Assembly (NCBI RefSeq): GCF_902713615.1
Contig: NC_052160.1
Location: 137,248,737-137,312,736, forward strand
Length of the DNA stretch: 64,000 nucleotides
Reading direction: 5' to 3'
Source of the DNA: Scyliorhinus canicula
Taxonomy: Eukaryota
Shown here: positions 1-64,000 of the stretch, one piece after another
How positions within the stretch are numbered: the stretch's first letter is position 1
How the letters are laid out: the number at the start of each line of letters is the position of its first letter
Program-made: the position numbers and the translations under genes
The notes under the pieces: generated by a model
What the model was told of the DNA's origin: nothing
Databases searched by the model: none
What the model saw: the letters and a program-made list of their open reading frames with translations, nothing else

Positions 1-669
1 TGTCACCCTGGCAGCAGCATGTCCAGGATTCCAGTGTGTCAGTGCAAGGGTGCCCGGGTGCTAGAGTGGCACTGCCAAGGGACGGTGCCTGAGGGGGGGG
101 GGGGGGCCATGCCCATGAAAGGTGGGTGGAGGGGCTCTTTGAAGGTGCAGGACAGTCCATAAGGACCTTTAGGAGGTTTGTGGGGGTGACAGGTAGGGAT
201 CCTGGAGGGAAGGGGCCCGTAAGGGGGTGGGGGGGAACTGAAGAGAAGGGGCCCCCAGGGCTCCCAAAGTGGGGTGTCTTCACTCAGGGAGGGGGGAGGG
301 GGTAATGTTTACATGTGTGGGGTGTGACATTGTCCATGGGTGGGATCGGATCCAACAACCACACTTAGAACATCCTTTCAAAATGGCGGCACGATCTCTG
401 AGGTCAGCTCCCCAGTGCTGAAAACAATTTCAGGGGCGAGATTTCACCAGCTCTGTGACAGCGAGCGGGAAAAGCCGCGCGTTTCCCGAGGCTCGGTCCG
501 GTGAGGCCGTCACCGGTATAAAACGTCCATTGGTCCACTTATCGAGGCCCCGTGGGATTAACGCCATAAATCATCATTCGCTGGCTAATTTCCCTGGGAC
601 CACACTGGCTAGCCCCCCCACTCAAACCGCTCCTGCACAGCCGACCCCACTCAGCTCACAGCCGGTGCT

Positions 670-2000
670 TCACGGAGACCAGCCACACGCTTTGGAGAAG
701 CCGACCTGGGCAGATTTCTGGGTGCGGTGGAGGCCAGGAGGGATGTCCTGTTCCCCCGAGGGTCGAGGAGAGCCAGCCACAGGGCAGCCAGTACCGCCTG
801 GGATGAGGTGGTAGTGGCCGTAAGCTCAGGGAGCGTGTTGAGAACTGGCATCCAGAGCCGCAAGAAGGTCAACGACCACCACCGGGCCGCACGGGTGGGT
901 AGGCAGCCTCCCCGCTGGAATGTACCTGGCAGTGCCCCCGCCCAGATCCGTTCCATGCCCCGGCCCACCCAGGGCCAGCTGTGCTGCCTACGCCACCCCC
1001 TACTCCCACTACCCCCTAACAACTGTCCCCCCATACGCCCCAGTCCTCATGCCTTCATACTCCACATGCACCCTTACTCTCCATCCCCCCCATATGGCCC
1101 ATCCCTCCTCCAACAAGCCCCCCCATTGAGCACCTCCCGCAATCAAAGATGCGTGTTGCTCACAAAACCCTCTCTGTCCCCGCAGGAGAAGCTGGCCCAC
1201 AACAGGTGGGAGAGGCCCAGACGGGCGACAGGGGGCCGGACACCACAGTATTCTTGGCACAGCTGTCATCCCCATCCTCCACCAGCACAGAGACACACAC
1301 CCTGGAGGGAGAATGTAGTCGACAGGCTTCTGGGGCACATTCTGGTGAGCACCACAATCCTGCTGAAGCACATCAGGTGGGGTCAGGAAACCCCAGGCGA
1401 AACAGCAGCCCGAAGTCTGTTGGATCCCAGGACAGGCAGAGCGCCTGGGCAGCATGATCCCGTCTCAGGTGGGCATAGCCGAGATGCTCCAGAGCGTCGC
1501 CCAGTCACTGAGGAGCATCACTCTGGGCGCCAACACTGTGCTGCAGGCATTGGGGAGCCACCAGAGCTGGCAGAGCCAGATGGTGCAGTGGCAGCCGGGG
1601 CTTATCCAGCTTCCCCTCCATCCCGGGGTGAACCCCAGGGCCCTACGGACACCGACTGGGAGGAGAGGGAGCTAGGTGCCAATCCAGAGCCACCCGATGG
1701 AGTGGCGACAGCGGCCACTAGCCTCCGTTCTCCCCCCCCCCCCCACCCCCCCCCCCAAGACCTACTCTCTAGGCAACGGCACATCCAGGGGTCAGCACCC
1801 AGGACAGGGCTTGTGTCACAGGCTAGTGCCCTGAGGCCCTCTGGCCACAGGGCCCCCAGAGGATGAGCGTCAGGGGCATCGAAGGCCACAGGGCGTGGGA
1901 AGCAGGAGGCTGCCTCCACCTCTGATGTGCATCCTGGTGACACACTTAGATATAATGGTAGGGCACAGAAGGCAAAGCCGATCACGGATTGCTGAGAGGG
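670..2000 (+). mobile_element. PIF/Harbinger-type Myb/SANT gene remnant with a retained intron (895-1185)
   Basis: [22 protein letters not shown]...AWDEV....SSGS...[11 protein letters not shown] resembles the Harbinger Myb/SANT protein. Splice CGG|gtgggt ... cgcag|GAG AAG CTG GCC CAC AAC; frameshifted downstream. Confidence 0.65.
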
Positions 2001-2306
2001 AACTGGGGGTGGATAAAGGACAATGGGGGAGGGGGCAGGAGATTAGCGAGGGGAAGGGGTGGGGAGGGGTTGGTAGTGATGGGGATAGTGGGGCGGCACC
2101 TTCGGGGGATGGAGGAGGATGGGACATGTGTTTTTAAAAATAAACGTTGACCGTGCACACTATGGCGCCTCTGCCACCTTCTTCCGCGATGCGGGTTGTA
2201 CGGCTATCCCATGCCACACCTTCACTGACATGGCGGTTCTGGAGGCCTTGTCTCTGTAATGTTTATTCTAGATTTTATGAATAAAGTATACTTTTTGAAA
2301 AAAAAA

Positions 2307-2892
2307 CTTGTCCCCGGAGACAGATGCAGTGGTATTTGTCCAGGTTCATCCCGAGCAGCTCTGTGACTCAGGACTCTGTGCTCCATGGACTGTTTCCAGG
2401 GACACGCACTGAGAGAAACATCAACTGCTGCTGGAAGGTCATCAACTCGGTGAAAGACGTTATTTGGTCTGCCCGAAACTTGATGATCTTCCAGTGCAAA
2501 GAATTGTCCTCGACCGAGTGTTGCAGACTGGCACATTCCAAGGTCCAGGACTACGTGCTGAGGGACGCACTCAAGCTTGGGGCAGCTGCCGCCAAGGCGC
2601 AATGGGGAAAGGCCACTGTGTAAGGTCTTACCAGCAAATGTACACCGAGGGGTTGGTAACAGTGTAAAACCCCTCGGTCTGGGTCATTAACACTTCAATG
2701 TATAAAAGAATCATGACGATGTTAATATTTAAGAAAGAATTGTAACGTAAAGATTAATATGTGTGTAATGCCATCCCAATTGAATGGAAGAAAGTCAAGT
2801 GAATGTGTGACTTTGATGGAAATGTACAGTCAACACAATTCGGAATGTTGATTATAGATTTTATGAATAAAGTGTATTTTTTGAAAAAAAAC
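2307..2892 (+). mobile_element. 5'-truncated L1/Tx1-clade LINE 3' end (paralog ~42170-42752)
   Basis: ORF2 C-terminus ...INSVKDVIWSARN...[24 protein letters not shown], then a 3'UTR with AATAAA and an A-tail. Confidence 0.7.
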
Positions 2893-3100
2893 CCTATCCC
2901 TGCAAGTGGGGACTAGACAGAACGGCACGCGGGTGGGTCTCCCAGGGGCTTGGAGGCCCCGAGATGCATGCCTTTTTGGCTGGGTGGCACCCTGGCACTG
3001 CTGGTGCCACCCAAGCACCTTGGCACTGCCAGACTGGCACCCTGGCAGTTCCAGCTTGGACCCTGGCAGTGCTATCTGGGTGCCAGCCTGGAAGGGTGGT

Positions 3101-3139
<39 letters not shown>

Positions 3140-3384
3140 ATTGCGACACCGTTAGGGCACAAAACAGGACTGTGTGCGACCTCGGCCGCTCATTTCCCAC
3201 TGACGCCCTTTATTAAAAAGCGATTGGCGGTTTATAGCCATGTGTTTGTCGGCACTGCGAGAGCCGGGAAACACTCGGCTAAACACGCTCCCTATGGGAC
3301 TTTGTTCCCTTTTAGTAAAATCACATCCTCAGTGTTGTTATGGTAGCGGTGGGCAACTCGCTCACAGAGCCATCAGGAAATTCC

Positions 3385-4210
3385 CTGCAAAACAATGTGG
3401 AAAAGTGTGAGGTTATTCACTTTGAAAGGAGGAATTTAGGCACAGATTATTTTCTAAATGGGGAGATGCTTAAGAAATCAGAAGCACAAAGGGACTTTGG
3501 AATTCTTGTTCAAGATTCTCTTCAGGTTAAGGTGCAGAAGTATATCCCTGCTCCTGTATTCTAGCCCTCTCAACATGAATGCTAACATTGCATTTGCCTT
3601 ATTTTATTATTGCCTTAAATTATTATTATTGTTATTCGGTTCAGTCAGCAGTTAGGAAGACAAATGCAATGTTAGCATTCTTGTCAAGAGGGCTAGAATA
3701 CAGGAGCAGGGATGTACTTCTGAGGCTGTGTAAGGCTCTGGTCAGACCCCATTTGGAGTATTGTGAGCAGTTTTGGGCCCCGTATCTAAGGAAGGATGTG
3801 TTGGCCTTGGAAAGGGTCCAGGGGAGGTTCACAAGAATGACACTTGGAATGAAGATCTTGTCGTATGAGGAGTGATTGAGGACTCTGGGTCTGTACTCGT
3901 TTAGAGTTTAGTGAATGTGGAGAGGGTGTTTCCACCTGTAGGAAAAACTAGAACCCAAGGGCACAGCCTCAGACTGAAGAAACAATCATTTAAAACAGAG
4001 ATGAGGTGGAATTTCTTCAGCCAGAGGTGGTGAATCTGTGGAACTCTTTGCTGCAGAAGGCTGTGGAGGTCAAGGCACTGAGTGTCTTTAAGACAGATAG
4101 ATAGGTTGTCGATTAATAAGGGAGGGGGGTTATGATCAGCCATGATTGACTGGTGGAGCAGATTCGATGGGCTGAATGGCCTAATTCTGCTCCTCTGTCT
4201 TATGGTCTTA
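3385..4210 (+). mobile_element. Degenerate CR1 LINE 3' fragment (paralog ~43220-44048)
   Basis: KCEVIHF and LVRPHLEYC motifs; CR1 tail cctaattctgctcct...ttatggtctta. Confidence 0.85.
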
Positions 4211-4334
4211 CAACTTGCCACAAATAAACTTCAAAATGTTTCCCTTCAATTCCACCCGTTGTGTTTCCTCCTGGAGTAAATATTGATCAGACATTTCAGT
4301 CAAGATTAACAAAGAAAATCACCAAGAAACGTAC

Positions 4335-4649
4335 CTTCAGATATTTGTAGCTCAACTCCAAATAATATATCCAATCCAGGTTTTTTAATTCCACAGCTGT
4401 ACCATCCTGTATCTTCTGAACGAAGATCCTCCACAGTAACAACAAACATTCTTTCTGCCTTGTTGTCTCTGATCGACATTCTCCCTCTCCGTCCACCTGA
4501 ATCATCTGATTTTACCAAAATGGAGCACCTAATATTCACACCATCGCACCAATATTTCACCTTTTCCCGGTACGCTCCATCATAGTGACAATTTATTGTG
4601 ATCGCTCTTCCCACAATTCCTGTTACTTTCTTTTCTGCCGATAATGCAC
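4335..4649 (-). CDS. Gene A exon 2, CD300/pIgR-type Ig V domain (downstream exons lie left of the window)
   Basis: Same splice sites and four-Cys pattern as 44173-44487; 3 nt differences in 315. Confidence 0.93.
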
Positions 4650-4899
4650 CTGAAACTGAAGAGACACCGTTTCAGAAATTGAACAAAGAAGAATTGTTAA
4701 ATACAAACAGGTACATTTTAACAGAAGTTACTAATGTGTACAGAGGAATCTCTCCAGTTCACCTTCTAATCCAGGAAAATTCCTTCATGTTTTTGATGAA
4801 AACAAACATCAATATCGTGACTTATCACAGCCTCAGGATGTGACAGAGAATTTCACAGTCAATGATTAACTTGTGAAACTTTTGGGGTGTTTTAACTTT

Positions 4900-6900
4900 C
4901 TTGATCCAACAGCAAGAATTGGGCGTTGGTAGTTAGAGGGGTTCATGGAAATCAGGGTTCTGTTGTGTACTGTGATGTTCAACTCTGTTGCATGTGTGCA
5001 ATGTCACTGACTGATTGACAGGCTTGTCTTCAATTAAGGAACAGTGGGAGGACGGCGCAGGACCAAATTGGCCCGCGTCTGTACCACACGGGGTGGATTG
5101 GGGTTGGTTTGCAGAAGGCCGGGTGTCGGGTTGGGTTTGGATTCTGGTTGGGGTGGGGTTGGAGGCCTCGGAGTTGGGCTGTGATGGGTGGCTCAGAGAG
5201 AAGGTGGGTGGGCTTTGTGGGGGTGCGAAAAATAGAGGCTCATTGCTTGGGTTGTCATGTTGGCGCAATTAGCATATCAACCTCATCCTTAGAGGTCACC
5301 TCATTCATCCAACTCACTTGGGCTGTGAATTAAACAAGTCTTTGAACAGGAACAACCAGCCACCCAGAAACTAATCCCTGACAGCTTGACTTTCATCACC
5401 AGTACTGGATTGTGATCCTCCATACAGCTCTCGCCCCCTGGCTTCACAGTGCTGCCTGACTGTATGAGTTCACACTACCTGCAGTCACCCTCCCCTCTGT
5501 GTGATTGTCATCAGACCCCATGAGTCCAGAACAGACCCATTCTCAGAGAGCCCACTTTGCCCCTGTAGCCTGGCCTCCAATGGAATCCCACCAGGGACCT
5601 CACAGCCACCCTCAGTGCTGCCCCTATGGATTCACCCACTCCTACCCCCCTTCCAGCTGCCACTCTGGAGGGGCAATCCCTCAGCGGTGATATCGCCACA
5701 GACCCAGCAAGGAGGGCGCGGCAATCGATGCCAGCACACCAGCCGCCGGACCCCTTTAAATCCAGAGGCTCCCAGACATGAAGGGTAGTGAAGACCTGCG
5801 AGTGACCCTAACTCCTGAGGTCCTGAGGCTGAACCCCACCCACCCCAAGGTGAGCCTATCTGGGTCCCCCCGCGTCCTCGCCACAGCCCCCTCTGCATTG
5901 GCACCCAGAACGCCATGGCGAACTGAGCACTCATCTCCAATATTCCCTTCGGAGGTGAGGTCAGAGGTCAGGCCGGCAGGTTCTCGAACCGTTGCAGCTG
6001 TTGTTAATCACGCCGGCGCGACGTCTCGCCGGAGACCAGTGAATATTCAGTGAGTGAGGACGTCTCGGAGGGTGGAGTCGCTAATGATATTTTAATGATT
6101 ATAAAGAGGTTCCCGGCGTTCCGCAGCAGATATCCCATTACGGTGCCGGCGAGGGGGCTGGAAAACCGGAAATTGTGATCTTGCCGGAGAGAATAGCATT
6201 TTCCGATTCTCGCCGGATTTTCCGCCTCCATCCTCACTGACGGCCAACGTGGGCTCAAAATCACCCCTCTTGGATGGAATCTCGTGTCCTCTCCAGGGCA
6301 CGTTTGGTGGTAGGGGCATTTAATTGGTTGGGAAGTTGGTAAGTGTGGACACTGCCACCTCAGCCCCTCCACTCCTGATTAAATTGTGGGTAGAGAAGCT
6401 GGGAGACAGCCTTGCCACCATGCCACCAATTGTGGGCCAATTAATGCCCACTTAATGGCCTCATCCTGCCACCGCTGGCATGAACCCAGTCGATGGGGGA
6501 CTCACCAGTTAGGGACTCAACAAGCAAACCCCTGTGTGTGGTTGTGGGCTGCGGGTGAGGGTGACATTCCTTCACGGAAAGGCACTCAGGGTCTGAACGG
6601 TGAACCTGGTATTGGGAAGCAGGGGGCTCGCTGATAGCCACACCCCTGCCTGTGTTTCCAACCCTCCATCACCACAACTCCCCTGTAAACCCTCTCCCCT
6701 GATGTCCCTCCCGCCCTCACTCCCCTCTGATGGAGATTCAAATTCCACTCAGAGAGGAAAATGGTGGCTGACATTAAGGAACGGACCTGAAGATGCTGTA
6801 CTTTCAGACCTTGGGAACCATGTGTGGAATATTGTGTCCTGCCCTGTGGCAACTTTGGTGGTAGGGGGCATTTAATTTGGGTGAGAAGGTGGGTGAGAGT
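4900..6900. repeat. Degenerate GC-rich repeat mosaic, probably Harbinger-derived; related to 51520-53100
   Basis: 5421-5490 (catacagctctcgccccctggcttcacagtgctg) matches the reverse complement of ~52140-52210; MITE-like ends near 6140-6230. Confidence 0.4.
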
Positions 6901-6959
6901 ACAGACCCCTTACTGTCTTATATAAGACACGAGTCTGAGACCCAAACTTCGCCCTTCAA

Positions 6960-7550
6960 ACTGAATATGACGTTCTACATGTTATGATCACTTTTACCTG
7001 GAGGCTCTATTAATATAAGGTTATTGATTAATCCTGTCTCATTGTACATTCCCGGGTCTAGAATACCTTTCTCTCTGGTTGGCTCTAGAATATACTGCTC
7101 TTGAAATCATCCAGAACTCACTTTTCAGGTTATCTTTGTCAATCTGATTCACCCAATCCAAATGTAGATGAAGCCACTGATGATTGTTGTGGTACATCTC
7201 TTACACGCTCCATTTATTTCTTCCTGTGCTGTCTGTCCTGCAGTCTAACTATTGTTCAGAGGCTCAGAAGCTACTCAATCAATTTACCTCTTCCCTTTTC
7301 TGTTTTTCAACTCTCCCAGTACTGATTCTATACGTTGTTCTTTTGAGCGAAGGTAATATCTCACCCCTCTGTTAATGAGATTGTTGATTAAACGAGCGAC
7401 CCCACCACCTTTTCTTAGCTTCCTGTCCCTTCAAAATGTCAAATATCCCTCAATAGTCAAGTCCCAACCTTGGCCACTTTGCAACCATGTCGGCAATGGC
7501 TAACAGGTCACAGATATTATATTTTTATCTTCAATAACAATTCTTCCATT
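6960..7550 (-). mobile_element. Old CR1 endonuclease-region fragment
   Basis: The reverse strand resembles CR1 APE-coding sequence; no intact ORF. Confidence 0.45.
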
Positions 7551-9318
7551 TTGTTATGAATGCTGTATATATTTAGATACAGAAGGTGGAAGTTCCCCAA
7601 AATGTGGCTCTGTTAATATTGATGTGAGAATTGGTGCGAATCCTGTCGGCCCTGGGGATGCGATTGGGATACTTGGTGAAAATCCAAATATCCCACGTGA
7701 AAGACGTTGGTGTGAAGTTAGTGCGAATCCTGTCGGCCCTGGGGTCATGATCCAGAGCAAAATTTGTAGCCATTTAGTGGAAAAACAAATTCTCCACGTG
7801 AAAGATGTTGGCGTTGTTGCTCTATAAATAATGTTGGTGAACCACAAGCCTTCTGTTATAACGATCAAATGACCACACAACCAGTTAGCTAGTTCAAAAG
7901 ATGGTTTATTTACATACACAAGAGTTACCTCGACATGCAAACACAAATATCTACTGCGAGTTAAACTACACCTATCAGCTACAATTACCGATACTTAACT
8001 TCAGGGCGACCGGCACTGTGCAAATGGATAAGGCCTTTATCTGGATTTCACTTGGCTGGTTCAAAGAATGTGGCTCTGTCTCTGCTGGGCTCATCTGTCA
8101 GGTAGCAATCGTTGGTCTTGAACTTGGCTGGCTGTTCCTGCTGCAATTGGGTTGGCACAGGCCGGATCCAAAAGAGACAGAACACTTGGCTGTGCTCTCT
8201 TTTATCTCTCTGGGATTTTGCGCTCTTTGGGGTGGTCCTTAACCTTGGACCTAATCATTCGACAGGGCTCTGATCAGTGTCTTCGATTTTGGCCAATAAA
8301 GGGGCGGGTGCCTTGGTGGCTGGGTGGGTCCTTAGCGGTCATTGACTTTGGCAGTTGGGCTTTCTGAATAAGGGGAGTAGCGTCGATCAATCTGTGGCTG
8401 TACCGGTTGCTTGATTGGAGTTCTATTGTCCTGGGAAAATGGGCCATTAAAATGCAAACGAGCAGGGTTTTCGATCAGGCCTGGTTACCTGTGTTTCAGG
8501 TGCACATAGGCTGTGTATCTGTCTGAGACCTGGGTTGGCCATAATTCCCATGGTCCTTTGCAGGTGGCCATCTTCGATGGCTGCAGCGTGAAGCATCTGA
8601 TTCGCCTGCCTCTGGGGGTAATCTGAGCAGTTCTATACCTTCAGCTGATGTGTGATTCTCCGCCCGATCGCAGTTCTCAATTGCAGCCTCATCCCACGGA
8701 GAATTGAGCCCAGAGGCTGGGGAATTTACTGGAACGGTTATTAGACCAATCACCCTGCTGGCTGAGGAACTGAACAGGTGGGGAAAGAGCTAACACTGAA
8801 ACAAGGTAAAGAGACAGAGAGAGATGCAGGAAGGGAAAATATTTAGGAAAAATGTAAGAAGTTGAATGGAAGGGACTTCAGGTCAGAAAAAGGGAGTATT
8901 GAAAGAGGAAGATTGTCACAGACAGATGCACACGTCACTTAAGTGTACAGAAGCACATCAAATATTTTGCATAAAATTGGTAAATTAAAGGCATCGATTT
9001 CTATTTGGAGTTTTGATTAAATGGAATTAATAGAGTCCTGATTCAGAGTAGTGTGATACTGAGTTTAACATTGCGAGATAGAACATAGATTCATCAGTAG
9101 TGGTAGCGTTGATCAAAGATTCCACGGCCGTCTCATTTTCCAGGATTATATAGAGTTAGAGTGAAACATAAAAAGAGAGTTGTTTCTTGTAAAAGAATGT
9201 GAATAAAATCGTTCCCCGTTGGGAGGGAAATATAGATGAACAATCTACCCGTGTCTCACAGAGCCTCATTTATATCGAATACTTTAAACAACCAAAATAA
9301 CTGGAAACTCGTGACATG

Positions 9319-9455
9319 GGCCAGGATTCTCTGGGATTGATACCGGCGGGATTCTCCGATTCCGCTAGAGTGAATGGGGTTTTGGCTGAGTTTCACATTC
9401 TCTGCTCTGTCCGGGAGGGGTAGCCGGGGATAAGCCGAATCAGAGAATCCCGGCC
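9319..9455. mobile_element. 137-bp MITE with GGCC(A/G)GGATTCTCTG terminal inverted repeats and a 3-bp TSD (ATG)
   Basis: TIRs at both ends, ATG on both flanks, and absent from the paralogous site near 48998. Confidence 0.8.
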
Positions 9456-9629
9456 ATGTTCTGTTGTAGAGATCACTAGCAGCACAGTTTTTAGCATCAT
9501 TATATTGGACATTAGATTATATTAAGAAGAATCACATTTTACATGATTTAAACAGATTTCCTTTGTGTTTTGTTTCTTCCACGTGTAGCTTTTTAACTAT
9601 CTAAATTGTCTTTTAATTTTCTATTCACA

Positions 9630-9920
9630 GATAATACAAGGGGTCACGATTTCAAGGTGAGAGGGGAAAAGTTTAAGGGAGATGTGCGTGGAAAGTTTTT
9701 TATGCAGAGGGTGGTGGGTGCCTGGAATGCTTTGCCAGCGGAGGTGGTAGAGGCGGGTACGATAGCATCATTTAAGATGCATCTGGACAGATATATGAAC
9801 GGATGGGGAACAGAGAGAAGTAGACCTTGGAAAATAGGCAACAGGTTTAGATAAAGGATCTGGATCGGCACAGGCTGGGAGGACCAAAGGGCCTGTTCCT
9901 CTGCTGTAATTTTCTTTGTT
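9630..9920 (+). mobile_element. CR1 3' end
   Basis: [24 protein letters not shown] followed by the CR1 tail. Confidence 0.85.
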
Positions 9921-10125
9921 TGTTAATAAATTAATAAATATTTTGGTGTTGCAAAATTCCCGTTAAAATGGACACGACTTCACACAAATGTCATTCATTT
10001 ACCTCTACCTAGTTTCTTGTACTTTTTCATGTTTCCAAGTATTCTAACATCTCTGTTGAGTAAACTGTAGACTAGAATTTAACTAATGCTGATGATCTGA
10101 ATATTCAGCTCGGGCTGTTACTCAC

Positions 10126-10162
10126 CGGGCAGGGAACAGATGAGGAGAATTAGAATCCACAT
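10126..10162 (-). CDS. Gene A exon 1, signal peptide MWILILLICSLP(G)
   Basis: ATG plus hydrophobic run, ending G|gtgagt; paralog of 49720-49756. Confidence 0.87.
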
Positions 10163-10829
10163 CGTTTTATTTGCAGAGGTCAGATTAGAACTTGTCGTCA
10201 GTCGCCCAGCTCATCGTTTTCAGATTGAAATAATTGTGTGAAATAGATTCCAAAGAACTTAAAAGAGGAAGAAGGTAGCAGGAAGTCAGGGTAACGAAAT
10301 TACTGTATCTAACCCTGATGCAATAAGAGCACAGAAGGAAGGACAGGAGTTGACCACACTGCGTCTCGAACCTGCTCCACCATTCAATACTTTCAATCTT
10401 CATCATTTTCCTTAAACCTAGTTTTCTGTCCTCTTCCCATATTCCTTGATTACCTGTGAGGCTAAAACTCTGTGTGTCTGTCTCAGCCTTAAATATCATC
10501 ATGGTTGAAGAGCTTTGTTTTAGTTTGGAGGGGGACCCGCACTTGAAAATAAAAACAAAACAGGAAAGAAAAAGGGAAAGAGAGAAAGGAAACAGATAGA
10601 GCATTCAGAGCCTCCTGGGGTAGAGACTATTGAAAGATTCACATCCCTTTGAGTGAAAAAACTTCTCATCTCATTCCGAAATGATTGGTTCCTCATTGAA
10701 ACTCTGTGCTCGTTTCGGAGATTCTCCAATCGGAGAAACAAACACCCTGTCGGTGTCTCAGGTCCCTTCAGAATCTCATATGTTTCAATGAGGTCACCTC
10801 TCATTCTTCTAAACTCCAGATATGGGGCA

Positions 10830-11290
10830 GATATTAGGGAGCCAGAGGACTGGCAGAGCCAGGTGACTCAGAGGTTTCTGGAGCTCACTCCATGGAGTCA
10901 CCCAGGGCCCTACAGACACCCTCAGGGAGGAGGAAGCGCTGGAGCCCATCCTGGGTTATTGCACCAAGGAGACAGTAGCAGCCTTCTGAACACCCGATTC
11001 CTGACACTGGTGCATCTCAACAGCAGAGGGCAGAACAGGGTGGCACAGTGACACGTGTGACACTGTTTCCGGGCCCTCCAGAGGACATCCACCAAGTGCA
11101 TCAAAGGCCACTGGACACAGAAAGCAACAAGATACCTCCACCTCTGATATTCATCCTGAGGACACAACCAGATGTAGCACTAGACCACGGAGGAGCAAGA
11201 AGACTGAGGGGCACTGAATGGGCATTGACGAGGTCACTATCCGTAGCTTGGGTGTTGCTGCCCTCAACTGGCGGCAGCCGACAAAACAGA
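10830..11290 (+). mobile_element. Fragment of the same Harbinger-type family as ~1560-1940
   Basis: ctggcagagccag...cccagggccctacagacacc is shared with 1566-1650. Confidence 0.5.
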
Positions 11291-11769
11291 CAAATCAATC
11301 CTCACAACAATAATTGAATTAATTCAGACTTTATTTTCTCACCAAGCTCATTGAAACAGTTGCATTAGTTTCAAGACCCTCAACTTAAACTAACAAAATA
11401 CTACCTGGAAGAGAGAGCTGGGCCAGCCTCGCTCTGGAGGGTGTGCTCTGTGACTTTCCAAACTCAGGCCTTGTCTCGTAAATGTTGACCCCGGGGTTAT
11501 GGCCGCTGAAATCATGGAAAAAGGTTTTAGTTTTTAGTTCATAGTTCATTTAAGTAAAGAATCCTACAGGACACACACAGGCCTTACTCAGTCTTGAGGG
11601 AGCCCTCCTCTCACTGTTCCAAAACAATGTGTTATCAGCAAAATGTCCAGTTGCAAGTAGTCATTCTGCCTGTTGCCATGAAACCAATTTTACAGTGAGC
11701 TTCAGTTTTCTCTGTTAGCCTCTTTAATGTTAGCCATTGTCCTCCTTTACCATCATGCCTTACTGCACA

Positions 11770-12262
11770 ATGTTTTTTCTTTAATTTGGAGGACCCAATT
11801 ATTTTATTCCTATTAAGGGGCAATTTAGGTTAGGTGGATTGGCCATGATAAATTGCCCTTAGTGTCCAAAATTGCCCGTAGTGTTGGGTGGGGTGACTGG
11901 GTTATGGGGATAGGGTGGAGGTGTTGACCTCGGGTAGGGTGCTCTCCAAGAGCCGGTGCAGACTCGATGGGCCGGGTGGTCTCCTTCCGCACTGTAAATT
12001 CTATGATAACCTATGATTGATCTAGGACAAAGGCTCGGCACAACATCGTGGGCCGAAGGGCCTGTTCTGTGCTGTATTTTTCTATGTTCCATGTTCTAGC
12101 GCAGCCAATCCACCGAACCAGCACATCTTTGGGTCGTGGGGGTGAAACCCAAGCAGACACGGGGGAGAATGTGCAAACTTCACACAGATAGTGACCCAGG
12201 GCCGGGTTTCAAACCCGGTTCCTCAGCGCCGTAGTCCCAGTGCAAACCACTGCATCACCGCT
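11770..12262 (-). mobile_element. V-SINE (A-rich tail type) interrupted by a 5'-truncated plus-strand SINE at ~11829-12098
   Basis: ggggcaatttag and cgcagccaatcc rejoin when the insert is removed. Confidence 0.75.
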
Positions 12263-12319
12263 TACCGCACAACGTTAGCCATCTTTCCTGCCCAGCAAAG
12301 GGGAATGGAAATCTGTCAC

Positions 12320-12940
12320 TGTTATAACCTGCCTGCTTCCCACTGGCTGGGGGCTAATAGAACAGTACAGCACAGAACAGGCCCTTCGGCCCTCGATGTT
12401 GTGCCGAGCAATGATCACCCTACTCAAACCCACGTATCCACCCTATACCCGTAACCCAACAACCCCCCCCTTAACCTTACTTTTTTTAGGACACTACGGG
12501 CAATTTATCATGGCCAATCCACCTAACCCGCACATCTTTGGACTGTGGGAGGAAACCGGAGCACCCGGAGGAAACCCACGCACACACGGGGAGGACGTGC
12601 AGACTCCGCACAGACAGTGACCCAGCCGGGAATCGAACCTGGGACCCTGGAGCTGTGAAGCATTTATGCTAACCGCCATGCTACCGTGCTGCCCCTCAAT
12701 GGCAACCCCACAATCCTTTGGGAGTATGAGCTTCCCCAATGAGGGAGGCGGAGAAATCATGAGCAGAGTCCCTGCATAAATAAAGCTGGCCAGTATGGAA
12801 CCAGGCAGAGAGGAGTGAGCAGCAAGGGATTACTGCTGTTGTGTGTATATATATATATATTTATATATATGTAATTGTAAATAAAGTTATTTCTTTCTAT
12901 TCTACAAACTTGTGCTGGATTGATCGTGGCCCTCACAAAA
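12320..12940 (+). mobile_element. Solo LTR with 5-bp TSD GTCAC, containing a SINE
   Basis: Starts TGTTATA, has an internal AATAAA, and GTCAC at 12315-12319 and 12941-12945. Confidence 0.7.
12357..12694 (-). mobile_element. Full-length HE1/V-SINE with CR1-type (TTCTATG) tail
   Basis: tRNA-derived head (GTAGCATGG A-box, GGTTCGATTCC B-box), V core, and a tail shared with the local CR1s. Confidence 0.9.
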
Positions 12941-14112
12941 GTCACGTTAAAATGTGCACCATTAAAACACCTGATATATGTGAGGCCTCTGTCACTTTAG
13001 TTTTCACAGTCGGTGATGGAGATTCTGTCACGAGGATGGGTGTGAGCGCGTTGTCAGCGTAAAGACAGGAGTGTTAAAAGTCAGAACCAATGGGTAATCC
13101 CGACCCAGGCTAAGTTTTATCATTAAATGTCGGGTGAGTTAGAACAGCCCCCCCTCCCCCTCCCATTGTCAGCATTCCATGAACCTCTCCGTAAAACAAG
13201 TTTTCTTTTCCTTTTGAGCATTATTTCTCAAATGCTCTCTAAGGTTTATTAATACTTTGTGTTTAGTTGCTTAATCTCATGGTCACATCCACTAATTCTG
13301 TCAGGATGAGGAGATCTGAGCTCCCGGGTGTGCGGTAGATGAATACCCTTTACTCTACTCACCAGATCCACAAACAGGCTGTGAGGCAGATTTCAGGCAG
13401 AAAAGGTTCTCAATTCTCAGAGAGAAGACTCTGGCTGTATGGAAATTGTGAGTGAGTAACTGGGAGGAAGATTCAGTTCCCAGGTGAGGATAGGTGTGCT
13501 CATCGCCTCATGGTATTGAGTTGTGTATTTCCCGTGACATAGTTGGTGGTGAGTGAGCCTGGTGAATAACACATTGTTTACACGTTGATCTTAATTTAAC
13601 ACTCAGGAAGCGGGTGTGCGGCGGTCCTGATCACCGTTGGAGTGGCCGGCGGTGATGTTAGGTGGGTGACATCATCGCGTCATCTCACATTACCTTGTTT
13701 GGCAGGTACACGCAGAAGTTGGAAGATTATCGACAATAATTAAAGGGATTCAGAGACAATGTTGTGAACTCCCAGGGCAACTCCCTCACAACAGTATTCT
13801 GCTGTGCCACCACCTAACCGTAACCTAACACGAGGTTGGTTTCAACTTTCCCAATCAGCATTGATGGATGAGAAGCCAGCAGAGTTACTCAGTGCCACAC
13901 CCATCTGTTCCAACCTGGCACGTTGTAAGTGCTGTTCAAACCAAACCACAAAGGGAAATTTAGCAAGCTATCACAACTATTTTCTTCATGTATTTTACCC
14001 CGGAAAGGCACATTACTGAAGGCAGGAGCTGCAAATTCCAGGATCTCATTTTGGGGTTTTAAATACTAATTTGCTACATTTATTAACAAAAGAGAAAATA
14101 AACATACATAGT

Positions 14113-14436
14113 GGGCTGGCACAGTGGCACAGTGGTTAGTACTGCTGCCTCACAGCTCTACGGACCCGGGTTCAATTCCAGCCTCGGGTGACTGTCTGTG
14201 TGGAGTCTGCACGTCTTCCCTGTATCTGCGAAGGTTTCCTGCCACAGTCCAAAGAGTTGCAGGTTAGGTGGATTGGCCATGCTAAATTTCCCCTCAGTGT
14301 GCAAAAGGTTATGTGGGGTTACTGGGTTTCGGGGATAGGGTGGAGGTGTCATCTTAAGTGGGGTTGCTCTTTCCAAGGGCTGGTGCAGACTCGATGGGCT
14401 GAATGGTCTCCTTTTGCACTGGGATTCTATGATGAT
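14113..14436 (+). mobile_element. V-SINE
   Basis: tRNA head, V core, ctatgatgatt end. Confidence 0.85.
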
Positions 14437-14469
14437 TACCTTTACCCAGATTGAATTAGTTTTATAGAA

Positions 14470-15200
14470 CACTCCATCAAAGTTTTGTCCAGAAATTACC
14501 TTGTTGGTTAGTCTTTGGAATGTTGTTGGTACATTCTTCATTTCAAACAGCATATTGTTACACTGAAACAGACCACTTGGCACTGCAAAAGCCAAAACTT
14601 CTTCACCCTGTCTGACACAGGTACTTGCCAGTATCCTTTAAGTAATCGAGTTTGGTAATAAAATTTGATTGTCCTGTCTTTTCACCAGTTTTCCAAACGA
14701 GGAATAGGATCTGAGTAACTACATTGACCTTTCTATAGTCTACATGGTTTTGGTACCATCACAATAGGTGAGCTCCAATCACTGAAACTCATGTCAATAA
14801 CATCATCCTTAAGCATGCTTTCAATCTCCTTTTGAACCTGTGCCAACTTTAGTGGATTGAGTCTATAAGATTGTTGCTTAATTGGAATAGAATTTCATGC
14901 AGCTACAACATGTATAATTACTTTTGTACTTCCTAATTTGTTCCCAAGAGAGCATTAGGACTGTAATAACACTTTTAGGTCACTTTGATTATCCTCCGAA
15001 AGATAACTCAGCATTTTATCCCAATTTCATCCTAACTAGATGTTTATAAACATTGTGGTTGGATTAACAGCAGGTACATGAGATCTATTCAAGTATGAAG
15101 GGAAATGAAATCAAACACAGACAGCTGGCTGTGTGGAAACTGTCAATCACAGCCTTGTACAAGCAATTTCCCAATGATCTGAATGAAAGCCTTGCAGATC
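14470..15200 (-). mobile_element. Gypsy-type pol (RT) remnant
   Basis: YWQVP..., FAVPSGLFQ...FEMKNVPTTFQRLTNKVI match the Ty3/Gypsy RT motif; stops and frameshifts present. Confidence 0.7.
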
Positions 15201-15232
15201 AAATCCATGAAGGTGTCTAAACACCAGAGATA

Positions 15233-15430
15233 TGGGGCAGGAGCTGGTTTAGCTCACCAAGCTAAATCGCTGGCTTTTAAAGCAGACCAAGCAGGCCAGC
15301 AGCACGGTTCGATTCCCGTACCAGCCTCACCGGACAGGTGCCGGAATGTGGTGACTAGGGGCTTTTCACAGTAACTTCATTGAAGCCTACTCGTGACAAT
15401 AAGCGATTTTCATTTTCATTTTCATTTTCA
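15233..15430 (+). mobile_element. Short tRNA-derived SINE with (TTTCA)n tail
   Basis: TTTAGCTCA A-box, GGTTCGATTCCC B-box; 3' block caggtgccggaatgtgg...gtgacaataa is shared with the SINE at 35328. Confidence 0.75.
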
Positions 15431-16925
15431 GGATTCCAACACCAAAATCGCATCCGGCGAAGGGCTTGAGAATCCCCGTTGGTGCTGAAATCGGAGAGGG
15501 GGGGGGGCGCCGCTGCTTATGCAATGCTCCGCCCCATTCAAAGCAATGTACCCGAGGGGTACGCCGCACACCGTCGGGACGGCCTCAGGACGCTACCTGA
15601 GGTGCTTCCCCGATGCTCCGCCCCCGATGAGCCGAGTTCCCAACGACATGGGGCGCATGTGCTATTTATTTTTGGGAACCCAGAGAGGCGCCTGAGGACT
15701 AAGTCCAGCGCTGCCACAGTCAGGTGAGAGCGGTTCTGTGGGCAGGGGTGGCTTTGGCGGGGGCACTGGTGGGGGGTGTTCCGGGGGGTTGAGAGCCTGG
15801 CCAAAGGGGGACATTATTTGGCAGTCCGAGCGCACAACGTGTTGCACGGCGGCATCTACTGCAGGCCGGCACCGTGCACGTGCCCGGCCACGAACCCGGC
15901 TATTCACAGGCCGTATCCGCAGCTAAAGCCGGTGGCACTACGCTACATGCCTGCTAACCCTCCACCAGAGGATCGGTGGAGGTTTTGCGACATCCTTTTG
16001 GGTGTAAAAGGCTACAGTTCCCACGCCGGCGTCAGTACATAGTCTCCCAAATGGAGAATCCAACCCGTGATTTTCACTTTCCAGGAATAAACAGCTGCTG
16101 CTTTGTCTGAGGCAGAGGGCGTAGGGCACAGGTGAGTTATAAAGCAATTACTCTCTCTGTCTGGACTGCCCTCTGGATTCCAGGCAGGGGTCTCGGTTAT
16201 GGGGCGGTCTCTCATGGGGGGTCTTGTGGGTGTGTGGAGGGGGGTCTGGTGGGGGTGAGGTTTTCAGGATTTGCATTATGGGGGAGGGGGCCTCCAATGG
16301 ACCTTTGGGTCACCCACCTTGAAGATTTACCACTTTGGCAGGCGCGAGGCTCGCTGTGCCGAGGCCACACCGTCACTAATCCACACCTACACGAATCCAG
16401 GCCCAGAGGACCGGAGATTTGTGGAGTGGGGGAGAATCCAGTGTCCAGCTGGTTAATAGGATGCCAGTGGGCAGGATTCGTGGACTTTCACGACAGCAAA
16501 ACTGGCGCCGCATCTGGACTGATTCAGTCGGGGCGGGGGAGCGGGGGGGAGCCGTTCCGCTGGCAGGGGGGGGCTTTGGAGGGAGCTGGGAGGACTGTTG
16601 GGGGTGGTCCGATGGGGCGAGGGAGGGGTTACAGGGTCAGCTTTTGGCAGGCCGAGTCCGCGCGCGGCTGTTGCCATATTGTACGGCGCGGCCGCCACAG
16701 GCAGCCGCCGTGCGCATGCGAGGCCACGGACCCGGTCATTCTGCAGCCGTATCCGCAGGTAGAGCCGGGGCTTTATCTGGCGCGGTTGCTGGCCCCACAC
16801 CGGGTGGAGGACCGGTGCGGGGGCCGGCGCCAACATTTTGGTCGTAAGACCAGACGGATCCTGCGGGCATAGCCGCAGAATCGGAGAATTCAGCCCAGAC
16901 TCTCAGGAACGGAGATTCCAGGCCC
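15431..16925. mobile_element. Cluster of GC-rich GGATTCTCC...GGAGAATCC-type MITEs
   Basis: Family termini at ~15431/16067 and ~16467/16893-16923. Related copies at ~32603, 33325, 37106 and 38129. Confidence 0.55.
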
Positions 16926-17721
16926 AAGTCTTTTTTTTTTTACATTGATTACCAACCATTAACTTATTTAAGGAGTTAATGAATTGTGCTTAAACCGAGT
17001 TTCTGTTCATTTATGGCGGAATTCTTGTTGCATTCTATAAAAAAACAATCTTTTCAACCATTAAAACCAATAAGAAAATCAGGGCTGGGATTCTCAGGTC
17101 GTTGGGATTCTCCGTTCCTGCCGTCAGCACAATCCCGCCAGTAAGTTTCCTGGCGGCGTCAATGGAAAATCCAATGGGAAATTACACGACTATTCGGCTA
17201 CAGCGTACTTCACTCTCCCGCTCATGAGAAAACGGACAAATCCTCTTGGAGTCACAAACAAGGCCTTTATTGCAAGCTATAGGATAGGCAGATGGCATTC
17301 CAAGCTAGAGAGCACTGATTGAAGGATTGTACAGGCAGTTATACTTCAGATTCAGTCACAAGAAATTTGCAAATAACAATCATTTGCCATTAGTAATCTA
17401 TTTACAATAATGACTATCAATTAGGTTTACATCATTCATAGCATGTGAGAGCAATTAACCAATTACAAGTGAACACTTACTGAATTATAATATTCAATCA
17501 GTGCAAAGGCACGTGCATGTTGTCTTACAAATATTTATATCGGTGGTCCGTTATCTGGCTTGTGCCTATCAATCACTCTCCCTGTCAGGTAACTCTGCTG
17601 TTTAGTGGCTCCTCTCGAGGTATGGATGCAACAATAGAGATGTAGCTCTATGTTAATCTCGCCTCCCTTCCATTACCTCCACACATTCTGGCACCAGAGC
17701 AAATGGTAGAAGATCCCAAAT

Positions 17722-18333
17722 TGTTATTAAAGACCTAGAGAACCCCAAAGTATATCATGGAGTTCACCTGACCCACAACTTTGAATAGATTGTGGTATGG
17801 GGAGCACACAGCCCACTCTACAGGTGTGGTACAGCAGAAATGGAAAAGTATTTTTTAAAGCAAAACAATGTTTATTCTGTGAACTCAAGTTAAACTTTTT
17901 AAAGCATACAGTGAACATCTTAGCAACCATCAATTCAAATACAACCCCCAAAGACTACAACACTAAGTAACTTCCCAAACAACATCCAGAAGACAGAAGA
18001 AACACCTTTGAACAGAAGCACATCAGGTTTACATTCACTACTGAGAACATTTATAATTCTGAATTCACCAAATGATCAAGAGATAGTCTTTTGATGGCAG
18101 AGAGAACAGCAGTACACCTGCTTGGTCTGGCTTCAGCTCCAACACTGAAATCGAAACTAAAACACACCCTGAAGCCTGCTCAAAATGAAAGTAGCTGATA
18201 GACAGCCCAGCTCCACCCACTCTGACATCACTGCAGTAGTAAACACCCGTTTCTTAAAGAAACTCTCACTCCAGATATTTATGTACACACCCATTGATAA
18301 ACACGCATTTCTTAAAGGTACTCTCACATGACT
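17722..18333 (-). mobile_element. Solo LTR
   Basis: TGTTATT...CATGAC(T) termini, near-perfect 5-bp TSD (CAAAT/CAAGT), internal repeated aaaggtactctcac-like blocks. Confidence 0.55.
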
Positions 18334-19044
18334 CAAGTTAGGTGATGTGGCTAAAATCCTGTTGCCCCCGGGGGCTTGAGATGTCCCGTCTCTAAAGCAC
18401 TTATTAGGGACATGCTGAGAGACTGGCTTTGGCCTTTTCGGTGCACCACAGCCTGGGGATGAGACAACTTTGGTTCTTTGGTTACTATCCTGATGTGTTG
18501 TGTGGTGTGAATGTAACACCCCGTAGAACTGGGGATTCCAGGTATTTTCTTTGTTTTTGTTTGTAAGGGTAGGTACAAAGATTCCGTGATGGTTCCTGCA
18601 TGTGGGCAGACGGGTTTGCTATCCGAGGAGAGGAGGCTGTGATGTGTCATAGGCTGGGAATAGAGGGATACGGACCCCGGAAGTGCAGAAGATTTTAGTT
18701 GAGACCTGCAGCATGGTCGGCGCAGGCTTGGAGGGCCGAAGGGCCTGTTCCTGTGCCGTACTTTTCTTTGTTCTTTGTCATTGATGTTCTTGTTGCTGCT
18801 CGAGTTGAGGGAGAAACATATTGGTGCGTGATCGAACATGGCGCAGATAATTTATCCTGAACTCCCGCGGTAATTGTGAGCAGGCGCAGTGTGGGAACGT
18901 GCGCACCATTTTCCATCTTTTCATGGCCTCATCCTGTTTCTCTCTTGGTCTTTGGTTGGGCTACAGAGAGACCTAGCTATGTCCAATGATTATATCCAGC
19001 CAGTTATCATGTTGTTCTCCTGTCGTTGGGGCATTTCCTTTCTT

Positions 19045-19375
19045 TGCTTATGGCGGTCTAACTTTTGTAATTGTTTTGCAGAAGGACGCCATTCGGCCCA
19101 TCAGGTTTGTACCGAACCTCCGAAAGATCCACCCTACCTGGGCCCACTCCCCCGCCCTATCACTAACCCCAGCTAACCACTGAGGGGCAATTTAGCATGG
19201 TCAATCCACCTAACCTGCACACCTTTGGACTGTGGGGGAAACCGGGGCACCCGGAAGAAACCCACGCAGACACGGGGAGAGCGTGCAGACTCTGCAGAGA
19301 CAGGCAAGGCTGGAATTGAACCCGGGTTCCAGGCGCCGTGAGGCAGCAGTGATAACCACTGTGCCATTGTGCATG
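19045..19375 (-). mobile_element. V-SINE
   Basis: Reverse-strand tRNA head and V core. Confidence 0.8.
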
Positions 19376-19684
19376 TTGTTTGCTAATATGTACAACCTTA
19401 ATAAACAAGCTTAAAGAAAATTGTTCAAATGTTCAAAACTGGATGAGTAATGAATCTTTGATCAGGAGGCAAAATTCCATCAATGTCGATGCAAGCCCAG
19501 AATCGTCATTTCCCCACATTGGATAAGCTGTGAGAACCGGAATCATTGAGTGGCTGGAAAAGACAAACATCAGAATCATTGAGAATGAGAACGATGAATC
19601 AATTGACATTTCAGTTTTGAACAGAATTCTGCAAATGGCAACAAATTGAGACAAAGCTTCTGAAGAAGTGGAGCAGTTTCAGGA

Positions 19685-19810
19685 TCACTCTGTCCCCCCA
19701 TTGCATGTGTGCTGGGAAAATCTCTCATTTGTGTCCTTCTGGAAAACATGGAACTTTATTTTCTCACAGGTAACTAATGTTTCCCTGCAGCTGTGATTCT
19801 GGACAGTTGA
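19685..19810 (-). CDS. Gene B putative terminal exon, 41-aa cytoplasmic tail without tyrosine
   Basis: tatttctccag| acceptor in phase 0, open to TGA ([13 protein letters not shown]...CNGGTE*). Homologous sequence follows the gene C TM exon at ~57066-57314. The region could instead be UTR or intron. Confidence 0.5.
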   Translation of the reverse strand, partial: STVQNHSCRETLVTCEKIKFHVFQKDTNERFSQHTCNGGTE

Positions 19811-22800
19811 CTGGAGAAATACGTTGTTACGTCTGTGTTAGTAAATAGGGGTACAGGGTGGATACGTGGGTTTGAGTAGGGTGATCATTGCTCGGCACAA
19901 CATCGAGGGCCGAAGGGCCTGTTCTGTGCTGTACTGTTCTATGTTAACAATACTATTGGGTCTCAGCCTCTTGATGCAGTCTGCAAAAGTCTAGGTCCCC
20001 TTGTGTTCTTGTCCAAAAACAATCAGCCCTGTCGCTGTTTTTTAACCTTTCCCATTTCCTTCCTTTTTCTTGTATCGACAATTTAATAAGATTGGATTAC
20101 ACCAGGGGTGGGCAAACTTTTCCGTGCAAGGGCCACATTCAGAAATTCACAATTCACAAAGGGCCGCATAGTATATTAAGTAAAATAATTAATTCACCCG
20201 GTTATGATTCTGGGCGCCTCATATAGAACATAGAACAGCACAGAACAGGCCTTCGGCCCTCGACGTTGTGCCGAGCAATGATCACCCTACTCAAGTCAAC
20301 GTATCCACCCTATACCAGTAAGTAACCCAACAGCCCCCCCGCATTAACCTTAAAAAAAAATTTAAAAAAAAAAAAAAGAAATTTTAAAAAAAAATTTTTT
20401 TTTTTTTTTTTAATGACTTGGTGGGCCGCAGAAATACCTTTGGCGGGCCGCATGCGGCCCGCGGGCCGTAGTTTGCCCACCCCTGGATTACACGATGGAA
20501 GGGTTCTATAAAGGATAGTTACACATAACCATAGCAACAGGAGTAGCTCATTCATCCCCTCGAGACTCTTGCACCTTTCAATTGGATAAGATTGGGTTTA
20601 TCTGTTATTCCACTCCTATTTCTGCTCACCAATCCATATCCTTTGATATCCTTACCTAAGTTTAATTGGCCCAGCATCCAATCCTCAAGGCTAAATATGA
20701 AATGTTCTGAAAGGGCAAGAACCCTTTTGGAAATCCTCAGCAACAACAGCTTTAGCTGGAGAGGTTAGAAGTTGCAATCTGGACACGTGACCTAAAACGC
20801 AGCGAGAATGAAACCTTGAGGGGAGAGAGGTCGGGTCGGACGGAGGCAGGCCACAATCTGGAGAAGGTACCACAGAGGCTGTACCACAAGGTTCAAGTAA
20901 AGGAGGCCCTGGTATGGAGACTGGAGGGGCAGTGGGCACAACGTAAACACAGATCGACAGCCTTGGGCAACAACTAAAGAGGCTGGAAACTGGACTTGAA
21001 CGAAGCCATGTTTTTATGAAGGTCAAGAAGTATTGCAAGGAACTATACCCCAGTGAGAAGCGGATACCTGGCATCGTATTAGCACAGACACAACCGGTCT
21101 CCCACACCGTTCAAACTCAGGATGATTTTTGGTGGAGAGGAAATGCTGACCAATTTTTAGCAACTAGAACTAGTTTGCCAGAGGCAGAGTCTGCAACAAA
21201 CTGTGCCAAGTGTAGACCGAGACATTCCTGAAAACCTGACAGTACCAGAAACAACTGTTGGTGTCAATACCCCAGTTACAGACACCAACAGTGTCAACTT
21301 GCAAACACAACATCATCTCTGGTTGAGACACTTACGGAGGACGTCGAAACGACACCAAGAACACCAGAGGTTGCAGCCAACATAAAAACACAGATGCCCG
21401 GGACTTGCCAACAACCACACAGAAATCCATGTCCTCCAAAACATTTAACTTATTGGCTGTTGCATTTGTTAATTGTTCACTTTGTAAGTTTTGATTGTTA
21501 ATCTTGTATTGTGTTTCATTGCAGAAACCTCTGTTGTAGGTTTGGTCCATTGATGATTGTTCCTAGGTCAACCACGTGACGTATGGATGACATTATCAAC
21601 AGTTTGGACGGGCTAACCGTCAGTCGATTCTAGCAGCCTGTGTGACAACACCTTTCCAATAAAGCTCTTATTTGTTTTCACCTTCGTGGTCTCCAAAAGT
21701 ATCCTTTAAAAAATACCACAGTTTACATCAATGCAAGATTTTCTTCCCAATATCCAGGGCCGGCTCAAGGTACCGGCAACTCGGGCAGTCGCCCGGGGCG
21801 CCATGTGCTAGGGGGCGCTAGGAACCCTTTATAAATGTTCAGTCATTTCTGTGAATTGCTGGTACAGCGAGATTTCTTTAGTGACTTTTGATCAAGTCCT
21901 CAACGGGAAGGGAAGACGCATATTTGCTTTGATGTCTGCCGAGATAGTGAAGCAAGCATGGTTCTACATTTGGGTTCACATATGGAGGGGGGGGGGGGGG
22001 GCATTGGTAAACACAACCAGCGGGCCTGCTGCTGGGGCCACAGGGCTGCCCCGCCGCCGAGGCCAACAATCACGAGTTCGCTTCAGACGTCCTTTTGCAG
22101 CCGCGAAAAGGGAAAAGTCTGACATCTGGTTAAAGTTACTGAATGTGCAGCACATGCATCTGAGGGAGAAAGTTTAAAAATGATACTTGTAAGGGCGCCG
22201 AAGTTCAGCTTGCCCGGGGCGCCAGCAACCCTAGGGCCGGCGCTGCCAATATCTGTGGTCAATGCATTTGGAATAATTGATGGAGGGTTTACAAAGCGTT
22301 CAGAATGATTCTTGTAAAGTCCGTAATGCTCACCTTAGATTTTCCCGCACACCATGTGACTGAAACAGCACAAATCACCAGCAGAGTAAAGAGCCCCCAG
22401 CGGATCACATCCCAGATAATGTAACTGAGGAAAACGGAAAAATTACATTATTTGCAGGAAATGCGACTACTTCACGTTTGAAACATAAATCTCCTGTTTC
22501 CACTGTGACCTTAGTGTATTGCAGCAACGTAAAGCAGCAGAGACAAGGCACATCCACTGGAAAAATAAAATAACGTTTTACTGAAAAACCTCATGATTAT
22601 TAGATAAAGATTAAAGGGAACAAATTTTATAATATTTCCACAGCATATCTCTCATGCTAAGTAAAATCTTAGAAAGAATTTTATAAATTGGCTGGTCATT
22701 GGAACGGATGCACTATCTGGTGCAATATAGCAATGGTGACGTATCTGTTCAGTGAGTAAGGAACTCAGAATAACACCATCTAACACTGTTTCGAAGTACA

Positions 22801-25800
22801 GTCATGTTCAATTCAATGTTAACTCTGCTCCTCTCTTGACAGATGCTGCCAGTGTGATTAATGTAGGAATTTCAGATGGATTTTATTGTATGTATTTGGG
22901 GCAATAAGTGTTAAACTCTGCGTTAGCAGTCTGCAGTGTGTGACTGCTGCAGTCACGTTTTCACACATAGCCTAGTTTGAAAGGCAAATATCTTTTGGGA
23001 GCCAGTGGTGCAGTCAAACCATCATAAAAAGCTTGGGCTGCTAGAATTTTGTTTTAATTAAGGGGATTCCCTGTGGACTTAATTAGATTCCAGCTTGGCA
23101 AGATGATGTCATTGCTGAGTGGAGCTAAGGCACTGGGCATTTTGCAAACGGCGGGTCAGTTCTGATTTGAATGAAGCTGTGTCCAGAAGTGAAGCAGTTT
23201 TCTCTCACTGCAGATCAGTTAAAAAATATTAACAGTCTTTAAAGCAGTGCAGACTTGATTGAGAACAATGGGGGAGCTGGAACAAGCTGAGAAACAGCTT
23301 CTGACGAAATACAGCCAGGGTTTCTGCATGGGTCTGACAGGACATAGAACATAGAACATAGAACATAGAACACTACAGCGCAGTACGGGCCCTTCGGCCC
23401 TCGATGTTGCGCCGACCTGTGAAACCATCTGAAGCCTATCTGACCTACACTATTCCATTTTCATCCATATGTCTATCCAGTGACCACTTAAATGCCCTTA
23501 AAGTTGGCGAGTCTACTACTGTTGCAGGTAGGGCGTTCCACACCCCTACTACTCTCTGAGTAAAGAAACTGCCTCTGACATCTGTCCTATATCTATCACC
23601 CCTCAATTTAAAGCTATGTCCCCTCGTGTTTGTCATCACCATCCAAGGAAAAAGACTCTCACTGTCCACCCTATCTAACCCTCTCTTATATGTCTCTATT
23701 AAGTCACCTCTCAGCCTTCTCCTCTCTAACGAAAACAACCTCAAGTCCCTGAGCCTTTCCTCGTAAGACCTTCCCTCCATACCAGGCAACATCCAAGTAA
23801 ATCTCCTCTGAACCCTTTCCAAAGCTTCCACATCCTTCATATAATGTGGTGACCAGAACTGCACGCAGTACTCCAGGTGCGGCCGCACCAGAGTTATGTA
23901 CAGCTGCAGCATGACCTTGTGGCTCCGAAACTCAATCCCCCTGCTGATAAAGGCTAGCACACCATATGCCTTCTTAACAGCCCTATTAACCTGGGTGGCA
24001 ACTTTCAGGGATTTATGTACCTGGATGCCGAGATCTCTCTGTTCATCTACACTACCAAGAATCTTGCCATTAGCCCAGTACTCTGCATTCCTGTTACTCC
24101 TTCCAAAGTGAACCACCTCACACTTTCCCGCATTAAACTCCATCTGCCACCTCTCAGCCCAGCTCTGCAGCTTATCTATGTCCCTCTGTATCCTATAACA
24201 TCCTTCAGCACTATCCACAACTCCACCGACCTTCGTGTCATCTGCAAATTTACTAACCTATCCTTCTACACCCTCTTCCAGGTCATTTATAAAAATGACA
24301 AACAGCAGTGGCCCCAAAACAGATCCTTGCGGTACACCACTAGTAACTGAACTCCAGGATGAACATTTGCCATCAACCACCACCCTCTGTCTTCTTTCAG
24401 CTAGCCAATTACTGATCCAAACCGCTAAATCACCTTCAATCCCATACTTCCTTATTTTCTGCAATAGCCTACCATGGGGAACCTTATCAAACGCCTTACT
24501 GAAATCCATATACACCACATCAACCGCTTTACCCTGATCCACCTGTTTGGTCACCTTCTCAAAAAACTCAATAAGGTTTGTGAGGCATGACCTACCCTTC
24601 ACAAAACCGTGTTGACTATCGCTAATCAACTTGTTCTTTTCAAGATGATTATAAACCCTATCTCTTATAACCTTTTCCAACATTTTACCCACAACCGAAG
24701 TAAGGCTCACAGGTCTATAATTACCAGGGTTGTCTCTACTCCCCTTCTTGAACAAGGGGACAACATTTGCTATCCTCCAGTCTTCCGGCACTATTCCTGT
24801 CGACAAAGACAACATAAAGATCAAGGACAAAGGCTCTGCAATCTCCACCCTGGCTTCCCAGAGAATCCTAGGATGAATCCCATCTGGCCCATGGGACTTA
24901 TCTATTTTGACATTTTCCAAAATTGCTAACACCTCCTCCTTTTGAACCCCAATTCCATCCAGCCTGGTCGACTGAACCTGAGTATTCTCCTCGACAACAT
25001 TGTCTTTCTCCAGTGTAAACACTGACGAAAAATATCCATTTAACGCTTCCCCTATCTCCTCTGATTCCACACACAACTTTCCACTACTATCCTTGATTGG
25101 CCCTAATCTTACTCTAGTCAGGACATTGAAAACAGCGCGAGAGGTAAGACAGCCAGGACATTGAAAACAGCGCGAGAGGAGAGACAGTCGGGACATTGAA
25201 AACAGCGCGAGAGGTAAGACAGTCGGGACATTGAAAACAGCGCGAGAGGAGAGACAGTCGGGACATTGAAAACAGCGCGAGAGGTAAGACAGCCAGGACA
25301 TTGAAAACAGCGCGAGAGGAGAGACAGCCAGGACATTGAAAAGAGCGCGAGAGGAGAGACAGCCGGGACATTGAAAACAGCGCGAGAGGTAAGACAGTCG
25401 GGACATTGAAAACAGCGCAAGAGGAGAGACAGCCAGGACATTGAAAAGAGCGCGAGAGGAGAGACAGCCGGGACATTGAAAACAGCGCGAGATGTAAGAC
25501 AGTCGGGACATTGAAAACAGCGCGAGAGGTAAGACAGCCAGGACATTGAAAACAGCGCGAGAGGAGAGACAGCCAGGACATTGAAAAGAGCGCGAGAGGA
25601 GAGACAGTCGGGACATTGAAAACAGCGCGAGAGGTAAGACAGCCAGGACATTGAAAAGAGCGCGAGAGGAGAGACAGCCGGGACATTGAAAACAGCGCGT
25701 GAGGAGAGACAGCCAGGACATTCAAAAGAGCGCGAGAGGAGAGACAGCTGGGACATTGAAAAGAGCGCGAGAGGAGAGACAGTCGGGACATTGAAAACAG

Positions 25801-28800
25801 CGCGAGAGGTAAGACAGTCGGGACATTGAAAAGAGCGCGAGAGGTAAGACAGCTGGGACATTGAAAAGAGCGCGAGAGGAGAGACAGCTGGGACATTGAA
25901 AACAGCGCGAGAGGAGAGACAGCCGGGACATTGAAAACAGCGCGAGAGGAGAGACAGCCAGGACATTGAAAAGAGCGCGAGAGGAGAGACAGCCAGGACA
26001 TTGAAAACAGCGCGAGATGTAAGACAGTCGGGACATTGAAAACAGCGCGAGAGGAGAGACAGCCAGGACATTGAAAACAGCGCGGGAGGTAAGACAGTCG
26101 GGACATTGAAAAGAGCGGGAGGGGACACATTGAGAGCGGCGGGGTGCCAGTGGGAGCAAAGATAATATAAGGCGGGAACCGGAAGTACGACCCGCGGACT
26201 TCTGGGAAGGATTTTCTCCTAGCCAATAAATTGTGGTGGAGAGGATACCCGAGACACTACACGTGTAGTGTCTCCCACCCGCCCTCCTCCTCTAACCTAA
26301 TAATAAGACCCATTGGGGTGGGCAGGGAAGTGCTATATTATATTATTATTTTTTTATTTGTTTTATATTTGTTTACCAGAACTTGGTTGAAATTAAGTGG
26401 GATGGCAGGGAAGGTAGTGCAATGTTCCTCCTGCAGGATGTTTGAGGTGAGGGATGCCGTTAGTGTCCCTGCTGATTTTACCTGCAGGAAGTGCAGCCAG
26501 CTCCAGCTCCTACAAGACCGAGTTATGGTACTGGAGCTGGAGTTGGATGAACTTCGGATCATTCGGGAGGCAGAGGTGGTCATAGATAGGAGCTTCAGGG
26601 AAGTAGTTACACCAAAGACTGGAGATAGATGGGTAACTGTAAGAGGGATTGGGAAGAAGCAGTTCCCTGCGGTCGTTCCCCTGAGTAACAAGTATACCGT
26701 TTTGGATACTTGTGGGGGGGACGACTTACCAGGGGTAAGCCATGGGGTGCGGGACTCTAGCACGGAGTCTGTCCCTGTTGCTCAGAAGGGAAGGGGGGAG
26801 AGGAGCAGAGCATTAGTAATTGGGGACTCAATAGTCAGGGGCACAGATAGGAGATTTTGTGGGAGCGAGAGAGACTCACGTTTGGTATGTTGCCTCCCAG
26901 GTGCAAGGGTAAGTGATGTCTCGGATCGTGTTTTCCGGGTCCTTAAGGGGGAGGGGGAGCAGCCCCAAGTCGTAGTCCACATTGGCACTAACGACATAGG
27001 TAGGAAAGGGGACAAGGATGTCAGGCAGGCCTTTAGGGAGCTAGGATGGAAGCTCAGAGCGAGAACAAACAGAGTTGTTATCTCTGGGTTGTTGCCCGTG
27101 CCACGTGATAGTGAGACGAGGAATAGGGAGAGAGAGCAATTAAACACGTGGCTACAGGGATGGTGCAGGCGGGAGGGATTCAGATTTCTGGATAACTGGG
27201 GCTCTTTCTGGGGAAGGTGGGACCTCTATAGACAGGATGGTCTACATCTGAACCTAAGCGGCACCAATATCCTGGGGGGGAGATTTGTTAGTACTCTTTG
27301 GGGGGGTTTAAACTAATTCAGCAGGGGCATGGGAACCTGGATTGTAGTTTTGGGGTGCGAGAGATTGAGAGTAGAGAGGTCAGGAGCACAGATTTGACTT
27401 CGCAGGAGGGCGGCAGTGTTCAGGTCGGTGGTTTGAAGTGTGTCTATTTCAATGCCAGGAGTATACGAAATAAGGTAGGGGAACTGGCAGCATGGGTTGG
27501 TACCTGGGACTTCGATGTTGTGGCCATTTCAGAGACATGGATAGAGCAGGGACAGGAATGGTTGTTGCAGGTTCCGGGGTTTAGGTGCTTTAGTAAAGTC
27601 AGAGAAGGGGGCAAAAGAGGGGGAGGTGTGGCGCGGCGAGTCAAGGACAGTATTACGGTGGCGGAAAGGATGCAAGATGGGGACTCTTCTTCCGAGGTAG
27701 TATGGGCTGAGGTTAGAAACAGGAAAGAAGAGGTCACCCTGCTGGGAGTTTTCTATAGGCCACCTAATAGTTCTAGAGATGTAGAGGAAAGGATGGCGAA
27801 GATGATTCTGGAAAAGAGCGAAAGTAACAGGGTAGTTGTTATGGGAGACTTTAACTTTCCTAATATTGACTGGAAAAGATATAGTTCGAGTACATTGGAT
27901 GGGTCGTTCTTTGTACAATGTGTGAAGGAGGGTTTTCTGACACAATATGTTGACAGGCCAACAAGAGGTGAGGCCACTTTGGATTTGGTTTTGGGTAATG
28001 AACCAGGCCAGGTGTTAGATCTGGAGGTAAGTGAACACTTTGGAGACAGTGACCACAATTCGGTGACCTTTACATTAGTGATGGAAAGGGATAAGTATAC
28101 CCCGCAGGGCAAGAGTTATAGCTGGGGGAAGGACAATTATGATGCCATTAGACATGACTTAGGATGTGTAGGTTGGAGAAGTAGGCTGCAAGGGTTGGGC
28201 ACACTGGATATGTGGAGCTTGTTCAAGGAACAGCTATTGCGTGTTCTTGATCAGTACGTACCAGTCAGACAGGGAGGAAAGGGTAGAGCGAGGGAACCGT
28301 GGAATCTCTTGTTAAGAGGAAAAAGGAGGCCGATGTGAAGATGAGGCGTGAAGTTTCAGTTGGGGCGCTTGATAGTTACAGGGAAGCGAGGAAGGATCTA
28401 AAGAGAGAGCTAAGACGAGCAAGGAGGGGACATGAGAAGTCTTTGGCAGGTAGGATCAAGGAAAACCCAAAAGCTTTCTATAGGTATGTCAGGAATAAAA
28501 GTATGACTAGGGTAAGAGTAGGGCCAGTCAAGGACAGTGGTGGGAAGTTGTGTGTGGAGGCTGAGGAGATAAGCGAGATACTAAATGAATACTTTTTGTC
28601 AGTATTCACTCAGGAAAAAGATAATATTGTGGAGGAGAATGCTGAGACCCAGGCTATTAGAATAGATGGCATTGAGGTGAGTAGGGAAGAAGTGTTGGCA
28701 ATTCTGGACAAGGTGAAAATAGATAAGTCCCCGGGGCCTGATGGGATTTATCCTAGGATTCTCTGGGAAGCCAGGGAAGAGATTGCTGAGCCTTTGGCTT

Positions 28801-31800
28801 TGATTTTTAGGTCATCATTGGCTACAGGAATAGTGCCAGAGGACTGGAGGATAGCAAATGTGGTCCATTTGTTCAAGAAGGGGAGTAGAGATAACCCCGG
28901 TAACTATAGGCCGGTGAGCCTAACATCTGTGGTGGGTAAAGTCTTGGAGAGGATTATAAAAGATACGATTTATAATCATCTAGATAGGAATAATATGATT
29001 AGGGATAGTCAGCATGGTTTTGTGAAGCGTAGGTCATGCCTCACAAACCTTATCGAGTTCTTTGAGAAGGTGACTGAACAGGTGGACGAGGGTAAAGCAG
29101 TTGATGTGGTGTATGGATTTCAGTAAAGCGTTTGATAAGGTTCCCCACGGTCGGCTATTGCAGAAAATACGGAGGCTGGGGATTGAGGGTGATTTAGAGA
29201 TGTGGATCAGAAATTGGCTAGTTGAAAGAAGACAGAGAGTGGTGGTTGATGGGAAATGTTCAGAATGGAGTTCAGTTACGAGTGGCGTACCACAAGGATC
29301 TGTTCTGGGGCCGTTGCTGTTTGTCATTTTTATAAATGACCTAGAGGAGGGAGCAGAAGGATGGGTAAGTAAATTTGCAGACGACACTAAAGTCGGTGGA
29401 GTTGTAGACAGTGCGGAAGGATGTTGCAGGTTACAGAGGGACATAGATAAGCTGCAGAGCTGGGCTGAGAGGTGGCAAATGGAGTTTAATGTGGAGAAGT
29501 GTGAGGTGATTCACTTTGGAAAGAATAACAGGAATGCGGAATATTTGGCTAATGGTAAAATTCTTGATAGTGTGGATGAGCAGAGGGATCTCGGTGTCCA
29601 TGTACATAGATCCCTGAAAGTTGCCACCCAGGTTGATAGGGTTGTGAAGAAGGCCTATGGTGTGATGGCCTTTATTGTAGAGGGATTGAGTTCCGGAGCC
29701 ATGAGGTCATGTTGCAGTTGTACAAAACTCTAGTACGGCCGCATTTGGAGTATTGCGTACAGTTCTGGTCACCTCATTATAGGAAGGACGTGGAAGCTTT
29801 GGAACGGGTGCAGAGGAGATTTACCAGGATGTTGCCTGGTATGGAGGGAAAATCTTATGAGGAAAGGCTGATGGACTTGAGGTTGTTTTCGTTAGAGAGA
29901 AGAAGGTTAAGAGGTGACCTAATAGAGGCATACAAAATGATCAGAGGGTTAGATAGGGTGGACAGCGAGAGCCTTCTCCCGCGGATGGAGGTGGCTATCA
30001 CGAGGGGACATAGCCTTAAATTGAGGGGTAATAGATATAGGACAGAGGTCAAAGGTGGGTTTTTTACGCAAAGAGTGGTGAGGCCGTGGAATGCTCTACC
30101 TGCAGCAGTAGTGAACTCGCCAACATTGAGGGCATTTAAAAGTTTATTGGATAAGCAAATGGATGATAAGGGCATAGTGTAGGTTAGATGGCCTTTAGTT
30201 TTTTTCCATGTCGGTGCAACATTGAGGGCCGAAGGGCCTGTACTGCGCTGTATCATTCTATGTTCTATGTTCTATGTTTTGTTCTTGATATACCTATAGA
30301 AAGCCTTAGGGTTTTCCTTGATCCTATCCGCCAACGACTTTTCGTGTCCTCTCCTCGCTCTTCTTAACTCTCCCTTTAGGTCCTTCCTGGCTAACTTGTA
30401 ACTCTCAAGTGCCCTAACTGAGCCTTTATGTCTCATCCTAACATAAGCCTTCTTCTTCCTCTTGACAAGTGCTTCAACTTCCTTAGTAAACCACGGTTCC
30501 CTTGCTCGACAACTTCCTCCCTGCCTGACAGGTACATACGTATCAAGGACACGCAGTAGCTGTTCCTTGAAAAAGCTCCACATTTCGATTGTACCCATCC
30601 CCTGCAGTTTCCTTCCCCATCCTATACATCCTAAATCTTGCCGAATAGCATCATAATTGCCTTTCCCCCAGCTATAATTCTTGCCTTGCGGTATATACCT
30701 ATCCCTGCCCATTGCTAAAGTAAACATAACCGAGTTGTGATCACTATTACCAAAGTGCTCACCTACATCTAAATCTAACACCTGGCCGGGTTCATTACCC
30801 AGTACCAAATCCAATGTGGCCTCGCCCCTTGTTGGCCTGTCTACATACTGTGTCAGAAAACCCTCCTGCACACACTGTACAAAAACTGACCCATCTATAG
30901 TACTCGAACTATAGTATTTCCAGTCAATATTTGGAAAGTTAAAATCCCCCATAACAACTACCCTGTTACTCTCGCTCCTGTCGAGAATCATCTTTGCAAT
31001 CCTTTCCTCTACATCTCTGGAACTATTCGGAGGTCTATAGACAACTCCCAACAGGGTGACCTCTCCTCTCCTGTTCCTAACCTCGGCCCATACTACCTCA
31101 GTAGACGAGTCCTCAAATGTCCTTTCTACCGCCGTAATACTTTCCTTGATTAACAATGCCACACCTCCCCCTCTTTTACCATCTTCTCTGTTCTTACAGA
31201 AACATCTAAATCCTGGAACCTGCAACAACCATTCCTGTCCCTGCTCTACCCATGTCTCCGAAATCGCCACAACATCGAGATCCCAGGTACCAACCCATGC
31301 TGCAAGCTCACCCACCTTATTCCGGATGCTCCTGGCGTTGAAGTAGACACACTTCAAACCAGCGTCTTGCTTGCCGGTGCCCTCTTTCGAACTTTTAACC
31401 CTATCCCTGACCTCACTACTCTCAACATCCTGAACACTGGGACTACAATTTAGGTTCCTATCCCCCTGCTGAATTAGTTTAAACCCCCCCGAAGAGCACT
31501 AGCAAATCTCCCCCCCAGGATATTGGTACCCCTCTGGTTCAGGTGAAGACCATCCTGTTTGTAGAGGTCCCACCTACCCCAGAACGAGCCCCAATTATCC
31601 AGGAAACCAAAACCCTCCCTCCTGCACCATCCCTGTAGCCACGTGTTCAACTCCTCTCTCTCCTTATTTCTCACTTCGCTAGCACGTGGCACGGGTAACA
31701 ACCCAGAGATAACAACTCTGTTTGTTCTAGCTCTCAGCTTCCACCCTAGCCCCCTGAATGTCTGTCTCAAATCCCCATCTCTCTTCCTACCTATGTCGTT

Positions 31801-34800
31801 GGTACCTATGTGGACCACGACTTGGGGCTGCTCCCCCTCCCCCTTAAGGATCCCAAAAACACGATCAGAGACATCACGAACCCTGGCACCTGGGAGGCAA
31901 CACACCAACCGTGAGTCTCTTTTGTTCTCACAGAACCTCCTGTTTGTTCCTCTAACTATGGAATCCCCAATGACAAGTGCTCTGTTCCTCTTCTCCCTTC
32001 CCTTCTGAGCAACAGGGACAGACTCTGTGCCAGAGACCTGCGCCCTATTGCTTACCCCTGGTAAGTCGTCCCCCGCAACAGTATCCAAAACGGTATACTT
32101 GTTATAGCGGGGAACGACCACAGGGGATCCCTGCACTGCCTGCCAGTTCCCTCTCCCTCCCCTGACGGTAACCCATCTACCTTCTTATTTTACCTGAGGT
32201 GTGACTACCTCCCTATAACTCCTCTCAATAACCTCCTCCGCCTCCCGAATGATCCGAAGTTCATCCAGCTCCAGCTCCAGGTCCCTAACGCAGCTCTCGA
32301 GGAGCTGGAGTTGGGTGCACTTCCCGCAGATGTAGTCAGCAGGGACACTAGAGGTGACCCTTTCCTCCCACATTCTGCAGGAGGAACATTCAACTGCCCT
32401 AGCCTCCATCCCAACTGAACTAACTACCCAACTACTGAAAAATAAAAATAAAAAACTTGTTAGTTTAGCAATCCAATGGACAGAACTTTTTTTTTGGTTA
32501 GAGGAGGAGGATGGGTGGGAGACACTACGTAAGTAGTCTTACGTAGAGACAACTCCCAACAGGGTGACCTCTCAGACTCAGATGTTGTCTTTAAATCAGT
32601 GTCTAAACAACTCTGGGCGGGATTCTCTGATCCTGAGGCTAAGTGTTGACGCCGTCGTAAATGCATTGCGTTTCTTGACGGCGTCAACACGGCCTCAGGA
32701 TCAGCAATTCTGGCCCCTGCAGGGACCAGCACGGCACTGGAGCGATCCTCGCCACTCCAGCTGCTGATCCCGGCATCAACTGGGTGCCGTGGAGACCGCG
32801 TGGAGTTAATCTCGACCAGCATCTCCAGCAGTGCAGCAAAAGGTCAGAGCTTGGCAGTGGTTCTGGCTCAAATATAATTTTTCAAAACTATTTGGGCCCA
32901 GTAGCCAATGATATCAGAGCATGGTGCTCAGGATCAGGATGTGCTGACATCTACAGGAAAACTGCAGGTTACAAGTGAAATTTTTATTTGTTGCTGAAAT
33001 TCTTCTTCTATGTAAGAAGTCTTAAAACACCAGGTTAAAGTCCAACAAATTTGTTTCGAATCACTAGCTTTCGGAGCGTAGCTCCTTCGTCAGCCAGAGG
33101 AAGGAGCTGCGCTCCAAAAGCTAGTGATTCAAAACAAACCTGTTGAACCTTAACCTGGTGTTTTAAGACTTCCTACGGTGCCCACCCCAGTCCAACGCCA
33201 GCATCTCCACATCATGACTTCTTCTTCTCTCACAGCTACAGCAAGAGCCAGCATTGGTATTGGGCCAAAGTCAACATTTGCAGATGTTACTTTATATTGT
33301 TCAAAGAGAAAATTAATTTCTAGCCGGGATTCTCAGTCAAAACTCCATTTATTCCCACTGGAGCGGTGAATCCCGCCAGCGGGAACAGATGGGGAATTCC
33401 GGCCTCTGTCTTCTTTCTGACCTTATTGATGTCTCTTGTCACAACCAATAGTGGACATGCTACTGACCACTCTGTGGAAAATTAGACCAGTATAACCCAA
33501 TATGCTAATACCATTCATAATTCAGACCAGGGTCATTAGTTTATGTTGATTCAGTAATTCGGATTTTTGTACATGGAATTCTGAGATTTTCGTTGCCAAG
33601 ATGGAATGGTAGAATGTCACAGCCCAGACAGAGAAAGTTCAGACCATCATTCTTGCACTCGCTCTCTGAACGAGCGTCTACTTAGTCCCATTGTCTTTTA
33701 CCACCCGCTCCCAAATTTGCTTCTTTTAACTTCCCTTTGAAAAGTTATTGTTGACTTTCTCTCACACTCATTATAGTCGGCATTTTCATGTCATTTCCAT
33801 CAATAAAATTCTCTGCGTTTTGCCTTTTGTCATTTTGGTTATGAGCTTATGTTTACGCTCTCATGTTGCTGACTTACTGACTGGGCAACAAAGTTGGTCT
33901 CAATTTACCCTGAGTTTCTCCCACAAGAGGAACATCCTTTCCACATCCATCCAGCCAATACCCCTCAGGATCACACAGAGCCCACTTGACCAGGACCCGA
34001 ATGGACTCTTCCCGGCGGTGGAGGACAGATGTGAATGGTGCCATGGAAGCTCGGCCAACCACGCCCACATGTTCTGGTCTTGCCCCAGACTTGCCGGGTA
34101 CTGGACAGCCTTCTTCGAGGAAATGTCCAAAGTGGTGAGGATGAGGATGGAGCCGTGCCCGAGAGTGGCAGTCATCGGGGTATCAGACCAGCCAGATCTC
34201 CTCATCGGGAGGAGGTCCGACTCGATTGCCTTTGCCTCCCTGATCACCCGCCAAAGAATCCTGCTTGGCTGGTCGTCTGCAACACCACCTAAAGCTGCAG
34301 ATTGGCTGTTCGACCTATCAGAGTTTCTCCAAATGGAGAAAATGGAATTCGCCATCCGTGGGTCGAGAGAGGGCTTCCACAGAACGTGGGAACCATTCAC
34401 CCGACTGTCCTGGGATCTGTTGGCAACCAGCAACTAGGGAGCCAAGGATCAAGAGAGACAGTAGCCAAGACACAAAAGGGGAGAAGGGAGGAGGGAGGGA
34501 AGAGGGTTCAGAGAAATAGGAAAGCACAACCAAACCCAACAGGAGAACCGGGGGGGGGGAGTGGGGGGGGGGCAGGAACAACAACAGTGGGAGCCAGGAG
34601 GGAGAAAAGAGAGGAGAACACAGGCAGGAATGGAGACACAGGGGACCACAATGGCCACAGCAAACACAGCAAAGAAAAGACAAAAGAGCGAAAAGGAGAA
34701 ACGAGGAAGAAATCCATGTAAACAGCAAAAAAGGATCGCGATGTAAATATCTTTAGGGATACCGCTGAGGTACCCTTGCAAAATTCGTATAGAACATAGA

Positions 34801-37800
34801 ACAGTACAGCACAGAACAGGCCCTTCGGCCCTCGATGTTGTGCCGAGCAATGATCACCCTACTCAAGCCTAACGTATCCACCCTATACCAGTAAACCCCC
34901 CCCCATTTGGTACTGGCTTCACAAATGGGGACCAGATGGATTGGCTCTGATGGGGTCTCCAAGTACACCACATCACATACCACATGAGATTAGGTTAATG
35001 GTGAAGTATCCATGGGGAATAAGTGCATAGTATGAGGTATCACCAATAATAATCCCAAATGTGTTGAGGAACTATTGCAACATCATGATGTAAATCCAGC
35101 CACCATTTTCATTCTGATGAGCTACCTTCCAAAGTAACGGATTTTTATTTCTTTGACCAAAATGTGTTGAGGTGGGAGGAGGGGGTGGGGGTTGTGGGGG
35201 GGTCGGTGGGGGGGGGGGGGGGGGGGGTGTCAGATTTTATGGAGCTCAAAAGAGCAGGAAACGTGATGTGTGTGGGAAATTGTGATTGGGGGCAGATGCA
35301 GTAATAAAATCAGAGGCATGCACAGTAGGGCAGCCCGGTAGCACAGTGGTTAGCACTGTTGCTTCACAGCGTCAGGGTCCCAGGATCGATTCCCGGCTTG
35401 GGTCACTGTGTGTGTGGAGTCTGCACGTTCTCCCTGTGTCTGCGTGGGTTTACTCCGGGTGCTCCGGTTTTCTCCAACGAATCCCGAAAGATCTGCTGTT
35501 AGGTAATTTGGACATTCTGAATTCGCCCTCAGTGTACCTGAACAGGTGCCGGAATGTGGCGACTAGGGACTTTTCACATTGCAGTGTTAATGTAAGCCTA
35601 CTTGTGACAATAAAGATTATTATTATGCTTGTAGCATGTCGAGCCTCCCATCAGCCTGTGGCATGTTCTGACGGTGCAGCGCGCCCCCACCGGCAGGGGG
35701 ATTCTCCGTCCCGGCAGCCGGCCAATGGGATTACCCATTGTGGGCACCCCCACACCATAGGGAAATCCGCAGGCATGAGTGCGCTGCCAGCGAAGCGGGT
35801 GATCCCGCCGACAGAGGGTCCAGCCAACGTCCTTTCCAATGCATAGGAGGGAGGGCCAGCTGAGCCTGCAAGTTCAGCCACGTCTCAGAGAGTTGCAACA
35901 GCAACGCCGGCATCTCCACATCAACACTCAGTAAAGAGTCAACAAACTAATTGCAACACTCTTTCTTCCACAATAAAGGAAATGGCCCTATCTTTACTGT
36001 AACTACCACATATGGTAACCATGAGGTGTACCAGTCTGTGACTAATTTCAGTCTCTGCCTGGTATAGTGTCGACAAATAACGTCAACATACACATGAATA
36101 AAGGGAAACCAATGTAATGTGAAACATTTACAGGTGAATGAAATTTTTCCCCGTGCTACCTTTGCTCTCAAATCTTATGTTGATAGCAAAGGAGTTGGGC
36201 AGGAAATTTGTGGTTTTGACGTAGGCATTCCCTGTTTGACCGCCTGCTGATACAACATTGCCAGCCAATGGTGGGTTTCACCACCACCAAATCAAACAAA
36301 GGCTCTCCCTCGCGCATAACATTTTAACTGTAATTGAGTGGGAAAAGGCAAAGAGAGAGAATCAGAGTGGCACTGGGAATGAAACCTGTGGACAAAATTC
36401 CAGCCGTGTGTCTTTCCTATGAAAACAGCGCTACACAGAACACCAGCAACAAGAACATTGTACCTTGGCGTAGATGTGGATGGGGGATGTGTAGTTGCTG
36501 GTGATACTGTTGAAGAACTTTCACAAGAATATCCAGTTCCTGTTGAAACAAGACAACAACATTCAGATTCACCTCATTTTCACTCGTCGTTAACTGAGAG
36601 ATCATCATTGTGAAATGGAAGCGATAACAAGAGATTGGATGATAAAGAACAAAGAATAATACAGCACAGGAACAGGCCCTTCGGCCCTCCAAGCATACGC
36701 CGATCTCGTGTCCTATCTAGACCAAACACTTGTATCCTTCTATGCCCACTCTGTTCATGTGCCTATCCAGATAAGCCTTAAAGGTTGCTGACGTATCTGC
36801 CTCAACCATCTCACTTGGCAATGTATTCCAGGCCCCTACCACCCTCTGTGTAAAAAACTTCCCCCGCAAATCTGCACTGAAACATTCCCCTCTCACCTTG
36901 AACCTGTGCCCCCTTGTAATTGTCATTCCCGCCCTGGGAAAAAGCCTCCAACTGTCCACCCTATCAATACCCCTCATAATTTTATAAACTTCTATCAGGT
37001 CGCCCCTCAGCCTCTGTCTCTCTAGGCAGAACAATCCCAGTTTATTCAATCTTTGTTTACAATTGAAGAAATTTTGCCTCACCTCCATTTTAAATGGATG
37101 ACACCCTGGGCGGGATACTCTCAGCCCGGGGCCAGACCAGAGAAACGGCGCGACCGGCGCGAATCGCGCCATGCTGCCCCGACGCCAGGACACGATTTCC
37201 CGCAGAGCGAAGAACTGGCGCCTTTGCCGGCGGTGTGGTCGGTGCGGTGCCGGTTACTGCCGTTCCAGGCGGCACCCCACCCCCGTCGATTCTCGGCCCG
37301 GGATGGGCCGAGCGGCCGTCACAAAATGCCCGAGTCCCGGCGGCGCCGTTCTAATCTGCTCCTAGCCGGCGGGACTTCAGCGTGGAAGGGTCCGGGGGCG
37401 GCCTGTGGAGGGGGAGGGGTGTCTGACCCCAGTAGGGGGGGGCTCCATTATGGCCATTTCATATGAAAAATGCAAATCAATGACCTTGTTTAGAACGGCT
37501 GACAAACCAAATGAAGTGAATTTGGTCAATTCCCCGAATTCAGAGTGACTGACGAAACTTAACCTGCGACCAGTTTGGATCAACATTAATTAAAAGTTCA
37601 ATTGTTTACAGTAACACTTACCATTGCTGCTGATTTTCGCCACATAACTGCAGTTCTGCTCTGAAAGGCTGATGACCGACACATTCACCATTTGACTGGA
37701 TTGTTTCCCCTGAGTATTTGAGGCTGTGCAGTAATATCGATGCTGTTGCTGTTTGAAGGATCGACAACGGAGATCCAGTTCATTGGTGTCGGAGATCTTT

Positions 37801-40800
37801 AAATCTCCAGACGGGGTCTTTTCAGTCCATGTGTACTGAATGGGGAGGGACCCCCGGAGAGACTCACAGGAGACGGACACTGAGCCCCCAGAACATGAGA
37901 CTTTTGGCGGGGATAAAAATCTCAGCACAGGAACAGACACGGATTCTGTGGGAAAGAAACAAACATTCAGATACTGACGGACCGTCTAAATATAAAATAC
38001 CCTGTGAATTTCACCAGTCCTGTATCTCAACCAGGGCCTGTGTTTTGGAATCTGACCAGCACATCCACCTCTCTGTATCTCTCCATCCTCCTGTAGTCTG
38101 AACTACGGCCATTGTATCAAAGCCTCAGGGTGGGATTCTCCGGCCCCCCCCCCCAAGCCGTGTGTTTCCCTGCACCGCGCGGTCCGCTCAGCGACGGTAT
38201 TCCATACTCCTGCCGCTTGTCAATGACATGTCCCATCCTGAAAGGGGGCCCCAATCGGCACTGTCACCTACTGGATCCCAGCCCCCATCACGGGTCCAAC
38301 AACACTCAAGAAGCTTGGCACCATCAAGGATAAAGCAACCCGCTTGATCAGCACCACAAACACCAAATTAAAATTCCACTCCCTCCCCCTCTACAACCTA
38401 CAATCTCTGCATTGTGTACCGTCTGTAAGATTGTGTACCATGTATAGGATTGTGTACCATGTACAGGATTGTGTACAATCTCTGCATTGTGTACCATCTA
38501 TAGGATTGTGGCCCATTTATAGGATTGTGTACCATTTATAGGATTGTGTGCTATCTATAGGATTGTGTACCATCTATAGGATTGTGTACAATCTCCGCAT
38601 TGTGTACCATCTATAGGATTGTCTACTATCAATAGGATTGTCTACCATCTATAGGATGCACTGTGACAATTCAGTTGAACGTCTTCAATTGCATCGTCCA
38701 AATTCGGGACCTGTACCATTTAGGAGTTCAAGGGCAGCAGATGCATGTGAACACTGCACCCTACAAATCATACATCACCCCGACTTCACTACAACTGGGT
38801 TAGAATCCTGAGACTTCCTCCCTAACAGCACAGTGAAAGCAGCATCACCATGTGCACTGCAGTGGTTCATGAAGACAACTCCCCACCATCTTTTTAAAAA
38901 TAAAATTTGAGTACCCGATTCATTTTTTCCAATTAAGGGGCAATTTAGCCTGGCCAATCCACCTAACCTGCACATCTCTTTTGTGTTGTGGCAGCGAAAT
39001 GCACGCCAATCAGGGAGAATGTGCAAACTCCACACGGACAGTGACCCAGAGCTGGGGTTGAACCTGGGACCCCAGAGCCATGAGGCAGCAGTGCTAACCA
39101 CTGCACCACCTTGCTGCCCTCCCACCATCTTTTTAAGGGCAATTACAGATAAGTATTCGAGACCCAACTATCTTCAGCTGCTTCATCAATGACCATCCTT
39201 CCAAAATAAGGTCAGAAGTGAGGATGTTCCCTGATGATTTCACAATTTTCAGCACCATTCGCGACTGGACAGATGCTGAAGCAGTCCCTGTTCAAATGCA
39301 GCAAGACCTGAACAATACCAGGCAGAGACAGGAAGGTGGATGAGCAGCTCATGTGATATTTGGTCCAATACCTGATAGTTAAAGAAATTGTTTATCTGAA
39401 AATATCTGAAATCCTTGCTCAGAATGTTGGACAGGCCAGGAATTGGGTTTGTGTAACACAGGTCGAATCCCCGGCATCTGCCCCCTACCTGCCAGACTCT
39501 GCACTGCAGTGGAGACTCGGGATATCGGACCTGTCGGGTGTGATCTCCGGCTGCGTTCCTCGCTCTGCGTGGATCCCTGGAGATGCTGGGAGAGGCCTTC
39601 CGTCGGCTTCCTGGCAGCCTTTACGCCTCGCAGGATTATACCCCAGCCCCACGAGGCGTCAGAATCCCGCCAAAAGGGGTGTGACCAAATGGCGCACACC
39701 TACGTAGGTTCTAAACCTTCGGGATCTACCAGCCTCCCCAGTGAGATTGCAGCCAGGCCCCGTTCAGTACTGGTCTATACAAACATAGACCAGGTGGAAC
39801 GGCGCCCGGGGGTCTCCCGGGGCCCCTGAGTGGGAGGTAAGTGCAGGCTGCCCCCCCCCCCCCCCCCCCCCCAGCCTTCCCCCTGGAACATGGACACTTT
39901 GCACTATCCAGCTGGCACCTTGTCACTGTCACCCTGGCAGCAGCATGTCCAGGATTCCAGTGTGTCAGTGCAAGGGTGCCCGGGTGCCAGAGTGGCACTG
40001 CCAAGGGACGGTGCCTGAGGGGGGTGGGGGGGGGGCATGCCCATGAAAGGTGGGTGGAGGGGCTCTTTGAAGGTGCAGGACAGTTCATAGGGACCATTAG
40101 GAGGTTTGTGGGGGTGACAGGTTGGGATCCTGGAGGGAAGGGGCCTGTAAGGGGGTGGGGGGGGGGGTGGGTGTTGGGGGGGGGGAACTGAAGAAAAGGG
40201 GCCCCCAGGGCTCCCTCACTGGGGAGGGAGGGGGTGATGTTTACATGTGTGGGATGTGACATTGTCCATGGGTGGGGTCGGATTCACAACCACACTTAGA
40301 ACATCCTTTCAAAATGGCGGCACGATCTCTGAGGTCAGCTCCCCAGTGCTGAAAACAATTTCAGGGGCGAGATTTCACCAGCTCTGTGACAGCGAGCGGG
40401 AAAAGCCGCGCGTTTCCCGAGGCTCGGTCCGGTGAGGCCGTCACCGGTATAAAACGTCCATTGGTCCACTTATCGAGGCCCCGTGGGATTCACGCCGTAA
40501 ATCATCATTCGCTGGCTAATTTGCCTGGGACCACACTGGCCAGCCCCCCCCACTCAAACCGCTCCTGCACAGCCGACCCCACTCAGCTCACAGCCAGTAC
40601 TGTGGAGACCAGCCACACGCTTTGGAGAAGCCGACCTGGGCAGATTTCTGGATGTGGTGGAGACCAGGAGGGATGTCCTGTTCCCCTGAGGGTCGAGGAG
40701 AGCCAGACACAGGGCAGCCAGTACCGCCTGGGATGAGGTGGTAGTGGCCGTAAGCTCAGGGAGCGTGTTGAGAACTGGCATCCAGAGCCGCAAGAAGGTC

Positions 40801-43800
40801 AACGACCACCACCGGGCCGCACGGGTGGGTAGGCAGCCTCCCCGCTGGAAGGCCCCGGCCCACCCAGGGCCAGCTGTGCTGCCTACGCCACCCCCTACTC
40901 CCACTACCCCCTAACAACTGTCCCCCCATACGCCCCAATCCTCAAGCCTTCATACTCCACATGCCCCCTTACTCTCCATCCCCCCATATGGCCCATCCCT
41001 CCTCCACCAAGCCCCCCCATTGAGCACCTCCCGCAATCAAAGATGCGTGCGGCTCACAAAACCCTCTCTGTCCCCGCAGGAGAAGCTGGCCCACAACAGG
41101 TTGGAGAGGCCCAGATGGGCGACGGGGGGGGCCGGACACCACAGTATTCTTGGCACAGCTGTCATCCTCACCCCCCACCAGCACAGAGACACACACCCTG
41201 GAGGGAGAATGTAGTCGACAGGCTTCTGGGGCCCATCCTGGTGAGCACCACAATCCTGCTGAAGCACATCTGGTGCGGTAAGGAAATCCCAGGGAAAACA
41301 GCAGCCCGAAGTCTGTTGGATCCCAGGACAGGCAGAGCGCCTGGGCAGCATGATCCCGTCTCAGGTGGGCATAGCCGAGATGCTCCAGAGCGTCGCCCAG
41401 TCACTGAGGAGCATCACTCTGGGCGCCAACACTGTGCTGCAGGCATTGGGGAGTCACCAGAGCTGGCAGAGCCAGATGGTGCAGTGGCAGCCGGGGCTTA
41501 TCCAGCTTCCCCTCCATCCCGGGGTGAACCCCAGGGCCCTACGGACACCGACTGGGAGGAGAGGGAGCTAGGTGCCAATCCAGAGCCACCCGATGGAGTG
41601 GCGACAGCGGCCACTAGCCTCCGCCCCCCCCCCCCCGCCCCCCCCCCAAGACCTACCCTCTAGGCAACGGCACATCCAGGGGTCAGCACCCAGGACAGGG
41701 CTTGTGTCACAGGCTAGTGCCCTGAGGCCCTCTGGCCACAGGGCCCCCAGAGGATGAGCGTCAGGGGCATCAAAGGCCAAAGGGCGTGGGAAGCAGGAGG
41801 CTGCCTCCACCTCTGATGTGCATCCTGGTGACACACTTAGATATAATGGTAGGGCACAGAAGGCAAAGCCGATCACGGATTGCTGAGAGGGAACTGGGGT
41901 TGGATAAAGGGCAATGGGGGAGGGGGCAGGAGATTAGCGAGGGGAAGGGGTGGGGAGGGGTTGGTAGTGATGGGGATAGTGGGGCGGCACCTTCGGGGGA
42001 TGGAAACGTTGACCTTGCACACTATGGCGCCTCTGCCACCTTCTTCCGCTATGCGGGTTGTACGGCTATCCCATGCCACACCTTCACTGACATGGCGGTT
42101 CTGGAGGCCGTGTCTCTGTAATGTTTATTCTAGATTTTATGAATAAAGTATACTTTTTGAAAAAAAAACTTGTCTCCGGAGACAGATGCAGTGGTATTTG
42201 CGGTGGTTCATCCCGAGCAGCTCTGTGACACAGGACTCTGCTCTATGGACTGTTTCCAGGGACACACACCGAGACAAACATCAACTGCTGCTGGAAGGTC
42301 ATCAACTCGGTGAAAGTCGCTCTTTGGTCTGCCCGTAACTTGCTGACCTTCCAGAGCAAAGAATTGTCCTCGACCGAGTGTTGCAGACTGGCACATTCCA
42401 AGGTCCAGGACTACGTGCTGAGGGACGCACTCAAGCTTGGGGCAGCTGCCGCCAAGGCGCAATGGGGAAAGGCCACTGTGTAAGGTCTGACCAGCAAATG
42501 TACACCGAGGGGGTGGGTAACAGTGTAAAACCCCTCGGTCCGGGTCATTAACACTTCAATGTATAAAAGAATCATGACGATGTTAATATTTAAGAAAGAA
42601 TTGTAACGTAAAGATTAATATGTGTATAATGCCATCCCAATTGAATGGAAGAAAGTCAAGTGAATGTGTGACTTTGATGGAAATATACAGTCAACACAAT
42701 TCGGAATGTTGATTATAGATTTTATGAATAAAGTGTATTTTTTGAAAAAAAAACCTATCCCCGCAAGTGGGGACCAGACAGAACGGCACGCGGGTGGGTC
42801 TCCCAGGGGCTTGGAGGCCCCGAGATGCATGCCTTTTTGGCTGGGTGGCACCCTGGCACTGCTGGTGCCACCCAAGCACCTTGGCACTGCCAGACTGGCA
42901 CCCTGGCAGTTCCAGCTTGGACCCTGGCAGTGCTATCTGGGTGCCAGCCTGGAAGGGTGTTGGGGGGGGGGGGGGATTGCGACACCGTTAGTGCACAAAA
43001 CAGGACTGTGTGCGACCTCGGCCGCTCATTTCCAACTGACGCCCTTTATTAAAAAGCGATTGACGGTTTATAGCCATGTGTTTGTCGGCACTGCGAGAGC
43101 CGGGAAACACTCGGCTAAACACGCTCCCCATGGGACTTTGTTCCCTTATAGTAAAAGCACATCCTCAGTGTTGTTATGGTAGCGGTGGGCAACTCGCTCA
43201 CAGAGCCATCAGGAAACTCCCTGCAAAACAATGTGGAAAAGTGTGAGGTTATTCACTTTGAAAGGAGGAATTTAGGCATAGATTATTTTCTAAATGGGGA
43301 GATGCTTAGGAAATCAGAAGCACAAAGGGACTTTGGAATTCTTGTTCAAGATTCTCTTCAGGTTAAGGTGCAGACGTACATCCCTGCTCCTGTATTCTAG
43401 CCCTCTCAACATGAATGCTAACATTGCATTTGCCTTATTTTATTATTGCCTTAAATTATTATTATTGTTATTAGGTTCAGTCAGCAGTTAGGAAGACAAA
43501 TGCAATGTTAGCATTCTTGTCAAGAGGGCTAGAATACAGGAGCAGGGATGTACTTCTGAGGCTGTATCAGGCTCTGGTCAGACCCCATTTGGAGTATTGT
43601 CAGCAGTTCTGGGCCCCGTATCTAAGGAAGGATGTGCTGCCCTTGGAAAGAGTCCAGGGGAGGTTCAGAAGAATGACACTTGGAATGAAGATTTTGTCGT
43701 ATGAGGAGTGATTGAGGACTCTGGGTCTGTACTCGTTTAGAGTTTAGTGAATGTGGAGAGGGTGTTTCCACCTGTAGGAAAAACGAGAACCCAAGGGCAC

Positions 43801-46800
43801 AGCCTCAGACTGAAGAAACGATCATTTAAAACAGGGATGAGGAGGAATTTCTTCAGCCAGATGGTGGTGAATCTGTGGAACTCTGTGCTGCAGAAGGCTG
43901 TGGAGGTCAAGTCACTGAGTGTCTTTAAGACAGATAGATAGGTTGTCGATTAATAAGGGATCGGGGGTTATGATCAGCCATGATTGACTGGCGGAGCAGA
44001 CTCGATGGGCTGAATGGCCTAATTCTGCTCCTATGTCTTATGGTCTTACAACTTGCCACAAATAAACTTCAAAATGTTTCCCTTCAATTCCACCCGTTGT
44101 GTTTCCTCCTGGAGTAAATATTGATCAGACATTTCAGTCGAGATTAACAAAGAAAATCACCAAGAAACGTACCTTCAGATATTTGTAGCTCAACTGCAAA
44201 TAATATATCCAATCCAGGTTTTTTAATTCCACAGCTGTACCATCCTGTATCTTCTGAACGAAGATCCTCCACAGTAACAACAAACATTCTTTCTGCCTTG
44301 TTGTCTCTGATCGACATTCTCCCTCTCCGTCCACCTGAATCATCTGATTTTACCAAAATGGAGCACCTAATATTCACACCATCGCACCAATATTTCACCA
44401 TTTCCCGGTACGCTCCATCATAGTGACAATTTATTGTGATCGCTCTTCCCACAATTCCTGTTACTTTCTTTTCTGCCGACAATGCACCTGAAACTGAAGA
44501 GACACCGTTTCAGAAATTGAACAAAGAAGAATTGTTAAATACAAACAGGTACATTTTAACAGAAGTTACTAATGTGTACAGAGGAATCTCTCCAGTGCAC
44601 CTTCTAATCCAGGAAAATTCCTTCATGTTTTTGATGAAAGCAAACATAAATATCGTGACTTATCACAGCCTCAGGATGTGACAGAGAATTTCACAGTCAA
44701 TGATTAACTTGTGAAACTTTTGGGGTGTTTTAACTTTCTTGATCCAACAGCAAGAATTGGACGTTGGTAGTTAGAGGGGTTCATGGAAATCAGGGTTCTG
44801 TTGTGTACTGTGATGTTCAACTCTGTTGCATGTGTGCAATGTCACTGACTGATTGACAGGCTTGTCTTCAATTGGGGAACAGTGGGAGGATGGTGCAGGA
44901 CCAAATTGGCCCGCGTCTGTACCACACGGGGTGGATTGGGGTTGGTTTGTAGAAGGCCGGTGGTCGGGGTTGGATTTGGATTCTGGTTGGGGTGGGGCTG
45001 GAGGCCTCGGAGTTGGGCTGTGATGGGTGGCTCAGAGAGAAGGTGGGTGGGCTTTGTGGGGGTGTGAAAAATAGAGGCTCATTGCTTGGGCTGTCGTGTT
45101 GGTGTCTTCGTGCAAGGGTCTGGGAGCTGATCAGACAACAGGTTTCCCCTTGTGTAAGGCGAGTCATTCCTGATTGATGTGCGCAATTAGAATATCAACA
45201 TCATCCTTAGAGGTCACCTCATTCATCCAACTCACTTGGGCTGTGAATTAAACAAGTCTTTGAACAGGAACAACCAGCCACCAGGAAACTAATCACTGAC
45301 AGCCTGGCCTTTATAACCAGTCCTGGACCTTGATCCTCCATACAGCTCTCGCCCCCTGGCTTCACAGTGCTGCCTGACTGTATGAGTTCACACTCACTGC
45401 AGTCACCTCCCCCCCCCCCCCCCCCCACCCCCACCCCCGTGTGAAAGTCTTCAGACCCCATGAGTCCAGAACAGACCCATTCTCAGAGGGCCCACTTTGC
45501 CCCTGTAGCCTGGCCTCCAATGGAATCCCACCAGGGACCTCACAGCCACCTTCAGTGCTGCCCCTGTGGATTCACCCTCACCCACTTTCCAGCTGCAACT
45601 CTGGAGGGGCAATCCCTCAGCGGTGATATCGCCACAAACCCAGCAAGGAGGCACAGGAATCACTGCCAGCACACCAGCCGCCGGACCCCTTCAAATCCAG
45701 AGGCTCCCAGACATGAGGGGCCGCGAAGACCTGCGAGTGACCCTAACTCCTGAGGTCCTGAGGCTGAACCCCACCCACCCCAAGATGAGCCTATCTGGGT
45801 CCCCCGCGTCCTCGCCACAGACCCCACTGCATTGGCACCCAGAATGCGATGGCGACCCGAGCACTCATCTCCGATATGCCCTTCGGAGCTGAGGTCGGAG
45901 GTCAGGCCGGCAGGTTCTCGAACCGTTGCAGCTGTTGTTAATCACGCCGGCGCGACGTCTCGCCGGAGACGAGTGAATATTCAGTGAGTGAGGACGTCTC
46001 GGAGGGAGGTGGGCTCAAAATCACCCCTCTTGGATGGAATCTCGTGTCCTCTCCAGGGCACGTTTGGTGGCAGGGGCATTTAATTGGTTGGGAAGTTGGT
46101 AAGTGTGGACACTGCCACCTCAGCCCCTCCACTCCTGAATAAATTGTGGGTAGAGAAGCTGGGAGACAGCCTTGCCACCATGCCACCAATTGTGGGCCAT
46201 TTAATGCCCACTTATTGGCCTCATCCTGCCACCGCTGGCATGAACCCAGTCGATGGGGGACTCACCAGTTAGGGACTCAACAAGCAAACCCCTGTGTGTG
46301 GTTGTGGGCTGCGGGTGAGGGTGACATTCCTTCACGGAAAGGCACTCAGGGTCTGAACGGTGAACCTGGTATTGGGAAGCAGGGGGCTCGCTGATAGCCA
46401 CACCCCTGCCTGTGTTTCCAACCCTCCATCACCACAACTCCCCTGTAAACCCTCTCCCCTGATGTCCCTCCCGCCCTTACTCCCCTCTGATGGAGATTCA
46501 AATTCCACTCAGAGAGGAAAATGGCGGCTGACATTAAGGAACGGACCTGAAGGTGCTGTACTTTCAGACCTTGGGAACCATGTGTGGAATATTGTGTCCT
46601 GCCCTGTGGCAACTTTGGTGGTAGGGGGCATTTAATTTGGGTGAGAAGGTGGGTGAGAGTACAGACCCCTTACTGTCTTATATAAGACACGAGTCTGAGA
46701 CCCAAACTTCGCCCTTCAAACTGAATATGACGTTCTACATGTTATGATCACTGTTACCTGGAGGCTCTATTAATATAAGGTTATTGATTAATCCTGTCTC

Positions 46801-49756
46801 ATTGTACATTCCCGGGTCTAGAATACCTTTCTCTCTGGTTGGCTCTAGAATATACTGCTCTAGAAATCATCCAGAACTCACTTTCCAGGTTATCTTTGTC
46901 AATCTGATTCACCCAAACCAAATGTAGATGAAGCCACTGATGATTGTTGTGGTACATCTCTTACACCCTCCATTTATTTCTTCCTGTGTTGTCTGTCCTA
47001 CAGTCCAACTATTTTCCGGAGGCTTAGAAGCTACTCAATCAATTTACCTCTTCCCTTTTCTGTTTTTCAACTCTCCCAGTACTGATTCTACACGTTGTTC
47101 TTTTGAGCGAAGGTAATCTCTCACCCCTCTGTTAATGAGATTGTTGATTAAACGAGCGACCCCACCACCTTTTCTTAGCTTCCTGTCCCTTCAAAATGTC
47201 AAATATCCTTCAATAGTCAAGTCCCAACCTTGGCCACTTTGCAACCATGTCGACAATGGCTAACAGGTCACAGATATTATATTTTTATCTTCACTAACAA
47301 TTCTTCCATTTTGTTATGAATGCTGTATATATTTAGATACAGAGGATGGAATTTCCCCAAAATGTGGCTCTGTTAATATTGATGTGAGAATTGGTGCGAA
47401 TCCTGTCGGCCCTGGGGTCATGATCCGGAGCACAATTTGTAGCCATTTGGTGGAAAAACAAATTCTCCACGTGAGATATGTTGGCGTTGTTGCTCTGTAA
47501 ATAATGTTGGTGAACCACAAGCCTCCTGTTATATCGATCAAATGACCACACAACCAGTTAGCTAGTTCAAAAGATGGTTTATTTACATACACAAGAGTTA
47601 CCTCGACATGCAAACACAAATATCTACTACGAGTTAAACTACACCTATCAGCTACAATTACCGATACTTAACTTCAGGGCGACCGGCACTGTGCAAATGG
47701 ATAAGGCCTTTATCTGGATTTCACTTAGCTGGTTCGAAGAAAGTGGCTCTGTCTCTGCTGGGCTCATCTGTCAGGTAGCGATCGTTGGTCTTGAACTTGA
47801 CTGGCTGTTCCTGCTGCAATTGGGTTGGCACAGGCCGGATCCAAAAGAGGCAGAACACTTGGCTGTGCCCTCTTTTATCTCTCTGGGATTTCGCGCTCTC
47901 TGGGGAGGTCCTTAACCTTGGACCTAATAATTCGACAGGGCTCTGATCAGTGTCTTCGATTTCGGCCAATAAAGGGGCTAGTGCCTTGGTGACTGGGTGG
48001 GTCCTTAGTGGTCATTGACCTTGGCTGTTGGGCTTTCTGATTGAGGGGAGTAGCGTCGATCAGTCTGTGGCTGTACCGATTGCTTGAGTGGAGTTCTATT
48101 GTCCTGGGAAAATGGGCCATTAAAATGCAAACGAGCGGGGGTTTCAATCAGGCCTGGTTACCTGTGTTTCAGGTACACATAGGCTGTGTATCTGTCTGAG
48201 ACCTGGGTTGACCATAATTCCCATGGTCCTTTGCAGGTGGCCATCTTCAATGGCTGCAGCGTGAAGCATCTGATTCGCCTGCCTCTGGGGGTAATCTGAG
48301 CAGTTCTATACCTTCAGCTGATGTGTGATTCTCCGCCCGATCGCAGTTCTCAATTGCAGCCTCAGCCCACGGAGAATTGAGCCCAGAGGCTGGGGGAATT
48401 TACTGGAACGGTTATTCGACCAATAACCCTGCTGGCTGAGGAACTGAACAGGTGGGGGAAGAGCTGACACTGAAACAAGGTAAAGAGACAGAGAGTGGAG
48501 CAGAAAGGAAAAATATTTAGGAAACATTTAAGAAGTTGAATGGAATGGACAAGAGCTCAGGTCAGAAAAAGGGAGTATTGAAAGAGGAAGATTGTCAACA
48601 GACAGATGCACACGTCACTTAAATGTACAGAAGCACATCATATATTTTTTGAATAAAATTGATAAATTAAAAGCATCGATTTCTATTTGGAGTTTTGATT
48701 AAATAGAATTAATAGAGTCCTGATTTAGAGCAGTGTGTTACTGAGTTTAACATTGCGAGATAGAACATAGATTCATCAGCAGTGGTAGCGTTGATCAAAG
48801 ATTCCACGGCCGTCTCATTTTCCAGGATTATATAGAGTTAGAGTGAAACATAAAAAGAGAGTTGTTTCTTGTAAAAGAATGTGAATAAAATCGTTCCCCG
48901 TTGGGAGGGAAATGTAGATGAACAATCTACCCGTGTCTCACAGAGCCTCATTTATATTGAACACTTTAAACAACCAAAATAACTGGAAACTCGTGACAGT
49001 TCTGTTGCAGAGATCACTAACAGTACAGTTTTCAACATCATTATAGAACATAGAACAGTACAGCACAGAACAGGCCCTTCGGCCCTCGATGTTGTGCCGA
49101 GCAATGATCACCCTACCTAAACCCACGTAACCTGTATACCCGTAACCCAACAATCCCCCCATTAACCTTACACTACGGGCAATTTAGCATGGCCAATCCA
49201 CCTAACCCGCACATCTTTGGACTGTGGGAGGAAACCGGAGCACCCGGAGGAAACCCACGCACACACGGGGAGGACGTGCAGACTCCACACAGACAGTGAC
49301 CCAGCCGGGAATCGAACCTGGGACCCTGGAGCTGTGAAGCATTGATGCTAACCACCATGCTACCGTGAGGCCCATTATATTGGACATCAGATTATGAAGA
49401 ATCACCTTTTACACATTTAAAACAGATTACCTTTTTGCTTTGTTTCTTCCTCGATTAGCTTTTTAATTAATTAAATTGATATTTAAATGTTCTATTCACA
49501 GTTAATAATAAAGTTTACTGCGTGTTAATAAATATTTCTGTGTTACAATAATCCCGTTGAAAGGGACACGACTTCATACAAATTTCATTTGTTTATCTCT
49601 ACCTAGTTTCTTGTGCTTTTACATGTCTCCAAGTATTCTAACATCTCTGTTGAGTAAACTGTAGACTAGAATTTAACTAATGCTGATGATCTGAATATTC
49701 AGCTCGGGCTGTTACTCACCGGGCAGGGAACAGATGAGGGGAATCAGAATCCACAT
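19685..49756 (-). CDS. Gene B: spliced Ig-superfamily immune-type receptor (leader-V-C2-stalk-charged TM-short tail), predicted 322 aa from 6 exons
   Basis: Exons 49720-49756, 44173-44487, 37622-37945, 36464-36539, 22334-22424 and 19685-19810 total 37+315+324+76+91+126 = 969 nt. All introns are GT-AG with phases 1,1,1,2,0, and the frame is open throughout. The terminal exon is the least certain. Confidence 0.8.
20103..20485. mobile_element. hAT (Charlie-like) MITE with 8-bp TSD GATTACAC, carrying a SINE tail fragment (~20221-20400)
   Basis: Perfect 16-bp TIR CAGGGGTGGGCAAACT/AGTTTGCCCACCCCTG; TSD on both sides. Confidence 0.9.
20950..21720 (+). mobile_element. Gypsy integrase C-terminus remnant plus probable 3' LTR (~21532-21720)
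   Basis: [32 protein letters not shown] resembles the W.PG.V...GP.SY.V...RRH.DQL motif; TGTTG...AATAAA...CACA block follows. Confidence 0.5.
21755..22245. mobile_element. hAT MITE with 8-bp TSD CCAATATC
   Basis: Imperfect TIR CAGGGCCGGC/GCCGGCGCTG, subterminal GCCCGGGGCGCC repeats, TSD at 21747-21754 and 22246-22253. The paralogous intron near 62110 lacks it. Confidence 0.85.
22334..22424 (-). CDS. Gene B exon 5, transmembrane segment [30 protein letters not shown]
   Basis: ttttcctcag| acceptor, AAG|gtgagc donor, 91 nt. Hydrophobic helix with Asp and Arg; a paralogous exon lies at 62178-62268. Confidence 0.85.
23342..25120 (-). mobile_element. Outer CR1, 3' half (RT domain and tail)
   Basis: [10 protein letters not shown]...PQGSVLGP...FADD; one TGG>TAG stop at 24258-24260; (TTCTATG)n tail. 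Confidence 0.95.
25121..26118 (+). repeat. 35-bp tandem array, ~28 copies (GGACATTGAAAASAGCGCGAGAGG[TA/AG]AGACAGYYR)
   Basis: Unit starts at 25121, 25156, 25191 and onward; no unique spacers. Confidence 0.97.
26402..27316 (+). CDS. CR1 ORF1p (zinc finger, coiled coil, SGNH/GDSL esterase), open 304 aa
   Basis: ATG at 26402; CSSC...[31 protein letters not shown]. Confidence 0.88.
   Translation: MAGKVVQCSSCRMFEVRDAVSVPADFTCRKCSQLQLLQDRVMVLELELDELRIIREAEVVIDRSFREVVTPKTGDRWVTVRGIGKKQFPAVVPLSNKYTVLDTCGGDDLPGVSHGVRDSSTESVPVAQKGRGERSRALVIGDSIVRGTDRRFCGSERDSRLVCCLPGARVSDVSDRVFRVLKGEGEQPQVVVHIGTNDIGRKGDKDVRQAFRELGWKLRARTNRVVISGLLPVPRDSETRNREREQLNTWLQGWCRREGFRFLDNWGSFWGRWDLYRQDGLHLNLSGTNILGGRFVSTLWGGLN
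27433..30182 (+). pseudogene. CR1 ORF2 (APE + RT) with three frameshifts (~28300, ~29115, ~29680-29710)
   Basis: Four overlapping track ORFs carry consecutive APE, RT ([12 protein letters not shown]) and C-terminal motifs. Confidence 0.93.
30277..32546 (-). mobile_element. Outer CR1, 5' half (5'UTR, ORF1 32409-31474 with one nonsense codon at 32185-32187, APE endonuclease from 31357)
   Basis: CSSC..CGKC zinc finger, coiled coil, SGNH esterase (GDSIVRG, HIGTND, DGLHLN); [12 protein letters not shown]. It ends YRYIKNK, contiguous with TRVRLG at 25120. Confidence 0.93.
33012..33176. repeat. ~165-bp palindrome made of two head-to-head Penelope-type terminal fragments with a hammerhead ribozyme core
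   Basis: Arms 33012-33093 and ~33095-33176 are near reverse complements. Minus strand reads CUGACGA-AGGAGC-UAC-GCUCC-GAAAGCUA. Confidence 0.7.
33960..34745 (+). mobile_element. 5'-truncated L1-clade LINE 3' end with G-rich 3'UTR
   Basis: [17 protein letters not shown] (CCHC), RRILLGW, WL.DL..FL.MEK...RG...F...W motifs. Confidence 0.8.
35328..35626 (+). mobile_element. V-SINE head with an alternative (ATT)n tail
   Basis: HE1-like head and core; the 3' block is shared with the SINE at 15233. Confidence 0.8.
36464..36539 (-). CDS. Gene B exon 4, Ser/Thr/Pro-rich stalk ([25 protein letters not shown])
   Basis: gtttcaacag| acceptor and CCA AG|gtacaa donor. It enters in phase 1 and exits in phase 2, exactly bridging the C2 exon and the phase-2 TM exon. 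Confidence 0.75.
36640..37070 (-). mobile_element. CR1 3' end
   Basis: [14 protein letters not shown]...[10 protein letters not shown] plus tail. Confidence 0.85.
37622..37945 (-). CDS. Gene B exon 3, Ig C2 domain (FcR-like/PECAM-like) with a Cys-bearing C-terminal extension
   Basis: ttcccacag|AA TCC GTG acceptor, AAT G|gtaagt donor, 324 nt, phase 1-1. Motifs [20 protein letters not shown] and [10 protein letters not shown]; sequons NVS and NCS. Confidence 0.88.
38400..38660 (+). repeat. 19-bp minisatellite (ATAGGATTGTGTACCATCT) inside a LINE 3' fragment (~38300-39180)
   Basis: Period 19 at 38520, 38539, 38558 and 38577. Confidence 0.85.
38898..39120 (-). mobile_element. V-SINE (A-rich tail type) with 16-bp TSD CCCACCATCTTTTTAA
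   Basis: TSD at 38882-38897 and 39121-39136. Confidence 0.88.
39537..43165 (+). mobile_element. Harbinger-derived element, paralogous copy including its probable left end
   Basis: Same Myb remnant as 670-2000, with degenerate GGGYGYGAT-like termini near 39537 and 43160. Confidence 0.5.
44173..44487 (-). CDS. Gene B exon 2, Ig V domain of CD300/pIgR/TREM type
   Basis: tttcag| acceptor, GAA G|gtacgt donor, 315 nt, phase 1-1. Contains INC, YWC..C (second disulfide typical of CD300/pIgR) and DTGWYSCG. Confidence 0.93.
49046..49372 (-). mobile_element. Full-length V-SINE present only in duplication copy 2, TSD CATTATA
   Basis: TSD at 49039-49045 and 49373-49379; empty site at ~9497-9504. Confidence 0.92.
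49720..49756 (-). CDS. Gene B exon 1, signal peptide [12 protein letters not shown](G)
   Basis: ATG followed by a hydrophobic run, ending CCC G|gtgagt (phase 1). It joins the V exon to give ...[11 protein letters not shown]. Confidence 0.85.
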
Positions 49757-50204
49757 CGTTTTATTTGCAGAGGTCAGATTAGAACTTGTCGTCAGTCGCC
49801 CAGCTCCTCGTTTTCAGATTGAAATAATTGTCTGAAATAGATTCCAAAGAACTTAAAAGAGGAAGAAGGCAGCTGGAAGTCAGGGTAATGAAATTACTGT
49901 ATCTAACCCTGATGCAATAAGAGCAGCAGAAGGAAGGACAGGAGTTGACCACACTGCGTCTCGAACTTGCTCCACCATTCAATACATTCAATCTTCATCA
50001 TTTTCCTTCAACCCAGTTTTCTGTCCTCTTCCCATATTCCTTGATTACCTGTGAGGCTAAAACTCTATGTCTGTCTCAGCCTTAAATATCATCTTTGAAG
50101 AGCTTTGTTTTTTTTTGAGGCGCACCCTCACTGGAAAAGAAAAACAAAACAGGAAACAGAAAAAGGGAAACAGACAAAGGAAACCGATTGAGCATTCAGA
50201 GTCT

Positions 50205-50530
50205 GGGTAGCATTGTGGACAGCTCCAGGGTCCCAGGTTCGATTCCGGCTTGGGTCTGTGCGGAGTCTGCACATCCTCCCCGTGTGTGCGTGGGTTTCCT
50301 CCGGGTGCTCCAGTTTCCTCCCACAGTCCAAAGATGTGCAGGTTAGGTGGATTGACCATGATAAATTGCCCTTAGTGACCAAAATTTCCCTTAGTGTTGG
50401 ATGGGGTTACTGGATTATGGGGATAGGGTGGAGGTGTTGACCTTGGGTAGGATGCTCTTTCCAAGAGCCGGTGCAGACCCGATGGGCCGAATGGCCTCCT
50501 TCTGCACTGTAAATTCTATGATTCTGTGAT
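50205..50530 (+). mobile_element. V-SINE present only in duplication copy 2
   Basis: Flanks rejoin to match ~10610-10620. Confidence 0.8.
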
Positions 50531-50644
50531 TCACCTAGGGTAGAAAATATCTGAAGATCCACGTGCCTTTGAGTGAAGAATCTTCCTGGATTCTCATTCC
50601 CGTCGGCAGCGCACTCCTACCTATATGTTTATCCGCATCGTGGG

Positions 50645-51116
50645 TGTTGTGTTATGCTTCTTGATGTAGCATAAGATGCTTCCTTGATGCGTACTCTGAC
50701 AAAGGAAGGTTGAGACTTGGAGATAGCTTTAACACATTTATTAAACTATTAACAATTCTCCTACTTGAGTTTGACTCTCCTGTCAATCTCCCCATAGCTG
50801 CTCAGACCAACTAACCAGTCTGCTACAATCCACGTGATGGTGTGATGCTTCTGATCTGCCCCTGTCTGTACTCACTAAGTGTTGCCAGTGGAAAGAGACT
50901 GAGCATGTGTGCTCTGTCCTTTTATATGGTGATGTGTAATGCCTCCTTGTGGTTCCTCCGCGTGTCTTGACTAACCATTGGTTGTGTCCTGTCTTACTGC
51001 CCTATTGGTTGTATGTCTGTGTGTCACGATGTCTCTGGTGCTCCCTCTAGTGTCTAGCTAGGTGTGGTGTATGTACATTAACCCCTTGTGTATTTACAGT
51101 GATGCATATGACCACA
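50645..51116 (-). mobile_element. Solo LTR with 5-bp TSD GTGGG, inserted in a MITE
   Basis: TGTTG...CCACA termini; GTGGG at 50640-50644 and 51117-51121. Confidence 0.75.
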
Positions 51117-53119
51117 GTGGGTGGGGGGGGGGGGGGGGGGGGGGGGGGGCTTCAATGGGAAATCCCATTGGCAAGTGGTGGGAGTAGAGAGTTCCTTCAC
51201 CAGCGAATGGCGCGCGGTCGAGATACACGTGCTGGGGGATCGGAAAATCCTGCCCTTCATCCCATTCCTAAATGATTACTTCCCTGTTGAAACGCTGTGC
51301 CCCGTGTTTGCGACTCTCCAATCGGAGAAACAAACTCTCAGTGCGTTCAGCCCCTTCAGAATTTCATCTGTTTGAATTGGACCACCTCTCATTCTTCTAA
51401 ACTCCAGAGAGTAGAGGCCCAATTGGACTCCACCTGTCTTCTTCGGGCAGGCCTCCAATCTCAGGAACCAAGCCAGTGAACATTTCCTCCACCACCTCCA
51501 ATGCAACGTGTCCCTCCCTAAATATGGAGAATAAAATTGCGCGCAGTATTCTTGGGTGTGATATTGAGCCCGCGTTAGCTGCCAGTAGGAATGGTGACGC
51601 GGGCGGGAAATTCAGCAGGAATTGGAAACACAATTTTCTCCAGCAAGATCACGATATCCAACTTTCCTGGCCCCATTACCCTCCAGGGTGAGCGCTCAGA
51701 TCACCATTACCCTTCAGGGTGCCAGTCACACAATGGGCAATGGAGAGGATGCTTGGGATCCAGATAGGTTACGCCCTGGGCCTGGTGGGTGGGTTGGGTT
51801 CAGTCTCAGGATCTCCATGGGTCCATTCACTCGCACACCTTCGCGGCCCTTCATGTCTGCGAACCTCTAGGTGTAAAGGAGTTTGGAGGCTAAAGGCAGT
51901 GATTCCCATGTCCTTCTTGCTGGGATTGTGGTGGTATCACCGCCGAGGTATTGCCCTTCCAGAGGGGCAGCTGGAAAGTGGACGGGAGCAGATGAATCAA
52001 CAGGGTCAACACTGAGGGTGACTAAGGTTCTTGGGTGGGGTCCCGGGAGAGGCCAGGCTGTATGGGCAGACTGGGGAACTCTGACAAGGGGTGGTTTCCA
52101 GCTTCACGAGGCCTAAAGTCCCTCAAACAGGGGGCAAAACTCCTGCAGTGAGAGTGAACCCCCACACTCAGACAGCACTGTGAAGCCTGAGGGCACAAGC
52201 TGTATGGAAGTTCAAGGCCGCTGGTTATGGTGACCAGGCCGCCGGGGGTAGTGTCCGGGTGACTGGCTGTTCCAGTTGGAAGGGTCATTTAATCCGTAGC
52301 CCATGGGAGCTGGAGAATGAGGGTTCCCTCTAAGGATGAAGTTGACATGCTCATTTCAGTCTTCACATGAATCAGTTGTGCCTCGCCTGACCACAAGGGG
52401 AAGCCAATTTCAGCTCCCTGACCCTTTCACGGTGAGTCAATTGTACCAATTTAGTCAGCATCGAAATGCATGTATGCCACTGATAGGCACCCAATTGTCA
52501 ACGCCCTCTGCTGCAGCTGCTGTCTCTGCTATGATCTGCTGTTACTGTGCTGTCTTTTTTTTGTCTGGGAGAAGGACCTGCTATCTGGGGCAGGAGGAGG
52601 CTATCACTGCCTTCACCTGAATCCCTACGGGTGAAAGGACAGTGTTTCTCCTCTTTAACCTCTGAAGCCTGTGGCCGAGGGAGGAATAAGTATCTGTGAC
52701 TGCTTGATTTCAACAACAATTACAGAGGCCTCAGACCTGAGGCCTGGAGACCTCACAGCCCTCAGGAGGGGGAGGAGCAGAAGGACTGTAATACAACAGC
52801 TGCAAGGAGAGGCAGTGACCCAGAATCCAGCCGACCCTAGTTAATCCCACCAAGGCGTGAGTGTCTGCGGTGGTGGAGGGTGCGGGTGACTGCTGTGACG
52901 CCTCCTTCATGCTTCCCTCCGAATTGTCTATCATGGAGCTCCTCGGGTCTGTTGTCTCCAGAGGGTGCGAGATGATCGACTGGTTGACCTGCAAAGGGAG
53001 TGAGAGGGCATTAATGCATCACAGGGGATAACTGATGGGAGAAAGGTGTTGCTGTGCTGCCCTCCTCTGTGTGTGGGAGGTGTGTGCAGGCCTCAACTAT
53101 GACTGTATATTTTGAGAGT

Positions 53120-53745
53120 CCTCACTGTTGCCTGGGGTCACTGTTTGTGTGGGGTTTGCACGTTCTCCCCGTGTCTGCGTGGGTTTCCTGCCAGTGCTCT
53201 GGTTTCCTCCCATTGTTCAAAGTTGTGCAGGTTAGAACATAGAACGATACAGCGCAGTACAGGCCCTTCGGCCCTCGATGTTGCACCGACATGGAAAAAA
53301 ACTAAAGGCCATCTAACCTACACTATGCCCTTATCATCCATATGCTTATCCAATAAATTTTTTAATGCCCTCAATGTTGGCGAGTTCACTACTGTTGCAG
53401 GTAGGGCATTCCACGGCCTCACCACTCTTTGCGTAAAAAACCCACCTCTGACCTCTGTCCTATATCTATTACCCCTCAATTTAAGGCTATGTCCCCTCGT
53501 GCTAGCCACCTCCATCCGTGGGAGAAGGCTCTCGCTGTCCACCCTATCTAACCCTCTGATCATTTTGTATGCAAAGGTTAGGTGTCCATGGTAAATTGCC
53601 CTTAGTGCCCAAAAGGGTTAGGTGGGATCACTGGGTTATGGGGATAGGGTGGAGGTGTGGGCTTAGGTAGGGTGCTCTTTTCAAGGGGCTATGCAGACTC
53701 GATGGGCCAAATGGCCTCCTTCTGCACTGTAAATTATATGCATTC
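53120..53745 (+). mobile_element. V-SINE split by an antisense CR1 3' fragment (~53235-53575)
   Basis: The SINE core stops at gcaggttag and resumes at aggttaggtg; the insert encodes the CR1 C-terminus. Confidence 0.8.
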
Positions 53746-54499
53746 TGTGTCTATCACCCCTCTCCTGCACACCATCCATGAGATTCCGCTCTATTTCCTA
53801 ACAACACAGCAATGATTTTTCACAATCAGGAGCAGTAAGAACATTCAGGTCTCTGAAGCCAATCTGTGACACATGGAGAAAAAAATTCCGCTCTGAATTC
53901 AACTAGAGGGGTAGAGTTCTCATTAAGAACAGCAATGAGTTGAGAAGCAGCTTCATTTATTATTGCTGGCTCATCCTTGGAATTACCAACAGCAGGAATA
54001 ACTTGTATTTAAATCAGACTTTAAAATTGTAAAAACACTCCAGGTGCTTTGCGTAAATGTGTTAGGGAATTGGAATTAAATGAAAAGTAAAGAATTGGAT
54101 GAAAAAGAAACTGATCGGGATGTAGCTGCACTGGGGGATTGTGAGATGCAGATTAAACTAGAAACGGTGAAACAGATACTTTGTTAAGCAAAGTGGAGTT
54201 GAGCAGTTTCGTGGCCCAGATCAGAACCATGTCCTGTTTGCTTTTTTCTCTGAGAGAATCAACTGCTGCGCAGAAAATAAAGGTTTTCTGCATTAGACCC
54301 CAGTATTTCTGCTCTAAACTAGAAGAGTGACTCCGAAAATAAAGCTGCAAGTCCTGTGCGGTATTTATCTATTGGATTTGGCTCACAGTATTAAAACCTA
54401 TCGGATGTTGTTTTGGGAGAGGTGTATTCTCGTAATTTAGGAAAGTAGATCGAGTTAGATTGGAAGGCAATTCAAGTATGGTGTCTGAGTAATCATTAT

Positions 54500-54645
54500 T
54501 GCCCGTGTCTATGTATTTACATTGTGTATTTATGTTGCCCTATGTATTTTTCTCATGTTTGGAATGATCTGTCTGAACTGTTGGCAGAACAATGCTTTTC
54601 ACTGTATCTCGGTACACGTAACAATAAACACATCCAGTCCAATAT
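54500..54645 (+). mobile_element. L2-type LINE 3' tail
   Basis: aacaatgcttttcactgtatctcggtacacgtaacaataaa. Confidence 0.5.
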
Positions 54646-55777
54646 GATAACAATTGTAAATGTTGTTCTTTACTGTTGCCTTCCTTTTTGTGTTTAAAGT
54701 TTTTAAAAATTAAATTTAGAGTTGATTATTTTTTTCCTATTAAGGGGCAATTTAGCATGGCCAATCCACATACCCTGCACATCTTTGGGTTGTGGGGACG
54801 GGCAGAATGTGCAAACTCCACAAGGACAGTGACCCGGGGCCGGGATCGCATTGTGTTTAAAGTTTGATAAATGTTTATTATTTAAATACTTACAACAAGT
54901 CTGATCCATTTCCTCACTAGGTTCCATCTCTTTTATCTCAAGTTTTTTCCAAATCGCAAAAAATAAATAGTTAAGTACCGGCATTCCAAATTTCCCTTCT
55001 AGGGTTTGGGGATGTCCTTGCATTTAATATCAGCGGGGTTCATAACACAGGTGATCAGATGTTTTTTTGCCAAGCCAAAGATAGATACACATATTAGGTA
55101 CACAAATCTTTGGTCAGAGTGATCTGTTTAAGGGAGAAAATTCTGAAGATTACCAACTAGACAATTGAAGACATTACTGTTAATGCTGGAGTGATTGAAG
55201 TGGAAATGTAGAAGAACATAGAGTTGGCAGAACACCGATTTCACAGATGGGGGTTACAAAGAAAAGGACAGGCAAGGCCATGAACCATAAGACCATCAAA
55301 CATAGGAGGAGAAATGGGCCATACGGCCCATTACTGATTACAGATCTCTCAGCCTTGAACCTACTTAACAACCCAGCTTCTACAAGAGGTGACAAGATTT
55401 GGATGCAGGTAGGAGAATCTTTAAATCAAGGCAATTGGGGAATGGTAAACAAGTGAGATCCGTGGGCACAGGGTTGATGATGATACAGTATTTTACAAGT
55501 TAGGATGCCGGCAACAGAGATTCAGATGAGCTTAAATTGATGGAGGGTGTAAGTTTAGAAAGCTGGCGAGAGGGGCATTGGATTTCCCGAGTTTGGAAGT
55601 GGATTTCTCGAGTTTGGAAATAACAACGGCATGCCTGAGAACTTTAGTGACCAGTGAATGGGGTGGAGTTGGTGGCCAAGGAACTTTTTTTCTGACTGGG
55701 TGGCAGACAATGGCCAGGATTTTACAGTCCCACAATGGTCCGAGCGGACACTGGGGGCCATTTAATTTGCCGTTTAC

Positions 55778-56007
55778 TTTTTAAAAATAAATTTAGAGTA
55801 CCCAATTATGTTTTTTTCCAATTAAGGGGCAATTTAGCGGAGCCAATCCACCTATCCTGCACATCTTTTGGGTTGTAGGGGGTGATATCACGCAGACACG
55901 GGGAGAATGTGCAAACGCCACACGGACAGTGACCCGGGGCCAGGATTCGAACCCGGGTCCTCAGCGCCGTAGGCAGCAATGCTAACCACTGTGCCATCAT
56001 GCTGCCC
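55778..56007 (-). mobile_element. V-SINE (A-rich tail type) with 16-bp TSD TTAATTTGCCGTTTAC
   Basis: TSD at 55762-55777 and 56008-56023. Confidence 0.88.
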
Positions 56008-57065
56008 TTAATTTGCCGTTTACCTCGGCAGGACCACATTATCCCGCAGGGTGTGACGGACAGTAAAATCCTGATCAACGGCTTCACTTTGCAGTACTTT
56101 CTTGGTACCCATTTTTAGTTAATCAAGGAATGAAAGTGGGGCAAGCAGTCTGACGGCACAGAGAAAGCAAAGGGGTCAACAGAGATGGTGGTCGGGCGGC
56201 ACGGTGCTTAGCAATGCTACCTCACAGCGCCCAGGACCTGCGTTTGATCCCAGCCCCGGATCACGGTCCATGTGTAGTTTGCACATTCTTCCCCATGTCT
56301 GCGTGATATCACCCCCCCACAACCCAAAAATGTGCAGAGTAGGTGGTTTGGCCACGCTAAATTACCTGATTAATTGGGGGGGAAATGGGTAACTTAATTT
56401 AAAAAACAGAGATGGATGTCAATAAGGGGATCAAGCTCCATCCTCAAAACTGTGCTTTGTAGCATGTGCTACCTCCTCACAAGTGTAAACCAGATTTTTT
56501 TAAATAAAAAGAAAATCATAGCAAAATAAAATTATGATAATATTGGATTTGCTAAAATAATGAAAAGCACAATCTTATTTGTATCAGTGGGTCTCCCTGT
56601 CTTCTACTGTTAGACAGGTACGTTCTTCCATCTCAGATAAACGCATAAGTTATTATTGAGCAACTGGTTTCCAATGAATGAGTGATTCAAGTTGCCAATT
56701 TCCTCACAGAATATTGTTCGTGATACGTACAAGCTTAAAAAATAACTCAAAATCTATGACCAAAAAATGAGCAAGAAGTCAAGTCAGGCAACCAGAAGGT
56801 TTTCCGATGAATCCCCAAAATGGAGATGGAGCGACCGCAACATAAAAGTTCCAGCTGTCGTTTTTTGCTTTTGATTCTTCCTGCAGCAATTTAATGGTCA
56901 AAATGATTTGATAACAAAATGCATTTTATTATGTACAATCGGTGGAGAAAAAGTTTAAAACTGGACTCAGATGCAAGCAGTGAATCTTCAAGTTGTCGCG
57001 TTGGTCACGTTGTGAGCATCTGATTCAGTGAGAGACTGGAAAAGAGGACATTTCATGCATCAGGT

Positions 57066-57314
57066 TCAATACGATCGGGAATGACTGGCTGTGTTCCATG
57101 TCAGTTCCGAACAGGATTTTGCAACTGGCAGAAAATTGAGGAAAAGCTTGTGAGGAGCTGGAGCTCTCTTGGGATCACACCTTCTCCCACCCCCATCCCA
57201 CCCATTGCATTTGTGCTGGGTAAAGGTGCCAGGTATGTCCGTCTGCAAGGGGTGTACCGCCAATTTTTCGAAGGGAACGAATGTTTCCCGGCAGTTGTGG
57301 TGATCCACAAGAGT
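57066..57314 (-). pseudogene. Gene C region homologous to the gene B terminal exon
   Basis: HNCRETF..EK..H..Q.D....F.QH.CNG aligns with the gene B tail. The position matching the B acceptor reads CTG instead of CAG. Confidence 0.4.
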
Positions 57315-57529
57315 CAGAAAAAAATATTAACATGACAGCTTTATTCAATACATTCCAGTCGAGCTTCACAGCAACAATAGCATCGCTGCCTGTACCTGTA
57401 AGATTTGGTTTCAAGTGGATCAATTTTAGTCCCCGTGTTCTTTTAGAAAACAATTGTTGCTCATGTCTGATAGTAATGTGCTTTATGTTTTCACCTTTCC
57501 CATTTCATTCATAGTGATTGTTTTATAAC

Positions 57530-60105
57530 AATTGGACTGCAAGTTGGGAGAGATCTTTAACAGGCGGATATATCTAAACATAGCAACAAGAGTGGCCCAT
57601 TCATGCTGTGGAACCTCTATGGGTAGAGCTGCAAAATACCAAGGGGCAAAAACCATTAGTCGGGGTTGTTTACGGACCCCAAAACTGCAGTGGAGATGTT
57701 GGGATAGCTTTAAACAGAAGATTAGAGATGCATGCGACAAAGGAACATTTGTAATTATGGCCAACTTTAATCTGCATATAGATTGGACAAATCAAATTAG
57801 TCACAATACCATCGAGGAGGAATTCCTGGATGTGTCTATGGGTTGTTTTTATGGACAAATACAGTGAGGAACCAACTAGAGAACAGGCCATCCTAGACTT
57901 GGATATTGTGTAATGAGAAATGAATAATTGGCAATCTAGTTGTGTGAGGCCTTTTGGGGATGAGCAACCATAATATAATAGAATCTTCATCAAGGTGGAG
58001 AGTGACGTCATTAATTTTGAGACCTGAATCCGTGCATTGGCTTTGATGGATTGGCGAACGCTACTTAAAAGGATGACAGTGGATTGACAATGGCAAACAT
58101 TCAAAGAGCGCTTGGATGAACTGCAACAATCGTTCATTCCTGTCTGAAGCAAAAATGAAACAGCAAAGGTGGCCAAATCATGGCTTAAAAGCGAAATTAA
58201 AGATAGTATTGGATCCAAAGAAGAGCCAGAAAGAATAGAAGACCTGAAGATTTGGAATAGTTTAGAATTCAACGGAGGAGGACAAATGGATTGAGTAAGA
58301 AGAGGAAAATAGAATATGAGAATTTGCTTGCGAGGAACAGAAAAACTGACTAAACGCTTCAGTATGTGAAGAGAAAAAGATTGGTGAAGGCAAATTACAG
58401 TAAAATACCTTGGAATTTAAAAATGGAACAAAGAAATGGCTGACCAACTACATACACGCTTTGGTTCTGTCTTCACAAAGGAGGACACAAATAACACACC
58501 AGATGTGTTGGGGAACAGAAGGTTTAGTGAGGGAGGAACTGAAATCAGTATTAGTGGGGAAATGGTGTTGGGAAATTGATGGTATTGAAGGCCGATAAAT
58601 CTGATAATCTGCATCCCAGAGCACTCAAGGAAATGGCCCTAGAAATATTGGATGCATTGGTGGACATCTTCCAAGATTCTATAGACTCTGGGACAATTCC
58701 TACAGATTGGGGGGTAGCTAATGTAACCCCATTATATATAGAGGAAACAGTGAATTATAGACCAGTCAGCCTGACGTCAGTAGTAGGGGAGATGCTAGAA
58801 TCCACTATAAAAGATATAATCATATAACAGCAAAACAGTAGCAGGATCGGACAGAGTCAGCATGGATTTACAAAAGAAAAGTCATGCTTCACAAATCTAC
58901 TAGAATTATTCAAGATTGTAACTTGCAGAGCTGAGACGAGCCAGTGGATTATTTGGACTTTCAGACGCTTTTTGACATGAGAAACGAGCATTGAAAATTA
59001 AAACACATTGGATTAGGGGTAATGTATTGAAATGGAGAGAAAACTGGTTGTCAGATAGGAAACAAAGAGTAGGAATAAATATTTTGTTTCTAAGTGGCAG
59101 GCAGTGACTAGTGGAGTACCGGAGGGATCTGTGCTTGGACACCAGATATTCATAATATATCTATTACCGATTTAGATGAGGGGACTAATATCTCCACATT
59201 TGCAGGTGACACAAAGCTGGGTGGGAGGGTGAGCTGTGAGGAGGATGCAGAGATGCTTCAGTGTGATTCGGACAAGCTGAGTGGGCAAATGCACGACGGA
59301 TGCAAAGTAACGTGGGTAAATGTGAGTTTATCCACTTTGATAGCCAAAACAGGAAGGCAGATTATTATGTGAATAGCGATAGATTGAGAGAGGGGAATGT
59401 GCAGCGAGACTTGGGTGACCTTGTACACCAGTCACTGAAAGTAAGCATGCAGGTTCAGCAGGCGGCAAAGAAGGCGAATGATATATTGGCCGTCAAAACG
59501 ATGGATTAGAATACAGGTGCAGGGTTGTCTTGCTGTAATTAAATAAGGCATTGGCGCGGCCACACCTGAAATATTGTGCCCTGTTTTGGTCTCCTTATCT
59601 GAGGAAGGATGTTCTTGCTATAGAGGGAGTGCAGCAAAGGTTACTAGCTGGACCCCTGGGCTGGCAAGACTGCCATATGGGAAGAAATTAAGTTGGTTAG
59701 GATTCTATTCGCAGGAGTTCAGACGAATGAGGGGGAATTTAGTAGAAACCTGTAAAATTCTAACAGGACTATACAGGGTAGATGCAGGAAGGTTGTTTCC
59801 GATAATGGGGGACTCCAGAATCAAGTGTCACAGTCTAAGGATATGGGGTAAACCAGTGAGGACTGAAATGGGAAGAAATGTTTTCACCGAGGGAGTAGTG
59901 GAATTCGCTACCACAGAAAGCCTTTGAGGCAAAAACATTGTATGTTTTCAAGGAGGAGTTAGTTATAGCTCTTGGGGTGGGGTGGGGTGGGGTGGGGGGG
60001 AGTGAGAACAGGCTACTGAGTTGGATGATCAGCCGTGATCATAATGAATAGCAGAGCAGGCTCGGAAGGGCCATATCGCCTCCTCCTGCTCCTATTTTCA
60101 ATGTA
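57530..60105 (+). mobile_element. Old, heavily degraded CR1 (APE to tail)
   Basis: [31 protein letters not shown] and RRMRGNL remnants with many stops and indels. Confidence 0.85.
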
Positions 60106-60400
60106 CGCCTTGAACCTGTTACGCCATTCAACTGGATCATGACTAAATTGTGGGTCAACTCCATTCACCTGCTATTGATTCATAGCCTTCCATATCCTGA
60201 CTCAATGAATATCTATTGATCTCAGTAGCGTATATTTTAATTAACCCAGCGTGCAAATGCTTTGGATGAGATGTAATTTAAAAATGTAATTTAGCTCACT
60301 TAAAAATGTAATTTAGCTCAGTTGGCTAGACAACTGGTTTGTGATGCAGAATGAAGTCAACAGTGTGGGTTCAATCCCCATACCAGCTCATGTTATTTAC

Positions 60401-60727
60401 GGGCAACACGGTAGCATGGTGGTTAGCATAAATGCTTCACAGCTCCAGGGTCCCAGGTTCGATTCCCGGCTGGGTCACTGTCTGTGCGGAGTCTGCACGT
60501 CCTCCCCATGTGTGCGTGGGTTTCCTCCGGTTTCCTCCCACAGTCCAAAGATGTGCGGGTTAGGTGGATTGGCTATGCTAAATTGCCCGTAGTATCCTAA
60601 AAAGTAAAGGTTGGGGGGGGGGTTGTTGGGTTACGGGTATAGGGTGGATACGTGGGTTTGAGTAGGGTGATCATTGTTTGGCACAACATTGAGGGCCGAA
60701 GGGGCTGTACTGTTCTACGTTCTATGA
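60401..60727 (+). mobile_element. Full-length V-SINE with CR1-type tail
   Basis: Same consensus as 12357-12694. Confidence 0.9.
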
Positions 60728-61669
60728 GACGGGCCTGAATTTTTACTGCAATAAAGAGCCTCTGCCTCATAGCAAAGATGGTTGACGAGCCCTGAAATCG
60801 GAAGCCTGCATCTGAACACACACGTTTTTCATTTGAGGAAGCAAAGTACATTACTGTCCACTTCTAATGTGTGTGAAATTGCATGCTGTCTTCAAGTAAG
60901 TGATAATTTGTGTAAAGACAGTGAAAGGGGATGGAGTGACTTGGGACATGGAAGGGGAGAGTGAGCCACGAATATTTGCATTAATTTTTGATTGATTTAG
61001 GTGTGTAAATGCCCCAACGTGTGTATGTTACACCCAGCATTTCACCTCTTAGCCTTTTGATAACAGCTACGTGTAGTGGATTATTTGTCCTCCATGTGAA
61101 TTCACAGGCTTTGCAACTAGATGGCAGCAAATACACCCTCTGCTGTTGCAGCATTGGGCAAAACCCTCCTGTACTGGAATCACAAACAGCATCACTGCAT
61201 CTACTTGTATCATATCGATCCTCTGAATCATTTTCAATAGCTCAATCAACTCACCCTTCCAGGTTTATGCAGTCAGTTGTCTTAATTTAACCCTTTAAAC
61301 CCTGGAATAATTCTGGTAAATTTACATTGCTCCCTTTCCAAAGACAATAGCGAAAATCTTCCAGCCTTTCCCACTGTGGGATCTTCCGGTCCTGCCTACG
61401 GCGACTGTCATAACCCCCGCGAAGATTATATCTAAACATAGCACGAGCAATATCATAGTTGATGGTGTGCGACCTCCAGCCAGCAGGTGGTGGTACAGGC
61501 ACACCTTGCGCTCTCCAGACCAAGGCCATGTGACCTGGGACCCGGATATAAAGGGAGACACATCCAGTCATCCTGAGAAGAAGATTGAGAGGGTAATAAG
61601 ATGTACATGTAATTGGCCAATGGACTGGAATGTGGAGGAGTTGAGGTTCTAATCAGATCAGCCTGAACT

Positions 61670-61900
61670 TATGAATTTAAATTTTTTTTTAGAGTACTCA
61701 ATTCATTTTTTCCAATTAAGGGGCAATTTAGTATGGCCAATCCACCTACCCTGCACATCTTTGGGTTGTGGGAGTGTAACACACAAAGACACGGGGAGAA
61801 TGTACAAACTCCACACAGACAGTGACCCGGGGCTTGGATCGAACCTAGGAACTCGGCGCCGTGAGGCAGCAGTGCTAACCACTGAGCCACCGTGGTGCCC
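61670..61900 (-). mobile_element. V-SINE (A-rich tail type); similar copies at ~54700-54850 (-) and ~56193-56405 (+)
   Basis: tRNA head, V core, ttggaaaaaatgaattgagtactc tail. Confidence 0.85.
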
Positions 61901-62177
61901 TGTGATCTTATTAAATGGCAGAGCTGAGTGGCTTACTCTTGATCCTAATGCATATCTTTATAGGTATGTATATTCGTATTAATACGGAGCCTACTTGATT
62001 TTCCTACATGATATCAGTAATACTTGAAAACTAACTCATTTTGGCTGCAAAACTCTTTGATTCATCCTGACAACATGAATGGATTAATGAAATTGCAAGT
62101 TTCCCTTTACAATATCTGTGATCAATGTCATTTGAAAGAATTTCTGGAACGATTCAGATATTGTTCACAGTGGCTAC

Positions 62178-62268
62178 CTTATACTTTCCCGTGCACCATA
62201 TGACTGAAACAGTATAAATCACCATGAGAGCAAAGAGCACCCAGTGAATCACAACCCAGATAATGTAA
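62178..62268 (-). CDS. Gene C transmembrane exon YIIWVVIHWVLFALMVIYTVSVIWCTGKYK (upstream exons right of the window; possibly a pseudogene)
   Basis: 91-nt paralog of 22334-22424 with 14 differences; ctcag| acceptor and a weak AAG|gtagcc donor. Confidence 0.75.
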
Positions 62269-62279
62269 CTGAGCAAAAA

Positions 62280-62990
62280 TGTGATTGGGAAGGATGCTTG
62301 TGATAGTCTTAACAATTTAAACAGTTGGTGGAATGGGCAGACAAGCGGCAGATGAAATAAAATGCAGGGAAGTGTGAAGTGATCATATTTTAATCAGAAG
62401 AACGAGGGGAGGTGAACATAAGATAAATGGTACAATTCTGCAGGAAATGCCGGAGCAGAGAGACCTCGGTGTATAGGTGCGTACGAATCATTGATGGTAA
62501 CAGGACAGGTTGAGAAATCGGTTAATGAATTAACTAGGTTTTAAAATGATGGACACCGAGAACAAAAGCAAGTACCTTAGCAAAAGACTGGTTCAGCATC
62601 AATAGAAAAGATGCAAAGCTTTTAGAAAGGGTGAAGAAAAGATTTACAAGACAATTTCCGAGGATGAGCAACTTCAGCTTTGTGGATAGATTAGTGAATC
62701 TGGGAGAAGAGAAAGTTGAAGGGAGATTTGTTAGACATGAGGGGTCTGTATAGGGTAAATGGGATAAATCGGTCCCATCAGCGGACGGTCGAGAACCTTA
62801 AGGTGGTTAACAAAAGAACCAGAGGTTAAATGAGGAAAGTCTTCTTTATGCAACAAGTGGGTTGGATCTGGAATGCGCCGCTTGAGCATGTGGTGGACAC
62901 AGATTCAAATGCAATTTTCAAATGGGAGCTGGGTAATTATCTGAAGAGAAAAGCTTTTACAGGGCTACGGGGCAAGGGTGGAGGAGTGGG
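62280..62990 (+). mobile_element. Degenerate CR1 3' fragment
   Basis: KCEVIIF-like and RKVFFMQQVGWIWNA remnants. Confidence 0.7.
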
Positions 62991-64000
62991 ACTAGCTGAG
63001 TTGCTGAGTGGGACTAACTGAGTTGCTGAGTGGGACTAGCTGAGCTGCTGAGTTGGACTAGCTGAGTTGCTGAGTGGGACTCGCTGAGTTGCTGAGTGGG
63101 ACGAGCTGTGTTGCTGAGTGGGACTAGCTGAGTTGCTGAGTGGGGCTAGCTGAGTTGCTGAGTGGGACTAGCTGAGTTGCTGAGTGGGACTAGCTGAGTT
63201 GCTGTGTGGGACTAGCTGAGTTGCTGAGTGGGGCTAGCTGAGTTGCTGAGTGGGACTAGCTGAGTTGCTGAGTGGGACTAGCTGAGTTGCTGAGTGGGAC
63301 TAGCTGAGTTGCTGTGTGGGACTAGCTGAGTTGCTGAGTGGGACTAGCTGAGTTGCTGAGTGGGACTAGCTGAGTTGCTGAGTGGGACTAACTGAGTTGC
63401 TGAGTGGGACTAGCTGAGCTGCTGAGTTGGACTAGCTGAGTTGCTGAGTGGGACGAGCTGAGTTGCTGAGTGGGACTAGCTGAGCTGCTGAGTTGGACTA
63501 GCTGAGTTGCTGTGTGGGACTAGCTGAGTTGCTGTGTGGGACTAGCTGAGTTGCTGAGTGGGACTAACTGAGTTGCTGAGTGGGACTAGCTGAGCTGCTG
63601 ATTGGGGCTAGCTGAGTTGCTGAGTGGGACTAGCTGAGTTGCTGTGTGGGACTAGCTGAGTTGCTGAGTGGGACTAACTGAGTTGCTGAGTGGGACTAGC
63701 TGAGCTGCTGAGTTGGACTAGCTGAGTTGCTGTGTGGGACTAGCTGAGTTGCTGAGTGGGGCTAGCTGAGTTGCTGAGTGGGACTAGCTGAGTTGCTGAG
63801 TGGGACTCGCTGAGTTGCTGAGTGGGACTAGCTGAGTTGCTGAGTGGGCTAGCTGAGTTGCTGAGTGGGACTAGCTGAGTTGCTGAGTGGGACTCGCTGA
63901 GTTGCTGAGTGGGACTAGCTGAGTTGCTGAGTGGGACTAGCTGAGTTGCTGAGTGGGACTAGCTGAGCTGCTGAGTTGGACTAGCTGAGTTGCTGAGTGG
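62985..64000 (+). repeat. 22-bp minisatellite (GGGACTAGCTGAGTTGCTGAGT)n, at least ~46 copies, running off the window end
   Basis: Period 22 (63120, 63142 and onward). Confidence 0.97.

Follow-up and report, generated by a model that had tools for sequence, protein, structure and literature searches.

The small-spotted catshark (Scyliorhinus canicula) carries, within a stretch of 64,000 nucleotides that we call the window (NC_052160.1, forward-strand positions 137,248,737 to 137,312,736), exons of Ig-domain receptors that recur at a spacing of about 40 kb. The question is whether these exons belong to copies of a single gene duplicated in tandem, to one large gene with several Ig modules, or to a receptor cluster in which neighbouring genes have exchanged parts. 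According to our analysis, the window is very probably part of the MDIR cluster of this species and contains three genes on the minus strand: an inhibitory gene (A), an activating mosaic gene paired with it (B), and the 3' end of a third gene (C).

Exons and family membership of the three genes

An earlier note on this DNA had named six exons (two leaders, two V exons and two transmembrane, TM, exons), and all of them are found on the minus strand at the positions claimed, apart from a 6-nt error in both V starts (Table 1). The leader ATG codons at 10162 and 49756 are correct, each leader exon being 37 nt long with a gtgagt donor, and the TM exons agree to the nucleotide. The V exons are real, but the starts proposed for them (4649 and 44487) correspond to the downstream member of a tandem pair of acceptors; the one that is used, according to the public gene model and all homologs (protein LPVSGAL), lies 6 nt upstream and places the exons at 4655-4335 and 44493-44173. 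The offsets of about 39.6-39.8 kb were likewise reproduced (39,594 for the leaders, 39,838 for the V exons and 39,844 for the TM exons), while the offset between the tail exons of B and C is 37,482. The same note spoke of three paralogs, and three Ig-receptor genes do lie on one strand. However, there are only two V exons, a third having been sought within the window and not found, and the "three paralogs" are therefore the front of A (leader and V exon only), all of gene B, and the 3' end of C (TM exon and short-tail exon only).

Table 1. Receptor exons and related features of the window (positions are those of the window)
Feature	Positions	Strand	Evidence and remarks
A-side copy of the young A/B homology block	1..10820	-	Self-BLAST; MAFFT; runs off the left edge of the window
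Gene A V exon, CD300/pIgR-type IgV	4335..4655	-	Pfam V-set 1.7e-10; P0214 residues 226-334 map at 99%
Gene A leader exon (MWILILLICSLP)	10126..10162	-	Phase 1, gtgagt donor
Gene B last coding exon (PLNDSGSHSLSNVGK, stop)	19506..19553	-	3'UTR to at least 19370
Gene B TM exon, Asp and Arg in outer third of helix	22334..22424	-	Protein identical to TM of P0083; contigs enter from stalk exon
Inhibitory-type TM and juxtamembrane remnant, in-frame, degenerate	36343..36463	-	P0214 residues 441-504 align to 36546-36343 at 46%
Gene B stalk exon, Ser/Thr/Pro-rich, O-glycan-type	36464..36539	-	ag/gt sites, phase; joint 37621 to 36538 in X8 and X15
Gene B second Ig exon (Ig2), FcRL-like C2/I-type	37622..37945	-	tblastn; Pfam Ig_2 and Ig_3; PDB FcRL5 9loc, E 8e-38; contigs at >=98%
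B-side copy of the young A/B homology block	39927..51408	-	Self-BLAST; MAFFT
Gene B V exon	44173..44493	-	Pfam V-set; PDB matches to pIgR and CD300 domains
Gene B leader exon	49720..49756	-	P0214 residues 1-12 map at 100%
Gene C last coding exon (SLTESDAHNVTNATT, stop)	56988..57035	-	66% nt alignment with B tail region
Gene C TM exon (YIIWVVIHWVLF...)	62178..62268	-	Val and His in place of B Asp and Arg

The remainder of gene A lies past the edge of the window, where, as judged from the public protein P0214, it comprises an Ig2 exon, a stalk/TM exon and a tail. This tail contains three ITIM-like tyrosine motifs (IAYAVL, VTYSGI and AVYANV, with tyrosines spaced by 29 and 30 residues), from which we conclude that A is an inhibitory receptor; B and C are of the short-tail type.

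Genes A-C belong to MDIR, an already described family, and do not represent a new kind of system. As cited in PMC3031540 (its ref. 35), MDIR1-5 of skate were first described by Cannon et al. (2006, Immunogenetics 58:362), and this source, together with database names, describes a family in which an FcRL-like C2/I-type Ig domain follows a V domain of the CD300/pIgR type. In the catshark translation the N-terminal domain is a CD300/pIgR-type V with an additional Cys pair (WC...C), for which the PDB matches are pIgR, CD300f, CD300a, NKp44 and TLT-1. Next comes a C2/I-type Ig domain, and contigs show its exon joined by splicing to both V and the stalk. Paralogs from S. canicula and S. torazame match the UniRef entries for MDIR2, MDIR3 and MDIR5 at E 1e-71 to 1e-197, and activating (B) and inhibitory (A) members occur within one family. 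B is 55% identical to skate MDIR in the V domain and 59-68% in Ig2. The two species thus have in common the V plus C2/I-type Ig architecture, the coexistence of charged-TM/short-tail and ITIM-tail forms, and a multigene family. However, the catshark genes are lineage-specific paralogs and not one-to-one orthologs, the skate V domains form their own clade in the tree, and the catshark TM motif is D..R rather than K..R. In the catshark locus, a matched A/B pair and a genomic mosaic can be seen.

The suggestion of the earlier note that the window is a fragment of a multigene receptor cluster stands, and signs of both birth and decay are present; the comparison with the CD300 and leukocyte receptor clusters has to be replaced by MDIR. 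CD300 resembles the catshark genes in the V domain with an extra Cys pair and in the combination of activating and inhibitory members in one cluster, and the best single-domain PDB matches of the catshark V are indeed CD300f, CD300a and CLM-6 (E 1e-17 to 1e-21). The mammalian CD300A/CD300C pair also has near-identical Ig domains. However, in CD300 a single V makes up the whole ectodomain without an FcRL-like Ig, whereas the second Ig exon of the catshark gene is present and spliced in. The receptors of the leukocyte receptor complex (KIR, LILR) differ in having only C2-type domains in the ectodomain, whereas the N-terminal domain of the catshark protein is V-set. The catshark V also aligns with pIgR (E 2.7e-44 as the sum of three domains), and Ig2 with the Ig domains of FcRL5 (E 7.9e-38 as the sum of four). 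V-like domains in series and a long sorting tail make up pIgR, and FcRL5 consists of successive C2-type domains and has no V at its N-terminus, whereas in the catshark protein a V leads and only Ig2 resembles FcRL5. The public names "pIgR" and "FcRL5" reflect domain-level similarity only, and the architecture fits neither. Decay is seen in the degenerate inhibitory-type TM remnant after the B stalk exon and in gene C, whose TM retains neither of the charged residues; overall, the MDIR cluster evolves by birth-and-death.

Gene B and its transcripts

Gene B is complete in the window, with six exons spread over 30.25 kb; all ag/gt sites are canonical, the phases are compatible, and the exons join into a single reading frame of 298 aa. 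The product is a type I receptor with a signal peptide, V, Ig2, stalk, TM helix and an 18-aa tail. Its V exon, like that of A, matches Pfam V-set at 1e-10, and its Ig2 scores 27.6 bits against Pfam Ig_2 (cutoff 27). The inhibitory-type TM remnant begins directly after the stalk donor and is removed as part of the intron. No Yxx[ILV] motif occurs in the 18-aa tail, and a search of the window for ITIM-tail exons of B returned none even at E up to 5. The charged TM (Asp and Arg) together with the motif-free short tail indicates an activating design, and B presumably signals via an ITAM adaptor resembling FcR-gamma or DAP12. The 298-aa product was not returned from the protein collection by a word-based search with P0083, a paralog with 93% identity in TM and tail, as the query, and we take it to be unannotated.

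Gene B is a transcribed activating copy. The sequences in question are Logan contigs labelled "?" or "RNA?", whose RNA origin is indicated by their GT..AG joints; spliced contigs from three public studies link V, Ig2, stalk and TM of B. The Ig2-stalk joint is covered at >=98% identity in runs X8 (699-nt contig) and X15 (368-nt contig). In X12 the stalk continues into text identical to window positions 22390-22419 within the TM exon, and in X8 likewise with one mismatch, so that the stalk-TM join is a continuation of the contig and not a joint aligned within one stretch. In an RNA-like contig of run X8 the Ig2 exon is in addition joined to B-specific V text (window 44175-44204). Finally, of the words of positions 19370-19560, which cover the B tail and 3'UTR, a share of 0.72-1.00 occurs in each of eight small RNA-like assemblies (four studies), and a share of at least 0.39 in at least 12 rows from seven studies.

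The public annotation offers a different reading of the same exons. P0214, the 613-aa RefSeq "Fc receptor-like protein 5 [Scyliorhinus canicula]" with a gene range of 63,884 nt, fuses the front half of B with A into one four-Ig gene by splicing Ig2(B) to V(A). Taken at face value, it describes a single inhibitory MDIR over 64 kb, in the order leader(B)-V(B)-Ig2(B)-V(A)-Ig2(A)-stalk/TM(A)-ITIM tail, with leader A and the stalk, TM and tail exons of B as relics inside a 33-kb intron. P0214 maps to the genome in exactly this manner, the Ig2 donor agrees in phase (phase 1) with the V acceptor, the neighbouring P0219 is modelled likewise, and the skate entries MDIR3 (P0228) and MDIR5 (P0157), which are reportedly derived from cDNA in the original skate work, have two or three V-Ig modules. 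We nevertheless regard a single gene as unlikely, because spliced contigs run from Ig2(B) through stalk(B) to TM(B), and the terminal exon and UTR of B are present in RNA-like assemblies. V-exon text occurs in none of the loose contig ends listed at the Ig2(B) donor (24 more exist beyond those listed). Moreover, leader A is intact and preceded by 0.65 kb of conserved upstream sequence, which argues against its being a relic, and gene A would use this leader as its own. In S. torazame the counterpart, 0002162 (P0167), has one module only, is inhibitory, and shares 81-85% identity with A and B. A minor read-through isoform may nonetheless have the fused form. With A and B taken as separate genes, the public model is corrected to reveal an expressed 298-aa activating receptor hidden in a 64-kb "FcRL5-like" gene, which also helps to correct MDIR gene counts across shark genomes.

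Origin of the similarity between A and B

The DNA shared by A and B amounts to at least 10.8 kb and reaches the left edge of the window. The likeness is well outside what chance would give: self-BLAST pairs 1-5263 with 39927-45102 (E = 0) and continues in colinear blocks to 10613/50204, followed by two further pieces to 10820/51408. On the A side the block takes in the leader and V exons with intron 1 between them, part of intron 2, and about 0.65 kb of sequence preceding leader A; the B side contains additional insertions of 329 nt and 671 nt upstream of leader B. The MAFFT alignment has 10,217 aligned columns at 94.8% identity; most 500-column segments lie at 96-98.6%, and 17 indels measure at least 15 nt. 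The leaders differ at 2/37 nt, the V exons at 3/321 nt (2 amino acids), and leader and V together at 5/358 nt. Past the window, the extent of the homology, including its 3' end, is known from protein identities: B matches A at 105/107 residues in V (98%), 101/108 in Ig2 (94%) and 23/26 in the stalk (88%), with no match in the TM. The V tree places A and B as sisters (100/97), with the S. torazame protein 0002162 branching next (100/99).

The back of gene B has other relatives. Compared with the activating paralog P0083, B is only 62% identical in V, but 42/45 residues (93%) agree in TM and tail. Between B and C, the TM exons agree at 85% of 103 nt (E ~1e-27). The TM and tail of B belong to an older activating lineage common to P0083 and C. 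Since its front is close to A, and its TM and tail to P0083, B is a mosaic gene, and A is its matched partner. The distinction drawn previously between young A/B and older B/C duplicates does not hold: the A/B likeness is confined to the 5' part and the B/C likeness to two 3' exons, and likenesses in different halves of the gene do not record two ages of whole-gene duplication.

These data bear on the idea that A, B and C are equivalent copies of differing age, generated by tandem duplication of a whole gene of about 40 kb. The common orientation of the three genes and their near-equal offsets are what such duplication would produce, yet we find it very improbable. Apart from interspersed repeats and the TM and tail exons, positions 10821-39926 have nothing in common with 51409-64000, the A/B and B/C likenesses fall in different gene halves, and the tail exons are offset by 37,482 and not by 39.8 kb. 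In addition, intron 4 of B holds about 9 kb of LINE copies, under which load an exact old period is not expected to survive. For the last two reasons, the agreement between the TM exons of B/C and the V exons of A/B in their offset is probably coincidental and was rejected as a meaningful signal. Simple tandem duplication and recent unequal crossing-over were also rejected on their own prediction of young homology over the full 40-kb period and in the TM and tail of B and C, where only repeats and identities of 66-85% are seen.

Alternatively, a single locus with an inhibitory and an activating allele, as in KIR3DL1/3DS1, might have been assembled wrongly, its two haplotypes being placed in tandem as A and B. 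The high A/B identity would agree with this, but we consider such an artefact barely credible. There is no N in the window, and both copies therefore lie within one gap-free stretch; a divergence of about 3-5% and 17 indels of at least 15 nt, including those of 329 and 671 nt, seem excessive for alleles; and the copies are 29 kb apart, separated by unrelated sequence that includes B's own 3' exons.

We regard non-allelic recombination or long-tract gene conversion between neighbours as the most likely origin of the mosaic. The ectodomain of B is a very recent copy of that of A; in this scenario, the 5' region of A would have overwritten the 5' region of an older activating neighbour. In its full form, the scenario holds that an inhibitory and an activating gene, A and B, were homogenised recently, the whole ectodomain-coding region of the old activating gene (about 15 kb) being replaced by that of its inhibitory neighbour; we propose it tentatively, as a serious possibility. 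For conversion between loci, about 15 kb would be a long tract, which counts against this mechanism.

The A/B pair as a paired receptor

A and B are neighbours with near-identical ectodomains and unrelated TM and tail regions, of the ITIM type in A and of the D/R type in B. On the strength of these sequence features, they would constitute a paired receptor, presenting nearly the same ligand-binding face with opposite signals and probably sharing a ligand. In KIR, LILR/PIR, SIRP and PILR, paired receptors have arisen from recombination between inhibitory and activating neighbours. The catshark pair resembles them in its near-identical ectodomains, swapped TM and tail, adjacent genes and decayed inhibitory TM remnant; on the other hand, it belongs to another Ig family and occurs in a cartilaginous fish, for which it provides a clean case of a matched activating/inhibitory pair, probably formed by recombination between cluster neighbours. 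As one ectodomain serves two receptors, the pair also offers a route to ligand hunting. If the overwriting of an activating gene by its inhibitory neighbour is true, the arms-race evolution of paired receptors described for mammalian KIR, LILR and SIRP would already operate in cartilaginous fish, and other automatic four-Ig "pIgR-like" or "FcRL5-like" models of sharks and rays with two near-identical V-Ig modules (e.g. P0219) may likewise hide pairs.

Exons, domains and family membership

The three Ig-receptor genes differ in how much of them the window holds: B is complete, with six exons that join in phase into a 298-aa open reading frame, A is present with its front only, and C with its back end, its 5' exons lying outside the window.

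Exons of receptor genes A, B and C in window coordinates
Gene	Exon	Position	Strand	Splice sites
A	leader	10162-10126	minus	canonical ag/gt
A	V	4655-4335	minus	canonical ag/gt
B	leader	49756-49720	minus	canonical ag/gt
B	V	44493-44173	minus	canonical ag/gt
B	Ig2	37945-37622	minus	canonical ag/gt
B	stalk	36539-36464	minus	canonical ag/gt
B	TM	22424-22334	minus	canonical ag/gt
B	tail	19553-19506	minus	canonical ag/gt
C	TM	62268-62178	minus	canonical ag/gt
C	tail	57035-56988	minus	canonical ag/gt

There are only two V exons in the window. The starts assigned to them in the earlier note, 4649 and 44487, each mark the second of two acceptors that lie 6 nt apart; it is the upstream one, giving the protein text LPVSGAL, that is found in the public model and in all homologs. 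The tandem AGs (cttcag/TTTCAG/GT) occupy 4649-4655 and 44487-44493; use of the downstream acceptor would delete Val-Ser after the signal peptide. Of the 358 nt of leader plus V, 5 distinguish A from B; two of these changes are synonymous and three are not. In C, the splice sites and the reading frame are intact in both visible exons, with Val and His replacing Asp and Arg. A 19-nt tandem array of 13 units (38399-38657) lies about 450 nt upstream of the Ig2 exon of B.

The V exons of A and B match Pfam V-set and, among solved structures, pIgR domains, CD300f, CD300a and CLM-6, followed by NKp44 and TLT-1; the extra cysteine pair (WC...C) is present. The second Ig exon (Ig2) matches Pfam Ig_2 and Ig_3 as well as the Ig domains of FcRL5. 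Among the database matches are numerous proteins of sharks and rays that bear automatically assigned names such as 'pIgR-like', 'FcRL5' and 'CMRF35-like', and also the clearnose skate Modular domain immune-type receptors (MDIR) 2, 3 and 5. MDIRs form a multigene set of activating and inhibitory receptors in skate and zebrafish and combine CD300-, TREM-, FCAR- and pIgR-like features (PMC3031540). Judged by these matches, the family can be confirmed as MDIR. This family and the principle of paired receptors were known already; what is new is an expressed activating gene, B, that lacks annotation, and the mosaic make-up of a matched receptor pair in a shark.

Transcripts and the public model

The public RefSeq model P0214 ('Fc receptor-like protein 5 [Scyliorhinus canicula]', 613 aa) maps to the leader, V and Ig2 exons of B, then to the V exon of A, and then to off-window exons for Ig2, stalk/TM and the cytoplasmic tail; it leaves out the leader of A plus the stalk, TM and tail exons of B. 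Going by its gene range of 63,884 nt, the final coding exon lies ~14.1 kb beyond the window's left edge; the tail of P0214 carries IAYAVL, VTYSGI and AVYANV, with tyrosines spaced by 29 and 30 residues. The tail exon of C falls within no gene listed up to 10 kb upstream of P0214.

Words of the last exon and 3'UTR of B (19370-19560) occur, at a fraction of 0.72-1.00, in eight small assemblies from four studies, which appear RNA-like since each has 57-232 million letters, far too few for a genomic assembly of S. canicula. Four RNA-like runs (X8, X12, X15 and X18) were aligned to 35500-38300 at ≥98% identity and the matching strings were checked. The joint 37621 to 36538 (GT..AG, minus strand), which connects Ig2 and stalk of B, is present in X8 (contig of 699 nt) and in X15 (contig of 368 nt). 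Beyond the stalk exon, X12 and X8 contigs run on into 22390-22419, within the TM exon of B (X12 exactly, X8 with one mismatch); here the aligner overran the intron boundary by 5 nt, as GTACA and TTACA are a single letter apart. A contig of X8 extends from Ig2 back into 44175-44204, the end of the V exon with the GCA codon of B, a text absent from A. In a 57-nt contig of X18, the Ig2 end is joined to AACTGGATATTAT, encoding GTGYY; P0214 has this text as the stalk of A, and the window lacks it, so the Ig2-to-stalk junction of A is also transcribed.

We conclude that B has a transcript of its own, spliced as V-Ig2-stalk-TM(D/R). New, too, is the evidence that two genes have been merged in the four-Ig model of RefSeq. 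A fused read-through isoform with Ig2 of B joined to V of A could exist, but no Ig2(B)-to-V text occurs among the displayed loose ends of the contigs at 35500-38300, to which 24 undisplayed ones are to be added.

The one change in the X8 contig at 22390-22419 gives W-V-L in place of W-G-L in the TM helix of B, and the contig text differs from the TM of C at three positions; the change reflects either a second allele of B or cross-talk with a paralog during assembly. Runs labelled as a different organism (organism C), all from a single study, contain roughly half of the words of 19370-19560 (three at 0.50, a fourth at 0.39), so a near-identical exon exists in a related species. Another four-Ig model of S. 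canicula, P0219 (LOC119978458), lies off-window, 9.9 kb downstream of the gene for the S. canicula family protein P0083; its two V-Ig modules are mutual closest relatives in the V tree (99/99), and it may be a genuine gene with two modules or a further case of fused neighbours.

Composition of gene B

Compared with A, B is identical at 105/107 positions in V, 101/108 in Ig2 and 23/26 in the stalk, with no match in TM and tail. P0083, a 304-aa activating paralog encoded elsewhere in the cluster, matches B at 62% in V, 87% in Ig2 and 38% in the stalk, and at 42/45 in TM and tail, the 30-residue TM exon being identical; C is 57% identical to B over TM and tail. The V-domain tree groups A with B as sisters (100/97), followed by S. 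torazame 0002162 as the next branch (100/99), with P0083 far off. That S. torazame protein (P0167), an inhibitory receptor with one module, shares 81-85% identity with A and B. The stalk donor of B is directly followed by an in-frame, shortened and heavily diverged inhibitory-type TM and juxtamembrane remnant, with ~46% identity to its A counterpart over 68 residues, and a search of the window detected no ITIM exons for B. On the sequence comparisons, B is a mosaic, and A (putatively inhibitory) and B (putatively activating) are a matched pair, with nearly the same ectodomain, predicted to be ligand-binding, on opposite signalling modules.

Origin of the pair

Self-comparison of the window reveals one large direct repeat, 1-5263 versus 39927-45102 and then colinear blocks to 10613/50204, extended by two more pieces to 10820/51408 if insertions of 329 nt and 671 nt in the right-hand copy are allowed; as it begins at position 1, its true left end is outside the window. 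In global alignment the copies are 94.8% identical over 10,217 aligned columns (96-98.6% in most 500-column windows), with 17 indels of at least 15 nt. It is very improbable that A and B are a haplotype duplication artefact: the copies sit in a single gap-free stretch (the window has no N), diverge by 3-5% with many indels, have 29 kb of unrelated sequence between them in which B's own expressed exons lie, and messages of both A-type and B-type exist.

Outside the block, 10821-39926 resembles 51409-64000 only in interspersed repeats and in two short colinear stretches, namely the TM exon of B and C (85% identity over 103 nt, plus 39 nt of adjoining intron) and the terminal exon region (66% over 331 nt). 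The earlier note had read A, B and C as head-to-tail paralogs at ~40-kb spacing, with A/B as young and B/C as older duplicates. Neither a recent whole-unit tandem duplication nor a simple unequal crossover fits, because the TM remnant is far more diverged than the ~3% of the young block, and young homology is missing from the intergenic DNA and the 3' exons of B and C. The most parsimonious account has an older activating gene, equipped with a stalk-plus-relic exon of its own and with the D/R TM and tail exons, already present ~40 kb upstream of A; its 5' region, starting ~0.65 kb before the leader and reaching about as far as the stalk, would then have been replaced by that of A. The replacement would have proceeded by non-allelic recombination or long-tract conversion, presumably once the S. 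canicula and S. torazame lineages had separated.

Intron 2 of both A and B contains a GC-rich block (62% GC; 1-2000 and 40000-42000) with a 379-aa plus-strand ORF (727-1866) that has no Pfam match; the block may be a repeat or a CpG-rich element. Two LINE copies in inverted orientation (23348-32528), with arms 80-84% identical, take up much of the 14-kb intron 4 of B; their ORFs match GDSL-type esterase, the endonuclease/exonuclease/phosphatase family and reverse transcriptase, and at the end of one copy a 35-nt unit is repeated 28.7 times in tandem (25121-26125). In the intron upstream of the TM exon of C, a 22-nt unit is repeated in tandem at least 46 times with 93% matching, from 62984 to 64000 and on past the right edge of the window.

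Follow-up and report, generated by a model that had tools for sequence, protein, structure and literature searches.

A transcribed MDIR-family receptor gene of Scyliorhinus canicula, probably of activating type, beside a near-identical inhibitory neighbour

Gene structure

We analysed a 64,000-nucleotide stretch of the Scyliorhinus canicula genome (hereafter, the window), which in our view probably encodes a 298-residue type I membrane receptor of the activating type, belonging to the MDIR family of cartilaginous fishes. The gene itself is real and transcribed, and it is a member of the MDIR family, which has been known since 2006. All of its exons lie on the minus strand, the splice sites of the confirmed exons are all canonical (AG/GT) with compatible phases (1,1,1,2,0), and the frame is open across all six exons, giving a supported coding sequence of 897 nt. 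The initial annotation of the window had proposed a complete multi-exon immune receptor gene from a cartilaginous fish. Such a gene exists, with five of the six proposed exons holding, and the source is borne out by the 100% identity of exons 1-3 to a RefSeq protein of S. canicula (P0226, 613 aa, annotated as "Fc receptor-like protein 5").

Exon 1 (49720..49756) carries the ATG and the start of the signal peptide and ends in a phase-1 donor (CCCG/gtgagt). It is 100% identical to the P0226 N-terminus, and its start aligns with the first methionine of most MDIR-family members. Exon 2 (44173..44493) encodes a CD300/pIgR-type V domain with two cysteine pairs, as seen from Pfam V-set and PDB matches and from P0226, whose residues 13-119 it matches at 100%. 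Its acceptor is a tandem one (44493/44487), and the predicted preferred site is 44493 (..SLPVSGAL..), 6 nt upstream of the one chosen initially, because both homology and the P0226 model use it. Exon 3 (37622..37945) encodes an FCRL-type C2/Ig_2 domain and a membrane-proximal NCSY motif; Pfam and PDB matches, RNA contigs lying on the exon and a 100% match to P0226 residues 120-227 all support it. Exon 4 (36464..36539; 76 nt, phase 1 to 2) was recognised from its sequence and from collinearity with P0013, P0178 and P0226, and encodes a short Ser/Thr/Pro-rich stalk of O-glycosylation type with a conserved cysteine pair.

The transmembrane segment is encoded by exon 5 (22334..22424), which is covered by exact RNA contigs (X13, X14 and X5) and is identical in 30 of 30 residues to the transmembrane segment of P0013. 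The coding part of exon 6 (19506..19553), identified by spliced RNA contigs and homology, reads PLNDSGSHSLSNVGK followed by TGA. It is homologous to the tail PLNDCSSHSFSNVGK of P0013, and the upstream paralogue shares its acceptor, length and stop position. The 3' UTR (19337..19505), also defined by spliced contigs, runs into a SINE-like repeat and extends at least to 19337, with contig pieces spanning 19337-19553 (X13), 19343-19553 (X14) and 19392-19553 (X11). The introns of the gene are full of LINE/CR1 copies.

Transcript evidence

The end of the transmembrane exon at 22334 is joined to 19553 by a GT..AG splice in four RNA runs from three studies (X13, X14, X5 and X11), with no mismatches in the contig pieces of X13 and X14. 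Among the junctions predicted initially, the splice from transmembrane segment to tail is therefore present in RNA, but it uses the acceptor at 19553 and leaves the proposed exon at 19810-19685 unused. In the contigs of these two exons, 92-113 nt of exon sequence precede the transmembrane piece, a length that fits the stalk and C2 exons of this copy. In X13 and X14 the sequence 5' of the transmembrane piece is exactly 92 nt, corresponding to 74 nt of the stalk exon and 18 nt of the C2 exon; the 18 nt would be the expected stopping point of a k=31 unitig if the first difference between paralogues were stalk base 13.

Upstream of the stalk, about 0.70 of the words sampled from 44100-44560 are found in X13-X16, which is the share of that stretch taken up by the V exon, and all V-exon words of this copy are present in X13 and X14. 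The leader-to-V and V-to-C2 junctions are those of P0226 residues 1-227. Another spliced contig (X4) joins 37622 to 36539 (GT..AG) and probably derives from the near-identical downstream paralogue, since it shows three mismatches in the stalk. No read or contig directly crossing the V-to-C2 or stalk-to-transmembrane junction of this copy was seen in the RNA runs, and the latter link rests on phase, homology, a shared "AG" and the contig-length arithmetic.

Domains and signalling features

Profile and structure comparisons of each domain, as the initial annotation had proposed, lead from the V domain to pIgR and CD300, from the C2 domain to FCRL5 and from the whole protein to MDIR. The V domain matches the Pfam V-set profile (E=1.2e-10) and, among solved structures, pIgR (best single domain i-E 2e-12), CD300f (E=3e-21), CD300a (CMRF35-H; 8e-18) and NKp44 (2.6e-7). 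Its cysteines (INC...KYWC...RCS...YSCG) include the residues of both the canonical disulfide and the extra C-C' disulfide, and the earlier assignment to the CD300/pIgR type from the extra pair (KYWC...RCS) agrees with pIgR and CD300 being closest among the solved structures. The C2 domain gives Pfam Ig_3/Ig_2 matches and has FCRL5 as its top PDB match (best domain 32.5 bits, i-E 7.8e-7), while its nearest relatives outside the MDIR family are mammalian proteins annotated as FCRL5. Its designation as FCRL-type from the YYC.A.N pattern, which here reads YYCTASN, is thus upheld by both comparisons. Ig-fold cysteines, tryptophan and family-specific motifs are all retained.

The transmembrane helix holds a basic residue (Arg) in its outer third, together with an Asp, and the cytoplasmic tail (KSKPLNDSGSHSLSNVGK) has 18 residues and no tyrosine. 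A transmembrane Arg and a tyrosine-free tail, features typical of receptors that couple to ITAM adaptors, had both been claimed for this gene; the two features hold, but the claimed sequence and length of the tail were wrong.

Relationship to the MDIR family

In BLASTP searches, the 298-residue model aligns with Rostroraja eglanteria (clearnose skate) MDIR2 at 56% identity over 238 aa (E=2e-93), with R. eglanteria MDIR5 at 52% over 276 aa including the transmembrane segment (E=4e-87) and with Callorhinchus milii (elephant shark) MDIR2 at 46% (E=3e-58), which confirms the relation to MDIR that had been suspected. R. eglanteria MDIR2, MDIR3 and MDIR5 and Callorhinchus MDIR2 are homologues deposited under the MDIR name, and these proteins show the same Pfam layout as the catshark model, a CD300/pIgR-like V domain followed by a C2/I domain resembling those of Fc receptor homologues. 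Skate MDIR1-5 were described by Cannon et al. (2006, Immunogenetics 58:362), as cited in a later article (PMC3031540), and the multigene family includes activating as well as inhibitory forms (PMC3031540).

The model also aligns over its full length with Arg-bearing transmembrane proteins of other sharks and skates, and single-module proteins of this kind and of equal length are modelled in many elasmobranchs. Of the family proteins fetched, 26 show an R-W-x-[LF]-F transmembrane motif; an R-W transmembrane segment with a short tail is likewise seen in 26, and 29 carry at least two ITIM-like motifs. The combination of V and C2 domains had been put forward as a domain-shuffled hybrid. It also occurs in gar, caecilian and newt and, judged from the sequences compared, is an ancient standard design of the MDIR family and no new shuffle. 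The family has reportedly also been found in zebrafish.

Paralogues and public gene models

Three tandem paralogues touch the window, consistent with a clustered multigene family of activating and inhibitory forms. A further paralogue elsewhere on the same chromosome, XP_038676045.1 (P0013, 304 aa, "polymeric immunoglobulin receptor-like"), shows 71% identity over residues 1-298 (E=4e-143). It has the same six-part architecture and a similar length, with a tail identical in 12 of 15 residues and a C2 domain at 86%, whereas identity in the V domain falls to only about 55%.

The downstream paralogue has its leader exon (MWILILLICSLP) at 10126..10162 (minus strand), within a tandem duplication of 39.6-39.9 kb, and its V exon at 4335..4655 (minus strand), which differs from exon 2 in 3 of 321 nt (2 aa). 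The V exon is thus 99.1% identical between the two copies, against about 96% in the flanking intron. The downstream V exon forms residues 226-334 of P0226, and the product at the end of P0226 has an uncharged transmembrane segment and three tyrosine motifs (IAYAVL, VTYSGI and AVYANV). Because the V exons differ by only 3 of 321 nt, the two genes look like a matched activating/inhibitory pair. In the upstream paralogue, whose transmembrane exon (YIIWVVIHWVLFALMVIYTVSVIWCTGKYK; 62178..62268, minus strand) was recovered at 67% amino acid (tblastn) and 85% nucleotide (blastn) identity, Val and His occupy the positions of Asp and Arg.

P0226 itself contains the leader, V and C2 exons of the present gene as residues 1-227 and then runs into the V, C2, stalk, uncharged transmembrane and ITIM-bearing tail exons of the downstream gene, omitting the stalk, Arg-bearing transmembrane and tail exons described here. 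The gene had been called hidden, which is true of these last three exons, absent from all proteins retrieved, but not of exons 1-3, which lie within a public RefSeq model. Our exon assignments correct that model, which attaches the V and C2 exons to the downstream inhibitory gene, and the name "FCRL5" is misleading.

Alternative readings of the locus

The V and C2 exons could belong mainly to the 613-residue, four-Ig inhibitory receptor modelled as "FCRL5", with the Arg-bearing transmembrane and tail exons forming a minor or separate transcript. The 100% match of P0226 to exons 1-3 before it continues into the downstream V exon speaks for this reading, as do the phases of the V and C2 exons, all 1-1, which keep a read-through in frame, and the V-C2-V-C2 forms of other species, such as skate MDIR5 (501 aa), P0162 and P0231. 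We nevertheless consider it unlikely. Four runs show expression and splicing of the Arg-bearing transmembrane and tail exons, with upstream sequence that fits the stalk and C2 exons; the present copy includes an intact stalk exon with canonical sites; single-module proteins of equal length with an Arg in the transmembrane segment recur across elasmobranchs; and the RefSeq junction requires an intron of 33 kb in which five good exons would be passed over. That junction may be an artefact of gene prediction where copies stand in tandem. The single-module and 613-residue fates are compatible and not mutually exclusive, and some or even all transcripts with the V-C2 exons could run on into the downstream gene.

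We regard it as very improbable that the locus, though transcribed, is a duplicate in decay without a functional protein product. In favour of decay, the tandem duplication that contains the locus is young and the family evolves fast, LINE/CR1 elements crowd the introns, and the upstream paralogue has lost the transmembrane Arg and Asp. Against decay stand the open six-exon frame with its canonical splice sites, the retained Ig-fold residues and family motifs, a transmembrane segment unchanged in 30 residues from that of its paralogue, a V exon better conserved (99.1%) than its flanking intron (about 96%), and spliced expression in several studies. Still more improbable, to the point that we give it almost no weight, is that the initially proposed frame of 969 nt is a genuine alternative isoform. 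That total can be rebuilt only as 37+315+324+76+91+126, from which a terminal exon at 19685..19810 (minus strand) with a 42-residue tail follows; the leader, V, C2, stalk and transmembrane exons of that frame stand, whereas the terminal exon gives way to the one that RNA joins at 19553, for a total of 897 nt. An AG acceptor precedes the proposed exon, whose frame is open and follows on in phase from the transmembrane exon. Its product weakly resembles the segment that comes first in the cytoplasmic part of inhibitory paralogues (IKFH..KD.N), but 45 of 500 shuffles reach the same score, so that the resemblance is not significant. Depth is 0 over bins 19574-19789, most of this exon, in all four runs expressing the transmembrane exon, and none of these runs holds a joint reaching 19810-19685. 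The frame is also broken by a 14-nt insertion in the upstream paralogue, and no homologue among the fetched relatives has a comparable tail.

Possible function and significance

In the single-module, activating-type receptor that we favour, a signal peptide comes first, and the ectodomain would then present the V domain, its presumed ligand-binding head, on the C2 domain as a spacer and on the stalk. As the receptor itself carries no signalling motif, the transmembrane Arg is predicted to pair with an adaptor that has an acidic transmembrane segment and an ITAM (FcR-gamma/CD3-zeta/DAP12 class), through which the cell would be activated. Coupling to an FcR-gamma-type adaptor in particular may be envisaged from the sequence; one published survey failed to find an FcR gamma chain in cartilaginous fish (PMC4016189). 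Within the pair, the receptor would be the activating counterpart of its inhibitory neighbour.

Fc and polymeric-Ig receptors are described in reviews as missing from sharks (PMC4016189; PMC13337447), and reviews up to 2026, in which sharks lack pIgR and FCRL, ask how antibody-dependent functions are handled in these animals. The closest relatives that sharks have of the pIgR and FCRL domain types belong to the MDIR family, which is thus an obvious candidate for such functions. A bolder proposal, which we think has little chance of being correct, is that MDIR receptors take the place of Fc and polymeric-Ig receptors in cartilaginous fishes, or represent their ancestral form. The pair would then sense shark IgM, IgW, IgNAR or J-chain polymers in the manner of mammalian paired Fc receptors, and the 613-residue form would be a real read-through. 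The family would owe its "modular" forms to splicing that combines V-C2 modules, arranged in tandem and all of phase 1, from adjacent genes. As the MDIR family has been known since 2006, the conceptual advance is a modest one. The locus documents in a shark a near-identical activating/inhibitory pair, with V exons 99% identical and opposite signalling ends. In mammals, such a paired arrangement marks receptors under pathogen pressure.

Several known receptor types share parts of this design. The extra disulfide of the V domain is also found in NKp44 and the mammalian activating CD300 proteins (CD300b, CD300c and CD300e), which likewise have a short tail, a stalk and a charge within the transmembrane segment, and whose partners are ITIM-bearing relatives; their transmembrane charge is usually Lys or Glu, their adaptors are known and, to our knowledge, CD300 proteins have no C2 domain. 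A CD300/CMRF-35-like molecule proper was ruled out by the C2 domain of exon 3, which follows the V domain where a single-V ectodomain would end. The polymeric immunoglobulin receptor proper has at least two tandem pIgR-type V domains and carries sorting signals in a long cytoplasmic tail, and was ruled out by the single V exon between leader and transmembrane segment and by the 18-residue tail. FCRL5 and other FCRL proteins share the CE..RGSLPI.Y and YYCTA.N motifs of the catshark C2 domain, but we know of none with a CD300/pIgR-type V head, their domains being C2-type only; an FCRL or classical Fc receptor was ruled out by the CD300/pIgR-type V-set domain at the N-terminus, the second domain alone being FCRL-like.

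Within the MDIR family, MDIR2 is inhibitory whereas the catshark gene is of activating type. Skate MDIR5 shares the S-Y-I-x-W-x-V-x-R-W transmembrane motif but has two modules (501 aa) where the catshark gene has one, and the short PLND...VGK tail is shark-specific.

Gene structure and expression

The minus-strand activating-type receptor gene is real and expressed, and it is a new, only partly annotated member of the known modular domain immune-type receptor (MDIR) family. Its supported coding sequence comprises 897 nt encoding 298 aa, interrupted by five introns that are all canonical. The leader exon (49756-49720) and the exon for the second Ig domain, of C2 type (37945-37622), were identified from the ORF listing and by direct reading. 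The V-domain exon was read directly to its end at 44173, while homology and the RefSeq model both place its acceptor at 44493 (..SLPVSGAL..). We also observed a tandem acceptor here (44487-44493, cag/TTTCAG/GT, minus strand), with sites 6 nt apart, where use of the downstream site would remove Val-Ser at the end of the signal peptide.

The C2 exon ends in phase 1 and the transmembrane (TM) exon (22424-22334, read directly and encoding (S) plus 30 residues) begins in phase 2, so a bridging exon is needed between them. A blind mechanical scan for a bridging exon of 142 or 148 nt returned only transposon ORF fragments, the length sought having belonged to the terminal exon of the initial annotation. 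The true bridging exon is a 76-nt Ser/Thr/Pro-rich stalk exon (36539-36464), recovered from an RNA contig of run X4, which carries the gene from phase 1 to phase 2 and has the donor gtacaa. The terminal coding exon (19553-19506), defined by RNA contigs of four runs, encodes PLNDSGSHSLSNVGK followed by a stop.

This last exon differs from the one initially proposed. The only sum that gives the 969-nt frame of the initial annotation is 37+315+324+76+91+126, which puts its final exon at 19810-19685. We aligned RNA contigs of runs X13, X14, X5, and X11, representing three studies, to 19250-22480; in all four runs the TM exon is joined directly to 19553 over a GT..AG intron, and the depth bins at 19574-19789 are empty. 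Contig pieces from X13 and X14 align to this region with zero mismatches, and the spliced transcript extends past the stop to at least 19337. The tail PLNDSGSHSLSNVGK also matches the tail PLNDCSSHSFSNVGK of P0013, a catshark paralogue (XP_038676045.1, "polymeric immunoglobulin receptor-like"), as well as the tails of relatives from other sharks with an arginine-bearing TM segment (Arg-TM). An upstream paralogue in the window has its TM exon at 62268-62178 on the minus strand, where Val/His replace Asp/Arg (YIIWVVIHW...), and a terminal exon at 57035-56988, also on the minus strand, encoding SLTESDAHNVTNATT and then a stop. This exon retains the acceptor, length, and stop position of the 19553 exon, and the frame of the exon first proposed is broken in the same paralogue. 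The 19810-19685 exon was also considered as a relic of an inhibitory cytoplasmic exon and was set aside, its score being reached by 45 of 500 shuffles (not significant).

Linkage of the exons

Residues 1-227 of P0226, a 613-aa S. canicula RefSeq protein named "Fc receptor-like protein 5", match exons 1-3 exactly, the two junctions between them included. Of the words sampled from 44100-44560, runs X13-X16 contain about 0.70, which is the whole share of the V exon in that interval; the exact V exon of this copy is thus present in runs that also contain the TM and tail transcript.

The X4 contig joins 37622 to 36539 over a GT..AG intron and covers 36539-36464. We rejected it as proof of the C2-to-stalk junction of this copy, since its three stalk mismatches are the three amino-acid differences of the downstream paralogue, from which the contig probably derives. 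The predicted position of the junction in this copy comes from homology through that contig. Contigs of X13 and X14 reach exactly 92 nt 5' of the TM piece, which already holds the final AG of the stalk, and these 92 nt correspond to 74 nt of the stalk exon together with 18 nt of the C2 exon. A k=31 unitig would be expected to break 18 nt into the C2 exon if base 13 of the stalk (Ser TCT versus Tyr TAT) were the first difference from the co-expressed downstream paralogue, as both P0226 and the X4 contig with its three mismatches imply. The stalk-to-TM junction is inferred from this contig-length arithmetic; the TM-to-tail junction is observed directly in RNA contigs.

Domain architecture and family membership

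The V exon encodes a V-set domain (E=1.2e-10) with an extra cysteine pair, whose nearest solved structures are the pIgR domains (best single i-E 2e-12), CD300f (E=3e-21), CD300a, and NKp44. The second domain was assigned to Ig_2/Ig_3; among solved structures FCRL5 alone is a strong relative, and the two have the motifs CE..RGSLPI.Y and YYCTA.N in common. Outside the family, the C2 domain is closest to FCRL5 proteins of mammals and to fish proteins with multiple Ig domains. The domains had been called in the same way from the sequence, as a CD300/pIgR-type V followed by an FCRL-type C2, and these calls were correct.

An exhaustive search with the C2 domain (E<=1e-10) returned 122 proteins, the best of which carry the same V-C2 layout. 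By name and source, these relatives form an elasmobranch and chimaera family annotated as "pIgR-like", "CMRF35-like", or "FCRL5", and the deposited MDIR2, MDIR3, and MDIR5 of the clearnose skate belong to this same family, as does MDIR2 of the elephant shark. From end to end, the 298-aa model is 71% identical to P0013. The relation to MDIRs that was initially suspected is borne out by 56% identity to skate MDIR2 and 52% to skate MDIR5, the latter with the TM included. MDIRs are described in PMC3031540, citing Cannon et al. 2006, as multigene activating and inhibitory receptors that are CD300-, TREM-, FCAR-, and pIgR-like. Among the fetched relatives, 26 have the conserved R-W-x-[LF]-F TM motif with a short tail and 29 have at least two ITIM-like motifs. 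Arg-TM V-C2 relatives occur in spotted gar too, and a caecilian and a newt likewise have V-C2 relatives; the V-C2 "hybrid" is therefore old and standard rather than the product of a recent shuffle. The initial annotation was essentially right in its interpretation, but wrong in the last exon and the length.

Two cysteines, one within an N-C-x-Y motif and the other within Y-[ST]-C, are separated by about 13 residues across the exon 3/4 border (37640-37660 at the end of the C2 exon and 36520-36535 at the start of the stalk exon, minus strand). These cysteines are kept in chimaera, skates, gar, a caecilian, and a newt, and may close a disulfide loop next to the membrane or serve in dimerisation.

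A tandem inhibitory paralogue and the RefSeq fusion

Positions 1-10610 are a tandem copy of 39927-50201 (90-98% identity). The period of this segmental duplication is about 39.6-39.9 kb, and in each of two adjacent receptor genes it takes in the promoter, the leader, the V exon, and intron 2. The downstream gene has its leader at 10162-10126 and its V exon at 4655-4335, both on the minus strand. Its V exon differs from that of the present gene at 3 of 321 nt (2 aa, 99.1% identity), while the adjacent intron is about 96% identical, which suggests gene conversion or selection. Beyond the window, P0226 gives the downstream gene a C2 domain of 92% identity, a stalk resembling that of the present gene, a TM without charge, and the tail motifs IAYAVL, VTYSGI, and AVYANV; its stalk/TM exon lies some 3.4 kb ahead of the first position of the window. 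Together, the genes have the appearance of an activating receptor and its matched inhibitory partner.

In P0226, the leader, V, and C2 exons of the present gene (49756-37622) are spliced directly to the V exon of its neighbour (4655-4335), about 33 kb away. This four-Ig protein either reflects genuine read-through or arose when members of a tandem array were fused in the prediction. None of the proteins recovered in family-wide searches contains the gene's own stalk, Arg-TM, and tail.

Past the stalk donor, the frame stays open through a short hydrophobic stretch (36340-36463, minus strand), which occupies the place of the TM-coding sequence in the inhibitory paralogue. As a relic of an inhibitory TM this stretch is not significant (score reached by 298 of 2000 shuffles), and a search within the gene with three inhibitory tails found no convincing ITIM-tail exons.

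Proposed signalling and possible immunoglobulin binding

The receptor is a type I protein with a V head, a C2 spacer, a stalk, a TM arginine in the outer third of the helix, and an 18-residue tail without tyrosine. Following the general rule for such receptors, the arginine would pair by charge with an ITAM adaptor to give an activating signal, and the ITIM-bearing neighbour would oppose it while sensing the same ligand. In one survey, cartilaginous fish yielded no FcR gamma chain (PMC4016189), and our literature search for shark FcR-gamma/DAP12 gave nothing useful. A 2026 review describes sharks as being without pIgR and FCRL, and asks how Fc-dependent functions are managed (PMC13337447). Given this described absence, the MDIR family merits immunoglobulin-binding tests, and we regard it as a candidate for immunoglobulin binding.

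Repeats and other transcribed pieces

A 117-nt piece (22059-22175) occurs without mismatch in three runs, inside RNA contigs of 482-680 nt whose flanks do not match the window. It was rejected as an exon because its ends are not at splice sites, and is probably a transcribed repeat copy. Within intron 4, the interval 23445-32410 contains several copies of LINE/CR1 type, found on both strands, whose endonuclease and reverse-transcriptase frames remain open over long distances (e.g., one of 361 aa at 30272-31357 and another of 487 aa at 24258-25721). Short tandem units also form a long array at 25.1-26.2 kb.
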